NCBI GenBank assembly: GCA_015065295.1
Contig: SVQN01000004.1
Location: 3,047-67,046 of the forward strand
DNA from: Oscillospiraceae bacterium
Lineage (GTDB): Bacteria; Bacillota; Clostridia; Oscillospirales; CAG-272
Reading direction: 5' to 3'
DNA length: 64,000 bases
The notes under the pieces: generated by a model
Database searches by the model: none
Seen by the model: only the letters and a program-made list of their open reading frames with translations
What the model was told of the DNA's origin: nothing
Translations under genes and position numbers: made by a program
Shown: piece by piece, positions 1-64,000 of the stretch
How the letters are laid out: every line of letters begins with the position of its first letter
Position numbering within the stretch: the stretch's first letter is position 1

Positions 1-380
1 TCGCTGGTGCTGGTCAGCTGGGTAACTGCGATCAGTGCGGGACGGGTGCCGTCGGGTCTGGTCAGACCTTCGAGAGCCGCTTCCATCATCGCACGTCCGC
101 CGGCTGCGTGGAGGTTGGTCATGTCAACGTCGAGCTGGGACAGAACTGCCATCGTCTTCTTGACGGTGTTCGGAATGTCGTGGAGCTTCAGGTCGAGGAA
201 GATCTTGTGGCCGCGTCTCTTGATTTCGCGCACGATTTCCGGACCTGCTGCGTAGTACAGTTCCATACCGATCTTGCAGAACGGCTTTCTGGGTTCGCCT
301 TCAAACTTGTCCAGGAATGCGTAGGTAGCTTCTGCGGACGCAAAGTCGCAGGCGATGATAACGTCTCTCTTCATATCCAT
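1..380 (-). CDS. pyrF: orotidine 5'-phosphate decarboxylase, N-terminal ~126 aa (gene runs off left edge)
   Basis: Hand translation of the minus strand from ATG 380-378 gives [26 protein letters not shown]...[20 protein letters not shown], with the PyrF DLKxHDIPNT signature. It is absent from the ORF track because it is truncated. The ATG overlaps the pyrD stop (TAATG). Confidence 0.85.
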
Positions 381-1291
381 TAGTGTGCACCTCCGATGAT
401 ATCACTCAGTTTTTCAATTCCGTATTTTTCCATAACGCCGGGGAGATTTTCAATAATATCCTTACAGATATAGGGGTTCACAAGGTTTGCCGCGCCGACT
501 TCAACCGCAGCAGCACCGGCGAGCATCATTTCGATCACGGATTCCGCGGACGATACGCCGCCCATGCCGATGATCGGAATCTTGACCGCTTCGTATACCT
601 GATATACCATGCGTACCGCAATCGGGAAGATCGCGTCGCCGGAGAAACCGCCCATTTTGTTGGCGATGATCGGCTTTTTCGTCTTCAGGCTGATCCGCAT
701 ACCGAGCGCGGTGTTGATCATCGCAATGCCGTCCGCACCGGCTTCTTCACACGCCAGCGCGATTTCGACGATGTTCGTTACGTTCGGAGTCAGCTTGACG
801 TACAGCGGCTTGTCTGCAACCGCCTTGACCGCGCGGGTGACTTCCGCCGCCATTTCGGGGGTCGTGCCGAAGCCCATGCCGCCGCCGTGAACGTTCGGAC
901 AGCTGATGTTCAGCTCGATCAGACCGATCTGATCGCAGCCTCTCAGCTTTTCCACACAGTGTACATATTCTTCCACGGAGAATCCGCCGATGTTCGCTAT
1001 AACCGGCTTGTGGAAGTATTTTTTCATCTCGGGAAGCTCAACCGCGAGGACGTGGTCGATGCCGGGGTTCTGCAGACCGACGGAGTTAATCATGCCGGCG
1101 GTGCATTCCGCGATACGGGGCGTCGGATTGCCGAACCGTGCGTCGCGGGTCGTACCCTTGAAGGAGAAACTGCCGAGAATGTTGATGTCGTAGAGTTCCG
1201 CGAATTCCTTGCCGAATCCGAACGTGCCGGATGCGGGGATGATCGGATTGTCCAGAGTCAGACCGGACAGAGTTACTTTCAGATCAGCCAT
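380..1291 (-). CDS. pyrD: dihydroorotate dehydrogenase B, catalytic subunit
   Basis: 303 aa with a class-1B DHODH pattern ([33 protein letters not shown]). A GGGAGG RBS precedes it. It lies 1 nt after the pyrK stop. Confidence 0.93.
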
Positions 1292-1292
1292 C

Positions 1293-2039
1293 TCACTTTG
1301 CCTCCCAGAGAATGTCGTTTTTCATGAGGATCGGACCGTCCTTGCAGATGCGCTTGTAGCCCGTGATGGTCTTGCAGGAGCATCCCATGCACGCGCCGAA
1401 GCCGCAGCCCATGCGTTCTTCAAAGGAGAACTGTCCGTCGGTTCCTTCGGGAGTCGTACGCCATACGGCTTTCAGCATCGGTTCCGGACCGCAGGTGCAG
1501 ACGTGCGTATAGGTCATGTCCTGCATGGCCGTGGTGACAAAGCCCTTGATGCCCATGGAGCCGTCTTCGGTCGCTACGGTCAGTTCCGCGCCGAGTGCCT
1601 TGAATTCGTCGCAGAGGATCGCGTCGTCTGCCGTACGGAAGCCGCAGATGACCTTGACCTTCTTGCCTTCCGCAACGAGAGTCTTTGCGAGGAGGTAGAG
1701 CGGAGGAACGCCGACACCGCCGCCGACGAGAACGGGTTCATCGCCGGTCAGGGATGTGTCATATCCGTTGCCGAGGCCGGTGAGAACGTCGAGCTTCACG
1801 CCCGCGCCGTAAGCGGCCATCTGTTCGGTGCCTTCGCCGACCACCTTGTAGATGATGGTCAGTTCGTCCCCGTTCACGTCGCAGACGGAGATCGGACGGC
1901 GGAGGAACTTGCCTTCGAGGAGAATATTCACGAACTGACCGGGACGGGTGATGTCCGCGGTATCCCCCGTGAGCACCATTTTGTAGGTGTCACGGGCGAT
2001 TTTTACGTTGGACTGTATTTCAAAAATTGTCTGTTTCAT
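1293..2039 (-). CDS. pyrK: dihydroorotate dehydrogenase electron-transfer subunit
   Basis: 248 aa with a ferredoxin-reductase-like fold and a C-terminal 2Fe-2S Cys cluster (CGFGACMGCSC). It sits between carB and pyrD. Confidence 0.9.
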   Translation of the reverse strand: MKQTIFEIQSNVKIARDTYKMVLTGDTADITRPGQFVNILLEGKFLRRPISVCDVNGDELTIIYKVVGEGTEQMAAYGAGVKLDVLTGLGNGYDTSLTGDEPVLVGGGVGVPPLYLLAKTLVAEGKKVKVICGFRTADDAILCDEFKALGAELTVATEDGSMGIKGFVTTAMQDMTYTHVCTCGPEPMLKAVWRTTPEGTDGQFSFEERMGCGFGACMGCSCKTITGYKRICKDGPILMKNDILWEAK

Positions 2040-2055
2040 GATGATTCGGATACCC

Positions 2056-5000
2056 TTATTCGTTGATGGTGGAGATGCCCATCGTTACTTCTTCGAGAAC
2101 GTCGAGGAGAACCTTGACGGTGTCGAGAGCGGTGAACATCGTTACGCCGTTTTCAACCGCGCACTGACGGATTTCGTGACCGTCGGACAGAACGCCGGTG
2201 GAGCCGTAGTCACGGGTATTGATGACGTAGGTGACATAGCCCTGACGGATGGAATCGAGGATTTCTTCGCTTCCTTCGATGATCTTCTTGCGGGTTCTGG
2301 TGCGGATGCCGTGTTCCTTGAGGAACTGTGCGGTACCGTGGGTTGCTTCGATGTTGAAGCCCATGCGGTAGAAGCGTTCGATCAGCGGGAGAGCTTCTTC
2401 CTTGTCCTTGTCCGCAACGGTGACGAGCAGGGTACCGTAGTTGACAACCTGCATACCGGATGCCTGAAGTGCCTTGTAAAGCGCGCGGGTCATCTTCTTG
2501 TCGTAGCCGATTGCTTCGCCGGTGGACTTCATTTCGGGAGAGAGGTATGCGTCGAGACCGCGCAGCTTGGAGAAGGAGAATGCGGGAGCCTTGACGTACC
2601 AGCGATCCTTTTCCTTCGGGTAGATTTCGGTGATGCCCTGTTCCCGCAGCGAGACGCCGAGGATTGCAAGGGTACCGATGTCCGCGAGGCTGTAGCCGGT
2701 GGACTTGGAGAGGAAGGGAACGGTTCTGGAGGAACGCGGGTTGACTTCGATGACGTAGACGAAGTCGTTGGAGTCAACGATGAACTGGATGTTGTAAAGA
2801 CCGACGATGCCGATGGAAAGACCGAGCTTCTTGGTGTAGTCGAGGATGGTGTCCTTTGCCGCCTGCGAGATCGAGAAGGTCGGGTAAACGGAGATGGAGT
2901 CACCGGAGTGAACGCCCGTACGTTCAACAAGTTCCATGATGCCGGGTACGAAGACATCCGTACCGTCGCAGACTGCGTCTACTTCGACTTCACGGCCGAC
3001 AATGTACTTATCCACAAGAACCGGACGGTCTGCGTCGAGCGCAACGGCGGTTTCGAGGTAGTGACGGAGCATTTCTTCGTTGGCAACGATCTGCATTGCG
3101 CGGCCGCCGAGAACGAAGGAAGGACGTACGAGAACCGGATAACCGATGCGGGCTGCGGTCTTGACGCCGTCTTCGATGTTGGTGACGGCCTGGCCGGTCG
3201 GCTGGGGGATGCCCTGTTCCTTGAGGAGCTTTTCGAATGCGTCGCGGTTTTCCGCACGGTCGATCGCTTCCACGCTGGTGCCGATGATGTTGACGCCGCG
3301 CTTCTGGAGACCTTCCGCAAGGTTGATCGCGGTCTGACCGCCGAGACCTGCGATAACGCCGTACGGCTTTTCCAGGTCGATGATGTTCATAACGTCTTCG
3401 ATGGTCAGCGGTTCAAAGTAGAGCTTGTCGGAGCAGGTGTAGTCGGTGGAAACGGTTTCGGGGTTATTGTTGATGATAATGGCTTCGCAGCCGCTGTTCT
3501 TGATGGTCATGACCGCGTGAACGGTGGAGTAGTCGAACTCAACGCCCTGACCGATACGGATCGGGCCGGAACCGAGAACGATGATCTTCTTGCGGTCGGA
3601 TACGACGGATTCGTTTTCGTCCGCGTAGGTGGAATAGAGGTAGGGGATGTAGGATTTGAATTCGGCTGCACAGGAGTCGATGGTTTTGTAAACCGGACGG
3701 ATGTCCTGTTCGCGGCGGAAGTTCCATACAGCGTCTTCGGTGGTATTCCAGAACTTTGCAACCGCGCGGTCGGAGAAGCCGTACTTCTTGACGTAGCGGA
3801 GAACTTCGGCATCCATCGGATGGTCGGCTGCGAGCTTTTCGAGTTCGACGATGTGACGGATCTTTTCGATGAACAGCATATCGATCTGGGTCGCGTCGCA
3901 GATGAGACCGGCGTCGATCTTGCGGCGGAGGAGTTCCGCGATGGCATAGATGCGGTCGTCCGTACCTACGGTAATGTAGGAGAGAAGATCATCGGTGGAG
4001 ATGTTGTCGAACTTGGGCAGGTGCATGTGGTACGCGCCGATTTCGAGGGAACGGATTGCCTTGAGAAGGCTTTCTTCCAGACTGCGGCCGATGGACATGA
4101 CTTCGCCGGTCGCCTTCATCTGGGTGGAAAGGCTGTTGTTTGCGTCGGAGAACTTGTCGAACGGGAAGCGCGGCATCTTGGTGACAACGTAGTCAATGGA
4201 CGGCTCGAAGCACGCCGGTGCAGATGCGAGCTGGATTTCGTCGAGGGTCAGACCGATGGCGATCTTTGCGGTAACGCGTGCGATTGGGTAGCCGCTGGCC
4301 TTGCTTGCGAGAGCGGAGGAACGGGAAACACGCGGGTTGATTTCGATGAGGTAGTAGTCGAAGGACTGCGGGTCGAGAGCGAACTGGACGTTGCAGCCGC
4401 CTTCGATACCGAGCTTGCGGATGATCTTCAGCGCGGAGTCGCGGAGAAGGTGATATTCTTTATTGGTGAGCGTCTGGCTGGGCGCGACAACGATGGAGTC
4501 CCCGGTGTGGATGCCGACGGGGTCGATGTTTTCCATGGAGCAGATGGTGATCGCGGTGTCGTTGGAGTCGCGCATGACTTCAAATTCGATTTCCTTGTAG
4601 CCCTTGATGCTCTTTTCCACAAGAACCTGGCTGACCGGAGAGAGCTTCAGCGCATTCTTGAGGAGCGGGAGAAGTTCTTCATCGTCGGAAGCGAAGCCGC
4701 CGCCGGTACCGCCGAGGGTGAATGCGGGACGGAGAACGACCGGGAAGCCGATTTCGTGAGCCGCCGCGATGCCTTCTTCGAGGGAGTTTGCGATGAGAGA
4801 GGGAAGAACGGGTTCGCCGATTTCCTGGCAGAGTTCCTTGAAGAGTTCACGGTCTTCCGCCTTTTCGATGCTTTCCGGAGGCGTACCGAGCAGTTCGGTC
4901 TGGCATTCGCGGAGGATGCCCTTCTTGGCGAGCTGCATTGCAAGGTTCAGACCGGTCTGACCGCCGATGCCGGGGATGATTGCGTCCGGACGTTCGTAGC

Positions 5001-5235
5001 GGATGATCTTCGCAACGTATTCGAGGGTCAGGGGTTCCATGTAGATCTTGTCCGCAACGGACGGGTCGGTCATGATGGTTGCGGGGTTGGAGTTGACGAG
5101 GATGACTTCGCAGCCTTCTTCGCGGAGTGCGAGACAAGCCTGAGTTCCGGCGTAGTCAAATTCCGCCGCCTGACCGATGACGATCGGACCGGAACCGATC
5201 ACCATTACTTTTTTGATATTCTCTTTCTTCGGCAT
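2056..5235 (-). CDS. carB: carbamoyl-phosphate synthase large subunit
   Basis: 1059 aa. The N-terminus MPKKENIKKVMVIGSGPIVIGQAAEFDYAGTQA is typical of CarB, and the ATP-grasp halves are duplicated. Confidence 0.97.
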   Translation of the reverse strand: MPKKENIKKVMVIGSGPIVIGQAAEFDYAGTQACLALREEGCEVILVNSNPATIMTDPSVADKIYMEPLTLEYVAKIIRYERPDAIIPGIGGQTGLNLAMQLAKKGILRECQTELLGTPPESIEKAEDRELFKELCQEIGEPVLPSLIANSLEEGIAAAHEIGFPVVLRPAFTLGGTGGGFASDDEELLPLLKNALKLSPVSQVLVEKSIKGYKEIEFEVMRDSNDTAITICSMENIDPVGIHTGDSIVVAPSQTLTNKEYHLLRDSALKIIRKLGIEGGCNVQFALDPQSFDYYLIEINPRVSRSSALASKASGYPIARVTAKIAIGLTLDEIQLASAPACFEPSIDYVVTKMPRFPFDKFSDANNSLSTQMKATGEVMSIGRSLEESLLKAIRSLEIGAYHMHLPKFDNISTDDLLSYITVGTDDRIYAIAELLRRKIDAGLICDATQIDMLFIEKIRHIVELEKLAADHPMDAEVLRYVKKYGFSDRAVAKFWNTTEDAVWNFRREQDIRPVYKTIDSCAAEFKSYIPYLYSTYADENESVVSDRKKIIVLGSGPIRIGQGVEFDYSTVHAVMTIKNSGCEAIIINNNPETVSTDYTCSDKLYFEPLTIEDVMNIIDLEKPYGVIAGLGGQTAINLAEGLQKRGVNIIGTSVEAIDRAENRDAFEKLLKEQGIPQPTGQAVTNIEDGVKTAARIGYPVLVRPSFVLGGRAMQIVANEEMLRHYLETAVALDADRPVLVDKYIVGREVEVDAVCDGTDVFVPGIMELVERTGVHSGDSISVYPTFSISQAAKDTILDYTKKLGLSIGIVGLYNIQFIVDSNDFVYVIEVNPRSSRTVPFLSKSTGYSLADIGTLAILGVSLREQGITEIYPKEKDRWYVKAPAFSFSKLRGLDAYLSPEMKSTGEAIGYDKKMTRALYKALQASGMQVVNYGTLLVTVADKDKEEALPLIERFYRMGFNIEATHGTAQFLKEHGIRTRTRKKIIEGSEEILDSIRQGYVTYVINTRDYGSTGVLSDGHEIRQCAVENGVTMFTALDTVKVLLDVLEEVTMGISTINE

Positions 5236-5239
5236 TGTC

Positions 5240-6328
5240 TTACTCTCCCTTCATGAGTGCAATGAATTGATCGAACAGGTAATCGCTGTCCTGCGGGCCG
5301 GGATTGCTTTCCGGATGATACTGTACGGAGAACACGCGGTCTGCGGGGCAGGAGAGCCCTTCGATGGTGTTGTCGATAACGTTGACATGGGTGATCGTCA
5401 TGGTGTCCGCGATGCTTTCGGGATTGACGACGCACGCATGACCCTGCGAGGTGATTTCAATCTTGCCGGTCGCAAGGTTTCTGACGGGGTGATTGCCGCC
5501 GTGATGACCGAACTTGAGCTTGGTCGTGGTCGCGCCGTACGCCTTGGCGATGATGAGGTGGCCGAGGCTGATACCGAAGACCGGAACCTTGCCGCGGAGT
5601 TCGCGGACGGTTTCCACAACGGGCTTGACATCGTCGGAGCTGCCGGGGCCGTTGGAGATCAGTACGCCGTCCGGCTTCATCTTGAGGATTTCAAAAGCGG
5701 TGGTGTTCCACGGAACCACGGTTACATTGCAGCCGCGTTCGTTGAGTGCGCGGATGATGCTGGTCTTGATGCCGCAGTCCACGGCAACGACGTTGTACTT
5801 GTGGTTTGCGGTGCGGGAGTACCACTTCTTGCGGCAGCTTACGCGCATCACCTGATCGTGCGGGATCGGGGTGCAGGCGATTTTTTCGAGAGCTTCTTCG
5901 GTGGGAAGATCAATGTCCACGATGATGGCACGGCAGACGCCGTTGTCACGGATGTGGCGGGTCAGCGCGCGGGTGTCGATGCCTTCGATGCCCGGAATGT
6001 CGAAGTCTTCCATGACTTCGGAGAGGGTCTTGGTGTAGCGGAAATTGGAAGGCTGGTCATTGTATTCGCTGACCACCAGGCCGCCGAGGGTCGGAACCTT
6101 GGATTCAAAATCCTCGTCCGTGATCCCGTAGTTGCCGATGAGCGGGTAGGTCATGACGGCGATCGCGTCGGTGCAGGACGGATCGGAGATCATTTCCTGA
6201 TACCCGACAACAGCCGTATTGAAGAAAAGTTCACAGGCGTGTTCGGTCTTGGCACCGAAGCCGCGTCCGGGATATACCGAACCGTCTTCCAGAACCAGTT
6301 TTCTGTTGAGTGTCATTTTGTCAGCCAT
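5240..6328 (-). CDS. carA: carbamoyl-phosphate synthase small (glutaminase) subunit
   Basis: 362 aa with a CPSase small-chain N-domain and a class-I GATase domain (GISLGH, QYHPE). GGAGG RBS. It lies directly upstream of carB. Confidence 0.95.
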   Translation of the reverse strand: MADKMTLNRKLVLEDGSVYPGRGFGAKTEHACELFFNTAVVGYQEMISDPSCTDAIAVMTYPLIGNYGITDEDFESKVPTLGGLVVSEYNDQPSNFRYTKTLSEVMEDFDIPGIEGIDTRALTRHIRDNGVCRAIIVDIDLPTEEALEKIACTPIPHDQVMRVSCRKKWYSRTANHKYNVVAVDCGIKTSIIRALNERGCNVTVVPWNTTAFEILKMKPDGVLISNGPGSSDDVKPVVETVRELRGKVPVFGISLGHLIIAKAYGATTTKLKFGHHGGNHPVRNLATGKIEITSQGHACVVNPESIADTMTITHVNVIDNTIEGLSCPADRVFSVQYHPESNPGPQDSDYLFDQFIALMKGE

Positions 6329-7572
6329 ACTGTTTTACCTCCGCATACTGTCAGTTTGCATTTTCCGTAAACTTTTTCACCGGCAAAGGGGGTCGCATGA
6401 CCCATCGAGAGGAAATCCGCCGGATCAATGGTATATTCTTCGTTCAGGTCGAAGACCGTGAAGTCATTTTCGTTTTTGGGGAGACCGAAGCGTTCTCTGG
6501 GAGCGTCCGTCATCATGTGAACGATGCGTTCCAGCGGGACGATGCCGGTCTTTACAAGTTTGGTATAAAGGATGGGGAACGCGCATTCGAGTCCCACCAC
6601 ACCCATCGGGCTTTTTTCGAGTCCGCGCGACTTTTCTTCATCGGAATGCGGCGCGTGGTCGGTGGCGATCATGTCGATCGTGCCGTCGAGAACCCCTTCG
6701 ATGAGCGCGTCGCGGTCGGCTTTTGAGCGGAGCGGCGGGTTCATCTTGAAGCGTCCGTCTTCGATGAGGTCGTCGTCGGTGAGGGTCAGGTAGTGCGGCG
6801 CGGTTTCGCAGGTCACGTCCACGCCGTTTTTCTTTGCTTCACGGATCAGCGCGACGGCTTCCTTCGTGGAGATGTGGCAGACGTGGTACTTTACCCCGGT
6901 TTCCGCCGCCAGCTTCAGGTCGCGTTCGATCTGCTTCCATTCGCTTTCGGAGCAGATGCCGCGGTGACCGTGCGCTTTGGCGTATTCCCCGTCATGGATG
7001 TAGCCGCCGAAGAGCAGGTCGTTTACTTCGCAGTGCGCCGCGATGATTTTGCCGAGCTTTTTCGCTTCGAGCATCGCTGCACGCATCATGTCATCGTTCT
7101 GCACGCCGCGTCCGTCGTCCGAGAACGCGCAGACGTCGGGAGCCATCGCCGCAAGGTCTGCCATGTCGATCCCCATTTCGCCGATGGTGATTGCACCATA
7201 CGGATGAACATGGATGACCGCATTGTCGCGGATTTTGCCGAGCTGCTCGCCGAGATGTTCCGCAGAATCGGGAACGGGCTTCAGATTCGGCATGGAGCAG
7301 ACGTCGGTATAGCCGCCGTGAGCAGCCGCACTGGTTCCTGTGGCAATCGTTTCCTTATAAGAAAAGCCCGGCTCACGCAGATGAACATGCACATCAGCGA
7401 AACCGGGAAACAAAACGGAACCACGAATATCAATTTTTTCGGAAACGTCAGAAAACGCATCAGAACCAGCGTCCGACACGGGAAGTACACGGGAAGAAGT
7501 TTCGGAAACGAGAACAAACACGTCATCCATGACGCCGTTTCTGTACGCTTTTCCTCCGGTAAGAAGAGTCAT
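6313..7572 (-). CDS. pyrC: dihydroorotase
   Basis: Amidohydrolase metal motif DVHVHLREPG. The ORF track starts at TTG 7593, but AAGGAGG lies 6 nt before ATG 7572 (MTLLTGG...), so I prefer 7572. The 3' end overlaps the carA start by 16 nt. Confidence 0.9.
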   Translation of the reverse strand: MTLLTGGKAYRNGVMDDVFVLVSETSSRVLPVSDAGSDAFSDVSEKIDIRGSVLFPGFADVHVHLREPGFSYKETIATGTSAAAHGGYTDVCSMPNLKPVPDSAEHLGEQLGKIRDNAVIHVHPYGAITIGEMGIDMADLAAMAPDVCAFSDDGRGVQNDDMMRAAMLEAKKLGKIIAAHCEVNDLLFGGYIHDGEYAKAHGHRGICSESEWKQIERDLKLAAETGVKYHVCHISTKEAVALIREAKKNGVDVTCETAPHYLTLTDDDLIEDGRFKMNPPLRSKADRDALIEGVLDGTIDMIATDHAPHSDEEKSRGLEKSPMGVVGLECAFPILYTKLVKTGIVPLERIVHMMTDAPRERFGLPKNENDFTVFDLNEEYTIDPADFLSMGHATPFAGEKVYGKCKLTVCGGKTVWLTK

Positions 7573-7741
7573 AAGAACCTCCTTGAACTTCAATCACACA
7601 ATTCGTATTCGTACCAGAAACCGACCGATTCCGACCGGTTTTTCCATAAAAAAAGGGGATCGTCCTACACGCTGATATTCCGATTTCCATCGACCGTCCC
7701 GGCGAGTTTCTGTGTACCCATAGTATCTCTTAATTCAAGTT

Positions 7742-7771
7742 ATTATACCATAAATCATACAGGAAGGTCAA
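7742..7771 (-). promoter_or_regulatory. Putative promoter of the pyr operon
   Basis: Minus strand: TTGACC-18 nt-TATAAT, ~165 nt upstream of the pyrC start. Confidence 0.4.
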
Positions 7772-7883
7772 TAGTGAACATGAGAAATTTTCGGGAAGAT
7801 GTACCGGAATTTTTGATCGGTTCCTACAAAGGGAAAAAACAGAGGAAAATCCCGGGGAATTTTCCTCTGTTGAAATACCATTT

Positions 7884-9017
7884 TCAGCCAAATAACCGCT
7901 TGTAGATATCGGACATTTCGCCGCGTGTGATGACGTAGGGGCTGTTTGCGTAGTTGCCCGCGTCCGCGACACGGTCGATGAGTTCTTCGCGTTCCGCAGC
8001 GTCGATTTCGAGGTCGAGCAGACCGCTCATTTCGGGAATGCGGCGGATCATGTCGTCGGCGGTGGTGCCGAGATGTGCGGCGAGCTTTTCGATTTTTTCT
8101 TCGCCGGCGGAGGTCAGCAGATTGTAGCGGAGGTACGCGCCTTCAAAAATCGCGCACGCTCTGCCGTGGGGGATGCCGCGCGTCAGGGTCAGGCTGTAGC
8201 CGAGGGGATGCGGGAATCCGGTGCCGGTGTAGTCGATGGCAATCCCGGCGGCGCAGGAAGCGTTGGTGAGCTTTTCGCGCTGAACCTTGGTGAATCCGCC
8301 CGCGTCACGTTCGCCGTCCGTGTACATTCCGTTGAAGAGAACATCCCAGATTTCGTGTGCGGCGTACAGCGCAGCTTCTTCGGAAACGGCGGTGGACTTG
8401 GGAGAGAGATACGATTCGATGGCATGAGCGAGTGCGTCCAGCGCGGTGGAAACGGTGTAGTTTTCGTCAAGGGATGCGGTATACTTCGCGGAAACGAACG
8501 CATCCTTCGCATACGCGGACGAAGCCTTGAAGGTCTTTTTCTTCGCGCCGTCGGCAATCGTCAGAACGGAATAGCGGTTGACTTCGCTGCCGGTTCCGGC
8601 GGTCGTCGGGATGGCGATCAGCGGAAGACCGTCGGCGGTACGCTTGGAATCATCGAAAATATCCATAACGCCGCAGGACGGATTGGCTGCGTACGCCGCG
8701 ATGGCCTTTGCCGCGTCCAGTGCGGAACCGCCGCCGATGGCGATGACAAAATCACAGCCTTCGGTACGGGCAAGTTCGCCGCCTTCGTGACAGAGCGGTG
8801 CCGGCGGATTTTCGGGAATGACCGGGAAGCGGACGTAAGTCGCACCGACAGAAGCGAGAGCGGCGGCAACGTCGTCCATCGCGCCGCAGAGATCAGCGGA
8901 ACGGCGGCCGGATACAACGAGCGCACGGCGTCCGAGGCCGGCAAAGAGCGAAGCATTTTCGGTTACGCAGTTCTCACCGGTGAGAACAGTAACCGGCTTG
9001 TGAGCAGAAAAATCCAT
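7884..9017 (-). CDS. iron-containing (group III) alcohol dehydrogenase
   Basis: 377 aa with GGGSALDAAK and Fe-ADH His motifs. GGAGG RBS. Confidence 0.85.
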   Translation of the reverse strand: MDFSAHKPVTVLTGENCVTENASLFAGLGRRALVVSGRRSADLCGAMDDVAAALASVGATYVRFPVIPENPPAPLCHEGGELARTEGCDFVIAIGGGSALDAAKAIAAYAANPSCGVMDIFDDSKRTADGLPLIAIPTTAGTGSEVNRYSVLTIADGAKKKTFKASSAYAKDAFVSAKYTASLDENYTVSTALDALAHAIESYLSPKSTAVSEEAALYAAHEIWDVLFNGMYTDGERDAGGFTKVQREKLTNASCAAGIAIDYTGTGFPHPLGYSLTLTRGIPHGRACAIFEGAYLRYNLLTSAGEEKIEKLAAHLGTTADDMIRRIPEMSGLLDLEIDAAEREELIDRVADAGNYANSPYVITRGEMSDIYKRLFG

Positions 9018-9223
9018 GATTTCCTCCGGGGAATCTATAAAAAATAAAGTATTTTCTGGTAAGTACAGGAAATAAATTTCAGCCTGATAAGTGTATCATA
9101 CTCCCCCGGTCCGGCGCAAGAGCAATTTCGTGGATTTTTCCGGAGGCGGAATACCGGACGATTGTAGGAAATTACAAGGTTTTGTGAAAATCCGTAAAAA
9201 AACGTGAGTTCGATGGAATTCTC

Positions 9224-9276
9224 GGGGAAAACTTTTTTGAAAAAAAGTTTTCCCCGAACCCCTTTCAAAAAACTTC
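9224..9276 (+). repeat. Rep-1 copy A1 (hairpin + tail)
   Basis: GGGGAAAACTTTTTTGAAAAAAAGTTTTCCCC-GAA-CCCCTTTCAAAAAACTTC. Confidence 0.9.
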
Positions 9277-9350
9277 AAACTGGGTAAAATGATAAAGTTT
9301 GTGCAGATTTTTTGTTGGATTTGCACCGCACCTTGTTGATTCATTTGTCT

Positions 9351-9404
9351 GAAAGTTTTTGAGGTGGGGTTTGGGGAGGAACTTTTTTCAAAAAGTTCCT
9401 CCCC
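9351..9404 (-). repeat. Rep-1 copy A2 (inverted relative to A1)
   Basis: GAAAGTTTTTGAGGTGGGGTTTGGGGAGGAACTTTTTTCAAAAAGTTCCTCCCC. The stem variant GGGGAGGAAC/GTTCCTCCCC stays complementary. Confidence 0.85.
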
Positions 9405-9418
9405 ATCGAACTCACGTT

Positions 9419-9450
9419 AAAAAAGGCACCGCCGGAACAGCGATGCCTTT
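9419..9450 (-). terminator. Rho-independent terminator of the 9460-10044 gene
   Basis: Minus strand: GGCATCG-9 nt loop-CGGTGCC followed by T6. It lies 10 nt after the stop. Confidence 0.75.
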
Positions 9451-9459
9451 GAAATCCGT

Positions 9460-10044
9460 TTAACGGAAGCGTTTTTTGATTTCTTCCAGATCGTGAAGAA
9501 CCTTTTTGCAGACGTGCAGAACATACCCGGAAATCATCAGCCCGACGGAGCAGAGAATCACGGGAATGCTCATCCCGCCGATCACGATTTCCAGGATCAG
9601 TGCTGCCGCTCCGATCAGAATCAGCGCGCACATTACAACGGTCAGCAAGCCGCCGTAGGGTTCGCGGTGCAGATCGAGCGGTTCGTCCACGGGCAGCTCC
9701 ATCTGCGGAAGCGCGAAGGAATCGTCCTGCGGGAACAGCTCTTCCGCGAGTTTCGCCGGTTCTGCGTCCCGTGCGGCGGCAGCTTTCACAGCTTCACGTT
9801 CCTCGCGTTCGCGGAGCTTTTGACGGTCGTGCAGTTCACAGATTTTCAGGAGGTATTCCATCCCCTTGTCCGTCACACCGGCGTTCCGCAGATTTTTTTC
9901 GTTGGAAAGCAGACGGCGCGTGGAGGACGATGTGGATGCGTCCATGAATTTGATGAACGGGAGCATGAACTTTTTGCAGCTGTCGCAGAGTCGGGTCTTG
10001 TCGCCGGACGGAATGTCACATCCACAGTTATAGCATTTCGGCAT
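9460..10044 (-). CDS. hypothetical membrane protein with N-terminal zinc ribbon
   Basis: 194 aa. It has CxxC...CxxC at the N-terminus (CYNCGC...CDSC), a charged coiled middle and two C-terminal TM helices. GGAGG RBS. No family recognised. Confidence 0.6.
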   Translation of the reverse strand: MPKCYNCGCDIPSGDKTRLCDSCKKFMLPFIKFMDASTSSSTRRLLSNEKNLRNAGVTDKGMEYLLKICELHDRQKLREREEREAVKAAAARDAEPAKLAEELFPQDDSFALPQMELPVDEPLDLHREPYGGLLTVVMCALILIGAAALILEIVIGGMSIPVILCSVGLMISGYVLHVCKKVLHDLEEIKKRFR

Positions 10045-10093
10045 GGGAAAACCTCCTCATTCATAAGATTTCTGTCAGCGGATGTTCGCCTGT

Positions 10094-11938
10094 TTATTCC
10101 GCAGCGAACGGGATTTCGGTCAGGCGGAGCGTCGTGGAGCCGTAGGGGATGAACTTCATCGTGCGGACATCGCCTTCGGGCTTGACGGACGCGGGAACCA
10201 TATTGGCGATCATGTTGTAGCCTTCGAGCCAGCCCCAGTTCACGGGAACGACCGGAACGTCAAGCGTAACCGGCGGGCAGGCGGTGTCAAACGGCATATC
10301 GGAAACAACGCCGGTTTCGGTAACGGCAACGTCGCCCTTGGCGAACGCGAACTGCCAGTCGGTCGTCGGACGGATTTCCCAGTCGCAGTAGGGGAACTTG
10401 CGTTCGACGTTATTGCGGACGTATTCGAGCTTCGTCCATTCTTCACCGATGGCGAGGGAGTACACGAGCGGACCGCGTTCGATGACGAACATATCGCGCG
10501 GACGGGAAACGTATTTTACGTCAAAGTCCATTTCAAGCTTGACAACGGACGTGCCGCTCCATACGCGCTTGAGAGAAACAAGCGTACCGGGTTCGACCTC
10601 TTCGCCGTCGATCTTTGCGGATGCGGCGCACGCGGGAATGCGGAGGCTGAGCGTAAAGTCGCAGTCGCCGTCGGCGGTTACGATGTAATTGACGCTGCTG
10701 CCGAACGGGTAGAGGGTTTCGGATTCCACGGTGACATTCACGCCGTTCAGAACAGTCGTCAGCTTCGCGGGAGCAATTGCGGCGGAAACGATGCCGTCGT
10801 CGGACTTCATGAAGGTGGACATGGCGAATTTCGGCCAGCCCTGGTTGAAGTTGGCGGTGCAGCAGCCGTAGTTGGGTTCCAGACCGAAGAGGTGGGATTC
10901 GGTGCTGTTGGTGCGGAAGATGTTCTTGCCGCCCGCGAGGTTCACGCACGCCACCTGATTGACGAGCTGGTCGTACTGGTGAGACCACATATCGGGAGAA
11001 ATGGTCGCGGGAAGCGCGTTGAACGCGAGCTTTTCGAGACGGTCCGCCCAGATCGGGTTGCCGGTGATGGCATAGAGAATTTCGTAGGAGAACATGGCTT
11101 CGGTCACGCCGCAGAGCTCGGTACCCTGAATCGGGCTGTCGCCGGAGAGACATTCGTCACCGGTGAAATGACCGACGGCGGTACCGTGGTATGTAAAGAG
11201 CTGGTTCAGCATGAATTCGGAGAAGCTGTCGTCCGCCTCATCCCCGTCGAGGAGAGATGCCAGACCGCCTTCCTTGATCGCCATGCCCTGATTGACGACA
11301 TGGGATTCCCACAGCCACTGATTGATCGGTTCCTTGTATTTCCAGTCGGCGTAGATTTCTTCGTACTTCATGCCCTGTTCGCGCAGGAGACGTGCAAGGT
11401 CAAGGAGCCATTCTTCCTTGTACATATCGTAAATCTGGAAGATCGGGAGCAGGCATTCGAACCAGCGGGAGTGCGCCCACGAGAAAATCGGATACTGTTC
11501 GATGTGTGCCTTGAGGTTCTTCAGGGACTTGTAAACCACTTCGGGAACGCGTTCGTCACCGGAGCAGTCGTAGTAGAGCATGAGAACCTTGTCGATGAGA
11601 TAGAGTGCCCACATATCGTAGGTCGGACGTTCTTCGACGGTGCAGGGGCAGAGCCAGCCGTCTTCGCACTGACCGGCAAGAATCGCGTCGATGTACTTCT
11701 TCGCGCGGGCGATCTTGTCCTCGTCGTCGAGGAGGTATGCGAGCGGAATGAACCCGTCGAGCCAGTAGGGAACACGTTCCCAGCCTTCGCAGTTTCCGCC
11801 GATCCAGCGGCTTTCGCGGATGTCGGGCCAAACCTTGTCAAGGTTGCCGGACAGACCGTTTGCCTGCACTTCGAGCTGCTTGCGGAGCCATCCGGAGGCT
11901 TTCAGCTCGGTGGTGTTGAAAAGTTTGTACTTCTGCAT
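10094..11938 (-). CDS. glycoside hydrolase, GH127/GH146-like (DUF1680, beta-L-arabinofuranosidase family)
   Basis: 614 aa with no signal peptide. The N-terminal pattern EGWERVPYWLDGFIPLAYLLDD...QCEDGW resembles DUF1680/GH127-type proteins. Family assignment is from memory. Confidence 0.6.
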   Translation of the reverse strand: MQKYKLFNTTELKASGWLRKQLEVQANGLSGNLDKVWPDIRESRWIGGNCEGWERVPYWLDGFIPLAYLLDDEDKIARAKKYIDAILAGQCEDGWLCPCTVEERPTYDMWALYLIDKVLMLYYDCSGDERVPEVVYKSLKNLKAHIEQYPIFSWAHSRWFECLLPIFQIYDMYKEEWLLDLARLLREQGMKYEEIYADWKYKEPINQWLWESHVVNQGMAIKEGGLASLLDGDEADDSFSEFMLNQLFTYHGTAVGHFTGDECLSGDSPIQGTELCGVTEAMFSYEILYAITGNPIWADRLEKLAFNALPATISPDMWSHQYDQLVNQVACVNLAGGKNIFRTNSTESHLFGLEPNYGCCTANFNQGWPKFAMSTFMKSDDGIVSAAIAPAKLTTVLNGVNVTVESETLYPFGSSVNYIVTADGDCDFTLSLRIPACAASAKIDGEEVEPGTLVSLKRVWSGTSVVKLEMDFDVKYVSRPRDMFVIERGPLVYSLAIGEEWTKLEYVRNNVERKFPYCDWEIRPTTDWQFAFAKGDVAVTETGVVSDMPFDTACPPVTLDVPVVPVNWGWLEGYNMIANMVPASVKPEGDVRTMKFIPYGSTTLRLTEIPFAAE

Positions 11939-11970
11939 TATTGAGTCTCCTTTGTAGGATAAAAATTACG

Positions 11971-12077
11971 GGACTAAGGGCTAATGGTGAAGGGTGAATG
12001 ACTATATCAGAACGTCCGTCAGCGGACAGACATAAAGTTTCATATAGCCATTCACCATTAGTCATTAACCATTAGCC
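11971..12077. repeat. Rep-2 copy P1 (CTAAGG/GTGAATG palindrome)
   Basis: GGACTAAGGGCTAATGGTGAAGGGTGAATGACTATA...TATAGCCATTCACCATTAGTCATTAACCATTAGCC. The right arm encodes the last 4 codons and the stop of mtnN. Confidence 0.9.
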
Positions 12078-12751
12078 AGTTCAATAACTGCCTTGGCGGA
12101 GTTCTTTGCTGCCATTTTCGCAAACGCCGGGTAGTCTTCGCACGCACCGCCGTCGGCATCGTCGGAAATTGCGCGGATCACGGCGAACGGTACCTTGTTG
12201 ACGTAGCAGACCTGACCGATTGCCGCGCCTTCCATTTCACAGGCAATCGCGCCGAACGTGTCCGCAATGCGTTTTTTGGTTTCCTGATTGCCGATGAACT
12301 GGTCGCCGGTCGCAATGGTGCCGGTGACGGTGTTGATACCCATCGACTTGACGATCGCGGAGATTTTTTCCGCCAGTGCCGCGTCGGCGGGGATTTCGAC
12401 GATGTTGATGCCGGAAATGAGTCCGACGGGATCGCCGAGTGCGGAGGTGTCCATGTCATGCTGAACCATTGCGGAGGAAACCGCAACGTCGCCGACGGAC
12501 AGTTTTTTGGTGAGCGTTCCGCCGACGCCGGTGTTGATGACCGCGTCGGGGGCATATTTCACGATCATCGTCTGGGCGCAGATCGCCGCGAACACCTTGC
12601 CGATGCCGCAGACCGCCAGAACGATATCGGTAGTTCCGATTTTACCGAGGCAGTATTCCATACTGCCGCAGGTTTCGCGGACGATATCGGTCATCGCCGC
12701 TTCAATGAGTTCCGCTTCGATCTTCATCGCCGCGATAATTCCGAGTTTCAT
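12065..12751 (-). CDS. mtnN: 5'-methylthioadenosine/S-adenosylhomocysteine nucleosidase
   Basis: 228 aa: MKLGIIAAMKIEAELI, GIGKV, EMEGAAIGQVC. The stop codon lies inside the right arm of Rep-2 copy P1. Confidence 0.9.
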   Translation of the reverse strand: MKLGIIAAMKIEAELIEAAMTDIVRETCGSMEYCLGKIGTTDIVLAVCGIGKVFAAICAQTMIVKYAPDAVINTGVGGTLTKKLSVGDVAVSSAMVQHDMDTSALGDPVGLISGINIVEIPADAALAEKISAIVKSMGINTVTGTIATGDQFIGNQETKKRIADTFGAIACEMEGAAIGQVCYVNKVPFAVIRAISDDADGGACEDYPAFAKMAAKNSAKAVIELANG

Positions 12752-12770
12752 AAAAAACCTCCAGTTTTTT

Positions 12771-12878
12771 GACTAAGGACGAATGGGGAATAGTGAAGGA
12801 CTATGCCGGAACTTTATGTCGGTCAGCCTGACGGACAATTTGTCATAGTCATTCACCCTTAGTCCTTAGCCTTTAGTC
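12771..12878. repeat. Rep-2 copy P2
   Basis: GACTAAGGACGAATGGGGAATAGTGAAGGACTAT...ATAGTCATTCACCCTTAGTCCTTAGCCTTTAGTC. It contains the nadE stop, and its left end abuts the mtnN RBS. Confidence 0.9.
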
Positions 12879-14768
12879 AATTTTCATTTCCCATCCGCAG
12901 GCATCGCTGGGCATTTTCCAGTCTCCTCTGGGCGACAGTGCAACCGAACCGACCTTCGGGCCGTCCGGGAGCGCACTGCGCTTGAACTGCTGCGAGTAGA
13001 AGCGGCGGAGGAAGGTGTTCAGCCATTTCTTGATGGTTTCATCGTCGAATTCGCCCGCGAAGGCCGCTTTTGCCTTGCGGAAAATCTTGTCCGGTTCTTC
13101 GCCGTGACGGACAAAGTGGTAGAGGAAGAAGTCGTGCAGGTCGTAGGGGCCGACGATGTCTTCGGTCTTCTGCGCGATTTCGCCGTCCTTGGACGGGAGA
13201 AGTTCCGGGCTGACGGGGGTCGCCAGAACGTCGCGGAGAACGGCGGCAAGCGCGGGCTGACCGTTTGCTTCGCATTCGTCCGCATAATAAGAGACAACAT
13301 GGCGCACAAGCGTCTTTGGAACGCCGCCGTTCACGCCGTAGTTGGACATGTGGTCGCCGTTGTAGGTCGCCCAGCCGAGCGCGAGTTCGGACAGGTCGCC
13401 GGTGCCGATGACAAGACCGTTTTCGGCGTTGGCGATGTCCATAATGATCTGCGTACGTTCGCGCGCCTGCGAGTTTTCGTAGACGACGGACAGGTCGTCC
13501 GGATTGTGTCCGATGTCGCGGAAGTGGATGTCCACCGCTTCCTTGATGTCGATCGCGCGGAATTTCGTGCCGAATTCGATTGCCATAGCTTCCGCGTTGG
13601 AGCGGGTACGGCTCGTTGTGCCGAAGCAGGGGAGAGTCACGGCGGTGATGTCGGTGTGCGGACGTCCGAGAATATCGAGCGCACGGGCGGTCACGATCAG
13701 CGCGAGGGTGGAGTCAAGACCGCCGGAGAGGGCAATCACGCAGGTCTTCGCGTAAGCCGCGCGGATCCGCTTTGCCAGTCCGTGCGACTGGATTTCGAGA
13801 ATCCGCGCACACGCCGCACGTTTTTCTTCCGTACCTTCCGGAATGAACGGACTGCGCGCAATCACGCCGGTGAGGTCGGTTTCGCGGTTGTCAAGGGAGA
13901 ACGTACACCAGTAACCGTCACCGATATCTTTCGGGAATGTGTTCATCTTCATGCGGTCGTGCGCGAGATGCTGAACGTCCGCAACAGCGGTAATCAGTTT
14001 TTTGCCGCTGAACGGGGGATTTTCCGCAAGGATCGTCCCGTTCTGCGCGATCAGGCTGTGACCGGAATAGACGCAGTCGGTCGTGGATTCGTCGGAACCC
14101 GCGTTCGCGTAAACGTAAGCCGAAACGAGACGTCCGGATTCCGCTTTAACGATCGTACGGCGGTAGTCCTCCCGTCCGACGGTTTCAGGGGACGCGGCAA
14201 GGCTGACGATGACGGTCGCGCCTTTTTCGGCAAGCTGTCCGGCAGTGTCGGAATCGCCGAGCACACAGCCGACCACAAGATTGTCCTGCTCTTCACAGAC
14301 AAACATCTGGGTGTCACGGCAGAGAATCTGGTCGCCGCAGAGATTCAGCAGGGTGTACTGCCCGTCTGTAAACGGCGTGAACCAGCGGAGTTCGGAGGAA
14401 TCGCCGTAATTCGGGAGAACAGTCTTCGGCGTAACGCCGAGAATATGTCCGTCGGAGATTGCAACGGCGCAGTTATACAGTTTGCCGAGAATTTTCAAAG
14501 GTGCGCCGACAAAGGTCAGCATTTTCTTTCCGGCGGTATGATTCTTGATCTGTTCCAGCGCGGTCAACGTATTTTTAATGAGAGAATCGGTCAGGAAAAG
14601 GTCACCGCAGGTCGCGCCGGTGAGAGAAAGCTCGGGGAACGCGAGAACGTGAACGCCGGCTTCGTAAGCCTCGTCAATGAGCGCGGTGTGAGCGGGGACA
14701 TTTTTTGTCGGCGCGGCAACGAGAAGCTCCGGCTGTGCCGCCGCCAGTTTGATAAATCCGTGATACAT
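12873..14768 (-). CDS. nadE: NAD+ synthase (glutamine-hydrolysing)
   Basis: 631 aa with an N-terminal CN-hydrolase domain and a C-terminal ATP pyrophosphatase motif (SGGLDS). The stop codon is inside Rep-2 copy P2. Confidence 0.9.
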   Translation of the reverse strand: MYHGFIKLAAAQPELLVAAPTKNVPAHTALIDEAYEAGVHVLAFPELSLTGATCGDLFLTDSLIKNTLTALEQIKNHTAGKKMLTFVGAPLKILGKLYNCAVAISDGHILGVTPKTVLPNYGDSSELRWFTPFTDGQYTLLNLCGDQILCRDTQMFVCEEQDNLVVGCVLGDSDTAGQLAEKGATVIVSLAASPETVGREDYRRTIVKAESGRLVSAYVYANAGSDESTTDCVYSGHSLIAQNGTILAENPPFSGKKLITAVADVQHLAHDRMKMNTFPKDIGDGYWCTFSLDNRETDLTGVIARSPFIPEGTEEKRAACARILEIQSHGLAKRIRAAYAKTCVIALSGGLDSTLALIVTARALDILGRPHTDITAVTLPCFGTTSRTRSNAEAMAIEFGTKFRAIDIKEAVDIHFRDIGHNPDDLSVVYENSQARERTQIIMDIANAENGLVIGTGDLSELALGWATYNGDHMSNYGVNGGVPKTLVRHVVSYYADECEANGQPALAAVLRDVLATPVSPELLPSKDGEIAQKTEDIVGPYDLHDFFLYHFVRHGEEPDKIFRKAKAAFAGEFDDETIKKWLNTFLRRFYSQQFKRSALPDGPKVGSVALSPRGDWKMPSDACGWEMKID

Positions 14769-14787
14769 AAAAACCTCCGGGTTTTTT

Positions 14788-14895
14788 GACTAAGGGCTAA
14801 TGGTGAATGGTGAATGACTATGGCAAAACGTTAAGTTTTCCGGATTGACATACAATTTGGATTAGTCCTTAGTCATTCACCCTTAGTCCTTAGTT
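14788..14895. repeat. Rep-2 copy P3
   Basis: GACTAAGGGCTAATGGTGAATGGTGAATGACTAT...TAGTCCTTAGTCATTCACCCTTAGTCCTTAG. Lies between the trxB stop and the nadE RBS. Confidence 0.9.
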
Positions 14896-15832
14896 ATTTA
14901 TTGAGCCATTCTTCGGCGAGGGAAATTGCCGTTGCGCCGTCCGCACAGGCGGTGACGATCTGGCGCAGATGCTTCGTGCGTACGTCGCCTGCGGCAAATA
15001 CGCCTTCCACGGAGGTACGGCAGGTTTCGTCCGCTACGATGTAGCCCGACGGGTCAAGTTCGACCTGTTCCGCAAACAGCGCGGTGTCGGGGGTACGTCC
15101 GAATGCCGCAAAAACGGCGGAGCAGGAGAGTTCGCGCGTTTCGCCGGACATTTTGTCGGTGTAAACGAGTGCGGATACCTTGCCGCCTTCGCCCCTGATT
15201 TCCGAAATGAGCGCGTTCTTGACAAATTCGATGTTTTCCTTCGCTTCCGCACGCTTGACGGAATGCGCCGCTGCACGGAATGCGTCCCGGCGATGGACGA
15301 GATAGACTTTTTCGCAGATGTTCGAGAGATACAGCGCATCTTCAAATGCCGTGTCGCCGCCGCCCGCCACAACGACGGTCTTTCCCTTGAAGAACATACC
15401 GTCGCAGGTCGCGCAGTAGGAAACACCGCGTCCTTCGTATTCGAGTTCGCCGGGGATGCCGAGCTTGCGCGGGGACGCACCGGTCGCAAGAACCACCGCG
15501 CGCGCCGCAACAACGCTGTCGTCGCCGGAGTCAATGTCCGCACCGTCCACGGCAATGTATTTCGTATCGCCGGACAGACGGACGGCGGTGACTTCGCCGA
15601 ACATGGATTCCGCACCGAAGCGTTCCGCGCCTTCCATCATTTTTTCGGCAAGCTCAAACCCGCTGACCGGGCCGAATCCGGGATAGTTTTCCACATTGGA
15701 CGTGATCGCCATCTGTCCGCCGGGAGCCAGCTTTTCGATGACAACCGCAGAATATCCGGCACGTCCGGCATACAATGCGGCGGTATATCCGGCGGGACCT
15801 CCGCCGACGATTGCAATATCGTAAGTTTTCAT
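14894..15832 (-). CDS. trxB: thioredoxin-disulfide reductase
   Basis: 312 aa with GGGPAG FAD motif, CATCDG redox centre and GGGDTA NADPH motif. The stop abuts Rep-2 copy P3. Confidence 0.93.
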   Translation of the reverse strand: MKTYDIAIVGGGPAGYTAALYAGRAGYSAVVIEKLAPGGQMAITSNVENYPGFGPVSGFELAEKMMEGAERFGAESMFGEVTAVRLSGDTKYIAVDGADIDSGDDSVVAARAVVLATGASPRKLGIPGELEYEGRGVSYCATCDGMFFKGKTVVVAGGGDTAFEDALYLSNICEKVYLVHRRDAFRAAAHSVKRAEAKENIEFVKNALISEIRGEGGKVSALVYTDKMSGETRELSCSAVFAAFGRTPDTALFAEQVELDPSGYIVADETCRTSVEGVFAAGDVRTKHLRQIVTACADGATAISLAEEWLNK

Positions 15833-15897
15833 GAGATACCTCGTTTATTTGGAAGAAAATATACAACGCAAAAGAAAAAAGAAGGGATATCATATTT

Positions 15898-15926
15898 ATT
15901 ATACACGAAAACCCGCATGAATACAA
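15898..15926 (-). promoter_or_regulatory. Putative trxB promoter
   Basis: Minus strand: TTGTAT-17 nt-TATAAT. Confidence 0.5.
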
Positions 15927-15936
15927 GAATCCCCAT

Positions 15937-15966
15937 AAAAAAAGCGGCATTTTCTGAGAATGCCGC
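15937..15966 (-). terminator. Rho-independent terminator of the APH-fold kinase gene
   Basis: Minus strand: GCGGCATT-CTCAGAA-AATGCCGC followed by T7. Confidence 0.8.
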
Positions 15967-15975
15967 ACAATAATT

Positions 15976-17034
15976 TTATTGGAGGGACGTTCGGAAGCGT
16001 CCGTCATCGGTTTCGGTTATGTCCGCAAGCATCTGAGCCAGCAGCCGGTTGGCCGATTCATAGTCTTCTTTTTCCGCCAGTTTTCCAAGGGAATTTTCAT
16101 TATATATGATTCGTGTAAACCACAGCGCATGATATAACGTATAGATAATCCATGCCGCATCCGCTTCCTCGTCATTCAGTTGTCTGCGGGACAGATACCC
16201 GTTCAGCAGGGCGGGGAAGAAGTGCTCGCGGCAGCCTGGATTCGTTCCTTCGGGAAGATCCATTTCATACGCCGTCAGAAGACCTTCCATGACAAGGTCG
16301 GAAACCAGGACTTCATCGCCGGCGTTGTTGTAATCGAACACGGTCAGCTCATCCTCGCCGTAAACGAGATTGTTGATGGAGATATCTCCCTGAACCGCCG
16401 CTTTCGGCAGACGATCCCAGACAGACCGCAGTGCTTCCAGTTTTTCTTCTCTGTGTTTTTGAATCTGCCGGACGATCTCCCGGTCGAGATGCTCATTTTC
16501 ACATATCCTGCAGAAATCTTCGTATGCATCCACGTCATTCCAGTATGCCGCCGAAAACAGGGTTCCGCATCCGATCGTACACCGGTTCTCAAGCGAGAGA
16601 ATGTGCATCCGCGCCAGCAGTTCGCCGATCTTATAGGAAATTTCCGTATTGATTTCCGTGATTTCATCTCCGCACCAGTCCTCAACCGTTACATTGCACG
16701 GATAATTTTTGCAGACACAGACATTGCAGAATTTCCCGTTTGCCGTATACCGTCCGGGCGTGCGGATGCCGTTCTGCCGCAGAAATTCGGAAAACGCGCT
16801 CTGGTTTTCGATTTTTTCGCGTTCCTTCAACAGGTCATCCTCTTTGATACTGACCATTTTCAGAACGACCCGTTTTCCGCAGTCCGGAAGAACCGATACA
16901 ACAAATTTTGCGTTGTACCCGCATTCTTCATAATAGCTCAGATAATCGTTCCGTTCACTGAATCCCGTCTCAAACCCATACAGTTCAAGAACGGCTTTGA
17001 TATCGCCTTCCGGTAACTTTTTGGTATCATCCAT
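15976..17034 (-). CDS. APH/choline-kinase-fold phosphotransferase (possible sugar 1-kinase)
   Basis: Kinase-like motifs QGDISINN (Brenner-like) and FDYNNAG. The track ORF (to 17148) reads through Rep-1 copy B ([14 protein letters not shown]), so I start at ATG 17034 (MDDTKK...). AT-richer than its neighbours. Confidence 0.7.
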   Translation of the reverse strand: MDDTKKLPEGDIKAVLELYGFETGFSERNDYLSYYEECGYNAKFVVSVLPDCGKRVVLKMVSIKEDDLLKEREKIENQSAFSEFLRQNGIRTPGRYTANGKFCNVCVCKNYPCNVTVEDWCGDEITEINTEISYKIGELLARMHILSLENRCTIGCGTLFSAAYWNDVDAYEDFCRICENEHLDREIVRQIQKHREEKLEALRSVWDRLPKAAVQGDISINNLVYGEDELTVFDYNNAGDEVLVSDLVMEGLLTAYEMDLPEGTNPGCREHFFPALLNGYLSRRQLNDEEADAAWIIYTLYHALWFTRIIYNENSLGKLAEKEDYESANRLLAQMLADITETDDGRFRTSLQ

Positions 17035-17074
17035 ACTTGATTTTCCCTGATTTTTATTTTTTTCTTTCCAGATG

Positions 17075-17127
17075 GAAGTTTTTTGAAAGGGGTGTGGGGA
17101 AAACTTTTTTTCAAAAAAGTTTTCCCC
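17075..17127 (-). repeat. Rep-1 copy B
   Basis: GAAGTTTTTTGAAAGGGGTGTGGGGAAAACTTTTTTTCAAAAAAGTTTTCCCC. Lies between the SBP1 stop and the kinase start. Confidence 0.9.
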
Positions 17128-17148
17128 ACGAAACAATATTTGATTCAA

Positions 17149-18705
17149 TTAACCTTCCGGGAAGAAGAATTCGTTGGTCTTGGCGAGCTGCTTGGTGGTC
17201 GCCTTGGTCATCTTCTGGAGAGTGGAGGCGATGGCGTCGGAACCGGCAGTGATCGCGTTGTTGACGGTGCTGCGGATGGAGACGCTGCCGAAGTGGATGT
17301 TGTAGTAGAGTTCGTCGAAGACGAGGTGGAGCATACGGACGGTATCCTGGTCGCGGGCAACCTTACCGGTCAGGGTTACGTTGACGTACGCGTCGACGAC
17401 GGTGTCATGCGATGCTGCGGAGAAGACGTCGAGAACGTGGAGGGTACGGGCCGGGTCTTCAGAGGTTACGGGGATCATCTGCATGAAGGGGTTCAGAATG
17501 ATGGAGTAGTAACGATCCTGGTCTTCGTTGTACTTCGGAGGCGGGAGAACGCCGAAGTCGGCTTCCATGTCGCGGAGTACGCGGGTCCATGCCATACATT
17601 CGGAGTAGAAGAGCGCGCCGTTTTCGGTGAAGATGGTTTCCTGAGCACGGTCGCCGAGACCGCGGAGGTGGCTTGCATGAGCGGAGGAACGGACGTCAAA
17701 TACGGCGTTCTGCTGAGTGAAGAGGAGGTTGATGACCTTGTTGTACATATCCACAAAGTTTTCGCCGGCGGTACCGTCGATGAGTCGGCCGGTGTCGGGA
17801 TCCTTCGTGACAAACTTCGCACCCATGCCGCACATCAGAAGGTCGGACATGATTTCGGTGTAGCTGATCCAGCCGTACTGGTCCATGTCGGTCATCTGGC
17901 CGTCGCCGTCCTTGTCCGAGATAACGGACGTGCAGAGTTCGGTGAACTTGTCAACCGTCCACTGGTTGTTGTCTACGAGGTCATAGGGATTTTCCAGACC
18001 GTGCTGGGAAAGCATTTCCTTGTTGAAGTACAGGGAACGGATACTGTCGAAACGGGTGGTGTCCGCGTCGCTGGTCATGAAGTACAGCTGATTGTTGATG
18101 GTCAGGCTGTCGCGCGCGTTCTGATCCCACCATACGTTGGAGAAATCTACGCCTGCGTCGGGAGCGATGGTGTTCAGGTCGAAGACATTGCCTTCCATGG
18201 CAACCGCATAGCAGTTCATGAGGGTGACGTTGCCGTAGTCGAAGTCGTTGGAGCCGGACTTGACCGCGTTCTTGAGAATGTTCATGGAGTCGCCGTCATG
18301 AAGTTCCACGATGCTGATGTTGAGGAATTCTTCGGTACGGTTTTCACGTTCAATGAACGCGTCGTTTACGGGTTCACCGGTCGTTTCTTCGGGGGAGATG
18401 GAGTTGTAGGAATACCAGCTTGCGGTACAGCCGTTGAGAATGGTGTATTCGTAGCCTTCGTAGTCCTTCTTCTGTACGCCTGCGGTCCAGTCGTAGTCGG
18501 CTTCGATGGCGATCAGACCTTCGCCTTCGCCGGAACCTTCGGCAGCCGCGTCGCCGCCTTCCGCAACGGTTTCTTCGGCCGCGTCGGGAGCGGTGGTGGG
18601 AGTGGTTTCATCCGCATTGGTGCTGCTTTCGGAACAGCCGGTCAGAACGGTAGACGCCAGCATGATCGCGCAGAGCAGAGCGGAGAGGAGTCTCTTGGAA
18701 TTCAT
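17149..18705 (-). CDS. extracellular solute-binding lipoprotein (SBP paralog 1)
   Basis: 518 aa with a signal peptide and lipobox (VLTGC) and an acidic low-complexity linker. It shares blocks with the other six paralogs (VNDA, WWDQ, DKDGDGQMTDMDQYG). GGAGG RBS. Confidence 0.85.
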   Translation of the reverse strand: MNSKRLLSALLCAIMLASTVLTGCSESSTNADETTPTTAPDAAEETVAEGGDAAAEGSGEGEGLIAIEADYDWTAGVQKKDYEGYEYTILNGCTASWYSYNSISPEETTGEPVNDAFIERENRTEEFLNISIVELHDGDSMNILKNAVKSGSNDFDYGNVTLMNCYAVAMEGNVFDLNTIAPDAGVDFSNVWWDQNARDSLTINNQLYFMTSDADTTRFDSIRSLYFNKEMLSQHGLENPYDLVDNNQWTVDKFTELCTSVISDKDGDGQMTDMDQYGWISYTEIMSDLLMCGMGAKFVTKDPDTGRLIDGTAGENFVDMYNKVINLLFTQQNAVFDVRSSAHASHLRGLGDRAQETIFTENGALFYSECMAWTRVLRDMEADFGVLPPPKYNEDQDRYYSIILNPFMQMIPVTSEDPARTLHVLDVFSAASHDTVVDAYVNVTLTGKVARDQDTVRMLHLVFDELYYNIHFGSVSIRSTVNNAITAGSDAIASTLQKMTKATTKQLAKTNEFFFPEG

Positions 18706-18761
18706 GAAATACCTCCGGAATGGAAATGTAAAGAGAGTTGAGTAATATCAACATTAAATTG

Positions 18762-18790
18762 ATTATAACATAAAGTAGAAAGGGAATCAA
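18762..18790 (-). promoter_or_regulatory. Putative SBP1 promoter
   Basis: Minus strand: TTGATT-17 nt-TATAAT. Confidence 0.5.
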
Positions 18791-18816
18791 GAGCGTTTTG
18801 ACAAAATTATGGCCGG

Positions 18817-18845
18817 TTGACACAGGACGTTTTCTGTGATATACT
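18817..18845 (+). promoter_or_regulatory. Putative promoter of the methyltransferase / FAD oxidoreductase / SGNH operon
   Basis: TTGACA-17 nt-TATACT. Confidence 0.55.
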
Positions 18846-18883
18846 TTGCTTGAAAGAACAGGAATCAGCAGGGAGAAATTTCG

Positions 18884-19642
18884 ATGGACAATACTGCGAA
18901 ATTTACCGGCCGTGCAGAGGTGTATGCCGCGAGCCGTCCGGGATATGCGCCGGAATTATTCGATTATATGGAACAGTCGCTGAATCTTCCCTCCGGCAGC
19001 GTGATTGCGGACATCGGTTCGGGGACGGGAAAATTCACCGCGCAGCTTCTGGAGCGCGGGTATACGGTGTATGCTGTCGAACCGAATGCCGATATGCGGC
19101 GCAAGGCGGAAGAACTTCTGGCGGGGAATCCCGGTTTTCATTCCGTGGACGGTCGGGACAGTGCGTTCGGCCTTCCTGCGGAACTGGAGGGAACGGTGGA
19201 CTGTGTGACGGCGGCGCAGGCGTTTCACTGGTTCGGCGCAGCTGCATTTGCGGAGGAATGCCGGCGGTTCCTGAAGCCGGGCGGGTATGTCGTGCTGGTC
19301 TACAACCATCGGGATGCGGACGCGCCGGTCATCCGTGAGAATGCGGAGATCTGCCGGACGTATTGCCCGGGATTCACCGGGTTCAGCCACGGGATGGATG
19401 CGGCGGATTTTGAGGGATTTTTCCGGGGCAGCTGTCAGACGATCCGGTTTGACAACTCTTTGGAATATGACTGCGATATGCTCATCAATCGGATGCTGTC
19501 CGCTTCTTACGGTTTGAAGGATACCGATGAAGGATACGGGGAGTTTCTTGCTGCACTGAGAAAATTGTTTGAAAAATATCAGGAAAACGGACGGATGAGG
19601 ATTCCGAACTGTACAATGGCGTATTACGGAACGATGATCTGA
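18884..19642 (+). CDS. class I SAM-dependent methyltransferase
   Basis: 252 aa with motif I IADIGSGTGKFT. Confidence 0.8.
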   Translation: MDNTAKFTGRAEVYAASRPGYAPELFDYMEQSLNLPSGSVIADIGSGTGKFTAQLLERGYTVYAVEPNADMRRKAEELLAGNPGFHSVDGRDSAFGLPAELEGTVDCVTAAQAFHWFGAAAFAEECRRFLKPGGYVVLVYNHRDADAPVIRENAEICRTYCPGFTGFSHGMDAADFEGFFRGSCQTIRFDNSLEYDCDMLINRMLSASYGLKDTDEGYGEFLAALRKLFEKYQENGRMRIPNCTMAYYGTMI

Positions 19643-19655
19643 TGAGGAGAAAAAG

Positions 19656-21029
19656 ATGAACAAAACCTACGATGTTATTATTGTCGGGGCAGGTCCTGGC
19701 GGGATTTATGCGGCTTACGAACTGACGAAATGCGCGCCGTCTCTCCGCGTCGGTGTGTTTGAAGCCGGACACGCGCTCGAAAAACGCCGCTGTCCCATTG
19801 ACGGCGACCGCGTGAAGTCGTGTATCCGGTGCGGAACCTGTTCGATCATGTCCGGGTTCGGCGGTGCAGGTGCGTTCTCCGACGGGAAATACAACATTAC
19901 CAACGATTTCGGCGGTACACTGTACGAACACATCGGCAAACAGCAGGCACTGAATCTCATGCGCTATGTGGACGACATCAACATGAGCCACGGCGGAGAG
20001 GGAACGAAAATGTATTCCACCGCCGGAACGAAGCTCAAGACGGAATGCCTCAAAAACAAGCTGAATCTGCTCGACGCGTCGGTGCGCCATCTCGGGACGG
20101 ACATCAACTACATCGTTCTGCAGAATCTCTACGAGGAGCTGAAGACCAAGGCGGATTTCTATTTCGATACCCCCGTGACGGCGATCGAAGCCCTCGACGA
20201 AGGCTACCGCGTGATCTGCAAAGACGGAGCGTATGAGTGCGGTAAGTGCATTATTTCCGTCGGACGGAGCGGCAGCAAATGGATGCAGACGGTCTGCAAG
20301 GCACTGGATATCCCCACCAAATCGAACCGTGTGGACATCGGCGTCCGCGTGGAACTTCCGGCGGTGATTTTCGCACACCTGACGGACGAGCTGTACGAAA
20401 GCAAGATTGTTTACCGGACGGACAAATTCGAAGACCTTGTGCGGACGTTCTGCATGAATCCGAACGGCATCGTTGTCAACGAAAATACCAACGGTATCGT
20501 CACGGTCAACGGCCACAGCTATGAGGACCCGGCGAAAAAGACGAACAATACCAACTTTGCCCTGCTCGTTGCCAAGCATTTTTCAGAACCCTTCAAGGAC
20601 AGCAACGAATACGGCGAAAGTATCGCCAGACTGTCGAATATGCTCGGCGGCGGGGTCATTGTCCAGCGGTTCGGCGACCTCATCCGGGGACGGCGCAGCA
20701 CGGAAAAGCGCATCGCGGAAGGTCTGGTCACGCCGACCCTTGCGGCAACGCCCGGCGACCTCAGCCTTGTCCTGCCGAAGCGGATTCTCGACGGCATTAT
20801 CGAAATGATCTTCGCCCTCGACAAAGTCGCGCAGGGAACGGCAAACGAGGACACACTCCTGTACGGCGTGGAAGTCAAGTTCTATAATATGGAAGCGGAC
20901 ATTGACGAAAATCTCGAAACCAAGCGGAAGGGACTGTACATCATCGGCGACGGAAGCGGCGTGACCCACTCGCTTTCGCACGCATCGGCAAGCGGCGTAT
21001 ACGTTGCAAGAAAAATAACAGAGGACTAA
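19656..21029 (+). CDS. FAD-dependent oxidoreductase (COG2509-like)
   Basis: 457 aa with DVIIVGAGPGGIYAA dinucleotide fold and a Cys-rich CPIDG...CIRCGTCS segment. The stop TAA is part of Rep-2 copy P4. Confidence 0.75.
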   Translation: MNKTYDVIIVGAGPGGIYAAYELTKCAPSLRVGVFEAGHALEKRRCPIDGDRVKSCIRCGTCSIMSGFGGAGAFSDGKYNITNDFGGTLYEHIGKQQALNLMRYVDDINMSHGGEGTKMYSTAGTKLKTECLKNKLNLLDASVRHLGTDINYIVLQNLYEELKTKADFYFDTPVTAIEALDEGYRVICKDGAYECGKCIISVGRSGSKWMQTVCKALDIPTKSNRVDIGVRVELPAVIFAHLTDELYESKIVYRTDKFEDLVRTFCMNPNGIVVNENTNGIVTVNGHSYEDPAKKTNNTNFALLVAKHFSEPFKDSNEYGESIARLSNMLGGGVIVQRFGDLIRGRRSTEKRIAEGLVTPTLAATPGDLSLVLPKRILDGIIEMIFALDKVAQGTANEDTLLYGVEVKFYNMEADIDENLETKRKGLYIIGDGSGVTHSLSHASASGVYVARKITED

Positions 21030-21129
21030 GGACGAATGGTTAAGGGTGAATGGCTAAAAGAGATTATCCGTCTGTTTGCTGACGGGGGATTCGGTATAGT
21101 CATTCACCATTCACCTTTAGCCCTTAGCT
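21024..21129. repeat. Rep-2 copy P4
   Basis: GACTAAGGACGAATGGTTAAGGGTGAATGGCTAA...TATAGTCATTCACCATTCACCTTTAGCCCTTAGC. Its first TAA is the stop of the FAD-oxidoreductase gene. Confidence 0.9.
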
Positions 21130-21146
21130 AAAAACGGAGGTTTTGT

Positions 21147-22010
21147 ATGCACTTCATCATCTGTACCGGCGATTCCCATACATGGGGACAGGGACCGGCG
21201 GGGCTGCTCGAACATTTTTCCGATCCGGGCGTTCAGGCGGGGGAACTGCGCCCGTCGCCGTTTGACGTACCGTTTTACGTCAATCTGGTGCGGGACGAAG
21301 TGAACCGGCGGACGGGTTCGTCGGTCTGCGAAGAAGAACCGCGCACCGTGATCGAAGGCGAATACCGGACGGGACAGGTCTGCGGAGCCGCACGGTTTGT
21401 CTTCCGGTTTGACGGCCACAACAATTATAAGGTGGCGACCGTCATTGACGGCGTGAGCCGCAGTCCGCTGATTCAGGCGCGGACGGACGAAACCGGCGGA
21501 CTTGTCATCACCGTCCCCGAACCGATGCACCTCTACCGCGCGGAATATTATTCCGGCGATTATGCCGTCATCAACGCGGGCGTGGGAAGCTGCACGACCC
21601 GGCGGTATCTCGAACAATTCTACGATTCGTATGTGAAGCTGTTTGACCCGTGCTGCATCGTCGCGGAGGCGCACAGCATCAACGACTGGCTGAATCACAT
21701 TCCGCCGGACGAAGTAAAGGCGAATCTGACGAACATTCTCACCGGCTGTCCGGACGCTTATCCGATCCTCATGACCGTACAGGAGATCGAAGGCCCGACT
21801 GCCGCGCCGTTTTCGGAAATCGACTATGCGGAGTACATCCGCGTCAGCCGCGAAACGGCGGAGGAACAGGGATTCGCTCTGGTGGATGCAAACCGCATCA
21901 TCGGACACGCGCATTTCTCGGACAACTGGCATCCGGACGAGGAAGGTCACGCGATCTATGCAGGAGAAATCATGAAGGCACTGGAATCCGGCGGGATTCT
22001 CGGAAAGTAA
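21147..22010 (+). CDS. SGNH/GDSL-family hydrolase
   Basis: 287 aa with block I CTGDSHTWG and block V DNWHPDEEGH. Confidence 0.75.
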   Translation: MHFIICTGDSHTWGQGPAGLLEHFSDPGVQAGELRPSPFDVPFYVNLVRDEVNRRTGSSVCEEEPRTVIEGEYRTGQVCGAARFVFRFDGHNNYKVATVIDGVSRSPLIQARTDETGGLVITVPEPMHLYRAEYYSGDYAVINAGVGSCTTRRYLEQFYDSYVKLFDPCCIVAEAHSINDWLNHIPPDEVKANLTNILTGCPDAYPILMTVQEIEGPTAAPFSEIDYAEYIRVSRETAEEQGFALVDANRIIGHAHFSDNWHPDEEGHAIYAGEIMKALESGGILGK

Positions 22011-22051
22011 GAAAACAGACGCAGGAAAACGAAAACCTGCGTCTGTTTTTT
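22011..22051. terminator. Bidirectional terminator between convergent SGNH and membrane-protein genes
   Basis: ACAGACGCAGG-10 nt-CCTGCGTCTGT, flanked by an A-run on the left and T5 on the right. Confidence 0.8.
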
Positions 22052-22494
22052 CAATATTTTTTGCTGATATACCGGAAAATCACCTGTTCAGCGGCACCCT
22101 GCAGAATCATATAGCACGCCAGCACGAGGGTGAGCGTATCCGCATATTCGAGCAGTCCGAAGGCGTCCAGAATCGCACAGCCGATAATCATGACCACAAG
22201 GAGTTCCTGCCCGAACTGGTAGGTGTAACAGCCGGTTTTCTCACGGAGCCGGACCTGCCGTTCGTCATTTTCTTCGATTTCTTCGTATTCGATTTTTTCA
22301 CGATAGAAATCACGGGAGCGGGGCGAATTGTAATAAAAATACCGGATGACCGTCATTCCGCCGAGGACAAAATAAGTCGAAGCCAGACCGGTCAGCCGTC
22401 CCGTGGTCAGAATCGCCGGATGAAGTGTCAGCAGAAACGCGATTGCCGCGATGAGGATGCAGGCGATTCCGTCGATCAGATGCCGTTTATTCAT
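22051..22494 (-). CDS. small multi-pass membrane protein (partner of XRE regulator)
   Basis: Start taken at MNKRHL (ATG 22494), which overlaps the XRE stop (ATGAATAA). It has 4 predicted TM segments. Confidence 0.65.
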   Translation of the reverse strand: MNKRHLIDGIACILIAAIAFLLTLHPAILTTGRLTGLASTYFVLGGMTVIRYFYYNSPRSRDFYREKIEYEEIEENDERQVRLREKTGCYTYQFGQELLVVMIIGCAILDAFGLLEYADTLTLVLACYMILQGAAEQVIFRYISKKY

Positions 22495-22696
22495 GATTGG
22501 TACTCCTTTCCCACAGAAAAATTTCTTCAATCGGTTTCCCGAAATATTCCGCGATTACAAACGCCAGTTCCAGCGAGGGATTGTACTTTCCGGTTTCAAT
22601 CGAGCTGACCGTCTGTCTCGAAACCCGGATCGCCCGCGCAAATTCGTACTGGCTGATTCCGCGTTCCTTCCGCAGCTCCTCCACTCGGTTCTTCAA
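22487..22696 (-). CDS. XRE-family HTH transcriptional regulator (short, ~69 aa)
   Basis: KNRVEELRKERGISQYEFARAIRVSRQTVSSIETGKYNPSLELAFVIAEYF. The likely start is TTG 22696, preceded by GGTGGTG; the track ORF starts at TTG 22717. Confidence 0.85.
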   Translation of the reverse strand: MKNRVEELRKERGISQYEFARAIRVSRQTVSSIETGKYNPSLELAFVIAEYFGKPIEEIFLWERSTNHE

Positions 22697-22711
22697 ACAA
22701 TCACCACCCGA

Positions 22712-22775
22712 TGTCAAGTTTCCTTTACAATTCGATTATAGCATACTTCCGATGATTTGTCAAGGTTCCTTTACA
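22712..22775 (-). promoter_or_regulatory. Candidate operator: 18-nt direct repeat overlapping -35 and the early transcribed region
   Basis: TGTCAAGTTTCCTTTACA (22712-22729) and TGTCAAGGTTCCTTTACA (22758-22775) match at 17 of 18 positions. Confidence 0.4.
22735..22763 (-). promoter_or_regulatory. Consensus promoter of the XRE / membrane-protein operon
   Basis: Minus strand: TTGACA-17 nt-TATAAT. Confidence 0.65.
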
Positions 22776-22783
22776 TAAAACCG

Positions 22784-22822
22784 AAAAAACAGACGCAGAG
22801 TTTCCCGCTCTGCGTCTGTTTT
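22784..22822 (-). terminator. Terminator of SBP2
   Basis: A6-CAGACGCAGAG-TTTCCCG-CTCTGCGTCTG-T4. On the minus strand the hairpin is followed by T6. Confidence 0.8.
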
Positions 22823-22843
22823 ACATGAATGAGGAAAGAAAAT

Positions 22844-24349
22844 TTACGGATTTGCTGCTTCAAGCTGTTCGGTGAAGAACTTCTGGAGACGTTCCACATA
22901 CTTTTTCTGCGGCTTGGAGTTCTTTGCATCCCACGAAGCAACGTCGGTGTTCGGAGTAGCCGCGTTGAACAGGTCGCTGAACATCTTGTTGTACGAGCTT
23001 GCGTAGTTGCCGAAGAGGTAGGTGAAGCTGATAATGACATTTTCGTGAATGATGTCAAGCATCTTCGCGTCGTCGGTCTGGTCGGCGTAGCGGTTCTTCA
23101 TGGCGATTTCATAGAATGCCGGATATACCTGCTTGTAGCCTTCCGCGTTCAGAGCTTCGACAACAATACCGATGTTTTCCAGATAATCCTTCTGAACGGT
23201 GATCGGAACAACGATCGGACGGTCGGTGGAACCGCCGTAATAATGTTCCTGGGTTTCGTCCAGCTTCGGCATCGGAAGAATACCGTAGGTTACTTCGGAA
23301 TCACTGAAGGTGGTGACAGCCGTGTTGATGGTTTCATAGAGGAACATCGCGCGTCCGTCCTTGAAGATGTTTGTGGATTCGCCGTTCAGGAAACCGCCTT
23401 CCCCGAAGAGAAGATTGTAGTACTTTTCGGCGAGAGAGGCGTTCTTTTCCACATCAAAGTTGTAGTAGAGATTGCCGTTTTCGTCCTTGCAGTAGGGTTC
23501 GACGTTGAAGGCTTCCATACAGCCGTAGTAATAGGTCATGGAAGCATAGCCGTACTGGTCGCCGACATCACGGGTACCGTCGCCGTTGAGGTCAACGTAA
23601 GCACTGTCGGAGATGTTTTTCAGCTCGTCCAGCGTCCAGTTGCCTTCGTATACGGTGTTGTACGGAAGAGCGATGTTCATGTTGTTCATGAGGTCCTTGT
23701 TGAAGAATACAACGCGGGTCTGGGCAAGGTTGTTGTAGGAGATGTTGTTGAACATCATGTACATCTGTCCGAGAACGGTCATACTTTCGAGGGTAGATTC
23801 CGGCCACCACGGCTTTTCAAAATCGAGATGGGGAAGATCGTATACGTTGAGGAAGTATGCCTGAAGGGAAGCGTTTGCCATGTTGACGTCGTGACCCTGC
23901 GCGAGTTCGCAGCTGTCGTCGCCGGCAACGATTGCCTGCTTGAGTGCGTCTACCTGGTCAACTTCGGCGAAGCTGGCTTCGGTCAGAGCAACGTCAACGT
24001 TGAAGCGTTCTTCGACGTTGAGGATTTTCTGGTAAACGGCGTCGTTGACAACATTACCGGTCAGCTCGTCCGCCCAGGTCTGGGAGCGGTTCAGGTCGGT
24101 GCCGAAAATGGTCATGCGGAACTGCCAGCCGTCCATATCCTTTTCGGGAAGGGTATCGGGGATAGCGGCGAGGGCTTCGGCAGCGTCGAGCTGTTTTTCG
24201 GTTTCGGCTTCCGCTGCGGGATCGGTGACTTCGGATGTGGTCGGCGCGGTATCTGCGGCGGTATCGTCTGCGGCATTGTCGCTGCACGCGGGAACGGTCA
24301 GCATGGAGAGAGCCAGCAGAAGCGCGAGGGTGCGTTTCTTGGATTTCAT
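22844..24349 (-). CDS. extracellular solute-binding lipoprotein (SBP paralog 2)
   Basis: 501 aa, lipobox VPAC. Highly similar to paralog 3 along its full length. It has its own promoter and terminator. Confidence 0.88.
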   Translation of the reverse strand: MKSKKRTLALLLALSMLTVPACSDNAADDTAADTAPTTSEVTDPAAEAETEKQLDAAEALAAIPDTLPEKDMDGWQFRMTIFGTDLNRSQTWADELTGNVVNDAVYQKILNVEERFNVDVALTEASFAEVDQVDALKQAIVAGDDSCELAQGHDVNMANASLQAYFLNVYDLPHLDFEKPWWPESTLESMTVLGQMYMMFNNISYNNLAQTRVVFFNKDLMNNMNIALPYNTVYEGNWTLDELKNISDSAYVDLNGDGTRDVGDQYGYASMTYYYGCMEAFNVEPYCKDENGNLYYNFDVEKNASLAEKYYNLLFGEGGFLNGESTNIFKDGRAMFLYETINTAVTTFSDSEVTYGILPMPKLDETQEHYYGGSTDRPIVVPITVQKDYLENIGIVVEALNAEGYKQVYPAFYEIAMKNRYADQTDDAKMLDIIHENVIISFTYLFGNYASSYNKMFSDLFNAATPNTDVASWDAKNSKPQKKYVERLQKFFTEQLEAANP

Positions 24350-24399
24350 GGGAAAATCTCCTTATAGTTTTGGAATGAAGTGAGAATTAACATCTATAT

Positions 24400-24428
24400 A
24401 TTATATCACACCTTCCGGAATCCGTCAA
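24400..24428 (-). promoter_or_regulatory. SBP2 promoter (duplicate of the 26497 promoter)
   Basis: Minus strand: TTGACG-17 nt-TATAAT. The surrounding GCAAATTTTCTTGACGGATTCCGGA block is shared with 26509-26545. Confidence 0.6.
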
Positions 24429-24447
24429 GAAAATTTGCGGAAAAGCG

Positions 24448-24487
24448 AAAAAACAGACACAGAGCGGGAAACTCTGTGTCTGTTTTT
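24448..24487 (-). terminator. Terminator of SBP3
   Basis: A6-CAGACACAGAG-CGGGAAA-CTCTGTGTCTG-T5. It is the same hairpin as at 22790, with the loop inverted and one compensated base pair. Confidence 0.8.
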
Positions 24488-24509
24488 ATGGAAATTAAAG
24501 AAAGAAAAT

Positions 24510-26018
24510 TTACGGATTTGCCGCTGTAAGCTGTTCGGTGAAGAACTTCTGCAGACGTTCCACATACTTGTTCTGAACCTTTTCGTTCTTCGCTGCCCAC
24601 GAAGCAACGTCGGTGTTCGGAGTAGCCGCGTTGAACAGGTTTTCAAACAGGATGTTGTACGCGCTTGCGTAGTTGCCGTAGAGGTAGGTGAAGCTGATGA
24701 TGACATTGCCGTGAACAAGGTCGAGCATCTTCGCGTCGTCGGTCTGGTCGGCATAACGGTTCTTCATGGCGATTTCATAGAACGCCGGGTATACGTTCTT
24801 GTAGCCTTCCGCGTTCAGAGCTTCGACTACAATACCGATGTTGTCCATATTGGTCGTCTGGACGGTGATCGGAACAGCGATCGGACGGTCGGTGGAGCCG
24901 CCGTAATACTGATCCTGCGATTCTTCCAGCTTCGGCATCGGAAGGATACCGTAAACGACATCGGAATCGCTGAATTTGTTGACCGCTTCGTTCAGCGTTG
25001 CATAGTAGAACATGGCACGGCCGTCGGTGAAGACCTTCGTGATCGTGTCATAGTCGGTTTTGAGACCGCCCTGACCGAAGAGGAGGTTGTAATACTTTTC
25101 AACAAGCGCGGAGGTTCTTTCCACGTCAAGGCTGTAGTAGAGATTGCCGTCTGCATCCTTGCAGTACGGTTCAAGGTTGAAGGGCTCCATGCAGCAGTAG
25201 AAGTAGGTCGGAGAAACGAAGCCGTACTGGTCATCCGGGTCACGGTTACCGTCGCCGTTCAGGTCAAGATACGCACTGTCGGAGAGGGTCTGGAGTTCGT
25301 CCAGCGTCCACTTGCCTTCGTAGACGGTGTCATACGGATGCGCGATGTTCATGTCGTCCATGAGAGTCTTGTTGAAGAACATGACGCGGGTTGCCTCAAG
25401 GTTGACGTAGGAGATGTTGTTGAACATCATGTACATCTGTCCGAGAACGGTCATACTTTCGAGGGTTGCTTCCGGCCACCACGGTTTTTCAAAATCGAGA
25501 TGGGGAATCTTGTAGACATCGTAGAAATACGCTTGAAGCGCAGCGTTTGCCATGCTGATATCGTGACCCTGCGCGAGTTCACAGCTGTCGTCGCCGGCAA
25601 CGATCGCCTGCTTGAGGACATCGACGCTGTCCACGCTGGCAAGGCTGGTTTCGGTCAGAGCAACATCCACATTGAAGCGTTCTTCGACGTTCAGAATCTT
25701 CTTGTAGACTGCATCGTTGACGACGTTGCCGGTTGCTTCTTCGGCATACGTTTCGGCACGGGTCTGGTCAGTGCCGAAAATGGTCATGCGGAACTGCCAG
25801 CCGTCCATATCCTTTTCGGGAAGGGAGTCGGGGATGGCGGCGAGGGCTTCGGCAGCATCGAGCTGTTCTTCGGTTTCAGCTTCCGCTGCGGGATCGGTGA
25901 CTTCGGCGGAGGGAGCGGTGGGTTCATCGCCGTTTGCCGCGGATTCGCCGCAGGAAGGAACGGTCAGCATGGAGAGCGCAAGCAGAAGAGCGATGAGGGA
26001 ACGTTTCTTGGTAGTCAT
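24510..26018 (-). CDS. extracellular solute-binding lipoprotein (SBP paralog 3)
   Basis: 502 aa, lipobox VPSC. AAGGAGG RBS. It lies 30 nt after the DUF4375-like gene. Confidence 0.88.
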   Translation of the reverse strand: MTTKKRSLIALLLALSMLTVPSCGESAANGDEPTAPSAEVTDPAAEAETEEQLDAAEALAAIPDSLPEKDMDGWQFRMTIFGTDQTRAETYAEEATGNVVNDAVYKKILNVEERFNVDVALTETSLASVDSVDVLKQAIVAGDDSCELAQGHDISMANAALQAYFYDVYKIPHLDFEKPWWPEATLESMTVLGQMYMMFNNISYVNLEATRVMFFNKTLMDDMNIAHPYDTVYEGKWTLDELQTLSDSAYLDLNGDGNRDPDDQYGFVSPTYFYCCMEPFNLEPYCKDADGNLYYSLDVERTSALVEKYYNLLFGQGGLKTDYDTITKVFTDGRAMFYYATLNEAVNKFSDSDVVYGILPMPKLEESQDQYYGGSTDRPIAVPITVQTTNMDNIGIVVEALNAEGYKNVYPAFYEIAMKNRYADQTDDAKMLDLVHGNVIISFTYLYGNYASAYNILFENLFNAATPNTDVASWAAKNEKVQNKYVERLQKFFTEQLTAANP

Positions 26019-26048
26019 GGGAAAACCTCCTTATATCATGTAAAGAAA

Positions 26049-26444
26049 TTATGGATGCGCCGGGAAAAATTCGCTGAGGTTCTTCGTTATGTACGCCTGT
26101 GTTGCGTCGGTGAGGGACGGTTCGAATTTGTAGAACGCCATGTCGGTTTCGACGTAATCGTCGTTCGCACCGTGAGCGACGGAATGGAGATAGTTTTCCG
26201 CCATGGCATCTCCGTGAACCGTACGAAGAGCGGCAGCCAGTTCATCGGGCGCAACATCGGAATACATATCGTGGTAACTGACATAGCCGCCGCTGTTCAT
26301 TTCCGCGTCGTAATTGAAGCAGAGGACGGCGATGCGCTGAACGGGTGTGAGGTCGTCGCGGGTGGGATACGTGCAGTAGGTATCGATGAAGGCGTTCCAT
26401 GGATCGTTTTTTTCGGGGAAGTCGCGGAAGCTGTCAGGGTTCAT
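26049..26444 (-). CDS. DUF4375/DMP19-like small cytoplasmic protein
   Basis: 131 aa. The pattern TPVQRIAVLCFNYDAEMNSGGYVSY resembles the DMP19 C-terminal/DUF4375 family. This is a weak call from memory. Confidence 0.45.
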   Translation of the reverse strand: MNPDSFRDFPEKNDPWNAFIDTYCTYPTRDDLTPVQRIAVLCFNYDAEMNSGGYVSYHDMYSDVAPDELAAALRTVHGDAMAENYLHSVAHGANDDYVETDMAFYKFEPSLTDATQAYITKNLSEFFPAHP

Positions 26445-26496
26445 GGGAAAACCTCCTTGGGATTTTTGGAAAAAATGATAATTTTATGACAGTTCC

Positions 26497-26525
26497 ATTA
26501 TAGCATACCCTCCGGAATCCGTCAA
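26497..26525 (-). promoter_or_regulatory. Promoter of the DUF4375-like / SBP3 operon
   Basis: Minus strand: TTGACG-17 nt-TATAAT. Confidence 0.6.
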
Positions 26526-26557
26526 GAAAATTTGCGGAAAACGACGGTTTTACGGTT

Positions 26558-27379
26558 TTACTTATACTGTTTCCGGAATACGGCCGGCGATATTCCTTCC
26601 GTACGCCGGAATACACTGCAGAAATGCGAGGTATTGACATAGCCGTTTTCCAGCGCAACATCGGCAATGGATTTATCCGTTCCGATCAATGCGTTTTTTG
26701 CGGCGATTATCCGCTGATTGGAAATGTACTGCATGACGGTCATGTTGATCTCCTCCCGGAACCGGCGGCACATATAATATTTGCTGATGTGACAGTGGCG
26801 GGCGATCTGATCCAGCGATAAATCGTCCCGGAGATGAGTATTGATGTAGGTCAGCATCGTATTCATCAGCGGGTCGGCGTGATATACAGCGGTGATATCC
26901 GGTACAAGCGTATCGGAAAAATAGGAAATCATCTGTAAAATCAGACCGGCACTCCGGGCATCGTTCGTATGGAGCGGATTCTTTATTATTTGTGAAGCCT
27001 CTTCAAAAAAATGTTCAATTCTTGCAATTTTCTCCGGTTCCCTGCATTCCGCTGACCATGAGGTCTGCTCAAGGTTTTCGAGAAGATGCAGACTTCCGCA
27101 GGCGGTCAGTATGTTCCGGACCGAATGCCGCGAGAAGACCAGTTTGCTCCGAATATAGTTCTCCGGAACCGAGGGATGGGTGTAGTGAAGCATGAGCGGC
27201 GGAATAAAATACAGGCGGCTGGATTCCAGACGATACAGGGTATCTCCGAGAAGAATGTTTCCGTTCCCTTGAACAACCCATAAAATTTCACATCCGTCAT
27301 CATGAACGTGCTGACGTCCGTACAGGGAATCCTGACCGATCTCGCGGATATAAACCTGTTCGATCCATTTGTTTTCCAA
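26558..27379 (-). CDS. AraC-family transcriptional regulator (cupin + HTH)
   Basis: 273 aa with a C-terminal AraC HTH (ALENGYVNTSHFCSVFRRTEGISPAVFRK). TTG start with AAGGAG RBS. Divergent from SBP4. Confidence 0.88.
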   Translation of the reverse strand: MENKWIEQVYIREIGQDSLYGRQHVHDDGCEILWVVQGNGNILLGDTLYRLESSRLYFIPPLMLHYTHPSVPENYIRSKLVFSRHSVRNILTACGSLHLLENLEQTSWSAECREPEKIARIEHFFEEASQIIKNPLHTNDARSAGLILQMISYFSDTLVPDITAVYHADPLMNTMLTYINTHLRDDLSLDQIARHCHISKYYMCRRFREEINMTVMQYISNQRIIAAKNALIGTDKSIADVALENGYVNTSHFCSVFRRTEGISPAVFRKQYK

Positions 27380-27569
27380 GGGATTCTCCTTCCTGTTTGT
27401 ACAATTTCACTGTAAGTATATCACATTTCCTGCTGCTTTTCAATATTTTTATCAACGAATACAGCAAGATAAGAACATTATTGTGCAAGAATTTTATATA
27501 TGATTTGTGTTTCCGTATGTTATAATAAAAATATACTATTTTTTATAATTTTCAGAAAGGAGCATTCCC

Positions 27570-29045
27570 ATGTTCAACAAAAAACGTCTTGTTTCCCTGA
27601 TCCTTCTTGCACTGCTGCTCGGCTCCTGTTCTTCCGCAACGGATGACACCTCCGGAGATACCTCGGCTCCCACGTCTGCCGATACTGCGGCGGAAGTGAC
27701 CGAAGAAGCGGCCGAAGAAACTGTCCCTGAGGAGACCGAACCGGACTGGTATGCCAACATTCCCGAAGGCACGACGTTTGACGGCTACACCTTCTCCGCG
27801 CTCAGCTACGACTACTCCAACGGCAACTGGAGCATCTATCTTGCTCCGGCGGAAATGATCGGCGAAGTTCTCAACGACGCGGCGTATCAGCGCAACACCG
27901 AAGTGGAGGAACTTCTCGGCATTGAAATCGAAGAAATTCTCGACGGAAATTCCGAAACCAGCTTCAAAAACTCCATAATGGCGGGGGACGGCGAGACCTA
28001 TGACCTGATCGCTTTCTGGTCTCCCGGCGACCGCGCGTCGTTCATCACTTCCAACCTCGTTTATGACTGGAAATCTCTCCCGAACACTGATCTGACCGCC
28101 GCATGGTACAACCAGACCGCAAACGACGCCTACGAATTTGTCGGTAAGCAGTATTTCGCGGTCAGCGACTATACCTTCCCGGTTCACCAGCATTTCCGCA
28201 TCCTGTTCAACAAGGATTTAATGAAAGACCTGAATCTGGAACTCCCCTACGAATCGGTTCACAACGGAACGTGGACATTCGACAAGATGATGGATTATAC
28301 CTCCGGTGTGTACAGTGATCTCGACGGCAACGGTCAGGCAGACCTGAACGACCGGTACGGCATTGTTCTCAACGCGGCATTTACATCTATCTTCCCTATC
28401 AACAGCGGCGAACTTCCCGTGACCTGTACGGACGAAGGATTCCAGTTCAACCTGTACTCCGACCGCATCATCAGCATTGTTGAGAGAATGCAGGCGTTCC
28501 GCACGAATCAGGACGTTTACCTGAATCTTGCGGGCGGCAACACGCAGTACGAAATTTTCCAGGCGGGCAACGCGATCTTTGAACCCTACGGTTCCGACCC
28601 GAAGCTGCTCCGCGACATCGAATTCGACCTCGGCTACCTGCCCTATCCGAAGTTTGACGAAAATCAGGAAGACTATGTTGTCTGGTCGTCCGGCGGCATG
28701 ATGGCTCTTCCGGTCACGCTGACCAATGCGGAACGTACCGGCGCGATCATCGAAGCCCTCAGCGCGGGTTCCAGCAAATATGTCAAGGATGCTTTTGTCG
28801 AACAGTATATCGAAGGCAAGGTTCTGCGTGACGAAGATTCCCAGATTATCTACCGCATGATGCGCGACAAGGCGACTTACGACCTCTCCTACAACATTGA
28901 CCCGTCCGGCAAGATCGGGGAATACAAGTGGTACTCTACGTTTGTAAATGATGCCGCAGCAAATCCCGCAAGCTACTGGGAATCCCAGCAGAAGGCGATC
29001 AACAAGACCTACAACAATCTGTTTGAAAAGATCAAGGGCAACTGA
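27570..29045 (+). CDS. extracellular solute-binding lipoprotein (SBP paralog 4)
   Basis: 491 aa, lipobox LGSC, DLDGNGQADLNDRYG loop. First gene of the sialic-acid-related cluster. Confidence 0.85.
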   Translation: MFNKKRLVSLILLALLLGSCSSATDDTSGDTSAPTSADTAAEVTEEAAEETVPEETEPDWYANIPEGTTFDGYTFSALSYDYSNGNWSIYLAPAEMIGEVLNDAAYQRNTEVEELLGIEIEEILDGNSETSFKNSIMAGDGETYDLIAFWSPGDRASFITSNLVYDWKSLPNTDLTAAWYNQTANDAYEFVGKQYFAVSDYTFPVHQHFRILFNKDLMKDLNLELPYESVHNGTWTFDKMMDYTSGVYSDLDGNGQADLNDRYGIVLNAAFTSIFPINSGELPVTCTDEGFQFNLYSDRIISIVERMQAFRTNQDVYLNLAGGNTQYEIFQAGNAIFEPYGSDPKLLRDIEFDLGYLPYPKFDENQEDYVVWSSGGMMALPVTLTNAERTGAIIEALSAGSSKYVKDAFVEQYIEGKVLRDEDSQIIYRMMRDKATYDLSYNIDPSGKIGEYKWYSTFVNDAAANPASYWESQQKAINKTYNNLFEKIKGN

Positions 29046-29065
29046 CAGAAACACAGGAGGGCATT

Positions 29066-30097
29066 ATGCAGAAATTTATCGTATCCAAAGACCCGGCGAT
29101 CTATGAAGCATGGCCGGATGTATGCCGCTGTGACAACGACCGGCTGATCTGCGTATTCAGCGAATGCACGCATCACGTCAACCGGGAACTGGCGCGGGTG
29201 ACCTACGTCATTTCCGACAACCGCGGTCGGACGTGGGGCGAAAAGCACTACCTGACCGAACCCGGAAAACGCGACTCGTTCTTCAACTGCGCCCGCATTT
29301 CCCGTTTTGCGGACGGTACGCTGGTGATCGTGTGCGACCTCATCAGCGATGGGGACGAAAACGGAAGAAATGTACAGGTATTCCTGTGGTTCAGCCGCGA
29401 CAACGGCGAAACGTGGTCGGAACCCGTGAAGACGGCCGCGAGCGGGATCGTTCCGGAACGTCTGACCGAACTTTCCTGCGGACGCTGGCTTCTGGCGGCG
29501 CACACGATGAATCCCGAAACGGGCAAACTGTGCCAGTATCTCTGGTACAGCGACGACCGCGGACAGACGTGGTCGGACCGCGTGACAGTCGCGGACGATC
29601 CGCGCTATAATCTCTGTGAAGCGGGACTTCTGGTCGTGGACGACGACACGATTGTCTGCTTCATGCGGGAAAATTCCATGCAGGGATGGGACGGCTTCAA
29701 GGCGATTTCCCATGACCGGGGCGAAACATGGGAAGGCGTGTACAACGTTCCCCTTCCGGGATGCCATCGTCCGACGGTGGGATGGCTCGCTGACGGAAAT
29801 GTCCTCGTGACCTATCGTTTCCTTCAGGGCGGCAGCGGCTTCTTCGGTGCATACCAGAACGTCATGGGTGCGCTGATCGACCGGGCAAGCGTTCTGGAAA
29901 CGGTTCGCAATCGCCAGACCGCGCGCATTTTCCCGCTGTCCTACGACCGCAATCTGCACTCCGACTGCGGCTACACCGGCTGGGTGCAGTTCGACGACGG
30001 CGAAATTCTGATCGTAAACTATCTGAAGGACGATGCTCCCAAGGCATGGATCGAAGCAATCTCGCTCCGTCCGGATGAGCTGCTGATTGTGAACTGA
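29066..30097 (+). CDS. BNR/Asp-box repeat beta-propeller protein (sialidase-like), no signal peptide
   Basis: 343 aa with four Asp-boxes: SDNRGRTW, SRDNGETW, SDDRGQTW, SHDRGETW. No FRIP motif seen. Confidence 0.75.
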   Translation: MQKFIVSKDPAIYEAWPDVCRCDNDRLICVFSECTHHVNRELARVTYVISDNRGRTWGEKHYLTEPGKRDSFFNCARISRFADGTLVIVCDLISDGDENGRNVQVFLWFSRDNGETWSEPVKTAASGIVPERLTELSCGRWLLAAHTMNPETGKLCQYLWYSDDRGQTWSDRVTVADDPRYNLCEAGLLVVDDDTIVCFMRENSMQGWDGFKAISHDRGETWEGVYNVPLPGCHRPTVGWLADGNVLVTYRFLQGGSGFFGAYQNVMGALIDRASVLETVRNRQTARIFPLSYDRNLHSDCGYTGWVQFDDGEILIVNYLKDDAPKAWIEAISLRPDELLIVN

Positions 30098-30140
30098 CCC
30101 GTCAGCCGGGCGGAATTTTGGTCAAATCCCGGATGACCGC

Positions 30141-30169
30141 TTGATTCTCCACCCGATCTGTGCTATAAT
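30141..30169 (+). promoter_or_regulatory. Putative nanA promoter
   Basis: TTGATT-17 nt-TATAAT. Confidence 0.55.
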
Positions 30170-30223
30170 GAAAAAAACACCGAATTCCATACAGAATTTC
30201 ACGATACTTTGGAGGATATCACC

Positions 30224-31102
30224 ATGAAAAGAATCGGCGGAGTTATTCCCGCAATTTTCACCCCGTTCGCAAAGGACGGCAGCGTCAACACCGAACAGCT
30301 CATCAAACTGGCGGAATTCAACCTCGCGCAGGGCGTTTCCGGCTTCTACGTCAACGGAAGCTCCGGCGAAGCGTTCCTTCTGTCCGATGAAGAACGCCGT
30401 CACGTTTACAAGACCGTGAAGGAAACCGTCGGCGACCGCGCAGCCTGCATCGCGCACGTTGGCTGCATTTCGACCGCACAGGCGATCGGCTTTGCCAAGT
30501 ATGCGGCAGAACTGAAGTACGACGCGGTTTCCGCGGTTGCTCCGTTCTACTACAAGTTCTCCGCGAAGGAAATCATGAAGTATTACTTCGACATCGTGGA
30601 TGCCTGCGGTATGCCGCTTCTGATTTACAACATTCCCGCGCTTTCCGGCGTGGAACTGTCCTTTGACGACATCTGCACGCTTCTGAAGGACGAACGCATC
30701 GTCGGGGTCAAGTACACCGCGTCCGACTTCTTCAAGATGCAGCGCATCAAGAACGCGTTCCCGGACAAGGTCATGCTCAACGGCTACGACGAAATGTTCG
30801 CGTGCGGCATGATGTCCGGTGCGGACGGCGGTATCGGCTCGACCTACAACTTCATGGCTGGCAAGTTCATCAAGATCATGGAACTCTTCGCAAAGAAGGA
30901 CATCGAAGGAATGCAGGCGATCCAGAACGACGCGAACCTCGTCATCGCGGAACTCCTGAAGTACGGCGTCATGCCCGGCTCCAAGGCAATCCTCGACACG
31001 TTCGGTCTCGACATGGGCGACAGCCGTCCTCCGTTCTCCGCTCTGACCGATGAACAGAAGAAGGCCCTGACCGACTATGTGGTGCCGCTGATTAAGAAAT
31101 AA
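30224..31102 (+). CDS. nanA: N-acetylneuraminate lyase (DapA/NanA family)
   Basis: GVIPAIFTPF...GFYVNGSSGEAFLLS...VGVKYT (Schiff-base Lys) closely parallels E. coli NanA. GGAGG lies 8 nt before ATG 30224; the track starts at TTG 30209. Confidence 0.85.
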   Translation: MKRIGGVIPAIFTPFAKDGSVNTEQLIKLAEFNLAQGVSGFYVNGSSGEAFLLSDEERRHVYKTVKETVGDRAACIAHVGCISTAQAIGFAKYAAELKYDAVSAVAPFYYKFSAKEIMKYYFDIVDACGMPLLIYNIPALSGVELSFDDICTLLKDERIVGVKYTASDFFKMQRIKNAFPDKVMLNGYDEMFACGMMSGADGGIGSTYNFMAGKFIKIMELFAKKDIEGMQAIQNDANLVIAELLKYGVMPGSKAILDTFGLDMGDSRPPFSALTDEQKKALTDYVVPLIKK

Positions 31103-31110
31103 AGTTTTTC

Positions 31111-31170
31111 GGGGAAAACCTTTTTAAGGAAAAGGTTTTCCCCGAACCCCTTTCCAAAACCTTTTTGAAC
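31111..31170 (+). repeat. Rep-1 copy C
   Basis: GGGGAAAACCTTTTTAAGGAAAAGGTTTTCCCC-GAA-CCCCTTTCCAAAACCTTTTTGAAC. Lies between nanA and the sialidase gene. Confidence 0.9.
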
Positions 31171-31189
31171 AGGGAGGAGATAGTATATT

Positions 31190-32179
31190 ATGAAAGTTTT
31201 GAATGACAGAGTGATTTACACGGCCGGGGAGAACGGGTTCTGTCACAACCGGATTCCGGGGATTGTGGTCTGTGCCGACGGGACGATGCTGGTTTATTAC
31301 GAATGCCGCATGGGACGGAACGACTGGTCGGTGTCCGAAATCGGGATGAAGAAATCCGTTGACGGCGGCAAGACGTGGTCGGAGGAGGTCTATATTGCCT
31401 CCGGCGAAGGCAAAAATACTGTCAACAATCCCGTGATGGCGGTGATGGAGGATGGTAAAATCGTGTTCGTGTGGCTGGAGAATTACAAGCGGCCGTTCTG
31501 CAAGTTCAGCTATGACAAGGGCGAAACGTGGACGGAGCGCGTGGAGATCATGGACGCGTTTGAAGAATTCCGACCGGACTATGCGTGGACGGTCGCGGCG
31601 ACGGGTCCCGGTCACGGTACGGTGACGAAGGACGGGCGGATCGTGCTGACGGTCTGGCTGACCTCGAACATTACCAACATTTTCGCGCACCATCCGAGCG
31701 TTGCGGCGACGATGGTCAGCGATGACGGCGGCGAAACGTGGCACCGCGGGGACATTCTGCCGATCACGGATGTTCCCGACCCGAACGAAGCGTGCATGGC
31801 GGAAACGTCGCGCGGACTGATTATGAACATCCGGAACGTGTCGGACAGACATCGCCGGTACATTGCGGTTAGCCCGGACGGAGCGACGGGATGGCACGAT
31901 CTGCACTTTGCGGAAAATCTGCCCGACCCGATCTGCGCGGCGGGCATGACGGCGAAGGACGACGTTCTGTATTTCTCGAACTGCGTATCGGAGGAAGGGC
32001 GCGTGAACGTATCGCTGTCCCGTTCGGCGGACTTCGGGGAAACGTGGGAACGTGTGCTGCTGAACGAAAGCGGCGGCTACAGCGATGTGTGCGTGAACCC
32101 CGTGACGGGAACGGCGTTTGTGGTATACGAATCGCAGCACGAAAACGAAATCCGCGTGGCGGAAGTGGAGATTGGCTAA
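31190..32179 (+). CDS. exo-alpha-sialidase (GH33-like), no signal peptide
   Basis: 329 aa with an RIP motif (HNRIPGIVV) and Asp-boxes SVDGGKTW, SYDKGETW, SDDGGETW, SADFGETW. The stop is inside Rep-2 copy P5. Confidence 0.85.
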   Translation: MKVLNDRVIYTAGENGFCHNRIPGIVVCADGTMLVYYECRMGRNDWSVSEIGMKKSVDGGKTWSEEVYIASGEGKNTVNNPVMAVMEDGKIVFVWLENYKRPFCKFSYDKGETWTERVEIMDAFEEFRPDYAWTVAATGPGHGTVTKDGRIVLTVWLTSNITNIFAHHPSVAATMVSDDGGETWHRGDILPITDVPDPNEACMAETSRGLIMNIRNVSDRHRRYIAVSPDGATGWHDLHFAENLPDPICAAGMTAKDDVLYFSNCVSEEGRVNVSLSRSADFGETWERVLLNESGGYSDVCVNPVTGTAFVVYESQHENEIRVAEVEIG

Positions 32180-32258
32180 GAGCTAAGGACTAAGAGTGAA
32201 TGACTAAGGCTGAACCTGCCGTCTGTCAGAGGACGGGGAGTTCAGCCTTGTTTTTTTT
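32174..32258 (+). repeat. Rep-2 copy P5 (left arm + short terminator hairpin variant)
   Basis: GGCTAAGAGCTAAGGACTAAGAGTGAATGACTAAGGCTGAAC...GTTCAGCCTT followed by G and T8. Confidence 0.85.
32206..32258 (+). terminator. Terminator of the sialidase gene (inside Rep-2 P5)
   Basis: AAGGCTGAAC...(inner CCGTC/GACGG)...GTTCAGCCTT followed by G and T8. Confidence 0.8.
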
Positions 32259-32270
32259 GCGGCAGAAATT

Positions 32271-32723
32271 TTATGGTTCAATTCGTTTCCCGCGCCGGTA
32301 AACCGCATGAGTGTAGTAGTCGAGCGACATTACAATTTCGTATCCTTGAATATTTGCGAAAAAAGTAATGTCATCTGCCAGACAGAGGATATCTTTCAGA
32401 AATCCCATACATCCGGCACTGTTGAAATAATAATTGACGGATAGATGGCTTTGTGTCTGTTTGATTTTGATATCCAATTCATACATTTCAGAAATTTCTA
32501 TCGCCGTGTTTTTGAAATGTTCTGCCGTTTTTTCACGTTCCGGCAGCGGTACATATTCGGTTTCATTACACAGAATATTCCAAAATTCATCGAATGTCAA
32601 AAGTTTTCCGGTGTTTGCAGGACTTCCTGCGACAGCCGGAACTTGTTCACATTTATCGAGGATTTCCTGTGGATATGTTTTTTCGTATATCACTTTTTCC
32701 ATAAAAATTTTTTCGTCGGCCAT
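32271..32723 (-). CDS. hypothetical protein
   Basis: 150 aa from ATG 32723 (GGAG RBS). AT-rich relative to the window. No recognisable motif. Confidence 0.5.
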   Translation of the reverse strand: MADEKIFMEKVIYEKTYPQEILDKCEQVPAVAGSPANTGKLLTFDEFWNILCNETEYVPLPEREKTAEHFKNTAIEISEMYELDIKIKQTQSHLSVNYYFNSAGCMGFLKDILCLADDITFFANIQGYEIVMSLDYYTHAVYRRGKRIEP

Positions 32724-32921
32724 AATAACTCCTGTATATTGATTGAGAAGCAAGACGCGTTATTGACGGCTCAGAACCTTCCCTTTGGTGAGTTATTATA
32801 ACATATATTTTTGAATAAATCAACTCTAATAGAATTGATTTATTCCTTGTGGATGGTTCATACGTTTTCGAATGATATTTATACTATCAGAGTAAGTAAC
32901 ACGCTGATAGGAGTGATTGCG

Positions 32922-33257
32922 ATGAAACTGGAATCCATTGGCAAAAATATCCGCAAGTACCGGAAGATGAAAAAACTTCGGCAGGAAGACCTTGCGGAAA
33001 AATCGGGACTGAGTACGAACTATCTCGGTGCAATCGAACGGGGAGAGAAAATCCCGGCTCTTGAAACATTGATCGGGATTATCAACGCGCTCGGTGTGTC
33101 CGCCGATATGATCCTTGCGGATGTGATTGATACCGGATATACGGTCAAAGATTCGCTGCTGGCAGAAAAACTGGACAAGATTTCTGCGGAAGATCGTGCG
33201 AAGATATACGACGTAATTGATACGATGCTTCGGCATTCCACGCAGATAAAGCCTTGA
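32922..33257 (+). CDS. XRE-family HTH transcriptional regulator
   Basis: 111 aa from ATG 32922 (AGGAGTG RBS): IRKYRKMKKLRQEDLAEKSGLSTNYLGAIERGEKIPALETL. Confidence 0.85.
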   Translation: MKLESIGKNIRKYRKMKKLRQEDLAEKSGLSTNYLGAIERGEKIPALETLIGIINALGVSADMILADVIDTGYTVKDSLLAEKLDKISAEDRAKIYDVIDTMLRHSTQIKP

Positions 33258-33260
33258 ATA

Positions 33261-33309
33261 ACAGACAGAGCTCATCGAAGCCTTTGAGCGGTTTCGATGA
33301 GCTCTGTCT
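33261..33309. other. 17-bp-stem hairpin between convergent XRE genes (no U-tract)
   Basis: ACAGACAGAGCTCATCGAA-13 nt-TTCGATGAGCTCTGTCT. Confidence 0.6.
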
Positions 33310-33320
33310 ATATTGTAAAG

Positions 33321-34421
33321 TTATTCCCACAATCCCACGTCTTTTTTCGACTTCATCGCCGACATGAGCCGGGATACGCAGTCTTCGTACCATTCTTCTC
33401 CCGCAAATCCCGCGAACGGCTCGGATTTCAGATGATTCAGAACTCCACGGCAGGCGAGACCGTCCAGAGAGGTACTGATGGAACCGAAGTAGCCTTTCAT
33501 GAAACCGATATCCGCGATGTCAAACGAAGGATTTTCGTCAAACCGTACCGCATGGGCGACCGCTTTTTCGATCGCTTCCTTCATTTCCTTGAAATCTCCG
33601 TCACGGTTGCAAATCGCTTCCGCAAGGTCCATGTGATCGCACGCGGAAAGGTAATCGAAATAGCTTGCTTTTTCGGTTTCTGTGAACATTTCCCGGAAAT
33701 CGGCACACAGCTTTGTGAGCCGGAATCTGGTTTCCGCGTCTCCGTCGTGTTCGCAGCATTTGCCGAGACGGTCGGTAAGCAGTGCGAATTCAAACGCCGT
33801 GTGGAACAGCTTGCTGTACAGGCGGATTTTTGCGCCATCGTATTTCCCAAGCCGCATTTCGTAATCGGCCGCCTGAATGTCGTACATACTGTCGTCGAGA
33901 TAGGACAATGCCTTTTCGTATTCGCCGATACAGCCGTAGGTGAAGGAAATTTTCTGTTTCAGGTCACGGTCTTCTCCCTGATCGGTCATCCAGCAGCCGA
34001 GCTTCCGTGCCTTTTCGAGATGTTCGACAGCGCGCAGACCCGTTTCACGCTCTCGGCTGTTGGAAGCCTTTGCGGAGAGCAGACTGCCGAGACCGAGATG
34101 GAGATTGCCGTCGTTCGGATAGCGGAGGAGGGCTTCTTCATAGACGGGAATGCCCGCATTGTAGTCGAGATGGCGGAGGTATTGGTTATCCCAGCGGCAC
34201 AGGTCTTCAATCTCGTCCGGACGAAGCGCAAACCCCATCAGGAAGTCGATGGAAACTTCCAGAAATTCCGCGATTTTCGGGAGGAGAGTGATGTCCGGCA
34301 GACTGGCTTCGGTTTCCCATTTGCTGACGGCGGCGGTCGATACACCGGTGTAGGCGGCAAGGTCTTCCTGCGTCGCACCTTTGCGGCGGCGGTATTCATT
34401 GATTTTCGTTCCGATGTTCAT
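33321..34421 (-). CDS. XRE HTH regulator with long TPR-like helical C-terminal domain (RRNPP-like architecture)
   Basis: 366 aa from ATG 34421 (AAAGGAG RBS). The HTH is INEYRRRKGATQEDLAAYTGVSTAAVSKWETEASLP. The remaining ~300 aa is helical-repeat-like. Confidence 0.75.
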   Translation of the reverse strand: MNIGTKINEYRRRKGATQEDLAAYTGVSTAAVSKWETEASLPDITLLPKIAEFLEVSIDFLMGFALRPDEIEDLCRWDNQYLRHLDYNAGIPVYEEALLRYPNDGNLHLGLGSLLSAKASNSRERETGLRAVEHLEKARKLGCWMTDQGEDRDLKQKISFTYGCIGEYEKALSYLDDSMYDIQAADYEMRLGKYDGAKIRLYSKLFHTAFEFALLTDRLGKCCEHDGDAETRFRLTKLCADFREMFTETEKASYFDYLSACDHMDLAEAICNRDGDFKEMKEAIEKAVAHAVRFDENPSFDIADIGFMKGYFGSISTSLDGLACRGVLNHLKSEPFAGFAGEEWYEDCVSRLMSAMKSKKDVGLWE

Positions 34422-34488
34422 GATGGTCTCCTTTTGTTGAAGATGGAATTCCGGATTCATGAATCTCTTTTGTTCAGCTGATGGCTAT

Positions 34489-34517
34489 AGTATACCGGAA
34501 ACCGGACGAAAATGCAA
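34489..34517 (-). promoter_or_regulatory. Putative promoter of the XRE-TPR regulator
   Basis: Minus strand: TTGCAT-17 nt-TATACT. Confidence 0.5.
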
Positions 34518-34566
34518 TGGAGGCGGATTCGACTTCGGTTGAATCAGAAGTTAACCAGTAGTTGAA

Positions 34567-35301
34567 TCATCGTTTTCTCACATAAATACTCACCGAATAC
34601 AGAATCGCACTGCTTTCTTCCATTCCCATGAACTTTTCCACAGCAAATCCCGCGCGTTCCATTTCAGTGCAGTACCCCTCGCGGTTTCTCGCACGTGCGG
34701 GAACGCAGGGAATCCAGACTTCCTTTCCGTCTGCACCGTCCCTGTATGACCGCAGCTGCGGCGTGGTGTAGTCGTCGCCGGTAATTTCCTTCCAGTGGTC
34801 GAACGATTCCACGACACCCGTGTAGGCGTTGTCCCGGTAGGATTCCCGGAAAAACAGCATCGGCGCACCCGGTTTCAGAACGGTGTTGGCATTCGCAAGA
34901 TACGCGTCCCGGTCGGCATCGGTCAGGATCATGTGGAACCCCATGCAGTCGAGAGCCGCGTCGAACGTTTCCGGCAGACCCGCACGTTCCTTCACCATAT
35001 CCAGCCGTTCCACCCGCGCATCCGGAAAGTCCCGCAGACGTTCCCGCGCCTTTTCGATTGCCGACGGGGCAATATCGAACCCGCGGTACCGCACGCCGAG
35101 CTTCGACAGGATTACCCCCGCCGCACCTTCGCCGCACGCGAATTCCACCACGGTTTTTCCGGCGAGGTCGTTTTCCTCCACCCATTCAGCGAGCGTGCGG
35201 ACAAGAGTTTCGTCATCGGGGGAATGTCCCCAGAGTTCGATCCCGGCTTCAAACACGCGGCGGTACCGGTCTTCGTACGCCAGATAATACGGTTTGTTCA
35301 T
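34567..35301 (-). CDS. class I SAM-dependent methyltransferase
   Basis: 244 aa from ATG 35301 (AAGGTGG RBS). Motif I VVEFACGEGAAG. Confidence 0.75.
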   Translation of the reverse strand: MNKPYYLAYEDRYRRVFEAGIELWGHSPDDETLVRTLAEWVEENDLAGKTVVEFACGEGAAGVILSKLGVRYRGFDIAPSAIEKARERLRDFPDARVERLDMVKERAGLPETFDAALDCMGFHMILTDADRDAYLANANTVLKPGAPMLFFRESYRDNAYTGVVESFDHWKEITGDDYTTPQLRSYRDGADGKEVWIPCVPARARNREGYCTEMERAGFAVEKFMGMEESSAILYSVSIYVRKR

Positions 35302-35398
35302 GAATAACACCACCTTTATATGAAGATTTCTTTGTTGGATTGTCAGTATATCATAAAATGCAGAAAAAATCAACGCCGGAAATCATCTTAAAATAGCA

Positions 35399-35427
35399 TT
35401 GAAAAAACGGTCGTATTCTGCTATAAT
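35399..35427 (+). promoter_or_regulatory. Putative MFS promoter
   Basis: TTGAAA-17 nt-TATAAT. It gives a ~110-nt leader containing Rep-1 D. Confidence 0.55.
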
Positions 35428-35472
35428 AAGCCTTACGCGAAATTAAGGAAAACCTTAATCCCGACCCATTTT

Positions 35473-35528
35473 AAAAAGGTTTTTGGAAAGGGTTCGGGAA
35501 AACCTTTTTCCTTAAAAAAGGTTTTCCC
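35473..35528 (-). repeat. Rep-1 copy D
   Basis: AAAAAGGTTTTTGGAAAGGGTTCGGGAAAACCTTTTTCCTTAAAAAAGGTTTTCCC. Lies in the 5' leader of the MFS gene. Confidence 0.85.
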
Positions 35529-35541
35529 GAGAAAAATCATC

Positions 35542-36852
35542 ATGTTCAAAGCAAAATCCGAATTTGAAAAGAACTCGTGGCTGCTGGTTGCTTACTGCTG
35601 GCTCGCGTATGCCACCAATTACATCGGACGGAAGAATCTGTCCGTATGTCTCGCCGACATGATCGCCGAAGGAGTTACCGACAATGTCTCCGGCGGTACG
35701 ATCGGCACCTGCTTCATGCTCTGCTATGCCATCGGGCAGTTCACCAACGGCTGGCTCGGCGACCGCTTCCATCCCCGCTATATGGTCTGTACCGGGCTTC
35801 TCTGTTCCGGTCTTATGAATGTGTTTATGGGACTGAACTCCAATAACTTCCTGTTCATGATCATCTGGGCGGTCTGCGGGTTCTCCTGCTCGCTGCTCTG
35901 GTCCCCGATCATCCGCGCGGTCTCCACATGGACGACGGACGAGATCAGCCATGCGGCGGCAGCCAGCCTGTCCGCGACCATCCCGATCGGTACGATCTGC
36001 TGCTACCTCATCTGCGCGGCCGGTCTGAAGTTCTTCAGCTGGCGCGTGTCCTTCATGATGTGCGGCGCGGTGCTGATCGTCATGGCGGTCATTCTGCACA
36101 TCTGCTTCGGTACGATCAAAAATCACATGACCGAAGAAAACGCGAAGGCTCCCGTTCATCACGACAAGGCGCACCAGACTTCCGCACAGGCGAACATCAA
36201 GGTGTTCTGCGCCGGTCTGGTCTTTGCCGCTGTCGGCATTCTCTTCAACGGCATGATCAAGGACGGTCTCGACCTTTGGATCCCGACGGTTCTCGGCGAC
36301 AAGTTCATCCCGTCCTCGTCGGTTGTATCGCTGATCTGCACGATTCTTCCGCTGCTGAACATCTTCGGCGCGTATGCGGCGCGCGATGTGTTCCACCGCT
36401 TCAAAATTGACGAGCTGACGACGTGCAGCGTCATGTTTGCGGTCAGCACGATCTCTCTGGCGATCGTGACGGTGTTCATCCACATCATTCCCGCAAAAAC
36501 GGCGGAAGCGGTCATCGGTGCGGGCGATGTGATTCTGGCAATTTTCATCACGCTTCTTCTCGCGCTGTCGAGTGCATCCATGCTCGGCGCAAATACGATG
36601 CTCCTGACGTTCATCCCGCTGCACTTCGGCAAAGTCGGACGTGCGTCCACGGTAACGGGGATGCTGAACTGCTTCTCCTATGCGGCGGCAGCGGTATCGA
36701 GCATTGCGATCGGCTCTATTTCGGAAGTGTTCAGCTGGGAAGTAGTGTTCTGCGTGTTCATCGGTGCGGCGTTCGCGGGAGCGGCGGTCTGCTTCGCGGG
36801 ACACAAACAGCTCAAGCGGAAAACCGATGAGCTGGACGCGTATCATGGCTAA
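35542..36852 (+). CDS. MFS transporter
   Basis: 436 aa, ~12 TM segments, MFS loop motif GWLGDRF. The stop TAA is inside Rep-2 copy P6. Confidence 0.85.
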   Translation: MFKAKSEFEKNSWLLVAYCWLAYATNYIGRKNLSVCLADMIAEGVTDNVSGGTIGTCFMLCYAIGQFTNGWLGDRFHPRYMVCTGLLCSGLMNVFMGLNSNNFLFMIIWAVCGFSCSLLWSPIIRAVSTWTTDEISHAAAASLSATIPIGTICCYLICAAGLKFFSWRVSFMMCGAVLIVMAVILHICFGTIKNHMTEENAKAPVHHDKAHQTSAQANIKVFCAGLVFAAVGILFNGMIKDGLDLWIPTVLGDKFIPSSSVVSLICTILPLLNIFGAYAARDVFHRFKIDELTTCSVMFAVSTISLAIVTVFIHIIPAKTAEAVIGAGDVILAIFITLLLALSSASMLGANTMLLTFIPLHFGKVGRASTVTGMLNCFSYAAAAVSSIAIGSISEVFSWEVVFCVFIGAAFAGAAVCFAGHKQLKRKTDELDAYHG

Positions 36853-36931
36853 GGGCTAAGGACTAAGGGTGAATGACTGAGGCTGAATTTCCTGTCAGGC
36901 TGACAGACGGGAATTTCAGCCTTGATTTTTT
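36847..36931 (+). repeat. Rep-2 copy P6 (left arm + short terminator hairpin variant)
   Basis: GGCTAAGGGCTAAGGACTAAGGGTGAATGACTGAGGCTGAATTTCC...GGGAATTTCAGCC followed by TTGATTTTTT. Confidence 0.85.
36881..36931 (+). terminator. Terminator of the MFS gene (inside Rep-2 P6)
   Basis: GGCTGAATTTCC...GGGAATTTCAGCC (12 bp, 1 mismatch) followed by TTGATTTTTT. Confidence 0.75.
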
Positions 36932-37045
36932 GATCCTGAGGATTAATTTTTTGGAGATTGTAAAGCATAACATTGACATTTGATTTACAATATGATTGAG
37001 GATTGACTACAACGATTTTGAAAATATGCAATACAGAGCGGAATC

Positions 37046-37189
37046 ATTCGTAGGGACACGGCGTGCCGTGTCCGTCTATCAATTTGGACAAACGATATTT
37101 CGTTGGATATCCATCCAAACCGGATGTTTTATAGAAATATGCTCTGGTCAAATTGTTTGGCGGACACGGCACGCCGTGTCCCTACGAAT
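37046..37189. repeat. Perfect 29-bp inverted repeat pair flanking an 86-bp AT-rich core
   Basis: ATTCGTAGGGACACGGCGTGCCGTGTCCG (37046-37074) is the exact reverse complement of 37161-37189. Each arm is itself a hairpin (GGACACGGC/GCCGTGTCC). Confidence 0.9.
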
Positions 37190-37226
37190 CGCCATTTTGG
37201 GCTTTGCATCTTTTTTGGAAATTATG

Positions 37227-37352
37227 GTAAGGGCTAAGGACGAAGGGTGAATAACTATGTCAAACTTTATGTCTGTTGGACTTCCCGAAGGGAAGGTCCG
37301 TTTGACGGGCGATTTGACTTAGTTATTCACTCTTAGTTTTTAGCTCTTAGTC
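37227..37352. repeat. Rep-2 copy P7
   Basis: GGTAAGGGCTAAGGACGAAGGGTGAATAACTATGTCAAA...TTTGACTTAGTTATTCACTCTTAGTTTTTAGCTCTTAGTC. This is the only copy not adjacent to a stop codon. Confidence 0.85.
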
Positions 37353-37363
37353 AATTTTTTCTC

Positions 37364-37392
37364 TTGACCTTCCTTCCAATTTAATGTATAAT
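37364..37392 (+). promoter_or_regulatory. Putative promoter of the DUF512-der-plsY operon
   Basis: TTGACC-17 nt-TATAAT. Confidence 0.55.
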
Positions 37393-37437
37393 ATAAATTG
37401 TATCATTATGTTTTTTATTAAATCGGATGGATAAACT

Positions 37438-38733
37438 ATGGTTGAAATCACCGGGGTTCTGCCCCATTCGAGAGCGGCGCGCGCCGGTATCCGTGCCGGA
37501 GATGTCCTGCTCGAGATCAATTCCCATGCAATAGGCGACGTTCTCGATTACCGCTTCCGCCTTGCCGAGGATGTGGTCATCCTGAAGCTCCACCGCGGTG
37601 CCGACCTTCTGGAAGTCAGAATCAAAAAGGACACCTACGACGATATCGGTCTGGAATTCGGTACGCCCCTGATGGACAAAAAGCACCGCTGCGAAAACGG
37701 CTGCATTTTCTGCTTCATTGACCAGAATCCGAAGGGGATGCGCGAAACCATCTACTTCAAGGACGACGACAGCCGTCTCTCCTTCCTCCACGGCAACTAT
37801 ATTACCCTCACCAATATGCGCGACGAGGACATTGACCGCATCATTGAAATGCACATTTCTCCCGTCAATGTCTCCGTTCATTCGACCAATCCCGAGCTGC
37901 GCGTGAAAATGATGAAGAACAAGCGCGCCGGCGAAGTGCTCCGCTATCTCCGCAAGCTCGCGGATGCGGGAATCAAGCTGCGCGGACAGATCGTCCTCTG
38001 CCGCGGCATCAACGACGGCGACGAACTCACACGCAGTATGACTGATCTTGCAGCGTATTATCCCGCGCTTGACAGTGTTTCGGTCGTTCCTGCCGGTCTG
38101 ACCGCGTACCGCGAAGGTCTTTTCCACCTCGAACCCTTCACCGCCGAGGAATGCGCCGCCGTGATCGATCAGGTCGAATCGTTCAACGCGACCCTTGAAG
38201 AACGTCTGTTCTTCGCGTCGGACGAATTTTATATCAAATGCGGACGTCCTCTCCCGGAAGGTGCCTACTACGGGGAATATCTCCAGATTGAGAACGGCGT
38301 CGGGATGCTGACTTCGTTCGGCTCGGAATTCGATTTCATGCTGGAAAACCTCCTCGATGACGAAAAACTTGCGAAGCGGGAAATTTCCGTTGCCACCGGC
38401 GAAGCGGCGTATGACTTTATCGTCCGTCAGGTCGAAAAACTCACGTCCGCCTGCCCGAATCTGACGTGTCACGTCCATAAAGTGAAAAACAATTTCTTCG
38501 GCGGGGAAGTCACCGTCACCGGCCTTCTGACCGGTACCGATTTCGCAGATCAGCTTGCCGGAAAACCGCTCGGCGAAACGCTGTACCTCTCCCGCACGAC
38601 TCTGCGGGCCGAAGGCGACCTCTTCCTCTGCGGAATGTCCCCGGACGAATTATCCGAAACCCTCGGCGTCAACATTGAATTTATCGAAAACGACGGCAGC
38701 GAATTCTGCGTAAAACTGCTCGGTCTGGAGTAA
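37438..38733 (+). CDS. DUF512 protein (PDZ + radical-SAM-like)
   Basis: 431 aa with an N-terminal PDZ-like segment (GVLPHSRAARAGIRAGDVLLEIN) and the Cys motif CENGCIFC. It occupies the conserved position upstream of der. Confidence 0.8.
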   Translation: MVEITGVLPHSRAARAGIRAGDVLLEINSHAIGDVLDYRFRLAEDVVILKLHRGADLLEVRIKKDTYDDIGLEFGTPLMDKKHRCENGCIFCFIDQNPKGMRETIYFKDDDSRLSFLHGNYITLTNMRDEDIDRIIEMHISPVNVSVHSTNPELRVKMMKNKRAGEVLRYLRKLADAGIKLRGQIVLCRGINDGDELTRSMTDLAAYYPALDSVSVVPAGLTAYREGLFHLEPFTAEECAAVIDQVESFNATLEERLFFASDEFYIKCGRPLPEGAYYGEYLQIENGVGMLTSFGSEFDFMLENLLDDEKLAKREISVATGEAAYDFIVRQVEKLTSACPNLTCHVHKVKNNFFGGEVTVTGLLTGTDFADQLAGKPLGETLYLSRTTLRAEGDLFLCGMSPDELSETLGVNIEFIENDGSEFCVKLLGLE

Positions 38734-38774
38734 AACAAAAAATCCGCACAAACTCAAATCCACTATTTCAGTAT

Positions 38775-38851
38775 AAAAATTTTTGAAGATGGGCGTAGTT
38801 CCGCAATCGGAACTACAGGGGAAGGAACTTTTTTCAAAAAGTTCCTTCCCC
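38775..38851 (-). repeat. Rep-1 copy E (with extra inserted hairpin)
   Basis: The stem is GGGGAAGGAAC.../...GTTCCTTCCCC. An extra hairpin GTAGTTCCG-CAAT-CGGAACTAC sits between tail and stem. Located between DUF512 and der. Confidence 0.8.
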
Positions 38852-38878
38852 AAGAAAATATATTTAAGGAGAAACACT

Positions 38879-40216
38879 ATGGCAAAACCTGTGATTGCGA
38901 TTGTCGGACGGCCGAACGTCGGCAAGAGCACGCTGTTCAATAAACTCATCGGGGAACGCCGCGCCATTGTTGAGGACGTTCCCGGCATCACCCGCGACCG
39001 TATCTACGGCGAGACCGAATGGAGGGGCCGCAAACTCATGGTCATCGACACCGGCGGGATCGAGCCGAAGACCGACAACATTATTCTTCAGAAAATGCGC
39101 GAACAGGCGCAGATCGCCATTGATATGGCGGACGTCATCCTGTTCGTCTGCGATATCCGCACAGGTCTCCTCGCCGACGACCTTGACATCGGTATGATGC
39201 TCATGCGCAGCGGCAAGCCCGTTGTCCCCTGCATCAACAAGGCCGACAAGATCGGCGATCTGCCTGCGGAATTCTACGACTTCTATCAGCTCGGCTTTGA
39301 AATCGAGCCGATCGCGCTGTCTTCCCTCCACGGAAGCGGTTCCGGCGATGTGCTGGACGCGGCTCTTGCTGCCCTTCCGGATGACTTTGACTCCGAAGAA
39401 GGGGACGACGATGCCGTTTCCGTTGCCGTGATCGGAAAGCCGAACGCCGGAAAATCCTCCATCGTCAACCGTCTCTGCGGCGATGAACGCTGCATTGTTT
39501 CCGATATCCCCGGCACCACCCGCGACGCCATCGACACTACCATCGAAAACGAATTCGGCCGTTTCAACCTCATCGATACCGCCGGGATCCGCCGTCAGGC
39601 AAAGGTTGAAGACCGCGTCGAAAAATTCAGCGTCCTCCGCGCGAAGATGGCTGTCGAACGTGCCAATGTCTGCCTGCTCATGGTTGACGCGAAGGAAGGC
39701 GTGACCGAACAGGACGAAAAGATCGCCGGCATCGCACATGAAGCGGGCAAGGCGTCCATCATCTGCATCAACAAGTGGGACCTTATCGATAAGGACAACA
39801 GCACTACCAACGAATTCAACAAGAAAGTTTACGACGCGCTGTCCTATATGACCTACGCGCCGATTATGTATATCTCCGCAAAGACCGGTCAGCGTGTGGA
39901 CAAGCTGTTTGAACAGATCAACTACGTCCACAACCAGACCAATATGCGCGTGTCCACCGGTATGCTCAACGACGTTCTCGCTGATGCCGTTGCGCGTGTT
40001 CAGCCGCCGTCCGACAAAGGCAGACGTCTCAAGATTTACTATATGACCCAGATTTCCGTTGCGCCGCCGACCTTCGTTATTTTCTGCAACAACGCGGAAC
40101 TCTTCCACTTCTCCTATCAGCGGTACATCGAAAACTGCCTCCGCCAGACCTTCGGCTTCAAAGGCACCCCGATCCGCCTCATTATCCGTCAGAAAGGCGA
40201 CGAGGGTGAAGAATAA
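38879..40216 (+). CDS. der: ribosome-biogenesis GTPase Der (EngA)
   Basis: Two G domains (GRPNVGKST, GKPNAGKSS) plus a KH-like C-terminus. True start is ATG 38879 (MAKPVIAIVG, AAGGAG RBS); the track ORF start 38783 reads through Rep-1 copy E. Confidence 0.95.
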   Translation: MAKPVIAIVGRPNVGKSTLFNKLIGERRAIVEDVPGITRDRIYGETEWRGRKLMVIDTGGIEPKTDNIILQKMREQAQIAIDMADVILFVCDIRTGLLADDLDIGMMLMRSGKPVVPCINKADKIGDLPAEFYDFYQLGFEIEPIALSSLHGSGSGDVLDAALAALPDDFDSEEGDDDAVSVAVIGKPNAGKSSIVNRLCGDERCIVSDIPGTTRDAIDTTIENEFGRFNLIDTAGIRRQAKVEDRVEKFSVLRAKMAVERANVCLLMVDAKEGVTEQDEKIAGIAHEAGKASIICINKWDLIDKDNSTTNEFNKKVYDALSYMTYAPIMYISAKTGQRVDKLFEQINYVHNQTNMRVSTGMLNDVLADAVARVQPPSDKGRRLKIYYMTQISVAPPTFVIFCNNAELFHFSYQRYIENCLRQTFGFKGTPIRLIIRQKGDEGEE

Positions 40217-40920
40217 TGCTGCATTTACTTCTTCGGTATGAAGTCGGATTCATGGGACTGATCGGGTATTTCTGGAAAGACATCCCGCTTATCCCGAGTA
40301 TGCTTCTGGTGCTGGTGTATGTGCTGATCCCGTATCTTCTCGGCAGCATCAACACCGCGATCCTCGTTTCCAAACAGTTTTATCATGACGACATCCGCAA
40401 GTACGGCAGCGGAAATGCCGGATTCACAAATGTCATGCGTACTTACGGAAAAAAGGCCGCGATCATTACCTTTGCCGGCGATATCCTCAAAACCCTGCTT
40501 GCCATTCTGGTCGGCTGGTGTGTGTTCGGCTATCTGACCGCATACATTGCCGGATTCGCCTGTTTCCTCGGACATATTTTCCCCGTCTTCTACAATTTCA
40601 AGGGCGGCAAGGGTGTCCTCTGCATGGCGACCATCATGCTCATGCTCGACTGGCGTATTTTCTGCGCACTTCTCGTGGTGTTCGTCGGAATTGTCATGGC
40701 GACCAAGTATATTTCCGCCGGTTCGGTCATCTGCGCGATGATGTTCCCGCTTATGCTTAACCGTATGAACAATACCGGTATTTACATGATCGAATTCGTT
40801 GCCATCGCCATTGCGGTGATCGTGGTCATCAAGCACCGCGAAAACCTCAAGCGTATTTTCAACGGCACCGAAAGCAAGTTTAAAATCAAAAAGAGCAAAG
40901 AAACCGGAGAGGGCAAATGA
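40216..40920 (+). CDS. plsY: glycerol-3-phosphate acyltransferase PlsY
   Basis: GSINTAILVSK...GSGNAGFTNVMR signature. The start is uncertain (40216 overlaps the der stop; internal ATGs at 40252 and 40300 are also possible). Confidence 0.88.
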   Translation: MLHLLLRYEVGFMGLIGYFWKDIPLIPSMLLVLVYVLIPYLLGSINTAILVSKQFYHDDIRKYGSGNAGFTNVMRTYGKKAAIITFAGDILKTLLAILVGWCVFGYLTAYIAGFACFLGHIFPVFYNFKGGKGVLCMATIMLMLDWRIFCALLVVFVGIVMATKYISAGSVICAMMFPLMLNRMNNTGIYMIEFVAIAIAVIVVIKHRENLKRIFNGTESKFKIKKSKETGEGK

Positions 40921-42086
40921 GTATGGACAACAAAGAAAAACTCGCCGCTTTCGCCGGACTGACCGGAAAAAGTCTGACCTCCGGCGGACTGGTCAATGTG
41001 GTGTTCCATTCTCCCGCATCCGGCGATGCGCTCAAGGCAAAGGGAACACCGAAAACCATCGCGGGGAAAACCGTCCTCCAGATCGAAACGTCGCTCACCG
41101 AAGGACGTGTAACTCACGAAAATCTCACGGAAGGGGAGATTGCCTCCGCTCTTCCGAAGCAGTTTGAAACCTTCCGTAAGGCCGACCTCACCGATAAAAA
41201 CGGGACGGCATCGGTCATGATTTCGAAAAAAGGCGCGGTCACGCTTCTCGAAAAAGGGAAGATCGGTACGGCTGTCGAAAAACCGGCGGCCGATTCCGGC
41301 AACGACCGCGAAAAATCCCGTCTTCTGTCGGGAAATGAAGAATTTCTGAAAGCCCTGGATGTCGCCGACAAAAACGGCCGCATCCACGATAAAAAGCAGG
41401 CGAAGTTCCGCCAGATCTGCCGGTTTTCCGAGTATATCGCGGAAGCGGCGGCAAAGCTGAATCCGGAAGGAGAACTGTACGTCTGCGACCTCTGCTGCGG
41501 CAAGAGTTATCTCAGCTTTGCGGCGTACCATGTGCTGACCGCCGTTCTCGGACGGCAGGTGAAAATGTCCTGCGTTGACCTCAAGAAGAGCGTCATCGAC
41601 TACTGCGCGGACATTGCGAAGAAGTCCGGCATGGACGGAATGGAGTTCGTCTGCGGGGACATCAACGAGTTTGAGCCTCTGCGGAAGCCCGATCTGGTCA
41701 TTTCGCTCCACGCGTGCGATATTGCTACGGATATCGTGCTGAACTTTGCCGTGCGGCATCACGCGGAGGCGATCCTGTCCACGCCGTGCTGCCATCATCA
41801 GATGAACCGCGAAATGAACTGCCCCACGCTGGACTTCATCGCGGAACGTCCGGTCCTCCGTCAGAAGCTGGCGGACGCGGCAACGGATGCGCTCCGTCTC
41901 CTGATGCTCGACGCGGCCGGCTACAGGACCGACGCGACCGAGTTCATTGACCCGGAGGACACGCCGAAGAACATCATGCTCCGCGCACACCGCCGGAAAC
42001 ACTGGCGGGATGATTCCAGGGAAGCGGCGGACAAGCGCGAACGCTACCGTGCAGCGTACTTCTTCATGTACGGAAAAGAAATATGA
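40917..42086 (+). CDS. SAM-dependent methyltransferase-like protein
   Basis: 389 aa with an ATGA overlap with plsY. MTase-like core VCDLCCGKSYLSF...SLHACD. The stop overlaps the edge of Rep-2 copy P8. Confidence 0.65.
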   Translation: MSMDNKEKLAAFAGLTGKSLTSGGLVNVVFHSPASGDALKAKGTPKTIAGKTVLQIETSLTEGRVTHENLTEGEIASALPKQFETFRKADLTDKNGTASVMISKKGAVTLLEKGKIGTAVEKPAADSGNDREKSRLLSGNEEFLKALDVADKNGRIHDKKQAKFRQICRFSEYIAEAAAKLNPEGELYVCDLCCGKSYLSFAAYHVLTAVLGRQVKMSCVDLKKSVIDYCADIAKKSGMDGMEFVCGDINEFEPLRKPDLVISLHACDIATDIVLNFAVRHHAEAILSTPCCHHQMNREMNCPTLDFIAERPVLRQKLADAATDALRLLMLDAAGYRTDATEFIDPEDTPKNIMLRAHRRKHWRDDSREAADKRERYRAAYFFMYGKEI

Positions 42087-42192
42087 CTAAGGACGAATGG
42101 TGAATGGTGAAGGACTGGGGCTGAACTTTACGTCAGACGGACAGACTTGAAATTTCATATAGTCATTCACCCTTAACCATTAGTCCTTAGTC
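42085..42192. repeat. Rep-2 copy P8
   Basis: GACTAAGGACGAATGGTGAATGGTGAAGGACT...ATAGTCATTCACCCTTAACCATTAGTCCTTAGTC. Lies between the MTase and PHP genes. Confidence 0.9.
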
Positions 42193-42228
42193 GAAAAAAT
42201 ATATTTTTTTATTGAAAGGCAAACGAAT

Positions 42229-43506
42229 ATGGAAACAGCAGAACTTCTCAAAACCATATCCAGAGTCGATATCTCCGCCGATGAGCGTCTCGCCGCTCTT
42301 GCGGAACTCAAGAAAAAGATCGACGCAGGCGAAATTCCCACACCCGAACGCGGAATTTTCGTCAACAACCACATCCACACCTCGTACTCGTTCTCGCCTT
42401 ACACCCCCACTTCCGCTGTGTTCTACGCATGGAAGGCAGGACTGCGTACCGCCGGAATCATGGACCACGACAGTGTCGGCGGCACCAAGGAATTCATCAA
42501 GGCGGGCGAGATTATGAATATGCCGATCACCTGCGGGTTTGAATGCCGCGTGAACGTGGACGGTACCTCCCTCGTCGGACGCAAGATCAACAATCCCGAC
42601 CAGAATTCCTGCGTATACCTCGCTATGCACGGGATTCCGCACCAGAACATTGATCGTGCGGAAGAACTTCTCTCCGGCATCCGCGAAAAGAGAAATCTCC
42701 GCAACCGCAAGATGTGCGACAACATCAACGAGCTGGTGAAGGAAGTCGGCATCGTTCTCGACTTTGACGCGGACGTTTATCCGCTGTCCATGGCACACGA
42801 AGGCGGCAGCGTGACCGAACGTCATATCTGCTACGCGCTCACCAAGAAGATCACCGGCAAGTATCCGGATCGTGCGGACGCGTGCGATTTCCTCGAAAAG
42901 ATGACCGGCGTACCGCTCGGTAAGACCCGTGAAAAGCTGATGACCGCTCCCGAAGAATTCTACGAATACGACATTCTCGGCGTTCTCAAGGGACACCTTG
43001 TCGGCAAGTTCTACGTCAATGCGACCGACGAATGCATCAACATCCGTGAATTCACCGCATTTGCGAAGGAACTCGGCGCGATTTCCGCGTACGCTTACCT
43101 CGGCGACGTCGGCGAATCCCCCACAGGCGACAAAAAGGCACAGAAGTTCGAAGACGATTACCTCGACGAACTGTTCGGCGTACTCCGCGACTGCGGCTTC
43201 TCCGCCGTAACCTATATGCCGTCCAGAAATACGAAGGAACAGCTCCGCCGCGTCATGGACCTCTGCCACGCTAACGGTCTGTTTGAAATCTCCGGCGAAG
43301 ACATCAACTCTCCTCGCCAGTCCTTCATCTGCCAGGCACTTGCTGATCCGGCATACGCACACCTCCGCGAAGCGACCTACGCTCTCATCGGTCACGAAAA
43401 GGCAGCGACCGCCAACCTCGGCGATGCCATGTTTGCTCCGGCAAATACCGCATCCCTTGACGAAAAGATCAAGAAGTATGCAGCCATCGGCGGTTACGAA
43501 GGTTAA
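42229..43506 (+). CDS. PHP-domain metal-dependent phosphoesterase
   Basis: 425 aa with the PHP N-terminal His motif NNHIHTSYSFSPY. Confidence 0.7.
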   Translation: METAELLKTISRVDISADERLAALAELKKKIDAGEIPTPERGIFVNNHIHTSYSFSPYTPTSAVFYAWKAGLRTAGIMDHDSVGGTKEFIKAGEIMNMPITCGFECRVNVDGTSLVGRKINNPDQNSCVYLAMHGIPHQNIDRAEELLSGIREKRNLRNRKMCDNINELVKEVGIVLDFDADVYPLSMAHEGGSVTERHICYALTKKITGKYPDRADACDFLEKMTGVPLGKTREKLMTAPEEFYEYDILGVLKGHLVGKFYVNATDECINIREFTAFAKELGAISAYAYLGDVGESPTGDKKAQKFEDDYLDELFGVLRDCGFSAVTYMPSRNTKEQLRRVMDLCHANGLFEISGEDINSPRQSFICQALADPAYAHLREATYALIGHEKAATANLGDAMFAPANTASLDEKIKKYAAIGGYEG

Positions 43507-43549
43507 TTTCAGTTCCCAATTTTACATTATATAAAGGAGATCAGTCATC

Positions 43550-45499
43550 ATGAGCATCGAAACTCTTGTTGAATTTTCCAATCGTTACGGTAAAAATGCG
43601 GCGTTCGTTCTTGCGGGCGGCGGCAATACCTCCTATAAGAACGACGAATATCTCTACATCAAGGGAAGCGGTACCTCCCTTGCAACCATCACCGAAGCTG
43701 GCTTCGTCAAGATGGAACGCGCGAGACTTGCGAAAATCTGGGAAAACCAGTACTCCGCAGACACCGCCACCCGTGAAGCAGAAGTTCTCCGCGACCTGAT
43801 GGCATCCAAGGCAATCGGCGAAGAAGCAAAGCGTCCGTCCGTCGAAACCCTTCTGCATGATCTGTTCCCGCAGACCTACATCCTCCACGTTCATCCGTCC
43901 TCCGTCAACGCAGTGACCTGCTGCGCGGGTGCGGAAGCGAAGGTAAAGGAACTCTTCCCGGAAGCCGTATGGGTTGACGAATGCGAACCCGGCTATATCC
44001 TCGCGGCAAACTGCCGTCAGAAGCTCCTCGCATATACTGAAGCGACCGGCAAGGCGGCTAACGTTGTCTTCCTCCAGAACCACGGCATCTTCTTCGCGGC
44101 AGACTCCTCCGAAGAACTCGACGTTGTTGTTGCTTCCGTGATGGACAAGATCGCGGCTCTCCTCACCGTAAAGCCCGACTTCTCCGAATGCGAAACCGAT
44201 ACCGCAGCGGCTGCAAAGATCGCTCCCGTTCTCCGTATGACCTACGATGCAAACGGCGACGCAGTCGTTGTCTTCACCTGCAACAAGGAAATCATGAAGT
44301 ACGCGGCATCTGCGGAAGCATTTACAACCCTCCGCGAACCGCTGTCCCCCGACCACATCGTATACTGCAAGGCAGAACCCCTCTTCATCGAAGACTTTAC
44401 CGTTGCCGGCATTCAGGCGGCGTTCGCTGAACTTACCGCTCGCCGCGGCTTCCAGCCGAAGGTTGTTTTCGCCAAGGGCATCGGTATGTTCACCATCGGC
44501 AAGACCGTGAAGGAAGCGAAGACCGCTGCTGCTGTATGGCAGGATGCAATGACGATCACCACGCTGGCTGAAAACTTCGGCGGCGTACGCCACATGGCTC
44601 CCGCGATGGTTGACTTCATCGTAAACTGGGAAGTTGAAAGCTACCGCGCGAAGGTAAGCCTTGCAGGCGGTTCCGCGAAGGCTCTCGCAGGCAAGATTGC
44701 AATTGTCACCGGCAGCGCACAGGGCTTCGGTGCGGGCATTGCGAAGTACCTCGCAAGCGAAGGCGCATCCGTTGTGATCGCCGACATGAATATCGCCGGT
44801 GCGGAAAAGACCGCAGCGGAAATCACGGAAGAAACCGGCGCGGCTACCCTTGCGGTTGCGGCAAACGTATCCGACGAAGACAGCGTCCGTGCGATGATCG
44901 AAAAGACCGTTCTCACATTCGGCGGTCTCGACGTATTTGTCAATAATGCGGGCATCGTCCGTGCAGGTTCTCTCGAAGAAATGACCAAGTCGAACTTCGA
45001 ACTCGTTGCGGCTGTCAACTACACCGCATACTTCCTCTGCGCGAAGTACGCATCTGCTGTTATGAAGCTCGAACGCGCGGCTTCTCCGGAATACATGACC
45101 GACATCGTGGAAATCAACTCCAAGTCCGGTCTGTCCGGCTCCAACAAGAACTTTGCATACGCAGGCTCCAAGTTCGGCGGCATCGGTCTGACCCAGTCCT
45201 TCGCCATGGAACTGGCTCCTTACGGCATCAAGGTCAACGCTGTCTGCCCGGGCAACTTCCTGAACGGTCCCCTGTGGTCCGATCCGGAAAAGGGTCTGTT
45301 CGTACAGTACCTGAACGCAGGCAAGGTTCCCGGCGCGAAGACCGTGGAAGACGTAAAGAAGTTCTACGAATCCAAGGTTCCGCTCGGACGCGGCTGTGAA
45401 ATCGAAGACGTAGCGAAGGCCGTTCTCTACATCATCGACCAGAAGTACGAAACCGGTCAGGCAGTCCCTGTCACCGGCGGTCAGGAAATGCTCAAGTAA
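43550..45499 (+). CDS. bifunctional class-II aldolase / short-chain dehydrogenase (RhaD-like fusion)
   Basis: 649 aa with an N-terminal aldolase/adducin-like half. The C-terminal SDR half has TGSAQGFG (TGxxxGxG) and YAGSKFG (YxxxK). Confidence 0.8.
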   Translation: MSIETLVEFSNRYGKNAAFVLAGGGNTSYKNDEYLYIKGSGTSLATITEAGFVKMERARLAKIWENQYSADTATREAEVLRDLMASKAIGEEAKRPSVETLLHDLFPQTYILHVHPSSVNAVTCCAGAEAKVKELFPEAVWVDECEPGYILAANCRQKLLAYTEATGKAANVVFLQNHGIFFAADSSEELDVVVASVMDKIAALLTVKPDFSECETDTAAAAKIAPVLRMTYDANGDAVVVFTCNKEIMKYAASAEAFTTLREPLSPDHIVYCKAEPLFIEDFTVAGIQAAFAELTARRGFQPKVVFAKGIGMFTIGKTVKEAKTAAAVWQDAMTITTLAENFGGVRHMAPAMVDFIVNWEVESYRAKVSLAGGSAKALAGKIAIVTGSAQGFGAGIAKYLASEGASVVIADMNIAGAEKTAAEITEETGAATLAVAANVSDEDSVRAMIEKTVLTFGGLDVFVNNAGIVRAGSLEEMTKSNFELVAAVNYTAYFLCAKYASAVMKLERAASPEYMTDIVEINSKSGLSGSNKNFAYAGSKFGGIGLTQSFAMELAPYGIKVNAVCPGNFLNGPLWSDPEKGLFVQYLNAGKVPGAKTVEDVKKFYESKVPLGRGCEIEDVAKAVLYIIDQKYETGQAVPVTGGQEMLK

Positions 45500-45515
45500 T
45501 TGATTATAGTTTTTC

Positions 45516-45575
45516 GGGGGAAACCTTTTTGAGGAAAAGGTTTCCCCCGAACCCCTTTCCAAAACCTTTTTGAAC
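45516..45575 (+). repeat. Rep-1 copy F
   Basis: GGGGGAAACCTTTTTGAGGAAAAGGTTTCCCCC-GAA-CCCCTTTCCAAAACCTTTTTGAAC. Starts 16 nt after the aldolase/SDR stop. Confidence 0.9.
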
Positions 45576-45642
45576 TGGAAAAGGAATGGATTGGGTACAG
45601 TTCTTATAGTTGGGGTGAGACTGATAGTTTGGCTCACGGTGG

Positions 45643-45669
45643 AGAACGGTTTGGAGCCGTTCTTTTTTT
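45643..45669 (+). terminator. Terminator downstream of aldolase/SDR gene and Rep-1 F
   Basis: GAACGG-TTTGGAG-CCGTTC followed by T7. Confidence 0.7.
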
Positions 45670-45732
45670 CATACGCTTCCGCTATGGTGAAACGCTCTAA
45701 ATTTCGATTTGGTTAATTGTCCACAATGTTCA

Positions 45733-45761
45733 TTGACATTTATCGTTATTTGTAGTATAAT
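45733..45761 (+). promoter_or_regulatory. Putative blaI-like promoter
   Basis: TTGACA-17 nt-TATAAT. TGTA/TACA-rich sequence around -10 (TTGTAGTATAATTGTTGTATA) could be the BlaI-type operator. Confidence 0.55.
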
Positions 45762-45827
45762 TGTTGTATATGATTTGGCGTGTTCGGGATTTTTCCGGAT
45801 ATACGCCGTTTAAGGAGATTTCAAACC

Positions 45828-46226
45828 ATGAGAGGAAGAAGAAAAACTGTGAAAATATCCGAAGCGGAATGGAGCATTATGAAGGTTCTGTGGGACGGCT
45901 GCGCGCAGAGTGACCGCGGCATGACCCTCGGCGAAATTGTTGCGGCTCTTGCGGAAACCTCCAACTGGAGCAATACCACGATCCGCACGCTGATTATCCG
46001 TCTGGCGGAAAAGGACGCGGTCGATATCGACAAGACGACCGGTGTTTACAAGTACACCCCCCGCACCTCCAAGGAAGACTGCGTGAAGAGCGAAGTGGAA
46101 TCCTTTGTGGAACGTGTGTTCGACAATTCTGCCTACAAGCTGATGGCGTCTCTCGTACGCGAAGGACGTCTGACCGAAAAGGAAAAGAAGGATATTATCA
46201 ATATTTTAAACGAAATCGAAGATTAA
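45828..46226 (+). CDS. BlaI/MecI/CopY-family transcriptional repressor
   Basis: 132 aa from ATG 45828 (AAGGAG RBS). Winged-helix pattern SEAEWSIMKVLWD...TIRTLIIRLAEKDAV. Confidence 0.88.
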   Translation: MRGRRKTVKISEAEWSIMKVLWDGCAQSDRGMTLGEIVAALAETSNWSNTTIRTLIIRLAEKDAVDIDKTTGVYKYTPRTSKEDCVKSEVESFVERVFDNSAYKLMASLVREGRLTEKEKKDIINILNEIED

Positions 46227-46233
46227 GTGAATA

Positions 46234-46341
46234 GACTAAGGACTAAGGGTGAATGGTGAATGACTATGGTGAAATGTTATGGTATCCGGCTTGACGTACA
46301 ATTTGGATATAGTCCTTCACCCTTAACCATTAGCTATTAGC
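46234..46341. repeat. Rep-2 copy P9
   Basis: GACTAAGGACTAAGGGTGAATGGTGAATGACTAT...ATAGTCCTTCACCCTTAACCATTAGCTATTAGC. Lies between the blaI-like and blaR1-like genes. Confidence 0.9.
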
Positions 46342-46358
46342 TCACCGAAGGTGATAGT

Positions 46359-48572
46359 ATGCCGGAATTTTTAGTCCTGTTATTGATGCAGGTTACTGTT
46401 TTTTCGTCCGTTACAGCGTTGATTCTGATCGCGGTCAAGCAGATTTTTTCCTGCCGCATCCCGCCGCTGATCGGTACGATGATGTGGGTCGTCCTCCTTG
46501 CAAGGCTGGTCTGCCCGATTTTTCCGGAAAGCAGCATTTCCGTCTACAACTATATCCCCGTCGGGAGGGACATTATGTTCTCGCTGACCTATGACGTCGG
46601 CGAACAATTCGAGGAACGGGAAGCGATTTCCGCGGACAGGGAAAATCCCTACGTTCTCCGTGCGGAGGAAGCCGCTGTTGTTTCCGCAGGGGGAACCGGA
46701 ACCATGGAAGAAGCGGTTACGGCAGAGGAAAGTCATCCGGTACCGGAGAATACAAGCGTTCTGGACTGGTGTCTGACGGAGGAAGCGGCCGATTGTCTGA
46801 TCCTTGCGGTATACCTTCTCGGGATCGCCGGAACGTTGACCGGGCATCTCACGGTATATTTCCGTGCCAAGCGGAGAGCACTTCTTTTTTCGTTCCCCTG
46901 TGAGGACGAGGGACTGTATGCCGTCTACCGGGCGACTGCCGCGTCGTTGGGAATCCCGGAAAAACGTCTGCCCGAACTGCGGATGGGGACATCCTCCATG
47001 GTGGTCGGCATCGGCGGCGGACGTTCGTGCATCCTCTGCCGCGAGGAAATCGACAAGCGCGAAGCGGGGATGATGTTTGCCCATGAACTGATCCACTACA
47101 AGCATCATGACAACGCTCTGCTCCTCTTTGCGACCGTGATCGCGTGTTTTTACTGGTACAATCCGCTGATCTGGCTGGTCCGCGCGATGCTGCGGGAGGA
47201 TATTGAAGTCCTCTGCGACTCCCGTACCCTGACGGAATGCGGGATCGTCAGCACCGATTACGCGATGATGCTCTGCCGGAATTCGGCGTTCGGCGAACTG
47301 GTTTCCGCTGCCGGATGTCAGATGTCGGCGAGCGGACGGCATCTCAAAAACCGTCTCCGCACAATTTCCCGGCGAAGCCGGAGCCGCAGAAGCCGTAACT
47401 GGTTATCGCGGGCCGGATCGCTTCTGCTCTGTACGGTCATCATGATGCTGTGTCTGACCAATCCCATCGTATCGCAGAGCAGCGAATACTCGGTTTATAT
47501 CGAAAATTATGCCTCCCTGACCGGGGAAGACAAGCGTGCCATGCATTTTCAGAACGGCGTGACCGTTTCGATCTATCTGGAACAGATCGGCAATCTCCTT
47601 GCGGAGAAGACCGATACGGATATCTGGTCGCGGATCGGGGGGAATCTGGAAACGTTCAAGCGTCTCTGCGCGTCCAATGACGAACTTTCGCCGGAGATCA
47701 ACCGGGAAGTTCAGAAAATGAAAACGGACGAACTTCTGACCTCCAAAAGCTGTGCAATCCTGTCCGAAGGCGTGATTACCCTGCTGTCCTCGGAACGGGA
47801 AGTGAGCGCGGAGGAATTTCCGCTTCTGCCCGACGTGATTTCGGTGACGGATATGGATCGTCTTCTCGTGAATCTGACGGAGAGTGAAGAAAACGCCGTA
47901 TTGTCGTGCTATAACCGCGGCGTTCGCGGGGCAGACGTACAGTTCGAGAGGATTTACACCAGCGCGATGATGGAACTGATCCTGTCGCGTATCAACGACG
48001 AATGGGTGAAGCTGAAACTCAGCGGATTTTATCAGAAAATCGAAAGCGAACGTCCGGCGTCGTATGCGCTGAGTACAGCTCTGCTGGATATGCTGAACAA
48101 AGCGGGGGCGGACGAGGATGTCTACGTCCTTGACCCGAGCACCACCGAAGCGGAAGAAAACGTCCTGCGGGAGCTTCTGCGGACAGCGTCTGCCGGAGAA
48201 GACGAGGAAGTCTACTACCGCAAGAGTGCGGAGGACGGATGCGACTGGAAAACGGCGGCGTTCCTGTTCTACCGCGCGGGTTACACCCACGAAGAAATGC
48301 TCCGGAATTATGCGGAAATCGGCGACAACTACACGGAGATTGCCATGAATGCGGTGGCGTATCCGGTTGTGCGTGACGCGAATGCGGTCATGCTGACGGG
48401 GACAGCCACGGAATCCGCCGGAGATGCGATGCGGCACATCTATTCGCTCGGGATTCTCGACGCGGAAGACGGCGTTCTCGATACGGGTCACCGGCTGACG
48501 CGCGGCGAAAGTCTGGAAGCGGCGTACCGGCTGGTGTATTCGGCAGTGGAGCTTGATGTGGATGTGAACTGA
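46359..48572 (+). CDS. BlaR1-like M56 peptidase signal transducer with non-PBP extracellular domain
   Basis: 737 aa with N-terminal TM helices and an HExxH site (HELIHYKHHD). I could not find an SxxK penicillin-binding motif context in the ~370-aa C-terminal part. The last ~40 aa look SLH-like (GILDAEDGVLDTGHRLTRGESLEAAYRL). Confidence 0.8.
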   Translation: MPEFLVLLLMQVTVFSSVTALILIAVKQIFSCRIPPLIGTMMWVVLLARLVCPIFPESSISVYNYIPVGRDIMFSLTYDVGEQFEEREAISADRENPYVLRAEEAAVVSAGGTGTMEEAVTAEESHPVPENTSVLDWCLTEEAADCLILAVYLLGIAGTLTGHLTVYFRAKRRALLFSFPCEDEGLYAVYRATAASLGIPEKRLPELRMGTSSMVVGIGGGRSCILCREEIDKREAGMMFAHELIHYKHHDNALLLFATVIACFYWYNPLIWLVRAMLREDIEVLCDSRTLTECGIVSTDYAMMLCRNSAFGELVSAAGCQMSASGRHLKNRLRTISRRSRSRRSRNWLSRAGSLLLCTVIMMLCLTNPIVSQSSEYSVYIENYASLTGEDKRAMHFQNGVTVSIYLEQIGNLLAEKTDTDIWSRIGGNLETFKRLCASNDELSPEINREVQKMKTDELLTSKSCAILSEGVITLLSSEREVSAEEFPLLPDVISVTDMDRLLVNLTESEENAVLSCYNRGVRGADVQFERIYTSAMMELILSRINDEWVKLKLSGFYQKIESERPASYALSTALLDMLNKAGADEDVYVLDPSTTEAEENVLRELLRTASAGEDEEVYYRKSAEDGCDWKTAAFLFYRAGYTHEEMLRNYAEIGDNYTEIAMNAVAYPVVRDANAVMLTGTATESAGDAMRHIYSLGILDAEDGVLDTGHRLTRGESLEAAYRLVYSAVELDVDVN

Positions 48573-48581
48573 AGAAACAAC

Positions 48582-48613
48582 AAAAGCACGTTCCCGTGAG
48601 GGGCGTGCTTTTT
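48582..48613. terminator. Bidirectional terminator between the blaR1-like and lipoprotein genes
   Basis: AAAAGCACG-loop-CGTGCTTTTT. Confidence 0.7.
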
Positions 48614-48621
48614 GCATGGGA

Positions 48622-49050
48622 TTATTCGCGGATTTGGTAGAGGTAATAGGTGTCCTTGTTTTTGGTGTACACTGCGATGGCATTTTCGTTGTTGGTTACG
48701 GCGTAGAAGGGAGTGCCGACAGAGCAGTACGGCGAGGCGTTATCGGGGACAGTGTATTCTTCAAAATTCCGGATTTCGGAAGGAACGGAATTTTCAATAT
48801 AACCGAGTAACTTTCCGACATTTTCGAGCGGAACGGTTGTTTCACCCCAGTCGCCTTCGTAAGTTTGACCGTTGTATTTGACAAAATCAATCCATTCCAC
48901 CATGGCGAGCTGTCCTTCTTCCGGTTCCGGTTCTTCCGTGATGGTTTCCACAATCGGCGGGGATGCTGTTTCGGCAGTTTCGTCCGCAGTATGAGTGCAG
49001 GCGAGCAGGCAAAGGATGATACCGAGAACGATCAGCAGCAGTTTTATCAT
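48622..49050 (-). CDS. hypothetical lipoprotein
   Basis: 142 aa from ATG 49050 (GGAGG RBS). Lipobox CLLAC followed by an acidic Pro/Glu linker. Confidence 0.65.
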   Translation of the reverse strand: MIKLLLIVLGIILCLLACTHTADETAETASPPIVETITEEPEPEEGQLAMVEWIDFVKYNGQTYEGDWGETTVPLENVGKLLGYIENSVPSEIRNFEEYTVPDNASPYCSVGTPFYAVTNNENAIAVYTKNKDTYYLYQIRE

Positions 49051-49220
49051 GAGAATACCTCCGTTCGTCAAATTTTGTCAAAAAATTCATTTACCTATTA
49101 GACGTACGGACATCGCAGTTTGTTCCATGATTTCCGGAAAAAATTACACAAATTTTCAGACTATAGTTTGTTGAAAATGATCGCCCAATAATTGCTTTTA
49201 TATTATTTACAAAATACTGA

Positions 49221-49236
49221 TAATGTGTTATCATTA
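49221..49236. promoter_or_regulatory. Candidate LysR-type dyad
   Basis: TAATG-TGTTAT-CATTA, 35 nt upstream of the LysR start. Confidence 0.3.
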
Positions 49237-49270
49237 ATCATAAACTACACGGGATATCCGGGAGGGCTTT

Positions 49271-50182
49271 ATGACGATCCAACAGTGCAAATATATCCTT
49301 GCCATCGCACGTCTCGGCTCGATGAACGAAGCGGCCAAGGCTCTTTTAGTGTCGCAGGCGAGTCTTTCGACGGCGGTGCGGGAACTGGAGAACGAATTCG
49401 GCATCCACATTTTCGACCGCTCCAACAAGGGCGTACGCATCACGCGCGAAGGCTCGGAGTTCATCCGGTACGCGCGGCAGCTTCTGGCACAGTACGAAAT
49501 CATCACCGACCGCTACGAACGCGACGACAAAAAGACCGTCCGCAATTTTGCCGTCACGTCCCAGCATTACGACTTTGTCGCGGAAGCGTTCGTCCGCTTT
49601 ATGAAAAAATTCAGTTCAGACTATCATCTTTCCCTCAAGGAAGCGCGCACCATCGAGGTTATCGAGGATGTGAAGAATCTCAATTCCGACATCGGTATTC
49701 TCGCCTACCTGAAAGCACCGGCAGGCGGGTATATGGAACGGTACCTCAAGCGGAACGGTCTGGAATTCCGGCAATTGTTCGAAACCTGTCCGCACGTTTT
49801 CATGGGGCGGCACAATCCGCTTGCCTCCCGGGAAAAGCTGACCCGCGAAGACCTGACGGAGTACCCGTACATCACCTACGATCAGGGGGAAGCGGGACCG
49901 GTGGAATTCTCCGAAGAACTCTCCGAATACAGCCAGTCGAAGAAGCACATCCGCATCAACGACCGCGCGACGCTCATGAATCTGCTCCTCAGCACAGACA
50001 GCTACACTCTCGGTACGGGGGTCATGACCTCCGACCTCAACAACAGCGGCAGCGTGATCGCCATTCCGCTCCTTTCCAGCGACATCTACACGGTCGGCAT
50101 CATCAACCGCGCGGATGTCGGACTCAGCGAAGACGCGGAGCGGTTCATCAAGATTCTGTACGAAACGGTCGGGAACCGGTGA
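49271..50182 (+). CDS. LysR-family transcriptional regulator
   Basis: 303 aa with N-terminal HTH MTIQQCKYILAIARLGSMNEAAKALLVSQASLSTAVRELE. Confidence 0.9.
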   Translation: MTIQQCKYILAIARLGSMNEAAKALLVSQASLSTAVRELENEFGIHIFDRSNKGVRITREGSEFIRYARQLLAQYEIITDRYERDDKKTVRNFAVTSQHYDFVAEAFVRFMKKFSSDYHLSLKEARTIEVIEDVKNLNSDIGILAYLKAPAGGYMERYLKRNGLEFRQLFETCPHVFMGRHNPLASREKLTREDLTEYPYITYDQGEAGPVEFSEELSEYSQSKKHIRINDRATLMNLLLSTDSYTLGTGVMTSDLNNSGSVIAIPLLSSDIYTVGIINRADVGLSEDAERFIKILYETVGNR

Positions 50183-50226
50183 ACGAACGATTTTATTATT
50201 TTAAATAAATGAAAAGGAGAACCATC

Positions 50227-51717
50227 ATGAAGACGAAACGAACCCTCGCATGGATTCTTGCCCTTTTGATGCTTGCTTCCTCGCTGGCGGCGTGCAGTGC
50301 TCCCGAAGAAGCGTCGGCAGAGGAAACCGGCGCACCGTCGGCAGAAGCGGAAACGGTTCCGGAAGAGGCGGAAACCGAAGACGTGGACAGCCGTGCGTCG
50401 CTGTCGGACAATCTTCCGGAAGGACTGGATTACGAAGGCTACGAATTCCGGATCTTCACTTACTCGCCGACCGCGTATGAAGTGGAGGAACTGACCGGCG
50501 ACGTGGTCGAGGACTCCAAGTACGCGCGGAATCTGGACATTCAGGAACGATTCAACGCGGTCATCAAAGCGATCGCAACGCCCGGGATCGCGGAGCTGGA
50601 TGCCGGTCTGAAGGCGAGCGTCATGGCGGGCGACCATGCGTATGACATTGCCATCCCGCACCAGATTCAGAGCGGCCCCGGCTTCATCAACGGAGATGTC
50701 ATCCGTCCGTGGAACGACGTACCTTACATTGACGCGACCCGTCCGTGGTGGAACCAGACGATCAACGAAACCATCCGGATTCTCGACCAGCAGTATTACA
50801 TAGCGGGCTATATCACCATGCCGACGCCCTTCTGTATGTATGCGAACAAGGGTCTTCTGGCGGATTACGGCTACGAGGACATCTACGGCATCGTAAAGGA
50901 AGGCACATGGACGCTTGACAAGCTGGCGGAAATCACGTCGAAGGCATACGTTGACCTTGACGGCGGTGGTACGGTCGATACGACTGACCAGTACGGCATC
51001 AGCTTCAACAATGACAACACGACGCTGAACTTCATGTACTCGTCCGGAATGTACTCGGTTATCATCGACGAAACGACGGGTATGCCGGTTCCGAATGTAT
51101 TCAACGACAAGATGATCTCGCTCATCGACAAGATGTACAATCTGATCTACGAAGGAAACCAGACGCTGTTCACGACGTACAACACGCAGAAGGAACAGGG
51201 CATCGGCGGCTTCCACGAAGGACGGATTCTGTTCCTCTGCGGCGGTGTCGGCGACCTTGCAACGCACCGTGACGCGGACATCGACCTCGGCGTTATCCCC
51301 TATCCGAAGTGGGACGAAGCGCAGGACACCTACCACACGCACGTTGACGCATGGAACGGTATGCTCTGCATTCCGAAGACCGCGCAGGACAGCGACCTCG
51401 AGCGCACCGGCGTGATCGTCGAAGCGATGGCGGCCTACACCTACAAGTTCGTCATCCCGGACTACTACGACGTTGCTCTCGGCACAAAGTACGTCCGCGA
51501 CGAACAGTCCCGCGAAATGCTCGACCTCATCTTCGACGGTGTCGTCTACGACTTCGGCTACATCTTCGACTCCTGGAACGGCTGCACCTGGACGCTCCCG
51601 AACCTCATGACCCAGAAAAAGACCGACCTCGCCTCCTACTGGAAGGGCATCGAAAAGAAAGTCAACAAGTTCTACGAAAAGCTCTACAAGTCCGTTGAGG
51701 AAAACGCGAACGGCTGA
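50227..51717 (+). CDS. extracellular solute-binding lipoprotein (SBP paralog 5)
   Basis: Start at ATG 50227 (MKTKRTL; GGAG 9 nt upstream). Lipobox LAAC, DLDGGGTVDTTDQYG loop. Confidence 0.85.
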   Translation: MKTKRTLAWILALLMLASSLAACSAPEEASAEETGAPSAEAETVPEEAETEDVDSRASLSDNLPEGLDYEGYEFRIFTYSPTAYEVEELTGDVVEDSKYARNLDIQERFNAVIKAIATPGIAELDAGLKASVMAGDHAYDIAIPHQIQSGPGFINGDVIRPWNDVPYIDATRPWWNQTINETIRILDQQYYIAGYITMPTPFCMYANKGLLADYGYEDIYGIVKEGTWTLDKLAEITSKAYVDLDGGGTVDTTDQYGISFNNDNTTLNFMYSSGMYSVIIDETTGMPVPNVFNDKMISLIDKMYNLIYEGNQTLFTTYNTQKEQGIGGFHEGRILFLCGGVGDLATHRDADIDLGVIPYPKWDEAQDTYHTHVDAWNGMLCIPKTAQDSDLERTGVIVEAMAAYTYKFVIPDYYDVALGTKYVRDEQSREMLDLIFDGVVYDFGYIFDSWNGCTWTLPNLMTQKKTDLASYWKGIEKKVNKFYEKLYKSVEENANG

Positions 51718-51742
51718 TTGGTTTACAGGGGGATGTTTTCTT

Positions 51743-51795
51743 GGGGAAACCTTTTTGAGGAAAAGGTTTCCCCAAACCCCTTCCAAAACCTTTTT
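51743..51795 (+). repeat. Rep-1 copy G
   Basis: GGGGAAACCTTTTTGAGGAAAAGGTTTCCCC-AAA-CCCCTTCCAAAACCTTTTT. Follows the SBP5 stop. Confidence 0.9.
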
Positions 51796-51831
51796 AGACT
51801 GCGGTTGCCATTTGGTTACTGCAGATTTTTT

Positions 51832-52208
51832 CTTTTTGGGGGTAAAGAGATAAGGCGCCTTTGTGCAGCTGACAGCGGGGGCTGTCTCCAATGCATACGA
51901 ATATGGTGAAGCGAGCTCGCAGGGGCCACCGAGACCCTGCTCGCCGTAGCCGTGGAGTATGTTTTGAAATCTTGAAAGGGTTTTGAATTCAGCTACATGG
52001 TTAGTCTGACATATAGGAAACCTGTATGGCGAGTCTAAATCGAAGGTTTCCTTCACGGCGAGGGAAGTCAGGGTGGCAAGGCGTGAGCCTTGTCGCGGCC
52101 CCTGACTTCCCCAGAACGATTTTGAAAGAGTTTCAAACCAACGAAATGTCAGCGGATTGGGATATCCAAAATGGCTACGCACAGACCCAAGAAAATCCCT
52201 TATAAAAC
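51832..52208. ncRNA. Candidate structured non-coding cargo between inverted Rep-1 copies G and H (function unknown)
   Basis: No convincing ORF. It holds at least 6 local hairpins, for example the 12-bp stem GGGAAGTCAGGG (52062-52073) / CCCTGACTTCCC (52100-52111) enclosing CAAGGC-GTGA-GCCTTG. A long-range 8-bp pairing joins 51940-51947 with 52055-52062. The transcribed strand is unknown. Confidence 0.3.
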
Positions 52209-52245
52209 AAAAAATCTGCACAGTACCAAATCACTGTAGCAGACC

Positions 52246-52298
52246 AAAAAGGTTTTGGAAGGGGTTTGGGGGAACCTTTTCCTCAAAAAGGTTCCCCC
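52246..52298 (-). repeat. Rep-1 copy H (inverted partner of G)
   Basis: AAAAAGGTTTTGGAAGGGGTTTGGGGGAACCTTTTCCTCAAAAAGGTTCCCCC. Follows the Zn-ADH stop on the minus strand. Confidence 0.9.
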
Positions 52299-52326
52299 AA
52301 CGTATCCCCCGAACGAAAAATCAATG

Positions 52327-53610
52327 TTACGCTTCAACGCCAGCGTATTCGAGCAGACGCTTTTCGGCTGCGGCGCACCAGAGGTTGCCGGCTGCCTTGC
52401 AGAGAACGTCGAGATCCGCGTAGAGAGCACCGAGAGCGGTACCGGCGTTTTCTTCCGCAGCCTTGCCGAAGTCTTCGACAGCGGTGAGCGGGAGATCGAC
52501 GTGGGTGTAGATGAGCTTCTTGGCACCCTTGATCTTGGTGAGGTTGAGGGTGGTGTCCGCGCAGGCGTTCAGACCGCCGATGTGGGTAATCATGCCCGCC
52601 GGATTAATCAGCTTCTTTTCCATGAGGGCGATGGATTCCTTCATGTCGTCTGTGTTGCCGCCGGAGGTGCCGACGATGTGGGTTGCACCGTAGTGAACGT
52701 TGTAGAAGTTGAACATTGCGGAGAACGCGGTGTTGGTCGGGCCTGCGAAGAAGTTCAGACAGCCGTCACGCGCGAGGAGAGCATCGCCCATTTCAACAAC
52801 GGACTGAACCGGCGCGTAGACGAATACGTCGTTGAAGCCTTCGCCGTCCGTGAAGGAACGGAGGTATTCGGTGGGATTTTCAATCGTCGCGGTGTTGATG
52901 TAGTGCAGCTCAACGCCGTACTTTGCTGCTTCTTCCACGGTGAGCAGTTCTGCTGCGCGTGCCAGTCTCGCGTCGTCAATGTCCGTTACGATCAGGAGCT
53001 TCGGAGCGCGTCCGCCGTGAACCGCGTAGTCCGCACAGCCGAGACCCATCGGGCCTGCGCCTGCCAGAATCGCCATGTTGCCGCCTTCCACTACGCCCAT
53101 GTCGTGAACGTATACGCCCGGACGGGTGTGGTAGTTTGCGTGGTAGCCGCCGACGATGCAGCTCATCGGTTCCGCAAGGCTGCCGTAGAAGTATGCGTCG
53201 CCGTCATACGGGAGCAGACAGTCGCAGAGCATAACTTCTTCCGGAATGATGACATAAGTAGCTGCGCCGCCGCAGTACTTGTAGGAGTAACCGGGGGAAG
53301 CGAGAGAACCCTTGTAGTTGATCGCGGGCTGGATGACGAACTTGTCGCCTGCCTTGAACTGGTCAGCCCACTTTGCGCCGACCTTTACGATCTTGCCGCA
53401 GAATTCGTGACCGATGATAACCGGATTTTCCGCAACGTCGTCCGGAACTCTCTTGTGGTTGGAGCCCTGGGATGCTGCCTTATAGGAAGACATGCAGATA
53501 CTGTCGGAAATGACGCACGCGAGAATTTCGCCGTCGGTGATTTCCGGAAGTTCGAATTCTTCCATGCGAAGATCCATCTGACCGTACAGTCTTACAGCCT
53601 TAGTATTCAT
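52327..53610 (-). CDS. zinc-dependent medium-chain dehydrogenase/reductase (polyol/sugar-phosphate dehydrogenase-like)
   Basis: 427 aa with the GHEFCGKIVKVG zinc-ADH signature and a Rossmann GAGPMGLG motif. Confidence 0.75.
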   Translation of the reverse strand: MNTKAVRLYGQMDLRMEEFELPEITDGEILACVISDSICMSSYKAASQGSNHKRVPDDVAENPVIIGHEFCGKIVKVGAKWADQFKAGDKFVIQPAINYKGSLASPGYSYKYCGGAATYVIIPEEVMLCDCLLPYDGDAYFYGSLAEPMSCIVGGYHANYHTRPGVYVHDMGVVEGGNMAILAGAGPMGLGCADYAVHGGRAPKLLIVTDIDDARLARAAELLTVEEAAKYGVELHYINTATIENPTEYLRSFTDGEGFNDVFVYAPVQSVVEMGDALLARDGCLNFFAGPTNTAFSAMFNFYNVHYGATHIVGTSGGNTDDMKESIALMEKKLINPAGMITHIGGLNACADTTLNLTKIKGAKKLIYTHVDLPLTAVEDFGKAAEENAGTALGALYADLDVLCKAAGNLWCAAAEKRLLEYAGVEA

Positions 53611-53650
53611 GAGATTTCTCCTTTGGTTTGAAGATTCAAATTACAGATTT

Positions 53651-53679
53651 ATTATAACACGTTTTATAATTTCCGTCAA
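53651..53679 (-). promoter_or_regulatory. Putative Zn-ADH promoter
   Basis: Minus strand: TTGACG-17 nt-TATAAT. Confidence 0.55.
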
Positions 53680-53734
53680 TCCGGAAAATTCAACAAGATT
53701 CCACTTTGGAAATGTTGGATGTTATGAAACTATC

Positions 53735-53778
53735 AAAAATGTGAAGTGTGTTAAATTTAAAACATACTTCACATTTTT
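53735..53778. terminator. Bidirectional AT-rich terminator between trpS and the Zn-ADH promoter
   Basis: AAAAATGTGAAGT...ACTTCACATTTTT. Confidence 0.7.
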
Positions 53779-53911
53779 CAATTACAAATAATTTTGTCTC
53801 CACATCCCACTGTGCCGAGGTAACGAGGTCGCGTACGATTTTCTTGGAATTTGTATTCCAGAATTTGATGCACCGGAATTGCAGAAACTATATTTGTCTC
53901 ATTCCCTTCCC

Positions 53912-53961
53912 AAAAAGGTTTGGAAGGGGTTTGGGGGAACCTTTCCTTAAAAGGTTCCCCC
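53912..53961 (-). repeat. Rep-1 copy I
   Basis: AAAAAGGTTTGGAAGGGGTTTGGGGGAACCTTTCCTTAAAAGGTTCCCCC. Lies 8 nt after the trpS stop on the minus strand. Confidence 0.9.
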
Positions 53962-53969
53962 AAGAAAAA

Positions 53970-54977
53970 TTACCGTCTCTTCGGTTCGATGAAACCGATC
54001 TTGCGTCTTACCTTGGACATGGTGCGCGCGGCGTCGCGGCCTGCGGCTTCGGCACCCTTGGCCATGACGTCTTCGAGGTAGGCCTTGTCTGCGGAGAGAC
54101 GGGCGAATTCCGCCTGAACGGGAGCGAGCGCGTCCGCGCAGGTTTCGCCGACCGCGAGCTTGAAGTCGCCGTAGCCCTTGCCTTCGAATTCGGCTTCGAT
54201 TTCGTCTTCCGTCTTGCCGGTGAACGCACCGTAGATGGACATCAGGTTCATGATGCCGTCCTTGCCTTCGCCGCGGCGGATCTCACAGCCGGAGTCGGTT
54301 ACGGCGCGCTTGAATTTGCGGATGATGGCGTCCTTCGGGTCGAGAATGCGGACAACCGCGTTTTCGTTTTCGTCGGACTTGGACATCTTCTTCGTCGGTT
54401 CCGCGAGAGACATGATCTTCGCCGTGGTCGGGGGAATGTACGGTTCCGGAACAACGAACGTGTCGCCGTAAATCTGGTTGAAGCGGGTCGCAATGTCGCG
54501 GGTCAGCTCGAGATGCTGCTTCTGGTCAACGCCGACCGGTACCATCTCGGTCTGGTACAGCAGAATGTCCGCCGCCATCAGGGACGGGTAGGTGAACAGC
54601 CCCGCGTTGATGTTGTCGGCGTTCTTCGCGGACTTGTCCTTGAACTGGGTCATGCGGGAGAGTTCGCCGAACATGGTGTAGCAGTCGAGAATCCATCCCA
54701 GTTCCGCGTGTCCGGAAACGTGGCTCTGTACGAACAGCGTGTTCTTTTCCGGATCAAGACCGCACGCAATGTAGAGCGCGAGCGTTTCGTAGGTGCGCTT
54801 GCGGAGGTCTGCCGGAACCTGACGGACGGTGATCGCGTGTTCGTCAACTACGCAGTAGTAGCAGTGATAGGTGTCGGAGAAATCCGCAAAATTCCGGATT
54901 GCGCCGAGGTAGTTGCCGATGGTCAGCACTCCGGACGGCTGTACGCCGGAGAATACAACTTTTTTATCCTTGTACAT
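53970..54977 (-). CDS. trpS: tryptophan--tRNA ligase
   Basis: 335 aa with SGVQPSGVLTIGNYLGA (HIGH region) and KMSKS. Confidence 0.95.
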   Translation of the reverse strand: MYKDKKVVFSGVQPSGVLTIGNYLGAIRNFADFSDTYHCYYCVVDEHAITVRQVPADLRKRTYETLALYIACGLDPEKNTLFVQSHVSGHAELGWILDCYTMFGELSRMTQFKDKSAKNADNINAGLFTYPSLMAADILLYQTEMVPVGVDQKQHLELTRDIATRFNQIYGDTFVVPEPYIPPTTAKIMSLAEPTKKMSKSDENENAVVRILDPKDAIIRKFKRAVTDSGCEIRRGEGKDGIMNLMSIYGAFTGKTEDEIEAEFEGKGYGDFKLAVGETCADALAPVQAEFARLSADKAYLEDVMAKGAEAAGRDAARTMSKVRRKIGFIEPKRR

Positions 54978-55014
54978 AATATGAAAATTCCTTTGTGTTG
55001 GGATTGGTGGGAAA

Positions 55015-56514
55015 TTATTCGCCGATCAGGTCTTTCAGAGTTCTTTCCATCATCTTGCTGATGACTTTCTTCTGGGAGGCGAAGGTGGAAGCGGGTTCCT
55101 GACCGTTCAGGACGATGTTCTGGACAGCGGTGGATGCGCCGAAGGAGAATGCGTGTTCCAGTTCGTAGGAACGGTTGTCGATGACGAGGTCGAGCATTTC
55201 GATGGATTCCTTGTCGCGGAGATACTTCATGGAGAGCGCGGTTTCGTAGTATGCCGGACGGAGAACTTCACGGGACTTCGCGGACATAGCTTCCAGAATG
55301 AAGGAGCTGTCGTCTACGCTGCCTGCGCTGATCGGAATGGTGGCGTAGGAACCAACGAACCATACGACGTTGCGGTAGTTTTCCTGCTGTTCGTCATACT
55401 TCGGGCAGGGAGCGATACCGAAGTCGGTTTCCATTTCGCGGAGACGGATGACCATCTGGAGGTTGGTGATCCAGAACAGACCGCGGTTTTCTTCAAACAT
55501 CTTGGTGGTACAGAGGTGGTAGCCTTCGCTGCCGTAGTTGTGGTAGTTCAGGGAGACGTTGGTGTCGTTCATGAACTGGGAGAGATCCTTCAGAATGCCG
55601 TATACGCGTTCGTCGCCTTCAAGAGCAAAGACCGGCATATCGTTTTCGTCCTTGTCGATGAGGTGGTAGCCGGAGGTTACGAGCATCGCGGTTGCGTTTT
55701 CGTTCTGGGTCAGGTTGGCGATGGAGTCCTTGGAGTCGAGGTCGCCGTCACCGTCCAGGTCGATGGACGCGCCGGTGCAGAGGGTCTTGTAGGTGTCGAA
55801 CGTCCATTCGTCGTTTGCTACATAGTAGTAGGGAGTTTCAAAGCCGTGATCCTGAAGCACCTGAAGGTTAATCATGGTACACCACGTTGCGTCGTTGTTC
55901 AGCGTGCTGATGTCACCGGAAACCATGTAGAGCTTGTTCGCAATGCTGAGGTCGGCGATGGAACGCTGGTCCCACCATGCACGTTCAAGGTTCATGTGGG
56001 TCGCGTCTGCCATGAGGTCGGTGAGATAGCCGTTCTTGAGGAGAACACCGGCCTGATCGAGCGGGGGCATTGCAACGTCGTAGGTGGAGTCGCCCGCCGT
56101 TACCGCGTTCTGGATGGTCGGAACGAGAACGCCGTTGTCGCATTCGACTGCGGCGATATTTGCATTGTAGGTTTCGCCGACGTAGGAGTTCCGGTTGAAT
56201 ACCGCGTCGTTGAGAACTTCACCGGTCAGACTTTCGACCCAGATGCTTCCTTCCGCCCAGTCGGTGAAGGATGCCTTGGACTTGGTTGCGAAGGTAAAGG
56301 TCTTGCCGTCGAAATCCTTTTCGCCGAGTTCGGGGTCGAAGGATTCGCCTTCCTCTTCTTCAGCGACGACTTCGTCACCGGCAGAGGGAGTTTCAACATC
56401 GGATGCGGTGGTTTCACCGGCGGTGGGAGCGGCGTTGTCGGTGCTTTCCGAGCACGCGATCATGGAGGATGCCAGCATCAGCAGAGCGAGCATCAGACAG
56501 AACTTCTTTTTCAT
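55015..56514 (-). CDS. extracellular solute-binding lipoprotein (SBP paralog 6)
   Basis: 499 aa, lipobox MIAC, DLDGDGDLDSKDS loop. Confidence 0.85.
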   Translation of the reverse strand: MKKKFCLMLALLMLASSMIACSESTDNAAPTAGETTASDVETPSAGDEVVAEEEEGESFDPELGEKDFDGKTFTFATKSKASFTDWAEGSIWVESLTGEVLNDAVFNRNSYVGETYNANIAAVECDNGVLVPTIQNAVTAGDSTYDVAMPPLDQAGVLLKNGYLTDLMADATHMNLERAWWDQRSIADLSIANKLYMVSGDISTLNNDATWCTMINLQVLQDHGFETPYYYVANDEWTFDTYKTLCTGASIDLDGDGDLDSKDSIANLTQNENATAMLVTSGYHLIDKDENDMPVFALEGDERVYGILKDLSQFMNDTNVSLNYHNYGSEGYHLCTTKMFEENRGLFWITNLQMVIRLREMETDFGIAPCPKYDEQQENYRNVVWFVGSYATIPISAGSVDDSSFILEAMSAKSREVLRPAYYETALSMKYLRDKESIEMLDLVIDNRSYELEHAFSFGASTAVQNIVLNGQEPASTFASQKKVISKMMERTLKDLIGE

Positions 56515-56572
56515 GATGAGAAGAATCTCCTTTGATTTTTAAGAATATATGTAAAAATGTTGGGAAACGGGA

Positions 56573-58258
56573 TCAGGTATTCTGCTCGGCGCGAATCCGG
56601 CGCAGACGTTTCATCACGTCATTTCCGCCGCGTCCGAACAGATCGTGAAGAAGGGCATATTCCGCGTACAGGCGTTCGTAAACCGCCTGATTTTCCGGAA
56701 TCGGACGGTAAACCCTGTCCGACAGACTGCCCATGGCATTTGCCGCATCGTCAAGGGAATCGTAACCTCCGGCTTCCGCTCCTGCCGCACACGCCGCGAA
56801 AATCGCTCCGCCGAGGGACGGACACTGCGCGGAACCGGCAATGCGGAATTCCAGACCGGTCACATCCGCGTAAATCTGCATGATGAACGGATTTTTGACG
56901 GCGATTCCTCCGGCTGCACGGATTTCGTTCACGGGAACGCCGTGTTCGCGGTAGTTTTCGATAATCATCCGGGTTCCGTAAGCGGTCGCTTCCACGAGGG
57001 CGCGGAACAGGTCTTCCGGACGGGTGTTCAGATTCATGCCGATGAACAGGCCGGAGAGGTCGAAATCGGCTAAAACGCTGCGGTTGCCGTTCCACCAGTC
57101 GAGCGCGAGAATGCCGGACTGTCCGGGCTTCTGTGCGGCGGCTTTTTCGGTGAGCAGGGCAATGGGGGAAAGTCCGCGTTCGGCGGCTTCGTCACGGTAT
57201 CCGGCGGGACAGAGATTGTCCGCGAACCACGCGAAATGGTCTCCGACGCAGGTCTGACCGGCTTCGTAGCCGTAAAATCCGGGGATCAGACCGTCTTTGA
57301 CCACGCCGCAGATTCCGGAAACGGGAAGCGGTTCTTCGGAAACGAGCATGTGAACGCTCGAGGTTCCCATGACCATCGCCATCTGACCGGGAGCGGTCAC
57401 TTTCAGCGAAGGAGCCGTAACGTGCGCGTCGGAAACGGCAGCGGCAACGGCAATACCCGCACGCAGACCGAACCGTGCGGCGGCCTTTTCGGAAAGACGT
57501 CCGGCGAGGGTACCGACAGGGGTGACGGAACCGGAAAGTTTGTTCTGGAAAATATGGGCAAGACGCGGGTCGAGTTCGTTCAGAAAATCGGGAGAGGGAT
57601 ACGCGCCGTCCTGATACAATGCCTTGTAGCCGGTGACGCAGGAGTTGCGGGTGAGATTGCCCGTGAGCTGCCAGACGATCCAGTCGCCGGCATCCACGAA
57701 ATAATCGGCGGAGTCGTAAACATCGGGAGCCTTGTCGAGGGTTTCCCAGACCTTCGGCAGCATCCATTCACTGGAAACGCGGCCGCCGTATCGTGCCAGC
57801 CATGCTTCGCCGCGCCGGACGGCAAGATCGGTGATGCGGTCGGCATACGGTTCGCCGCCGTGATGCTTCCACAGCTTGACGTAGGCGTGCGGGTTGTCCG
57901 CGAAGCGTTCGTCGGGGAGGAGGCAGAGGGGCGTGCCGGTTTTGTCCGTGGGGATGAGGGTGCAGGTCGTGAAATCCACGCCGATGCCGATGATATCGTC
58001 GGCGGAAACACCGCATTTGTCCAGCAGGGCGGGAAGAATGTGATCGAGAGCGTCAAAGTAGTCCTGCGGATGCTGGAGGGCGAAATCCGGCGGGAGCTTG
58101 ACCTTGCCGTGCGGGGTGACGAGGGTCTCGTCCATGACGGCATGAGGGTAATCGAACACGGTGGTGCCGATTTCCGCCCCGTCGGACGTTCTCACCAGGA
58201 GGGCACGCGCGGAAAGGGTCCCGAAATCGAGACCGATGGTATAGGACATTCGTTCCAT
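56573..58258 (-). CDS. araB: ribulokinase (FGGY carbohydrate kinase)
   Basis: 561 aa with the FGGY N-terminus YTIGLDFGTLSARALLV. The length is typical of AraB. Confidence 0.8.
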   Translation of the reverse strand: MERMSYTIGLDFGTLSARALLVRTSDGAEIGTTVFDYPHAVMDETLVTPHGKVKLPPDFALQHPQDYFDALDHILPALLDKCGVSADDIIGIGVDFTTCTLIPTDKTGTPLCLLPDERFADNPHAYVKLWKHHGGEPYADRITDLAVRRGEAWLARYGGRVSSEWMLPKVWETLDKAPDVYDSADYFVDAGDWIVWQLTGNLTRNSCVTGYKALYQDGAYPSPDFLNELDPRLAHIFQNKLSGSVTPVGTLAGRLSEKAAARFGLRAGIAVAAAVSDAHVTAPSLKVTAPGQMAMVMGTSSVHMLVSEEPLPVSGICGVVKDGLIPGFYGYEAGQTCVGDHFAWFADNLCPAGYRDEAAERGLSPIALLTEKAAAQKPGQSGILALDWWNGNRSVLADFDLSGLFIGMNLNTRPEDLFRALVEATAYGTRMIIENYREHGVPVNEIRAAGGIAVKNPFIMQIYADVTGLEFRIAGSAQCPSLGGAIFAACAAGAEAGGYDSLDDAANAMGSLSDRVYRPIPENQAVYERLYAEYALLHDLFGRGGNDVMKRLRRIRAEQNT

Positions 58259-58378
58259 AGTGATGAGAGAATTCCTTTATTAGATAATAGTCCGGATAAC
58301 ATTATACTCCATTTTTGTATAGAAGTCAAGGAAACCGGAAAGAAACTTTTTTGAAAAGAGAAAAGCAACTGAAAACAG

Positions 58379-58407
58379 TTGCAAAAAACAGGGGGATGTG
58401 ATATACT
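58379..58407 (+). promoter_or_regulatory. Putative hicAB promoter
   Basis: TTGCAA-17 nt-TATACT. The -35 element overlaps the hairpin GCAACTG-AAAA-CAGTTGC. Confidence 0.5.
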
Positions 58408-58422
58408 ATATATTGCAAACGA

Positions 58423-58692
58423 ATGGAGGATGGGATTGTGGGACAAAAAGAAAAACTGATCCGCCGCCTGTTGTCGAAACCGAAGGATTTTACTTTTGAC
58501 GAAGTGGAAACCCTTCTTCGGTATTTGGATTATCATAGGTCGGATAAAGGAAGAACCAGTGGTTCGCGGGTTATGTTTACCAGTGAAAAGCACGCGCCGA
58601 TCATGATGCATAAACCGCATCCGCGGAAAGAATTATTGGAATATCAGATCAGGCAATTGATTGAGATTCTGAAACAGGAGGGATTGCTGTGA
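58423..58692 (+). CDS. hicA: HicA-family toxin (type II TA)
   Basis: ~85-89 aa with KDFTFDEVETLLRYLDY...GRTSGSRVMF...HKPHP. The start may be GTG 58438, after GGAGG. Overlaps hicB (GTGA). Confidence 0.75.
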   Translation: MEDGIVGQKEKLIRRLLSKPKDFTFDEVETLLRYLDYHRSDKGRTSGSRVMFTSEKHAPIMMHKPHPRKELLEYQIRQLIEILKQEGLL

Positions 58693-59027
58693 ATAATACA
58701 ATGGAATACAAGGGGTATCTCGGCAGTGTGGAATTTTCCGAGGAAGACGGAGTTTTTTACGGAAAAGTTATGGGAATCCGTGCATTGATTTCTTATGAAG
58801 GAACGAATGCCCGCGAATTGGTTGAGGATTTTCACGGCGCAGTGGAGGATTATCTGGAATTGTGTGCTGCGGAGGGCAGGGAACCGGAAAAAGCCTACAA
58901 GGGCAGCTTCAATGTCCGGATTTCGCCGGAACTCCATAAGCAGGCGGTGATTTTTGCGGCGGCGCATCAGATGTCACTGAACAGCTTTGTAGAACACGCA
59001 ATGCGGCTTTCGCTTGCGGAACAATAA
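58689..59027 (+). CDS. hicB: HicB-family antitoxin
   Basis: 112 aa with YKGYLGSVEFSEEDGVFYGKV...GTNARELVEDFHGAVEDYLELC and an RHH-like C-terminus. Confidence 0.8.
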   Translation: MNNTMEYKGYLGSVEFSEEDGVFYGKVMGIRALISYEGTNARELVEDFHGAVEDYLELCAAEGREPEKAYKGSFNVRISPELHKQAVIFAAAHQMSLNSFVEHAMRLSLAEQ

Positions 59028-59046
59028 TCGAACGGGAGTCAAAATC

Positions 59047-59571
59047 ATGAGCGTAATCTTCCTCACCGGGGCACCCGGTACCGGCAAATCCACCGTTGCG
59101 GCGATGCTTCACGAACGTCTGAAATGTCCGTGGTTTGAGTTCGGATGGATTCCGGAGTTCCGGAACCTCAATCCGCATACCGAAATTTCCTATGAGGACG
59201 AGGAACGGATGTCGTTTGAAAATCTCATGCTCGTCACGGAGAATTATCTCCGGCACGGGTTTGAAACCGTGATCCTGACCGACATCCGCGAGGAATTCAC
59301 GGACGAAGTGCGGGCAAAATTCGGCGATCGTGTGTGGGTGATTGTCCTGTACAGTACGTCCGACGAGGTGATCCGCGAACGGGTTCTCGGACGCGACAAC
59401 GGGAACGAATACCGTAATGCCGACGAAGCCGTCGAAATCAACCGCCGTTTTCTCGAACGTGCGCCGCGCGAAGGTGAAATCCGCGTCCGCTGCAATGACG
59501 TGACTGCGGAGGAAGTCGCACAGTGCATTCTCGATGCCCTTTCAATAGCAGAAAAGCCGTTACAGATGTAA
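59047..59571 (+). CDS. P-loop NTPase / small-molecule kinase-like (AAA_33-like)
   Basis: 174 aa from ATG 59047 (GGGAG RBS). Walker A GAPGTGKST. Confidence 0.65.
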   Translation: MSVIFLTGAPGTGKSTVAAMLHERLKCPWFEFGWIPEFRNLNPHTEISYEDEERMSFENLMLVTENYLRHGFETVILTDIREEFTDEVRAKFGDRVWVIVLYSTSDEVIRERVLGRDNGNEYRNADEAVEINRRFLERAPREGEIRVRCNDVTAEEVAQCILDALSIAEKPLQM

Positions 59572-59585
59572 CGGCTTTTGAACGT

Positions 59586-60374
59586 TCAGAAGAGTTCGTC
59601 AAGCAGGCGGTAATAGCGGAGAAGTTCGCGGTCGGGCGTGATTCCGAGAGCGTCGAACAGCCGGTCGGGATCAAAACCTTCGCGGACCCTGCCGCCGTAG
59701 GAACCGTTCATGTTCCACGTCAGGCTGCGGTGACAGAGAGAAATGTCCTGATACGGGTCGGCGATTCCGCTGTCCCCGAGGTCGATGAAGCCGGAAAGAC
59801 GGCCGTTTTCCGCGAAAATATTCGGCAGACAGTAGTCTCCATGGGACAATACGGGTGTTTCCGATGGACGGTTGTCGTACAGCCACGCGAGCAGATGTTC
59901 CGGAGAGGCGAATCCGCCGGGGCCGAACGTTGCAGGATCGACGGCATTCACGTCCACCTGACCGTTCACGACATGACGTTCCGCCGCCATCAGATGACGG
60001 TCGAGACGGCTGTCGCACGGACATCCGGAAATATCAGTTTTCCACAGGATGTGCATCCCTTCCGCGAGGATTTCAAGAAGAACGTCCGCGTTGTCGAGAT
60101 ATTCGTCCGCGCAGGACATTTTCCCTGGAACGCGCGACATCAGGAGATACCGCATCCCGTCGGAAACCTGCGCGTGAAGCACCTGCGGAGCGGGGAGATT
60201 TTTCGATGCCATCCACGAGAGCATGGAGACTTCGCGGTCGTGCGCGTCGGAGTATGCGCCGATTTTCAGCACCATGTCGTCGAAACAGAGTACCTGAGAG
60301 CCGGACATTCCCACGTTGTCAAGGGTGTACGGACGGTCTCCGAGGAGAGTCCGGAGTTCAGTCGGAAGGAACAT
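59586..60374 (-). CDS. aminoglycoside 3'-phosphotransferase-family kinase, APH(3')-like
   Basis: 262 aa with SHGDYCLPNIF, GFIDLGDSGIADPYQD and the C-terminus YYRLLDELF, as in APH(3') enzymes. The ATG overlaps the SBP7 stop (TAATG). Confidence 0.82.
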   Translation of the reverse strand: MFLPTELRTLLGDRPYTLDNVGMSGSQVLCFDDMVLKIGAYSDAHDREVSMLSWMASKNLPAPQVLHAQVSDGMRYLLMSRVPGKMSCADEYLDNADVLLEILAEGMHILWKTDISGCPCDSRLDRHLMAAERHVVNGQVDVNAVDPATFGPGGFASPEHLLAWLYDNRPSETPVLSHGDYCLPNIFAENGRLSGFIDLGDSGIADPYQDISLCHRSLTWNMNGSYGGRVREGFDPDRLFDALGITPDRELLRYYRLLDELF

Positions 60375-61867
60375 TATTCTTCAATAAAATTCTTAATCAT
60401 TCGTTCGTAGGTCTTGTCCATGACCTTCTGCTTGGAGGTGAATTTGGAAGCATACGCGCCGGGATCCTTGAAGAGGTCGGAAAGCTGCCATGTCCAGCCG
60501 TTCCATCCGCAGTAGAGGTACGCGAAGTCCATGACGCGGCTGTCGAGGACAATCTGCATCATTTCCACGGATTCTTCGTCGCGGGCAACCTTGGTCTGGA
60601 GCGAAACGTCAACGAACGCGGGAACGACGTTGTTCGTGGAGTACGCGGACATCGCTTCGATCAGCGCGCCGGTCATTTCGGGATTCTTGATGACGACCGG
60701 AACGGAAATGCAGTTGCATCCTGCGTCGCAGAGGGTTGCGTAGGATTCCTGTGCGGGATCGTTCTTCGGAAGGGGAAGAACGCCGAACGTGCCTTCGAAA
60801 TCGCGTGCGTGACCGTAATAGTGGTGGAGCTGCGCCGGTGCGAAGACTGCGATCTGCTGCATCATCGCGTACAGCGGGTAGCTGTGGCCGTTGAAGACGG
60901 TGCTTCCCGCCTGATTGTTCAGTTCGTAGAACTTTTCGGCAACTTTCTGGGCTTCTTCGGAGCCGAGCAGATGTTCCATGGTGTAGTCTTCGTTGATCTT
61001 CATGAACCGCAGACCCGCACCGTAGATGAGAGCCGCACCCTTGCATCCGTCGATGCCGTTGGAACCCATCGTGAAGCCGTAGCGGTCGCCTTCGTCGCGC
61101 ACACCGTCGCCGTTGATGTCGATGTAGATTTCGGAAGTGATTTCCTTCAGCTTGTCAATCGTCCATTCGCCTTCGCGGACGAGGTCATAGAGATTTTCGA
61201 TGCCCATGTCCGTGGCGATGTCCTTGTTGAAGCACATCGACCAGGTCTGACCGACGTAGCTGATGCAGAGGTCGCTTACCATCAGGTAGAGCTTGTCGTT
61301 CAGGGACGCGGATTCGATAACGGACGCGGGATACCATCTCTGGGTAAAATCGAGGTGGGGAATCTCGCTGAGGTTCATGTAATTCCCGTTCAGCGCGTCC
61401 GACGAGGTCTGGGCAAGCTGATTGAGGATGATATCGTAGGCAGGGTCGCCTGCCTGAACGGTCGCCTTGACAGTGTTGGAAACCGTCGTGTAGTCGGTGG
61501 CGAGTGGTTCCGCGAAGGAGACGTTGAAGCGTTCTTCCATTGCGGCGTTCCGGTTGTAGATCGCGTCGTTGACTACTTCGCCGGTGATTTCTTCGCTGGC
61601 AATGTCGCTGCATCCGTCGCTCTTCTGTCCGGCGATGGTAACGGTCTCGCCGCCGAAATCAAGTTCCGGAACATTGTCGGTGAGAACTTCTTCGGTTTCC
61701 GTCTCGGTTTCTTCGGCGATCACTTCGACCTCGGAGGAAACCTCTCCGGAGGTGGGAGCCGTCTCATCCGAACCGGTACCGGATTCACTGCACGAGGTCA
61801 GAACCGGATTTGCCAGCATGAGCAGCGTCAGAAAAAAGGAAAGTTTACGCAGAGCAGTTGTTTTCAT
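60374..61867 (-). CDS. extracellular solute-binding lipoprotein (SBP paralog 7)
   Basis: Start at ATG 61867 (MKTTALRKLSFF...LTSC lipobox). The track ORF (to 61945) reads into Rep-1 copy J. DINGDGVRDEGDRYG loop. Confidence 0.85.
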   Translation of the reverse strand: MKTTALRKLSFFLTLLMLANPVLTSCSESGTGSDETAPTSGEVSSEVEVIAEETETETEEVLTDNVPELDFGGETVTIAGQKSDGCSDIASEEITGEVVNDAIYNRNAAMEERFNVSFAEPLATDYTTVSNTVKATVQAGDPAYDIILNQLAQTSSDALNGNYMNLSEIPHLDFTQRWYPASVIESASLNDKLYLMVSDLCISYVGQTWSMCFNKDIATDMGIENLYDLVREGEWTIDKLKEITSEIYIDINGDGVRDEGDRYGFTMGSNGIDGCKGAALIYGAGLRFMKINEDYTMEHLLGSEEAQKVAEKFYELNNQAGSTVFNGHSYPLYAMMQQIAVFAPAQLHHYYGHARDFEGTFGVLPLPKNDPAQESYATLCDAGCNCISVPVVIKNPEMTGALIEAMSAYSTNNVVPAFVDVSLQTKVARDEESVEMMQIVLDSRVMDFAYLYCGWNGWTWQLSDLFKDPGAYASKFTSKQKVMDKTYERMIKNFIEE

Positions 61868-61911
61868 AATGTAGTTTAACCTTTCATGGAAAATCCCCTG
61901 TCCATTTATAT

Positions 61912-61986
61912 GAAAAGGTTTTTGGAATGGGGTTACAAGTTGCAAAGCAACTTGGGGAAACCTTTTTCCTTAAAAAAGGTTTCCCC
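61912..61986 (-). repeat. Rep-1 copy J (with extra inserted hairpin)
   Basis: Carries an extra hairpin CAAGTTGC-AAA-GCAACTTG between tail and stem. Located between the fucI stop and the SBP7 start. Confidence 0.85.
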
Positions 61987-62002
61987 GAAAAATTTTATTC
62001 AC

Positions 62003-63814
62003 TTAAATCGTTCTCTTGAACTGAGGACCGTAGGTGGCGCAAGCGCGGTAGTCTGCGCCTTCCTTGTCCATGCCGAATGCGTTCCATGCAGCCGGACGGA
62101 AGATCTTTTCGGTCGGTACGTTGTGCATTGCAACCGGGATGCGGAGGATGGAGCAGAGGGTGATGAGGTCTGCGCCGATGTGGCCGTAGCTGATCGCGCC
62201 GTGGTTTGCGCCCCAGTTGTTCATGACGTCATACGCGGTCTTGAACGGGGAGCCTTCCTTGCCGTCGCAGCGCGGTGCGAACCATGTGCACGGCCAGGTG
62301 TAGTCGGTTCTCTTCCAGAGAGTGTCGGTAACTTCGTCGGGAAGATTTACGGTCCAGCCTTCGGCGATCTGGAGAACCGGGCCGAGACCCTGTACGAGGT
62401 TCAGACGGATCATGGTGCAGGGCATTTCTGCCTTGGTTACGAAACGGGAGGAGTAGCCGCCGCCGCGGAAGTAGCCGAGGTCAGCGAAGTTCCATGTGGT
62501 GTTTTCCATGATGGCCTTCTGGTCCGCTTCGGTTACGTTGTACCATTCCTTGATGAGGGCGTTGCCGTTTTCGTCCTTTGCTTCCGCATTGGCGTCCACG
62601 CAGCACGCGCCGGAATTGATGAGGTGGATGAAGCCGCCGTTTTCGAGGGCTACGCCGTCTACGTCATAGCCGGTCGCTCTCTTGACTGCTTCGGGGCTCC
62701 AGTAGGTACGAACGTCAGCGAACATCTGCGGACGGTTGGTGAGGAGCTTCATGAAGAGCATGCCGAGACCGTTGAGAACGTCGTTTTCGGTAGCGAGGAT
62801 GTAGGGTTCGCGCGCGCCGTTCCAGTCGAAGGAGGAGTTGAGCATTGCTTCCGGGAAGTCGCAGTTCGGATAGAAGTCCGTCCACTGTCTCTGACCCTGG
62901 AAACCTGCGGCGATGGCGTTGTGGCCGACCATTTCTTCTTCGCAGCCTTCGGGGAGGTTCTGGTTGCCGTTCATGAGGTCCTTGATGATGACCATCATCT
63001 TAACGACGAATTCCCACTGAGCGTCCTTTTCTTCGCGGGACTTCTGCATATCTTCGGGGTTCTTGTCGAAGCCTTCGATTGCGTTTGCCTTGACCCATGC
63101 CATTGCCTTTTCGAATTCGGCCTTGTCATAGATTTCTTCGGTCATGCGGCGGATGATTTCCACTTCGTCAACGGATTCGACGCGCATACCGAGGTATTCT
63201 TCGATGAACTTGGAGTCGATGATGGAGCCGCCGATGCCCATGCAGATGGAGCCGATCTGGAGGTAGGACTTGCCGCGCATGGTCGCAGCAGCAACCGCCG
63301 CGCGTGCGAAGCGGAGCATCTTTTCCTTGACGTCTTCGGGCATATCGGTCACTTCGTCAAGATTCTGAACGTCGTGACCGTAGATGCCGAACGCCGGGAG
63401 ACCCTTCTGCGCGTGGGTAGCGAGAACGGAAGCGAGGTAAACCGCACCGGGTCTTTCGGTACCGTTGAAGCCCCATACCGCCTTGATGGTATTGGGATCC
63501 TGGTCCATGGTTTCGGAGCCGTAGCACCAGCAGGGAGTAACGGTGATGGTGATGTCAACGCCTTCCTTCTTGAACTTGGAAGCGCAGGCAGCAGCTTCGC
63601 CGACACGGCCGATGGTGGTGTCCGCGATGATAACCTTCACGGGTTCGCCGTTGGAGTACTTGAGATTTTCGGTGAGGAGCTTCTGAGCGGCCTTTGCCAT
63701 GGCCATGGTCTGGTCTTCGAGGGATTCACGAACCTTCAGGGGGCCGCGTCTGCCGTCGATGGTGGGGCGGATACCGATTACGGGATAATCGCCGACAAGT
63801 CTGGATGTTGCCAT
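62003..63814 (-). CDS. fucI: L-fucose isomerase
   Basis: 603 aa from ATG 63814. [33 protein letters not shown] parallels the E. coli FucI N-terminus. The track ORF (to 63901) reads through Rep-1 copy K. Confidence 0.92.
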
Positions 63815-63855
63815 TATGATAATTCCTTTCGAGAATAAGATTTGGGATTTTTCTC

Positions 63856-63909
63856 GGGGAAAACTTTTTTGAAAAAAAGATTTTCCCCGAACCCCTTTCA
63901 AAAAACTTC
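63856..63909 (+). repeat. Rep-1 copy K
   Basis: GGGGAAAACTTTTTTGAAAAAAAGATTTTCCCC-GAA-CCCCTTTCAAAAAACTTC. Upstream of fucI. Confidence 0.9.
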
Positions 63910-64000
63910 AGACAAATGAATTGACAGGGGTTGTCCAATGTTTTTGAAGAGGGGCGGACGAATCGCTTTCTGTAGGGAATTATACCATGAGTGACGGCAA

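Follow-up and report, generated by a model that had tools for sequence, protein, structure and literature searches.

Intrastrand-triplex repeats of the BoxC/PIT/TMECO kind have been described in E. coli and in other Proteobacteria and Cyanobacteria (Hoyne and Maher 2000-2002; Holder et al. 2015, PMC4666352). Their layout comprises a hairpin, a 3-nt loop and a third block; they are intergenic, occur in inverted pairs and form triplexes in vitro (PMC4666352). Here we describe a repeat, Rep-1, in a 64,000-nt stretch of an Oscillospiraceae contig (Eubacteriales, Clostridia) from a rumen or gut metagenome (the window), and on balance we favour, with modest confidence, the reading that it belongs with the REP/BoxC repeats, being non-coding, intergenic and dispersed, and that what is conserved in it is a fold of three strands and not just a hairpin. 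Its tail matches its hairpin by triple-helix rules; as comparative evidence for the importance of such a fold in bacteria, this is unusually strong.

All 12 copies reported in an earlier note on this DNA are present at the positions given there (for minus-strand copies the start coordinate is the end of the tail), a custom hairpin scan together with a loose tail pattern found none besides in the window, and the claim of a real dispersed repeat family holds. The search pattern offered with that claim has no match in shuffled sequence but exactly matches only three of the 12 copies, as it is narrower than the family. Each copy consists of a 12-15 bp hairpin, a linker that is usually 3 nt long and a conserved tail, and the stems are perfect in 11 of the 12 copies, L being the exception.

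Copy A, 9216-9275, plus strand: hairpin 9224-9255, linker GAA, tail CCCCTTTCAAAAAA plus CTT; left half of the convergent pair A/B, with a degenerate GTGCAGATTTTTTG module coming next.
Copy B, 9352-9412, minus strand: stem GGGGAGGAAC/GTTCCTCCCC, tail CCCCACCTCAAAAA plus CTTT; right half of pair A/B, in sense, 55 nt past the stop of the minus-strand ORF 9460-10044 (no match in a Pfam search) and behind a canonical terminator.
Composite A/B foldback, 9203-9420, unstranded: outer 13-nt inverted termini ACGTGAGTTCGAT and ATCGAACTCACGT, with a direct TAAAAAA on either side; it resembles a MITE, though chance could have produced the likeness.
Copy C, 17076-17135, minus strand: stem identical to that of A, linker ACA; between two cistrons, in sense.
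Copy D, 31103-31166, plus strand: starts 8 nt past the stop codon of nanA (DHDPS family); its tail is followed by the Shine-Dalgarno sequence of a BNR sialidase gene.
Copy E, 35473-35536, minus strand: GGG/CCC stem with a CCC tail as well; in the divergent region that separates methyltransferase and MFS genes.
Copy F, 38775-38859, minus strand: hairpin 38818-38851, tail 38775-38793, extra linker hairpin 38794-38817 (GTAGTTCCG-ATT-GCGGAACTAC); antisense, with radical-SAM and EngA genes on either side.
Copy G, 45508-45571, plus strand: starts 16 nt past the stop of an aldolase/SDR fusion gene; its stem differs from that of D by a compensated A-T to G-C change.
Copy H, 51735-51795, plus strand: 3' of the gene for a 502-aa lipoprotein-like product; forms the convergent pair H/I with copy I, as its left half; downstream lies a terminator-like hairpin with a T run (51798-51835).
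Copy I, 52246-52306, minus strand: 3' of a Zn-ADH gene; terminator-like hairpin and T run downstream (about 52205-52243, minus strand).
Copy J, 53912-53969, minus strand: immediately 3' of the trpS stop codon.
Copy K, 61913-61994, minus strand: 3' of fucI; extra linker hairpin 61935-61951 (AAGTTGC-TTT-GCAACTT).
Copy L, 63848-63908, plus strand: upstream of fucI and antisense to it; right arm with one bulged A.

Seven copies had been placed in sense near stop codons, and C, D, G, H, I, J and K do begin 6-27 nt past a stop. The genes upstream of D, G, I, J and K were verified by Pfam; the ORFs upstream of C (17149-18705) and H (50209-51717) gave no Pfam match, and their status as genes thus rests on ORF length and gene calls. 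In all, eight of 11 copies in the window are in sense and three antisense. Five copies are on the plus and seven on the minus strand, their orientation going with the local gene and not with a single replication strand. Two points correct the earlier account: the extra small hairpins assigned to E and J belong to the sixth and eleventh copies, F (38775) and K (61912), and a strong promoter-like site lies between copy J and the next gene.

The stems vary among copies yet remain complementary, and the tail co-varies with the stem, both as previously claimed; this co-variation is, however, parallel and mirror-like rather than antiparallel Watson-Crick. Block by block, the tail is a parallel 'complement' of the left arm (G to C and A to T, then T to A and C to G), with a C block of the same length and then a short Watson-Crick match to the loop. 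Among 130 distinct copies representing 66 stem/tail types, 63 types have a distal block that is an exact parallel complement (permutations gave a mean of 38 and a maximum of 49) and 58 have a proximal block that falls short of the purine run by one base (permutation mean 25, maximum 37), although these permutation statistics overstate independence because the copies share descent. Distal examples are TTTCT with AAAGA, TTTTTC with AAAAAG, TTCTTT with AAGAAA and TTTTCTTTC with AAAAGAAAG; striking cases are GGGAGGGGAAAC with CCCTCCCCTTC in L099 and the GGG stem with CCC tail of copy E. The C blocks are of equal length in 59/66 types, and letter by letter the rule is followed at 98% of proximal and 88% of distal positions (135 distinct copies). 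The loop completes this three- and four-way co-variation: CC follows the A run of the tail in 17 of 23 copies with loop GG versus 2 of 108 otherwise (Fisher 1.7e-14, ignoring relatedness). In some lineages an internal G of the purine run is not tracked, as in Thermodesulfobacteriota, where GGGGAGAA goes with CCCCTTT. Right arm and tail together form a homopyrimidine mirror repeat, TTTTCCCC-GAA-CCCCTTT, which loses its symmetry at the C block and over the distal half, and in the minimum-energy fold the tail has no Watson-Crick partner. Of 27 bulges, 26 are located in the 3' arm, and the tail follows the 5' arm. Optional hairpins are confined to the linker and these, too, vary with compensation; the T-rich 5' flank of the element is conserved.

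The unit occurs in more than 106 contigs from several phyla, among them Ruminococcus flavefaciens, other Clostridia and Thermodesulfobacteriota and Lentisphaerae MAGs, and in R. flavefaciens a composite forms mosaics with other hairpins. Novelty is lessened in part, since BoxC/PIT/TMECO already represents the intrastrand-triplex kind (PMC4666352); the sequence family itself had no match in a search of Rfam and is widespread, intergenic and, apparently, undescribed so far. Paired copies are convergent without exception. Single copies prefer gene 3' ends in sense orientation, a stop codon lying 5' of 47 and 3' of 19 (n=113; ORF calls outside the window are crude). In a sister species (L057), the orthologues of K and L are 93% identical as against 43-84% in the flanks (46-63% for L; 84% and 43% for K, whose 5' flank reaches into the end of fucI), and they lack the extra linker hairpin of K and the bulged A of L. 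The element is thus far better kept than the DNA around it. More distant relatives are without it: the trpS locus of the closest trpS relative, L113, lacks about 346 nt including copy J, and no element was found in the loci of all 80 relatives (520 kb in total). Separate loci carry near-identical copies with common flanks, namely A, C and L, and likewise B and L. A search of 100 neighbouring ORFs for a transposase gave none, and no target-site duplication was seen at single copies.

In these sequence patterns the tail fits the hairpin by the logic of an intrastrand triple helix and not by ordinary base pairing. The 12-15 bp hairpin would form in single-stranded DNA, perhaps in the transcript too, and past the 3-nt linker the tail would fold back along it. 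It would first follow the 5'-arm purine run in parallel orientation, with C over G-C and T over A-T pairs, then cross the short C block, continue along the 3'-arm purine run in antiparallel orientation, with A over A-T and G over G-C pairs, and finally pair its C or CC in Watson-Crick fashion with the G or GG of the loop, ahead of the T run. Seen from the opposite strand, this geometry would give G.G-C and A.A-T triplets followed by T.A-T, with no protonation required. Whichever strand is considered, half of the triplets would be of the purine motif, and since such triplets (A.A-U and G.G-C) are reported not to form in RNA (PMC4666352), single-stranded DNA is the likeliest site of the full fold. 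A triplex is argued against by the C block, whose C over a C-G pair fits no canonical triplet on either strand, and by the four successive C+.G-C triplets on the C-tail strand, which would require low pH. The element may have spread, or may still be spreading, as a non-autonomous repeat that travels alone or in convergent pairs and expands in particular lineages, and would survive mostly at gene 3' ends, in one preferred orientation to transcription, where a compact knot would be tolerated. By analogy with REPs, the very stable hairpin in transcripts is probably a barrier that shields the upstream cistron without terminating transcription. To our knowledge, 25 years have passed without any function being found for the E. 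coli analogue.

Could the fold instead act in RNA? We regard this as possible, if rather doubtful. The sense transcript would then combine the hairpin with a partial U.A-U/C+.G-C major-groove triple helix and a loop-tail pseudoknot, which would either form a cap that keeps 3'-to-5' exonucleases off the upstream cistron at its 3' end or define a processing site; such an element would be kin to REP stabilisers or to the triple helices of ENE/MALAT1, and differential expression within operons would depend on it. The bias of orientation relative to transcription (sense near stop codons in 8/11 copies in the window, 47 versus 19 elsewhere) and the intercistronic placement of D, C and K in tight operons suit a role in RNA no less than one in DNA. 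Orientation by local gene, conservation of the element above its flanks, the stability of the hairpin as RNA (-23 to -27 kcal/mol) and the ability of RNA to form pyrimidine-motif intrastrand triplexes (PMC4666352) point in the same direction. However, the co-variation implies the purine-motif half that RNA reportedly does not form, four neighbouring C+ would be needed at neutral pH, and three copies in the window and many elsewhere are antisense, any convergent pair having one antisense copy by construction. Moreover, G.T and A.C mismatches in the stems are equal in number (3 vs 3), and thus the wobble signature of a single RNA strand is lacking.

We consider it unlikely that Rep-1 is a purely selfish mobile element, in which a transposase supplied in trans, for instance a Y1/HUH enzyme on single-stranded DNA, recognises the hairpin together with its flanks, and the tail pattern is part of the recognition site with no triple helix behind it. 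This would suit the patchy, lineage-specific expansion (12 copies in 64 kb here versus 0 in 520 kb of relatives), the presence of the unit in several phyla, the conserved T-rich 5' flank as a possible target site, the A/B pair with its 13-nt inverted termini and 7-nt direct repeat, and the near-identity of A/C/L and B/L, shared flanks included, at different loci. Yet a recognition site leaves unexplained why tail and stem change letter by letter and in parallel across dozens of types, and we know of no templated mutational process that yields mirror or parallel-complement repeats. The lack of a transposase among the neighbouring ORFs and the conservation of orthologous copies well above their flanks argue in the same sense. 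Mobility and the triplex would agree if the substrate of the transposase were the folded triplex.

It is very improbable that Rep-1 is an unusual, possibly bidirectional intrinsic terminator. Its location past stop codons, the T run at the end of the tail and the flagging of copy K in a terminator scan would be in keeping with one, but the stem has no T run directly next to it, three copies (D, C and K) are internal to operons with the next ribosome-binding site just a few nucleotides further on, and the canonical terminators adjoining B, H and I indicate that the organism uses ordinary ones. The earlier verdict that a plain terminator does not fit stands. The E. coli analogue has no terminator activity (PMC4666352). 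Finally, the attenuator-like switch proposed earlier, in which the main stem and a hairpin of right arm and tail would exclude each other, is contradicted and merits next to no credence: the tail of the window subfamilies does contain AAAAC(C)TT, identical to part of the left arm, but the alternative hairpin falls about 19 kcal/mol short of the main one in stability (with the left arm barred from pairing, the best fold of copy D has -8 versus -27 kcal/mol, and five copies tested range from -0.1 to -10.5 kcal/mol), the best alternative fold is not the pairing proposed, the repeat it needs is missing in Ruminococcus and most other lineages, whose tails hold no left-arm copy (AAAGAC, not AAACCTTTCT, in Ruminococcus), and many CC-stem copies have one C in a tail whose C or CC tracks the loop and not the stem, the AAAACC/AAAAC match of tail and stem being explained by two rules, an A run that mirrors the stem T run and a C/CC that matches loop G/GG.

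How, then, does Rep-1, read as a three-strand fold, relate to known systems? In ENEs (PAN/MALAT1, transposon RNAs), U.A-U triples arise as an A-rich tail is clamped in a U-rich internal loop. Rep-1 would likewise place, at the transcript 3' end, one strand in the major groove of a helix from its own molecule and may guard against decay, but its tail is C/T and then A/G and reads a plain hairpin, and the purine-motif half is not expected in RNA. H-DNA mirror repeats and designed alternate-strand triplexes (Sklenar and Feigon; Beal and Dervan) offer a further comparison; the classic single-strand design runs purine, loop, pyrimidine, loop, pyrimidine, and the alternate-strand idea is a crossing at the purine-pyrimidine junction. 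The homopyrimidine mirror repeat, the block order and the junction crossing recur in Rep-1, which is nevertheless a natural repeat family and not a long homopurine tract, and whose mirror symmetry is incomplete. With REP, BIME and REPIN sequences it shares being a short, intergenic, high-copy palindrome at gene 3' ends, in singletons, inverted doublets and mosaics with other hairpins, and REPs are a precedent for the stabilisation of upstream mRNA. Unlike REPs, it has no GTAG/CGTC tag at the hairpin foot, no RAYT gene was seen, and its tail is long, asymmetric and co-varying, whereas REPs have no such tail.

Closest to Rep-1 are the BoxC/PIT/TMECO repeats, which likewise put a 3-nt loop between a hairpin and a third block that fits the stem by Hoogsteen-type rules. 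These, too, are multi-copy repeats, single or in inverted pairs and strictly intergenic; they have no link to mobility genes, are not terminators and form different triplex classes on complementary strands. The sequences are unrelated, a search of the window for the TMECO pattern found none, and the hosts of Rep-1 are Clostridia and others. Since the Rep-1 stem is purine and then pyrimidine, its third strand, unlike that of TMECO, must switch strands, which would nest two triplex classes within one hairpin. Its blocks lie 18-25 nt apart, as against a loop limit of 1-6 nt in the ITxF search, its tail additionally matches the loop by Watson-Crick pairing, and its linker sometimes contains a hairpin. 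Finally, its orientation is biased relative to genes, whereas that of TMECO is not, and where TMECO has one highly conserved consensus, Rep-1 comprises many co-varying subtypes.

All twelve copies of the dispersed repeat Rep-1 that had been claimed for the window are present where the earlier note had placed them, and a scan for hairpins on both strands together with a loose tail pattern yielded no extra copies in the window. The search pattern proposed in that note gave no matches in shuffled sequence but proved narrower than the family, as it finds only three of the copies. In order along the window the copies, lettered A to L, are:

A, 9216-9275, plus strand
B, 9352-9412, minus strand
C, 17076-17135, minus strand
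D, 31103-31166, plus strand
E, 35473-35536, minus strand
F, 38775-38859, minus strand
G, 45508-45571, plus strand
H, 51735-51795, plus strand
I, 52246-52306, minus strand
J, 53912-53969, minus strand
K, 61913-61994, minus strand
L, 63848-63908, plus strand

Read in element orientation, each copy is built from the following blocks:

5' flank: T-rich, usually TTTTTCTY in the window
hairpin: 12-15 bp; left (5') arm of G3-5, a purine run, C1-2 and a T run; loop of 4-5 nt; complementary right (3') arm
linker: 3 nt, being GAA, AAA or ACA
tail: C3-4, T run, C1-2, A run, C1-2, T run

The family consensus is GGGGAAAAC(C)TTTTT..., and the stem is perfect in 11 of the 12 window copies. A, F, H and I run on into a common module ending TGTGCAGATTTTTTGT, which in H and I still folds as a terminator-like hairpin with a T run. 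Optional hairpins occur in the linker only: an extra small hairpin had been described at the same internal place of two copies, and this holds, except that its carriers are F (38775) and K (61912), the sixth and eleventh copies, rather than E and J. The linker hairpin of F (38794-38817) starts with GTAG and ends with CTAC and so resembles the tag of classical REPs, and those of K and of two loci from other genomes (L102 and L112) have a common ACTT/AAGT core with compensatory variation.

The relation between stem and tail was derived from 130 distinct copies parsed into blocks, which represent 66 stem/tail types that need not be 66 independent events. Block by block, the tail tracks the left arm in the same 5'-to-3' direction. 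In the proximal block a G run is answered by a C run and A by T, with a total one base shorter in 58 of the 66 types (permutations: mean 25, maximum 37); in the distal block T is answered by A and C by G, exactly so in 63 of 66 (permutations: mean 38, maximum 49). The exception is the C block between them, which stays C and is of equal length in 59 of 66 types. Per-position agreement with this tail rule is 98% for the proximal and 88% for the distal block.

Left arms and the tails that accompany them
L099 (other genome): left arm GGGAGGGGAAAC, tail CCCTCCCCTTC
L096 (other genome): left arm GGGGAACCCTTTC, tail CCCCTCCCAAAG
L025 (other genome): left arm ...TTTTCTTTC, tail ...AAAAGAAAG
Ruminococcus: left arm GGGGGAAACCTTTCT, tail CCCCTTTCCAAAGA
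window copy E: GGG stem, CCC tail

Within the window, comparison of H with D, J with I and E with D shows run-length changes made jointly in left arm, right arm and tail. The loop takes part as well: loops ending GG (TAAGG, TGAGG) go with CC after the A run of the tail, a single C being found with other loops (Fisher 1.7e-14, uncorrected for kinship), and the TGGG loop is accompanied by CCC, the GTGGA loop by CCA. The AAAACC/AAAAC pattern noticed in the earlier note arises because of this loop-tail relation and because the A run of the tail mirrors the T run of the stem. Where stems are bulged, the bulge is in the right arm in 26 of 27 cases, and the tail tracks the left arm. G.T and A.C stem mismatches, counted as a test meant to pick the functional strand, number three each.

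Judged from sequence, the tail rule is that for a third strand placed in the major groove. The tail would form C.G-C and T.A-T triplets over the 5'-arm purines, parallel to the purine strand (pyrimidine motif), and antiparallel A.A-T and G.G-C triplets over the 3'-arm purines (purine motif); past the purine-motif half it would pair with the loop by Watson-Crick rules. The complementary strand would have the two halves swapped, with G.G-C and A.A-T first and T.A-T following, and by established triplex chemistry (PMC4666352) this version would do without a run of protonated cytosines. The C block matches no canonical triplet on either strand and may be the point where the third strand crosses the groove. 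Hairpins inserted in the linker would leave such a three-strand fold undisturbed. Since either strand needs a purine-motif half and this half is reported not to form in RNA (PMC4666352), the complete fold points to single-stranded DNA. A partial RNA version of the fold is possible.

Other explanations account less well for these data. A protein recognition site would not co-vary letter by letter, and we know of no templated mutational process that makes a parallel complement. Reading the G and C runs as a G-quadruplex or i-motif leaves the co-variation of the A and T run lengths unexplained. The earlier note was correct in describing a real repeat family with compensatory stem changes and a co-varying tail; its mechanism, an alternative hairpin between tail and right arm, is ruled out on energy and conservation. 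By itself the hairpin has a folding energy of -23 to -27 kcal/mol as RNA and -16 to -21 kcal/mol as DNA, and the tail is unpaired in the minimum-energy fold; with the left arm barred from pairing, the best fold attains only -0.1 to -10.5 kcal/mol and differs from the pairing proposed. An intrinsic terminator, which that note had rightly set aside, fails on the RAA-CCCC after the stem, the T run about 20 nt downstream and the lack of a U tract abutting the stem. Canonical terminators stand beside B, H and I. We infer the triplex fold of Rep-1 from its unusually rich co-variation.

All twelve window copies fall outside Pfam-supported genes, and such genes flank most of them, the exceptions being the ORFs beside A/B, C and H and on the downstream side of K.

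Pfam-supported genes
7884-9017, minus strand, Fe-ADH
30209-31102, nanA-like DHDPS, followed by the BNR sialidase
31190-32179, BNR sialidase
methyltransferase and MFS genes, in divergent orientation
radical SAM gene, then EngA
43550-45499, aldolase/SDR fusion
52327-53610, minus strand, Zn-ADH
53970-54977, minus strand, trpS
62003-63901, minus strand, fucI

Seven copies had been placed just after a stop codon in the sense orientation, and indeed C, D, G, H, I, J and K start 6-27 nt after a stop, the upstream ORF of C and H being one without a Pfam match. B is also in sense, behind a canonical terminator and 55 nt past the stop of an ORF without a Pfam match; E sits in a divergent region, and A, F and L are antisense. 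Orientation in the window tracks the local gene and not one DNA strand. The intercistronic placement noted for some copies is borne out by D, C and K, whose gene spacers are tight and whose tails are followed within a few nucleotides by the next ribosome-binding site. A strong promoter-like site, TTGACG-17-TATAAT, is found between J and the ADH gene (53679-53651, minus strand). Of 113 single copies outside the window, 47 have a stop codon no more than 150 nt away on the 5' side and 19 on the 3' side (symmetric test, crude ORF calls), an asymmetry of roughly p = 7e-4 (binomial). The greedy ORF caller was unreliable in the 54% G+C window, and it assigned 37 elements to spurious ORFs. From its calls the symmetric stop-codon test alone was used, and the window copies were classified by hand. 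Most likely Rep-1 is a structured DNA repeat that is tolerated at the 3' ends of genes, where it is perhaps useful as a REP-like barrier. The proteins of about 500 amino acids at 17149-18705, at 50209-51717 and in the 60374-61945 region, called SBPs in the earlier note, are without a Pfam match at E <= 1e-3; they may form a divergent solute-binding family, and the one after K begins with a lipoprotein signal peptide.

The window stems from JGI metagenomes of gut or rumen. The closest genome among the loci compared, a Eubacteriales MAG (L057; 96% protein identity in FucI and 94% nucleotide identity in fucI), has kept both K and L at the same sites. Identity between L057 and the window amounts to 93% for the element, to 46-63% for the intergenic flanks of L and, for those of K, to 84% on the 5' side, which overlaps the fucI end, and 43% on the 3' side. 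The differences within the element lie in the loop, the linker and one bulge, and the L057 ortholog of K is without the linker hairpin. This conservation points to constraint or to concerted evolution in place. L113, the nearest of the trpS relatives (87% protein identity), has 28 nt between trpS and the ADH gene (4992-5020), and J is absent from this spacer, while a canonical terminator occupies the site at which the window has I. The corresponding spacer of the window (53611-53969) measures 374 nt as against 28 nt, and its extra DNA starts with J and includes an 18-bp inverted repeat at 53735-53778. No copy of Rep-1 was found in 80 trpS-relative loci (520 kb in total). A locus related to that of F (L018; EngA 75% identical in amino acids) has no copy between the radical-SAM and EngA genes, and its Rep-1 element is placed after EngA. 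From its absence at the trpS relatives we conclude that certain lineages gained Rep-1 and amplified it, in keeping with a repeat that is or once was mobile. The 100 ORFs adjoining elements match 145 different, unrelated Pfam families, mostly of the housekeeping kind, and no transposase is among the 25 most frequent of these.

A scan of one genome per species with the pattern GGGGR-N16-32-YCCCCRAACCCCTTYCMAA gave matches on at least 106 contigs. Hosts among the matches listed include Ruminococcus flavefaciens FD-1, Y1, YL228, MA2007 and YAD2003, many Ruminococcus, Oscillospiraceae, Ruminiclostridium, Lachnospiraceae and unclassified Clostridia MAGs from ruminant and hindgut samples, several Thermodesulfobacteriota and Desulfomonilales MAGs and one Lentisphaerae MAG. 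The core is common to these lineages and the flanks are lineage-specific, the 5' flank outside the window being ATTTATC or AGTAAGAC. The plasmid collection contained no match. Of five pattern matches in viral contigs, four are a non-hairpin sequence common to related contigs and one is a true copy (L195, 2837-2880 of IMGVR_UViG_3300014205_000166), which could lie within a prophage or on a misclassified chromosomal fragment; with this single true copy, phages are no obvious vector.

Pairs of elements are always convergent and never divergent across all loci, with two in the window (A/B and H/I) and 18 elsewhere. The A/B composite (9203-9420) has 13-nt inverted termini (ACGTGAGTTCGAT) and is flanked on both sides by TAAAAAA. 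This arrangement may reflect a duplicated target site of a composite element, or it may be due to chance; on the right, TAAAAAA is the T run belonging to the terminator of the neighbouring gene. Single copies show neither terminal inverted repeats nor a target-site duplication. The 450 bp between H and I (51796-52245) hold no Pfam-supported gene and include a long G+C-rich hairpin at about 52063-52112, GGGAAGTCAGGG...CCCTGACTTCCC. Composites in Thermodesulfobacteriota and Ruminococcus have long inverted flanks, and in R. flavefaciens each arm of a foldback longer than 330 bp contains a Rep-1 unit. The foldback is centred on a perfect inverted repeat of 18 bp, whose changes are compensatory and whose variable loop measures 25-35 nt. 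Such foldback-embedded copies were seen at eight loci of R. flavefaciens and relatives (L014, L042, L049, L012, L086, L022, L051 and L063), where the second arm carries a diverged copy, GGGAGAACCCTTTTTCAAAAGGGTTTCCC, with the tail TCAAACTCCCTTCCTAAAAC; the variable loop often carries a terminator on the other strand. The window also contains a second small hairpin family, AAAACAGAC(A/G)CAG(A/G)G, a loop of 7-10 nt and CTCTGYGTCTGTTTT, whose three copies in 2.5 kb (22012-22049, 22786-22822 and 24449-24487) have A and T runs on both sides and resemble bidirectional terminators. A 20-nt inverted repeat, 95% complementary (AGACAGAGCTCATCGAAGCC / GGTTTCGATGAGCTCTGTCT) and unrelated to Rep-1, lies between two ORFs at 33263-33309.

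Ever since the BoxC/PIT elements came to notice, it has been asked whether triplexes form and play a role in bacterial cells. Because the E. coli motif hardly varies, selection for the fold cannot be read from its sequence alone. Rep-1 supplies what that motif lacks, namely dozens of subtypes whose stem, tail and loop vary in concert by triplex rules, and its presence in cultivable rumen bacteria such as R. flavefaciens FD-1 makes the question directly testable. Because its blocks are nested, Rep-1 escapes existing triplex finders, and similar elements may therefore have been overlooked. For annotation, it accounts for a very dense intergenic repeat class of gut and rumen Clostridia, with about one copy per 5 kb in the window. 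Rep-1 is best read as a BoxC-like intrastrand-triplex repeat with a new, strand-switching design, one that is widespread among the Clostridia of gut and rumen and is also found outside them. A bolder proposal, which we advance tentatively and hold to be somewhat less than an even chance, is that Rep-1 is a natural, selection-maintained, alternate-strand intramolecular triple helix with a loop-tail pseudoknot lock in several phyla, that its subtypes give the first comparative proof of a triplex that forms and is of consequence in living bacteria, and that it has a real role at gene 3' ends as a DNA or RNA barrier or cap.

How does Rep-1 relate to repeats already described? The Rfam search suggested in the earlier note gave no matches on the window at the gathering threshold, so that Rep-1 is in no Rfam 15 family, and with eight loci at E up to 1 it returned chance-level miRNA and sRNA matches only. 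No description of Rep-1 for Clostridia or Ruminococcus was found in the literature outside subscription journals. It is not a strict REP because it lacks the GTAG or CGTC tag which REP/REPIN elements have at the 5' foot, GTAG occurring only in the inserted linker hairpin of F, and because no RAYT gene was seen among the 25 most frequent Pfam families of the 100 ORFs beside elements. The closest described kind is BoxC/PIT/TMECO (sequence pattern CCCTCNCCC-N3-6-GGGNGAGGG-N3-GGGNGAGGG), which has 23 always intergenic copies in E. coli K-12, five pairs of them in inverted configuration, forms a triplex in vitro, is without promoter or terminator activity and has genomic instability as its only link (PMC4666352). 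Like these elements, Rep-1 has three consecutive blocks, the third of which matches the purine strand of the hairpin by Hoogsteen/reverse-Hoogsteen rules, a second loop of 3 nt, and multiple intergenic copies with some inverted pairs. Different from them, it is found in other hosts, and the TMECO sequence pattern has no match in the window. The ITxF search allows loops of 1-6 nt between all three blocks (PMC4666352), whereas each triplex half of Rep-1 has one connecting segment of 18-25 nt because the two halves are nested, so that these limits would miss the blocks of its strand-switching design. Finally, Rep-1 is set apart from BoxC/PIT/TMECO by its loop-tail match, its linker hairpins, its many co-varying subtypes and its orientation bias.

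Follow-up and report, generated by a model that had tools for sequence, protein, structure and literature searches.

The repeats treated here raise the question of why palindromes of about 107 bp lie between genes and so often carry the stop codon of the gene upstream: whether they were selected as punctuation between cistrons, or belong to a repeat family that is tolerated at gene ends. They are found in a window of 64,000 nt from an uncultured gut bacterium of the Oscillospiraceae. The reading that we favor, with a probability of about 70%, is that the nine loci form a REP/BIME-like family of palindromic mosaic repeats scattered between genes, with about the size of a MITE; their stops in three frames let insertions at gene ends be tolerated, and they may also act at the RNA level. 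The family was previously undescribed; it is a variant within the known REP/BIME/MITE sort of repeat and not a new kind of system.

The window has exactly nine copies, P1 to P9 (Table 1). A scan with the arm pattern gave 20 matches where 0.28 were expected, and a profile built from the copies recovered the same nine loci and no others in the whole window. Thus both the count and all nine positions of the first-pass annotation are correct. Seven copies are two-armed palindromes of 106-127 bp, mostly 106-109 nt with P7 the longest, and two (P5 and P6) consist of one arm and a terminator hairpin. The identities of the neighboring genes are upheld by Pfam, and elements are found within the conserved gene strings trxB-nadE-mtnN-GH127, blaI-blaR1 and methyltransferase-PHP. 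No gene reads into P7.

Table 1. Positions of the repeat copies, distal junctions and hairpin pair in the window.
Feature	Coordinates	Strand	Context
P1, two-armed palindrome	11971..12078		mtnN stop (12065-12067, minus strand) to GH127 gene start (11938)
P2, two-armed palindrome	12771..12878		nadE stop (12873-12875) to mtnN start (12751)
P2 distal junction, AAAAAACTGGAGGTTTTTT-ATG	12749..12770	-	mtnN ribosome-binding site
P3, two-armed palindrome	14788..14895		trxB stop (14894-14896) to nadE start (14768)
P3 distal junction, AAAAAACCCGGAGGTTTTT-ATG	14766..14787	-	nadE ribosome-binding site
P4, two-armed palindrome	21024..21129		FAD-oxidoreductase stop (21027-21029) to GDSL gene start (21147)
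P4 distal junction, AAAAACGGAGGTTTTGT-ATG	21130..21149	+	GDSL gene ribosome-binding site
P5, single arm, hairpin and U8; predicted intrinsic-terminator form	32174..32258	+	at sialidase (BNR) stop (32177-32179)
P6, single arm, hairpin and U6; predicted terminator form	36847..36931	+	at MFS stop (36850-36852)
REPIN-like pair of GTAG-tagged hairpins	37046..37189		between P6 and P7
P7, two-armed, extra central hairpin	37227..37352		just upstream of promoter-like site (37364-37392) of radical-SAM gene
P8, two-armed palindrome	42085..42192		methyltransferase stop (42084-42086, T + GA of arm) to PHP gene start (42229)
P9, two-armed palindrome	46234..46342		blaI stop (46224-46226) to blaR1 start (46359)

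Each of the 16 arms is an array of 4-6 in-phase heptamers (mostly 4-5), in which two or three [GA][GA]CTAA[GT] units are followed by one or two GGTGAA[TG] units and then by GACTAT[GA]. These classes (GRCTAAK, GGTGAAK and GACTATR) share the consensus G-R-Y-K-A-A-K. In 88 aligned units position 1 is G in 90%, positions 5 and 6 are A in 100%, and position 7 is K. An invariant A-A-K-G core thus recurs every 7 nt, each separated from the next by three bases that vary more. It should be noted that the A at position 6 is invariant even in TGAA units, where it lies outside the stop codon. The claim that an arm stops translation in every frame holds for 15 of the 16 arms, in which the last of the three frames closes 20-34 nt in from the outer end (median, 23 nt); as a control, 0.76% of random window positions close all frames within 30 nt. 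The single exception is the P2 distal arm, which is degenerate and leaves one frame open. On the opposite strand the CTAAG units directly read TAG at the same 7-nt period. The outer side of the arm often carries a run of T, i.e., a run of A after the element on the other strand.

In the genus of the window a small conserved hairpin (ACGTC.GTC...GAC.GGACGT) separates the two inverted arms, and the whole unit measures 106-109 bp. The center is asymmetric and is found in both orientations relative to transcription. Paralogues are 79-85% identical in their arms and 61% in the center; this stronger arm conservation could reflect a sequence-specific partner instead of the stop codons or the hairpin. 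Of the two central-loop classes proposed earlier, that of P3 and P9 derives from the common CTGACGGA center, a relation seen in the orthologue L033. The P3/P9 loop had also been put forward as a possible promoter. Its TTGACA and TACAAT hexamers are adjacent, with a spacer of 0, so that a sigma-70 promoter is impossible there, and the scans list no promoter at this position.

Seven genes of the window stop inside an arm or on its edge, in agreement with what was first noticed. The TAA of the first unit is the stop of nadE, FAD-oxidoreductase, sialidase and MFS, while the trxB and methyltransferase stops consist of a T and the first two arm bases. The mtnN stop is the TAA of the second unit, and the codon reading (CTG GCT AAT GGT TAA, LANG*) confirms that the last four mtnN codons are element sequence, within the P1 arm; the orthologous copy in L033 and L079 yields LANN*. 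The blaI stop does lie just upstream of the P9 arm, but at 7 nt and not at 8, within a unit-like GATTAAG. The same position relative to genes is found in a wider set of 25 arms, each preceded by a coding-like ORF that was still open at 30 nt upstream: the ORF ends at -28 to +10 of the arm start, and within the arm in 15.

Important is the comparison with orthologous sites that have no element. There are five of these. At each of them the element has taken the place of the native stop and of the spacer that follows, and the gene's stop codon now comes from the element. The C-terminus has kept its length in nadE (GAC TGA when empty, GAC TAA when filled), radical-SAM (GAG TAA, GAC TAA) and MFS (GGA TAA, GGC TAA). 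It is changed by 1-2 residues in FAD-oxidoreductase (+1; ...KITE* in relatives without the element, ...KITED* in the window), methyltransferase (-1; KYPD* in L008, KEI* in the window) and mtnN (about -2; ...AVTLIW* to ...ELANG*, a comparison that uses distant relatives). The entire spacer of filled sites differs from the empty allele, and a clean target-site duplication was not found at the filled and empty sites compared.

Copies are fixed within the species and are gained or lost between relatives that are 88-95% identical. P1-P3 and P6-P8 are present in all strains compared (99-100% identical), and P1-P3 are retained between species 88% identical. P2 is present in L033 and absent in L079, which is 95% identical to L033, and in more distant relatives; the empty site displays GAC TGA and a plain 15-19-nt spacer. 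The P4 and P6 sites are empty in relatives: spacers at the P4 site are plain, of 32-42 nt, and at the end of the MFS gene (P6) L143 has another palindrome, L142 a plain terminator and L141 a variant heptamer array. P8 is shared by all strains and by a lineage with about 93% identity but is absent in L008, which has two tandem copies at the P7 site and also an element behind the radical-SAM gene, a position that is free in the window. Identity between orthologous copies is 80-90%, whereas third codon positions reach 69-77% (P3 and its L033 orthologue, 90%; trxB third codon positions, 72%). Paralogous copies are at most 83% identical to one another, with a mean of 74%, and therefore nothing among them shows recent transposition.

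The distal end of the element lies 16-36 nt from the next start codon: 16-19 nt in P2, P3, P4 and P9, and 33-36 nt in P1 and P8. The conserved junction described earlier for the mtnN, nadE and SGNH/GDSL genes is present at all three, in the form A5-6-C-(0-2 nt)-GGAGGTTTT-ATG. A ribosome-binding site of the GGAGGTTTT type is found beyond the element junctions at only one other gene in the window. The P2 junction, AAAAAACTGGAGGTTTTTT, is identical in L033, and L079 has the ancestral TTACAGGAGATCGAACCAT at the same place.

These junctions bear on the possibility that the element is host-selected punctuation, in which the arm exists for the sake of an any-frame stop, the hairpin couples or insulates cistrons, and element, A run and strong ribosome-binding site form a selected cassette. 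The stem end 16-19 nt before the next start and the near confinement of the A run with the GGAGGTTTT site to element junctions fit such a cassette, as do the fixation of the copies checked in strains, the retention of P1-P3 between species, and the conservation of orthologous copies above that of third codon positions. Stops are kept in 92% of arm units although paralogues are only 74% identical, and the diverged L141 array (RAATAAK units) keeps its period-7 TAA while other positions have changed. However, stops are retained no less in distal arms, and in the arms of P7, which face no gene, than in proximal ones; the A at position 6 of TGAA units never varies although it lies outside the stop, and the asymmetric center occurs in both orientations. 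Moreover relatives and outgroups do with plain spacers of 15-42 nt at the same operon junctions, and other operons of the window, e.g., the pyr genes, have no element. We consider selected punctuation unlikely. Of the earlier notion of a frame-independent stop coupled to a hairpin, the three-frame stops and the hairpins stand, but a purpose-built design is not supported, and the covariation result below weighs against it as well.

Modeled as RNA, the copies fold at -30 to -65 kcal/mol with z of -1.9 to -8.8; P7 (-65 kcal/mol, z -8.8) and P1 (-48 kcal/mol, z -7.9) fold strongly, and P9 is weak (z -1.9). Base-pair covariation was not found in the aligned copies (term +0.36; double changes in 3 of 25 pairs), and chimeras that join arms of two different copies pair no worse than the native combinations (27.8 vs 26.2 pairs), so that the arms of a copy show no co-evolution. 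P5 and P6, which had been described as a left arm fused to a short hairpin and U-tract, do have one arm and a hairpin followed by a run of 6-8 U, the anatomy predicted for an intrinsic terminator. That anatomy, and the long stable hairpins of the two-armed copies, might suggest that the latter also terminate or attenuate transcription between genes. On the transcript, however, the two-armed stems are followed by an A run rather than a U run, the terminator scan lists none of them, and they lie inside conserved gene strings; a terminator role for the two-armed copies is highly improbable.

In the interspersed-repeat reading, copies come and go over species divergence and are left flush with the 3′ end of a co-directional gene. 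Since the arms have TAA or TGA in all frames, with TAG on the opposite strand, insertion at a gene end or just short of it terminates the protein within a few codons of its native stop. Such insertions are tolerated, and the stop is then that of the element. When co-transcribed, the two-armed form is predicted to fold into an imperfect stem of 24-33 bp that would begin at the stop codon and end 16-19 nt (P2, P3, P4 and P9) or 33-36 nt (P1 and P8) before the next start. By analogy with stop-proximal REPs, the terminating ribosome would have to open this stem, and its opening may reduce output of the upstream gene or tie downstream initiation to upstream translation. The stem may also hold up 3′ exonucleases or be a target of RNase III. 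The hairpin probably modulates termination, coupling or mRNA stability.

The heptamers could alternatively be tandem sites for a sequence-specific partner, whether on DNA (a recombinase or HUH-type enzyme) or on RNA (a binding protein or RNase), with the stops as a by-product and insertion aimed at a unit-like GRNTRA, often a last codon and stop. The invariant A-A-K-G core with three variable bases between would be expected of such sites; the arm is common to Oscillospiraceae and Lachnospiraceae while interiors differ, and in the single-arm forms it works without a second arm to pair with. Each of the five empty sites ends in GRN + T[AG][AG] (GACTGA, GACTGA, GAGTAA, GAATGA/GAATAG and GGATAA), for which p is ~0.003, given a background of 8 of 25 element-free window genes (roughly 32%) and a test chosen after seeing the data. 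Against this, the sites are five only and the background is high, the junctions are not clean, and no candidate protein was found among the ORFs checked. A 7-nt period also misfits one face of duplex DNA, so that the partner would need to bind single strands. We regard this possibility as slightly less probable than selected punctuation. Still more remote, and hardly credible, is an identity as attC sites of integron cassettes, an alternative that the first-pass annotation had left standing. The elements are imperfect palindromes of attC-like size directly after ORFs, with a CTAA-containing 7-mer first and often a stop codon inside, but the outer 7-mers directly read GACTAAG/CTTAGTC and not RYYYAAC/GTTRRRY, the arms are tandem heptamers unlike attC sites, the flanking genes are housekeeping genes in synteny conserved across species, and no integrase was found in the window.

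Mycobacterium MIRUs resemble the window element in that they are intercistronic operon repeats whose ends overlap flanking stop and start codons; they differ in being direct tandem units with small ORFs, which are not palindromic and not known to block all frames. There is a close likeness to REP/BIME sequences of Proteobacteria, short palindromic intergenic repeats in many copies that combine into mosaics. REPs are located where ORFs are unidirectional or convergent, in most cases no more than 20 bp behind the 3′ end of the first, and GTAG REP termini often supply the stop codon, so that REPs abutting and supplying stop codons are already known (PMC3733652). Stop-proximal REPs affect translation and mRNA fate, and according to PMC12306157 those <16 nt from a stop are reported to stall ribosomes (Liang et al. 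2015). REPs are GC-rich hairpins of 20-40 bp, whereas the present arm repeats a 7-nt unit in phase; in addition, the two-armed core of the window family is without the GTAG tag that defines RAYT-mobilised REPs, a stop is given in any of three frames rather than as one TAG, and the host belongs to the Bacillota (Clostridia), unlisted in the survey of PMC3733652. With REPINs the family shares a long imperfect palindrome of two inverted halves around a spacer, vertical inheritance and long persistence; it differs in that the arms are not REPs, near-identical sister copies were not seen, and no RAYT was found in the ORFs checked.

The Correia/NEMIS elements of Neisseria and RUP of pneumococcus are MITEs of 100-150 bp with inverted ends; all-frame stops are described for RUP, Correia and CIR elements, and the co-transcribed hairpins of Correia elements are proposed RNase III sites (PMC2229807). 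Correia and RUP end in a defined terminal inverted repeat, duplicate their target and have an insertion sequence as a relative, whereas no duplication or parent element was found for the window family, and tandem heptamer arms are unreported for them. A precedent for coupling, which would also fit selected punctuation, is phage f1 genes VII/IX (the RNA-unfolding model of translational coupling by a hairpin), where a long hairpin includes the stop of the first gene and closes a short way ahead of the start of the second (PMC12548453). The f1 hairpin is a single evolved locus and not an interspersed repeat; in the window the ribosome-binding site is outside the stem, and coupling is putative.

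The 50 ORFs of the window gave no domain of a transposase, RAYT or integrase, and none was found beside the arms in Chakrabartyella piscis, a Lachnospiraceae isolate, among the 25 commonest of 53 families matched in 44 ORFs. The suggestion of a MITE that targets or creates gene 3′ ends comes close to the comparisons, in the interspersion, the gain and loss, and the takeover of the native stop at five of five sites, but no transposase and no clean target-site duplication were found. The heptamer-arm family is absent from viral, phage and plasmid collections, Rfam has no matching family, and two 13-nt arm sequences had no match in the papers searched. The family does extend beyond the window, to 47 loci, many at contig ends, in several uncultured Oscillospiraceae and other Clostridia, Faecousia and C. 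piscis. Six C. piscis arms have a gene visible upstream, and each of the six sits 0-95 nt downstream of a co-directional gene. The arm is kept across Oscillospiraceae and Lachnospiraceae, and the interiors differ. In other Clostridia the same arms physically bracket composites of 170-450 bp, in the order arm, small UUCG-type hairpin, GTAG REP pair, small hairpin, arm; GTAG REP pairs thus form the core of larger composites, a further likeness to REP/BIME and REPIN sequences. The GTAG-tagged hairpin pair between P6 and P7 is of the same type as these cores.

The nine repeat copies in the window (P1 to P9) belong to an interspersed mosaic repeat. Between species, copies have been gained and lost; they are located at gene ends and provide the stop codons there. 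A profile derived from these copies matches exactly the nine loci listed by the first-pass annotation, and none other in the 64 kb. The arm pattern GACTAAGGNCTAAKG, with up to 2 mismatches allowed, has 20 matches in the window versus 0.28 expected, and parsing in a 7-nt register gives 16 arms in total. Each arm is a heptamer array of 28-35 nt, with 2-3 units of the form [GA][GA]CTAA[GT] followed by 1-2 units of GGTGAA[TG] and then by GACTAT[GA]. Two inverted arms are present at seven loci (P1-P4 and P7-P9), and the whole unit is mostly 106-109 bp; P5 and P6 consist of a single arm, with a hairpin and then 6-8 consecutive U behind it. That the arms close every reading frame is borne out, as 15 of the 16 shut all three frames within 20-34 nt of their outer end (median 23); of random window positions, only 0.76% have all three frames closed within 30 nt. 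On the opposite strand the CTAAG units read CTTAG, which places a TAG at the same 7-nt period. CsrA-type GGA motifs were rejected, as the base after GG is about equally A or G and GGA is thus not conserved. In the centre of the element, the loop class described for P3 and P9 derives from the common centre CTGACGGA. A promoter proposed from TTGACA...TACAAT in this loop is not upheld: the two hexamers are adjacent there, and promoter scans list none at that position.

A co-directional gene precedes eight of the nine copies. The Pfam assignments of the neighbouring genes are GH127, MtnN-type nucleosidase, NAD synthase, thioredoxin-reductase-type flavoprotein, FAD-dependent protein, GDSL hydrolase, BNR sialidase, MFS transporter, DUF512 radical-SAM protein, methyltransferase, PHP protein and BlaI/BlaR1. 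As first described, the stops of seven genes lie in an arm or on its edge. The TAA of the first unit is the stop codon of nadE and of the FAD protein, sialidase and MFS genes. In mtnN it is the TAA of the second unit, and the last codons (LANG) are arm sequence. The stops of trxB and the methyltransferase gene are formed by a T and the first two bases of the arm. The blaI stop is just before P9, as stated, but at a distance of 7 nt, not 8, and in a unit-like GATTAAG; likewise the distal end of the element does precede the next start codon, at 16-36 nt instead of the 17-36 nt reported. It should be noted that public gene calls of blaI start later than the 148-aa ORF of the window. The conserved distal junction, A5-6-C-(N0-2)-GGAGGTTTT-ATG, is confirmed at P2, P3 and P4, and a ribosome-binding site of this junction type is found at only one other window gene. 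In Chakrabartyella piscis, all six testable arms have a co-directional gene upstream and are located near its 3′ end.

Orthologous sites with the element (filled) and without it (empty) are compared in the table below. In this comparison, which had been proposed as a check, the first stop of the arm is at most 2 codons from the native stop in each case. No native spacer is left between gene and arm in any of the cases, and on the distal side the native spacer is gone or heavily changed, with at most a GGAG core shared. A clean, fixed target-site duplication was not detected at the nadE, FAD, methyltransferase and radical-SAM pairs, where the spacer is replaced. Some database homologues of the FAD-dependent protein (P0001, P0004 and P0005) are 554-633 aa long through internal duplicated segments, and these are probably assembly or gene-calling artefacts.

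Gene ends at orthologous sites without and with the element
Gene	Empty site	Filled site	Effect on protein	Remark
nadE	ATT GAC TGA + 19-nt spacer	ATT GAC TAA AGGCTAAGG...	length unchanged	
radical-SAM	GAG TAA	GAC TAA TGACTAATGG...	length unchanged	filled site in relative L008
MFS	GGA TAA	GGC TAA GGGCTAAGG...	length unchanged	
FAD	...KITE*	...KITED*	+1 residue	
methyltransferase	...GKYPD*	...GKEI*	-1 residue, tail replaced	
mtnN	...AVTLIW*	...ELANG*	about -2 residues, tail replaced	compared only with relatives of about 63-77% nadE identity

The flush position of the arm could be reached by two routes. Insertion may be directed to unit-like sequences at stop codons. Alternatively, it may occur anywhere in the spacer, after which the DNA from the gene to the first arm stop, being no longer needed, is deleted. 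The five empty sites all end in GRN + T[AG][AG], similar to an arm unit, and the same ending is present in 8 of 25 element-free window genes (32%). This may be read as a weak hint of a target preference for GRNTRA (p about 0.003, with n=5 and a test chosen post hoc). GACTGA as a specific target was rejected, as only 2 of the 5 empty sites have it. A further reading is that the arm is recognised by a single-strand-specific recombination or insertion system with GRNTRA as its target, such that the element homes to the "last codon plus stop", rewrites gene 3′ ends and has been co-opted as operon punctuation. The host would then gain a portable, frame-independent punctuation made of a stop, a hairpin opened by the ribosome, and an A-run with a ribosome-binding site; the coupling of cistrons in Clostridia operons would depend on this punctuation. 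We regard this reading as improbable.

The species of the window is common in public metagenomes, and the strain contigs retrieved (99-100% identical) all keep P1-P3 and P6-P8 with unchanged spacing. No strain-level polymorphism was detected at these sites among the contigs, and hence no recent insertion with clean junctions. P8 is also kept in a lineage about 93% identical. The metagenome-assembled genome RGIG7288, about 88% identical to the window, has P1-P3 at the same sites, and these orthologous copies are 80%, 85% and 90% identical; for third codon positions in the flanking genes the figure is 69-77%. P8 is missing from RGIG7288. Behind its radical-SAM gene there is an element, at a place occupied in the window by other palindromes, and two tandem copies stand at the place of P7. 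Contig L079 is 95% identical to RGIG7288, yet it is without P2. More distant relatives show the same kind of plain nadE-mtnN spacer as L079, and thus the empty state at the P2 site is the ancestral one. A nadE-based metagenome scan gave mostly distant relatives (41-77% amino-acid identity), all without the element, and these serve as outgroups only. P4 is absent in relatives with 87-92% protein identity. The P6 site, in relatives with 82-85% identity, is taken by another palindrome, by a plain terminator or by an array of variant heptamers (RAATAAK). An array of the last kind is found at the stop of an MFS orthologue with 82% amino-acid identity (L141:1652-1690) and reads GAATGAA GAATAAG AAATAAG AAATAAT GAATAAC, and a hairpin comes after it; the C at position 3 has become A.

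Copies within a genome are only 57-83% identical, and thus the family is old. Concerted evolution or recent bursts were rejected, since these paralogues are less alike than the orthologues. Relative to the lineage about 93% identical (L083), divergence over window positions 39256-45581 is very uneven. Third-position identity is 66% in plsY and 93% for the PHP gene, and the pattern hints at a mosaic formed by recombination; because of this unevenness the rate comparison for P8 is limited. In two strain contigs (L081 and L082, 99-99.7% identical) the alignment to the window ends at 45581, just after a palindrome at 45513-45551, and this points to strain-level variation at about 45581-45780, upstream of blaI.

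Outside the window, an exact 22-nt arm pattern matched 47 loci, in several uncultured metagenome-assembled Clostridia/Oscillospiraceae genomes, in Faecousia and in the complete genome of Chakrabartyella piscis BP5G (Lachnospiraceae). Many of the arm matches fall at the ends of contigs; metagenome-derived assemblies are apparently broken by these repeats. The arm is, in most other genomes, outside any 107-bp palindrome, and two inverted arms bracket 170-450 bp. The order of these composites is arm, small UUCG-type hairpin, at least one inverted pair of GTAG-tagged GC-rich hairpins (REPIN-like), small hairpin, arm, and their outer flanks read TTTTG|GGCTAAGG ... CCTTAGCC|CAAAA. Since arms bracket GTAG pairs elsewhere, and a GTAG pair is present between P6 and P7, the heptamer arm is one module of a BIME-type mosaic repeat system. 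The positions of the GTAG hairpins and of other palindromes in the window are listed in the following table.

Positions in the window of GTAG-tagged hairpins and other palindromes
Feature	Position	Setting
GTAG-tagged GC-rich hairpin, REPIN-like, first of inverted pair	37046-37101	between P6 and P7
GTAG-tagged GC-rich hairpin, REPIN-like, second of inverted pair	37134-37189	between P6 and P7
Single small GTAG hairpin (GCGTAGTTCCGCAATCGGAACTAC)	about 38795-38820	after radical-SAM gene
Second-family palindrome	9222-9257	
Second-family palindrome	9372-9405	
Second-family palindrome	17094-17129	
Second-family palindrome	31101-31153	
Second-family palindrome	35443-35515	
Second-family palindrome	38818-38851	
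Second-family palindrome	45513-45551	
Bidirectional-terminator-like palindrome	22786-22822	flanks ORF at about 22.8-24.4 kb
Bidirectional-terminator-like palindrome	24449-24487	flanks ORF at about 22.8-24.4 kb

Tandem arrangements were also observed. In C. piscis (L024:2749-2831) a 41-nt unit, the heptamer arm with TTTGAAAAGC, is repeated three times head-to-tail 18 nt 3′ of a gene end, so that the arms are in tandem and not inverted. In CAMFZO01, a metagenome-assembled Clostridia genome, a composite of about 113 nt is present in tandem at L001:277-520 and L010:3436-3685, in the order arm, UUCG hairpin, GTAG REP and TTGCCGGAGGCAA hairpin. The ORFs by one C. piscis arm (a locus within L013-L044) include phage capsid, scaffold and Gp15 domains, and thus at least one C. 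piscis arm is in or beside a prophage region.

A 15-mer search of a viral collection gave 28 matches, all of them chance matches inside coding DNA without heptamer context, and a blastn search with one full copy against phage and plasmid collections gave no match; a phage or plasmid origin was rejected on these two results. A known RNA family was likewise rejected, as the whole window has no Rfam match at gathering thresholds, with only chance-level similarity (E about 3) in 11900-15000. The 13-nt arm sequences CTAAGGACTAAGG and CCTTAGTCCTTAG are absent from the literature searched, which also has nothing specific on stop-rich, heptanucleotide or intercistronic repeats in Clostridia.

The evidence on whether the stops or the hairpin are the selected feature is mixed. 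Constraint on the arms is indicated by their identity in paralogous copies (79-85%, versus 61% in the centre), by the 59 of 64 outer units that retain a stop, and by the period-7 TAA retained in the L141 array. Against the stops as sole cause, the distal arms and P7, into which no ORF reads, are no less intact than proximal arms, and position 6 is A in every one of the 86 units, even in TGAA units, whose stop does not extend to it. As for the hairpin, the predicted RNA structures are strong (-30 to -65 kcal/mol, with z down to -8.8). RNAalifold on 14 copies detected no covariation (term +0.36, double changes in 3 of 25 pairs). There is no sign that the two arms of a copy have co-evolved, as chimeras made from different copies pair as well as native ones (27.8 versus 26.2 pairs). 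The asymmetric centre is found in either orientation relative to transcription (P2 versus P1 and P8), which also counts against a selected stem. The terminator claim for P5 and P6 is sustained, in that a GC-rich stem followed directly by a U-tract is present in these two copies only. The seven two-armed copies were rejected as intrinsic terminators, being followed by an A-run or mixed sequence and not by a U-run.

With a stop in any frame of the arm, insertions on or just inside a 3′ end would cost a few residues at most and would therefore tend to persist. In operon transcripts the two-armed form is predicted to fold into an imperfect stem of 24-33 bp that reaches from the stop codon to 16-19 nt before the next start (P2, P3, P4 and P9). 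Such a stem near the stop may stall ribosomes and lower expression, or may make downstream initiation dependent on upstream translation, and either is plausible. Where a REP is less than 16 nt from a stop, ribosomes stall and expression falls (Liang et al. 2015, as summarised in PMC12306157), and in phage f1 VII/IX a hairpin over the upstream stop ties downstream initiation to upstream translation (PMC12548453). Protection from 3′ exonucleases, or cleavage by RNase III as proposed for Correia elements (PMC2229807), would also be plausible for the two-armed stem. P5 and P6 probably act as terminators, in which the arm, with its back-up stops, would separate the stop codon from the terminator stem by about 30 nt. 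Thus from the interpretation first offered, the mobile-repeat reading holds; a purpose-built stop and hairpin device is not shown by the evidence, and the promoter and attC alternatives are rejected.

REPs and BIMEs are the closest known systems. A REP is defined as a 20-40-bp palindrome, one end of which carries an unpaired tag, GTAG or CGTC (Di Nocera et al. 2013). The two-armed copies differ in that they have no GTAG, their CGTC is inside the central stem and not unpaired, and the unit is 106-109 bp. The location is that of REPs, i.e., between unidirectional or convergent ORFs, near the 3′ end of the upstream gene and sometimes giving its stop. Recurrent REPs in alternating orientation with other motifs, as in BIMEs, are found in other Oscillospiraceae, and the window has the order P6, GTAG pair, P7; the 107-bp two-armed form itself is without a REP. 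GTAG REPs are apparently uncatalogued for Clostridia in a REP survey (PMC3733652). With MITEs, some of which have stop codons in every frame (RUP and the 155-bp Correia element; PMC2229807), the element shares terminal inverted repeats (inverted arms, 73-88% complementary) and presence/absence polymorphism (the P2, P4, P6 and P8 sites, radical-SAM/der and the P7 copy number), but not a target duplication of fixed length. An integron attC site was rejected, because the outer 7-mers are GACTAAG/CTTAGTC and not RYYYAAC/GTTRRRY, the flanks are syntenic housekeeping genes and no integrase was detected in the window.

A REPIN/RAYT system would have a cognate single-copy RAYT, which is a Y1 HUH transposase. 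Transposase, RAYT and integrase domains were looked for, and none were detected in 50 window ORFs, nor among the 25 commonest of the 53 families matched in 44 ORFs by the C. piscis arms. A parent insertion sequence was not found either, in that no inspected pair of inverted arms (170-450 bp of repeats, in about 580 kb of loci) has a gene-sized interval. That a palindromic repeat can be flush with a stop codon and supply it is already known; what is new is the arm of phased heptamers, the group of hosts and the rewriting of gene ends that is documented here. The advance is thus one of family and design, not of principle.

The arm is unusual in design, as its 7-nt period brings a stop codon into each of the three frames in turn, on either strand. 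The last codons and stop of housekeeping genes (mtnN, FAD-oxidoreductase, methyltransferase) are remodelled, which bears on gene-end calling in annotation, and whole intercistronic spacers are occupied in operons of gut Clostridia that are abundant and uncultured. The family extends to Bacillota a REP/BIME-type biology that had so far been characterised in Proteobacteria. The presence of the arm in C. piscis BP5G, a cultured and completely sequenced isolate, makes both the effect of the stop-embedded hairpin on termination and coupling, and the agent by which the repeat spreads, open to experiment.

A second repeat family is also found at gene ends in the window. These are palindromes of the form GGGGAA(A/G)ACTTTTTT..AAAAAAGTTTTCCCC, with A and T runs within the stems. 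Two further palindromes, alike between themselves, resemble bidirectional terminators; they read AAAACAGAC(A/G)CAGAG...CTCTG(T/C)GTCTGTTTT and are on either side of an ORF without Pfam match. In relative L143 a palindrome of the second-family type follows the MFS gene, at the place where the window has P6.

Follow-up and report, generated by a model that had tools for sequence, protein, structure and literature searches.

Canonical sugar-binding proteins of the CUT1 type are encoded in operons in which the gene of the solute-binding protein (SBP) is joined to those of two permeases (SBP-permease-permease). Components are shared in some ABC importers, such as HisJ and ArgT on HisQMP, AliA, AliB and AmiA on Ami, and OppA1-5 of Borrelia, and in systems served by the multitask ATPases MsmK, MsiK and MsmX. 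These cases involve two to five SBPs, at least one of which lies in the transporter operon. In the SBPs of cluster G (AlgQ1/AlgQ2, FusA, Blon_2351), for which a size of ~70 kDa is stated, the second domain has an EF-hand-like loop flanked by a helix and a strand. In AlgQ2 this loop makes contact with the permease AlgM1, and in FusA it is required for translocation and dispensable for binding (Culurgioni et al. 2017, PMC5222590). Large expansions of orphan SBPs have been described for the Bug/TTT proteins of Bordetella, Rhodoplanes (with 434 genes) and Cupriavidus (PMC5994714, PMC5812351).

The 64-kb stretch of DNA analyzed here (hereafter the window) encodes seven paralogous lipoproteins of about 500 aa. 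Their genes are located at 17149..18705 (SBP1, minus strand, 518 aa), 22844..24349 (SBP2, minus, 501 aa), 24510..26018 (SBP3, minus, 502 aa), 27570..29045 (SBP4, plus, 491 aa), 50227..51717 (SBP5, plus, 496 aa), 55015..56514 (SBP6, minus, 499 aa) and 60374..61867 (SBP7, minus, 497 aa). These positions are exactly those given in the earlier note, and all seven lengths are the same in the public annotation of identical contigs. Upstream extension is possible for the open reading frames of SBP5 (ATG at 50209) and SBP7 (TTG at 61945), and the starts used here are those of the public calls. A family HMM recovered exactly seven members from the window. Likewise, a DNA pattern of the family (WTxD, 33 nt, DxDGxG, 15 nt, D) matched the seven SBP genes only, with no match expected from shuffled sequences. 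Pairwise identity among the paralogs was 25-34%, except for SBP2 and SBP3 (77%), and on sequence grounds SBP3 is a tandem duplicate of SBP2.

All seven proteins carry a lipobox, as had been claimed from the sequence (LTGC, VPAC, VPSC, LGSC, LAAC, MIAC and LTSC from SBP1 to SBP7), and so do 115 of 120 homologues; the signal peptide and lipobox cysteine are those of SBPs of Gram-positive ABC importers. Each lipobox is followed by the acidic linker noted before, which spans ~44 aa with 12-15 D/E and 0-1 K/R and is disordered in the AlphaFold2 (AF2) models of SBP1 and SBP4. The shared blocks TGE-VVNDA, WW(D/P/N)Q and DxDGDG...D..YG are present as described earlier, but the RFN block is restricted to four paralogs.

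The signature of the family is a WTxD helix followed by an EF-hand-like loop, which in SBP1 reads DKDGDGQMTDMD (17881..17961, minus strand, from the DNA pattern scan) and which recurs in SBP2 to SBP7 at 23558-23638(-), 25230-25310(-), 28272-28352(+), 50908-50988(+), 55726-55806(-) and 61085-61165(-). The motif D-x-[DN]-G-[DNG]-G-x5-D was found in all seven window proteins and in 105 of 120 homologues. SBP5 carries the variant DLDGGG, and the loop of SBP6 (DLDGDGDLDSKD) continues with SIA in place of YG. In the models of SBP1 and SBP4 a helix precedes the loop and a strand follows it (in SBP1, helix 251-260, loop 264-275 and strand 276-281). A canonical EF-hand is a helix-loop-helix whose loop of 12 residues provides ligands at positions 1, 3, 5, 7, 9 and 12, the last of which is Glu; here, position 12 is Asp and the element after the loop is a strand. 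The loop has acidic or amide residues at positions 1, 3, 5, 12 and often 9, and its accurate label is DxDxDG-type, EF-hand-like.

The identification of these proteins as SBPs holds at the level of the fold, but the HMM route suggested for verifying it gives it no support. None of the seven window proteins reached the Pfam gathering threshold for SBP_bac_1 (PF01547) or SBP_bac_8 (PF13416), and none matched an NCBIfam model at cut-off. The best Pfam scores were obtained by SBP6 (17.4 bits versus 27 for SBP_bac_8, E 0.004) and SBP7 (15.7 versus 26 for SBP_bac_1, E 0.015). A distant link was apparent in a 68-member alignment of the family, with E <= 0.01 to SBP_bac_1 in 16 members and to SBP_bac_8 in 10. 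Structure prediction was run on SBP1 (pLDDT 88.4, pTM 0.83) and SBP4 (pLDDT 84.2, pTM 0.81), and both adopt the type II periplasmic-binding-protein fold, with two alpha/beta lobes and a hinge that superpose on sugar SBPs. Foldseek searches of the two models against the PDB gave matches to more than 900 SBP chains of solved structure (E <= 0.001). All of the top matches were sugar SBPs (MalE3, UgpB, GltA, Lmo0181, AbnE, RafE and the cyclodextrin-binding protein), with E ~1e-13 to 1e-14, a probability of 1.0 and a TM score on the target of 0.6-0.7.

The family shares the two-lobed MalE-like fold and the Gram-positive-type lipoprotein anchoring of CUT1 cluster D SBPs (MalE, AbnE, RafE, GltA, Lmo0181). 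Its FNK...PY..V..G.WT.D...(loop)..YG segment aligns with that of AbnE, the SBP1 loop falling on TKDTNGDGKLDQWG, the loop of this canonical SBP. A minority of members also show weak similarity to SBP_bac_1/8. On the other hand, the sequences score under the Pfam and NCBIfam cut-offs, the proteins are ~60-100 residues longer and carry a long acidic tether, and their genes lack the adjacency to two BPD_transp_1 permease genes. The family resembles cluster G (PMC5222590) in the predicted placement of its EF-hand-like loop motif, after a helix and before a strand in the second domain, and in the several C-terminal helices of the SBP1 and SBP4 models. It is smaller, however, with roughly 430-460 folded residues against ~70 kDa, and its genes are unlinked, whereas those of cluster G are linked to their own permeases. 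Membership in cluster G was rejected on size, on the extra C-terminal four-helix region and on nearest structural neighbours, as no cluster G protein was among the top 50 Foldseek matches of the two models.

The genes around the seven SBPs are largely of the kinds proposed earlier. Downstream of SBP1 (promoter-like site at 18790-18762) lies the gene of a 352-aa cytoplasmic protein (15976..17034, minus strand; 352 aa also in the public call), followed by a terminator-like hairpin (15966-15944). Its product had no match in a Pfam search, and against the amicoumacin kinase 6SUI it reached E 0.11 with the catalytic D..N and D-x-x motifs aligned, a marginal likeness by which it is possibly an APH-fold kinase, as the earlier note had called it. 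SBP2 is apparently monocistronic, flanked by a promoter-like site (24428-24400) and a terminator-like hairpin (22822-22786). SBP3 ends before another such hairpin (24487-24449) and is probably co-transcribed with the upstream gene of a small protein (26049..26444, minus; promoter-like site at 26525-26497), previously labelled DUF4375-like, which belongs to what is now the DMP19 family (PF14300, E 2.1e-7). Divergent from SBP4 is an AraC-family regulator (26558..27379, minus; Pfam HTH_18, HTH_AraC and AraC_binding). SBP4 heads a same-strand run with a cytoplasmic BNR_2 protein (29066-30097, plus), a cytoplasmic DHDPS/NanA-family lyase (30209-31102, plus) and, last, a second cytoplasmic BNR_2 protein (31190-32179, plus), all assigned by Pfam; the two former "sialidases" are thus BNR_2-domain proteins of putative activity. 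A LysR-family regulator (49271..50182, plus; HTH_1, LysR_substrate) lies 45 nt upstream of SBP5, and an FGGY-family sugar kinase (56573..58258, minus; FGGY_N, FGGY_C; promoter-like site at 58329-58301) is upstream of SBP6. SBP7 is preceded by the L-fucose isomerase gene fucI (62003..63814, minus; Fucose_iso_N1, N2 and C; 603 aa in the public call), and its stop codon is overlapped by the start of an APH-family phosphotransferase gene (59586..60374, minus; PF01636, E 3.6e-21). The pairing of SBPs with catabolic enzymes is true of the window but is no conserved rule: pairings differ between species, a 58%-identical homologue of SBP1 has no kinase-like neighbour, and neighbours are heterogeneous across the family. 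Cytoplasmic sugar-catabolic genes (FucI, FGGY and APH kinases, NanA-like lyase) stand beside the SBPs without any transporter, and the regulators beside family SBPs are of the AraC, LysR and RpiR types. This combination of catabolic genes and regulators fits the uptake of a bound ligand.

The absence of ABC permease and ATPase genes from the window was confirmed. Pfam scans of essentially all non-SBP genes detected neither, and P-loop matches were sub-threshold only (an AAA_18 kinase, and the Der GTPase at 38783-40216, which scored 23.9 bits where the cut-off is 25). Scanning the window in six frames with a local CUT1-permease HMM and UgpC also gave zero matches; the HMM does find the six E. 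coli sequences on which it was trained and, as independent cases, permeases of Clostridia in three other loci (L097, L190 and L268). The flanks, read from other contigs (~10 kb on the left and ~8 kb on the right, ~18 kb in total), were likewise free of ABC permease and ATPase genes.

The dispersal extends far wider than one 64-kb window could show. Across 1.44 Mb of public DNA from MAGs and metagenomes, no sugar-type (CUT1) permease pair adjoined any of 327 further family members, chosen in both collection scans by the exact loop pattern, so that a linked subfamily without this pattern could escape. Of these members, 161 came from 810 kb of 71 GTDB assemblies (>70 species-level MAGs) and 166 from 632 kb of metagenome contigs. 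Only two BPD_transp_1 matches were found in the 1.44 Mb. One, in L097, is a frameshifted CUT1-like permease fragment lying downstream of an SBP-like ORF with no match to the family; the other, in L190, is the permease of an amino-acid system that is complete. A missed linked subfamily is made less likely by seven further contexts (+-6 to 10 kb) chosen by HMM instead of by pattern, since the family genes were orphan in all seven, one of which has six paralogs arrayed head to tail (L271). Polar amino-acid and FecCD-type ABC systems served as an internal control: in related loci, their SBP, permease and ATPase genes remain together. Solitary ABC_tran genes with OB_MalK and/or TOBE domains (MalK/MsmK type) occur in family-bearing MAGs, and in two loci (L088 and L249) such a gene is close to a family gene. 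The orphan state is a property of the whole family, whose genes almost never adjoin the expected transporter, and no partner permease was identified in the ~1.5 Mb sampled around family genes.

Because these genes are almost never found beside a transporter, many binding proteins probably share a few transporters encoded elsewhere. The earlier note had left a choice between this and a role other than transport, and the evidence leans toward the shared translocator, since the conserved loop, a candidate Ca site, matches the permease-interface element of AlgQ2 and FusA (PMC5222590), solitary MalK-type ATPase genes occur in the same lineages, and sugar-type permeases are nearly absent from the 1.44 Mb sampled. 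The alternative, in which the SBP fold serves tethered surface glycan capture, a scaffold for extracellular enzymes or a ligand sensor acting through a membrane partner, would explain why permease genes are systematically missing beside more than 327 members, why the acidic tether is unusually long, and why regulators and secreted or large beta-helix proteins are found among the neighbours. We nevertheless consider it unlikely: the adjacent AraC, LysR and RpiR regulators are cytoplasmic types that sense imported molecules, the neighbouring cytoplasmic catabolic enzymes need their ligand inside the cell, and neither a histidine kinase or chemoreceptor nor any other membrane partner that recurs was seen among the neighbours examined. 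Moreover, the loop used as a permease interface by AlgQ2 and FusA is conserved, and the solitary MalK-type ATPases indicate that CUT1-type import exists in these lineages. Two points weigh against this reading of the loop: contact between loop and permease was shown in cluster G instead of in the nearest solved folds, which are cluster D SBPs of ~390-415 aa, and the loop could be conserved simply because it stabilises the structure of a secreted protein.

An ordinary system that is only dispersed, with a dedicated distant permease pair for each paralog and a genome-wide ratio of ~1:1, is very unlikely. ATPase genes are unlinked in many Gram-positives (MsmK/MsiK), and the SBP-to-permease ratio is drawn from ~1.5 Mb around family genes rather than counted genome-wide. 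However, if permease pairs were as numerous as SBPs, many would be expected in 1.44 Mb, where one CUT1-like fragment was seen, and arrays of 3-7 paralogs within 16-64 kb contain zero permeases. Highly improbable, too, is the delivery of substrate to a membrane component outside BPD_transp_1 (MFS, ABC-2, a 12TM protein or a new family). An ABC_tran gene and a 12TM_1 gene do lie between three family genes in one locus (L019), the window contains an MFS gene (35542-36852) and a few loci have pairs of ABC-2-like genes, but none of the membrane-protein clusters beside family genes is recurrent. The membrane ORFs of 250-340 aa that were tested proved to be ThiT, ZIP, MgtC, AGCS, EamA, SSF and PlsY, ABC exporters are at background frequency, and MalE-fold SBPs work with BPD_transp_1 permeases.

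We therefore regard it as reasonably probable that the family consists of working CUT1-type binding proteins served in common by a few translocators whose genes lie elsewhere, which would make it an ABC counterpart of the Bug/TTT expansions. The seven genes would encode lipoproteins of MalE-like fold that bind substrate for CUT1-type ABC sugar importers, each cut at its lipobox, anchored by lipid on the outer face of the cytoplasmic membrane and held by its ~40-residue acidic, disordered tether. Each paralog may bind a different mono- or oligosaccharide, and many could dock, through the conserved WTxD / DxDGDG...D..YG helix-loop, on one or a few CUT1 translocators built from two BPD_transp_1 permeases and a MalK/MsmK-type ATPase. 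Specificity would then be gained or lost one gene at a time. As in shared-component ABC importers, several SBPs or systems would use one translocator or ATPase, and not all of the extra SBP genes are linked in those importers either; here, hundreds of sampled members are without any linked permease, and only the sugar (CUT1) fold is involved.

In common with Bug/TTT, the family is a lineage-specific expansion of many paralogous SBP genes scattered beside regulators and metabolic genes and far outnumbering adjacent membrane components. The Bug/TTT proteins belong to secondary transporters of Proteobacteria, whereas ours are ABC-type MalE-fold lipoproteins of monoderm Clostridia. Homology to TctC/Bug was rejected, as both the fold and the weak Pfam matches are MalE-like (SBP_bac_1/8). 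Paralogs are dense, with seven in the 64-kb window, three in 21 kb (L019) and six in tandem (L271), and the family comprises ~7,000 clusters at 50% identity (E <= 1e-30). It is large, lineage-expanded, very divergent and almost unannotated, and belongs to uncultured gut and digester Clostridia; all named source records are uncultured Clostridia MAGs of the Eubacteriales/Oscillospiraceae type. A protein identical to SBP5 is named "extracellular solute-binding protein [Clostridia bacterium]" at NCBI.

All seven SBP genes reported in the earlier note (SBP1-SBP7, encoding paralogous lipoproteins of ~500 aa that are predicted to bind sugars) are present as ORFs where it placed them in the window, which has a G+C content of ~54%. 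Long antisense ORFs lie opposite nearly every real gene (e.g., 17083-18741(+) against SBP1), and because of these open antisense frames genes were chosen with a bootstrapped codon model and then compared with public gene calls on identical contigs. The further claim that the window holds no ABC permease or ATPase gene was borne out both by Pfam scans of all other genes and by a six-frame search. Among the genes other than the SBPs none matched BPD_transp_1, the permease domain of carbohydrate uptake transporters of type 1 (CUT1), and the only ABC_tran signals were sub-threshold P-loop matches in Der and a small kinase. The six-frame search was run with a local CUT1-permease HMM built from six E. 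coli CUT1 permeases and with UgpC as the ATPase query, and found nothing; as a check, the same HMM retrieves the six training sequences (E about 1e-100) and, independently, detects permeases of Clostridia in related loci. Identical contigs of other samples cover a further ~8 kb on the right side of the window and ~10 kb on the left, and these flanks likewise contain no permease. The other window genes recognized by Pfam comprise a pyrimidine operon, Fe-ADH, a GH127 enzyme, PNP, NadE, TrxB, methyltransferases, a GDSL esterase, DMP19, an AraC regulator, two BNR_2 genes on either side of a NanA-like lyase gene, an MFS transporter, Der, PlsY, an aldolase-SDR fusion, BlaI/BlaR, LysR, Zn-ADH, TrpS, an FGGY kinase, a HicAB pair, an APH kinase, and FucI.

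The seven SBPs align over their full length at pairwise identities of 25-34%, SBP2 and SBP3 forming a tandem pair with 77% identity. In the window, a family HMM recovered exactly seven members, and a degenerate DNA pattern of the family (WTxD...DxDGxG...D segment) matched only the seven SBP genes, with 0 matches expected by chance. Each protein carries a lipobox after the signal peptide (LTGC, VPAC, VPSC, LGSC, LAAC, MIAC, and LTSC in SBP1 to SBP7, respectively), followed by a linker of ~44 residues with 12-15 acidic and 0-1 basic residues, which is disordered in AlphaFold predictions. The sequence blocks previously described as shared do recur in the paralogs, the "RFN" block being the least general. 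When searched with the Pfam SBP models proposed in the earlier note, and with NCBIfam, none of the seven reached the cut-off, the best scores being 17 bits for SBP_bac_8 and 16 bits for SBP_bac_1. Among 68 family members, matches at E <= 0.01 were obtained for 16 with SBP_bac_1 and for 10 with SBP_bac_8. A seven-sequence profile compared with PDB sequences gave only marginal matches (E 0.02), yet these were to sugar-binding proteins.

Structure prediction settled the fold. The AlphaFold models of SBP1 (pLDDT 88.4) and SBP4 (pLDDT 84.2) each matched >900 solved chains at E <= 0.001 in Foldseek, and nearly every chain in the top 50 was either a carbohydrate SBP from an ABC importer or a crystal construct with an MBP fusion. 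Among these matches are MalE1-3, UgpB, GltA, Lmo0181, AbnE, RafE, a cyclodextrin-binding protein, and TMBP, with a probability of 1.0 and TM scores of 0.6-0.7 normalized on the target. Judged from these modeled folds together with the weak SBP_bac_1 and SBP_bac_8 matches, the family is a remote branch of MalE-like sugar SBPs that is mostly missed by current models.

All seven paralogs, and 105 of 120 homologues, carry an EF-hand-like, putatively Ca-binding loop (Ca loop), D-x-[DN]-G-[DNG]-G-x5-D. The models of both SBP1 (helix 251-260, loop 264-275, strand 276-281) and SBP4 place it in the second lobe, flanked by a helix and a strand. A single 163-aa fragment around the loop retrieved nothing from the PDB; only a 16-sequence profile of the loop region reached AbnE, an SBP of the canonical kind encoded in an operon, and aligned the loop with its TKDTNGDGKLDQWG (E 0.0097). 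This alignment shows that the loop was inherited from SBPs rather than newly inserted. EF-hand-like loops have been described in AlgQ1/2, FusA, and Blon_2351, where they connect helix alpha8 to strand beta6 in domain II; in the AlgQ2-AlgM1M2SS complex the loop lies at the SBP-permease interface, and its mutation in FusA abolishes uptake while ligand binding is unchanged (Culurgioni et al., PMC5222590). Although the loop of AlgQ and FusA, which belong to SBP structural cluster G, occupies a place equivalent to that in the family, the window SBPs are of smaller size and, among solved structures, come closest in fold to cluster D proteins; they are not members of cluster G. By analogy with these proteins, the loop, which is the most conserved surface motif of the family, could serve as a docking element.

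Homologues were found only in MAGs of uncultured Clostridia, Eubacteriales, Oscillospiraceae, and Ruminococcaceae and in metagenomes (search of 5.8 billion proteins), mostly under the name "hypothetical protein". HMMER run in full against 1.84 billion cluster representatives returned 7,038 at E <= 1e-30 and 16,788 at E <= 1e-3, which puts the size of the family at about 7,000 clusters at 50% identity. Related loci were collected with the hand-built degenerate DNA pattern, yielding at least 119 stretches (810 kb, 71 assemblies) from GTDB species genomes and 120 stretches (632 kb) from metagenome contigs; both scans took in members with the exact loop pattern, in stretches of <=8 kb, and the MAG contigs are fragmentary. 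Among the matches listed, all GTDB assemblies were MAGs, from ruminant, horse, rabbit, human, and termite guts or from digesters.

These stretches (1.44 Mb in total) contain at least 327 family ORFs and, among the matches listed, only two loci with BPD_transp_1 (L097 and L190). The CUT1-like hit in L097 is a frameshifted MalG-like fragment in a MAG of 1.4x coverage, and the SBP-like ORF upstream of it fails to match the family HMM. The L190 gene encodes the permease of a polar amino-acid system in which SBP_bac_3, permease, and ATPase are all present, and a BPD_transp_1 gene in L268 likewise derives from such a system and is not of the sugar type. Seven further contexts of +-6 to 10 kb, picked through protein searches instead of the pattern, were all orphan, among them the L019 context with three paralogs in 21 kb. 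Another of the seven (L271:816-10524; GCA_045578725.1, JAZNKS010000131.1) holds a head-to-tail array of six paralogs (489, 492, 488, 487, 487, and 558 aa) with spacers mostly of ~170-190 nt, followed by an RpiR-type regulator, and clearly illustrates how tandem duplication can expand the family. Since the amino-acid and FecCD-type ABC importers in the same related loci keep SBP, permease, and ATPase linked as normal, the gene dispersal is specific to this family. A separate observation concerns L010:8049-9851, where a 600-aa SBP_bac_5 (oligopeptide-type) gene without permeases immediately precedes a family member; in these lineages the unlinking may thus extend to other classes of SBP genes.

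Clustering of neighbors across the related loci revealed no recurrent partner. The commonest cluster (96 ORFs, 74 loci) was the antisense shadow of the family genes and not a conserved neighbor. The commonest neighbors were AraC regulators, GFO/IDH/MocA oxidoreductases, FAD oxidoreductases, and SDRs, together with GH4 and GH29 enzymes, a glycyl-radical enzyme, and sugar-phosphate isomerase-like proteins. An ABC_tran and 12TM_1 pair amid the three paralogs of L019, ABC-2-like pairs, and sigma-70-like cytoplasmic proteins of ~530 aa adjoining family genes in two contexts were dropped as partners for lack of recurrence, in the last case in a larger sample of loci. The two sigma-70-like proteins (L013:6241-7845, just right of the window, and L019:18077-19657) come from unrelated genomes, share 28% identity over 337 aa, and combine an N-terminal sigma-70 region 2/4 with a long uncharacterized C-terminal extension. 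Conservation of the window-type neighbors (FucI, APH, BNR, and NanA) beside homologues elsewhere was not demonstrable, most members being only ~30% identical to the window paralogs. The pairing of SBPs with enzymes pointed out in the earlier note holds within the window and is not conserved beside a 58% SBP1 homologue, where the kinase-like neighbor gene is absent. In the window, SBP1 is followed by a 352-aa protein (15976-17034) that neither Pfam nor NCBIfam assigns to a family. The sole similarity, itself marginal (E 0.11), is to amicoumacin kinase (APH fold), relative to which the catalytic His is replaced (VQGDISINN versus VHADLHHGN), and BLASTP detected no similarity to the window APH protein. 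The protein may be a small-molecule kinase that has diverged, or a pseudokinase.

On two family-bearing contigs, a MalK-type ATPase gene lies within 0.5-1.3 kb of a family SBP gene (L088:4517-5707, with ABC_tran, OB_MalK, and TOBE_2 domains, and L249:158-1276, with ABC_tran and TOBE_2). Further MalK/MsmK-type ATPase genes were located at L145/L146:10001-11140 and L147:10001-11113, and homologues of the L088 ATPase with 75-100% identity occur across many Clostridia MAGs. In two lineages the surroundings of the ATPase gene contain no permease within 10 kb, and the gene is solitary. The genes that follow these ATPases encode secreted or anchored proteins, not permeases, and were rejected as partners for want of recurrence. 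Since solitary MalK-type ATPase genes occur in family-bearing lineages, CUT1-type import machinery exists in these organisms, with its ATPase already unlinked.

The best-supported reading, within which we infer ligand binding, docking, and sharing, is that the family consists of working binding proteins served by one or a few CUT1 translocators. Each protein would be tethered to the membrane, bind its own sugar, and dock through the conserved helix-loop face on one or a few shared translocators encoded elsewhere. This reading is favored because cytoplasmic catabolic genes lie beside the SBPs without a transporter (FucI-SBP7-APH, FGGY-SBP6, and SBP4-BNR-NanA-like-BNR in the window), because the adjacent regulators are cytoplasmic, and because sugar-type permeases are nearly absent from the 1.44 Mb sampled. 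The same near absence argues against a dedicated but distant permease pair for each SBP, which we consider very improbable. A surface or sensing role with no transport, set beside those cytoplasmic genes and regulators, appears unlikely, and a non-classical membrane partner very improbable. The shared-translocator reading can be extended to a broader proposal, offered tentatively and at somewhat less than an even chance, that sugar uptake in a major lineage of Clostridia, uncultured and found in guts and digesters, is organized like spokes on a hub, with dozens of interchangeable, long-tethered SBPs feeding one or a few CUT1 translocators. There would be no linkage among SBP, permease, and ATPase genes, new specificities would arise via single-gene duplication, and the WTxD/Ca-loop would provide a docking key common to all.

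The usual basis for predicting sugar ABC importers and assigning their substrates is the SBP-permease-permease operon. There are precedents for SBPs that are orphan or supernumerary, such as HisJ/ArgT, the Ami/Ali proteins, and the Borrelia OppA paralogs. Large expansions have been described for Bug/TTT SBPs, with 434 genes in Rhodoplanes (PMC5994714). Unlike these, the family is of the ABC class with a CUT1 fold, its hosts are monoderm Clostridia, its unlinking from permeases is more complete, and it escapes standard models. Neither the family nor orphan CUT1 SBP expansions in Clostridia were found described in the literature. Because thousands of SBP-like lipoproteins escape Pfam and NCBIfam and show no permease linkage, current annotation largely overlooks how these uncultured Clostridia, abundant in rumen and gut, take up carbohydrates. 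Should one translocator indeed serve many SBPs, the family would offer a natural test of how one permease pair recognizes many binding proteins, as well as an ABC counterpart of the Bug/TTT expansions in which substrate range can evolve gene by gene. The WTxD/Ca loop is a compact and testable candidate docking motif.

Some further features of the window were observed. A GC-clamped palindrome (GGGGAAAACCTTTT-loop-AAAAGGTTTTCCCC) occurs in three intergenic copies, between the NanA-like and BNR genes (31108-31146), just upstream of the MFS gene (35495-35529), and between fucI and SBP7 (61952-61988). In two copies the coding strand shows no clean T-run, and the palindromes may represent a REP-like element or an intercistronic stabilizer rather than simple terminators. 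The trpS gene (53970-54977) begins 37 nt after SBP6 (gap 54978-55014) on the same strand, behind the FGGY kinase, an unusual arrangement for a Firmicutes trpS; no Rfam family, T-box included, was detected anywhere in the window. Finally, a HicB antitoxin gene (58689-59027, PF05534) with a HicA toxin ORF of ~270 nt upstream forms a HicAB pair that sits between the FGGY-SBP6 and FucI-SBP7-APH units.
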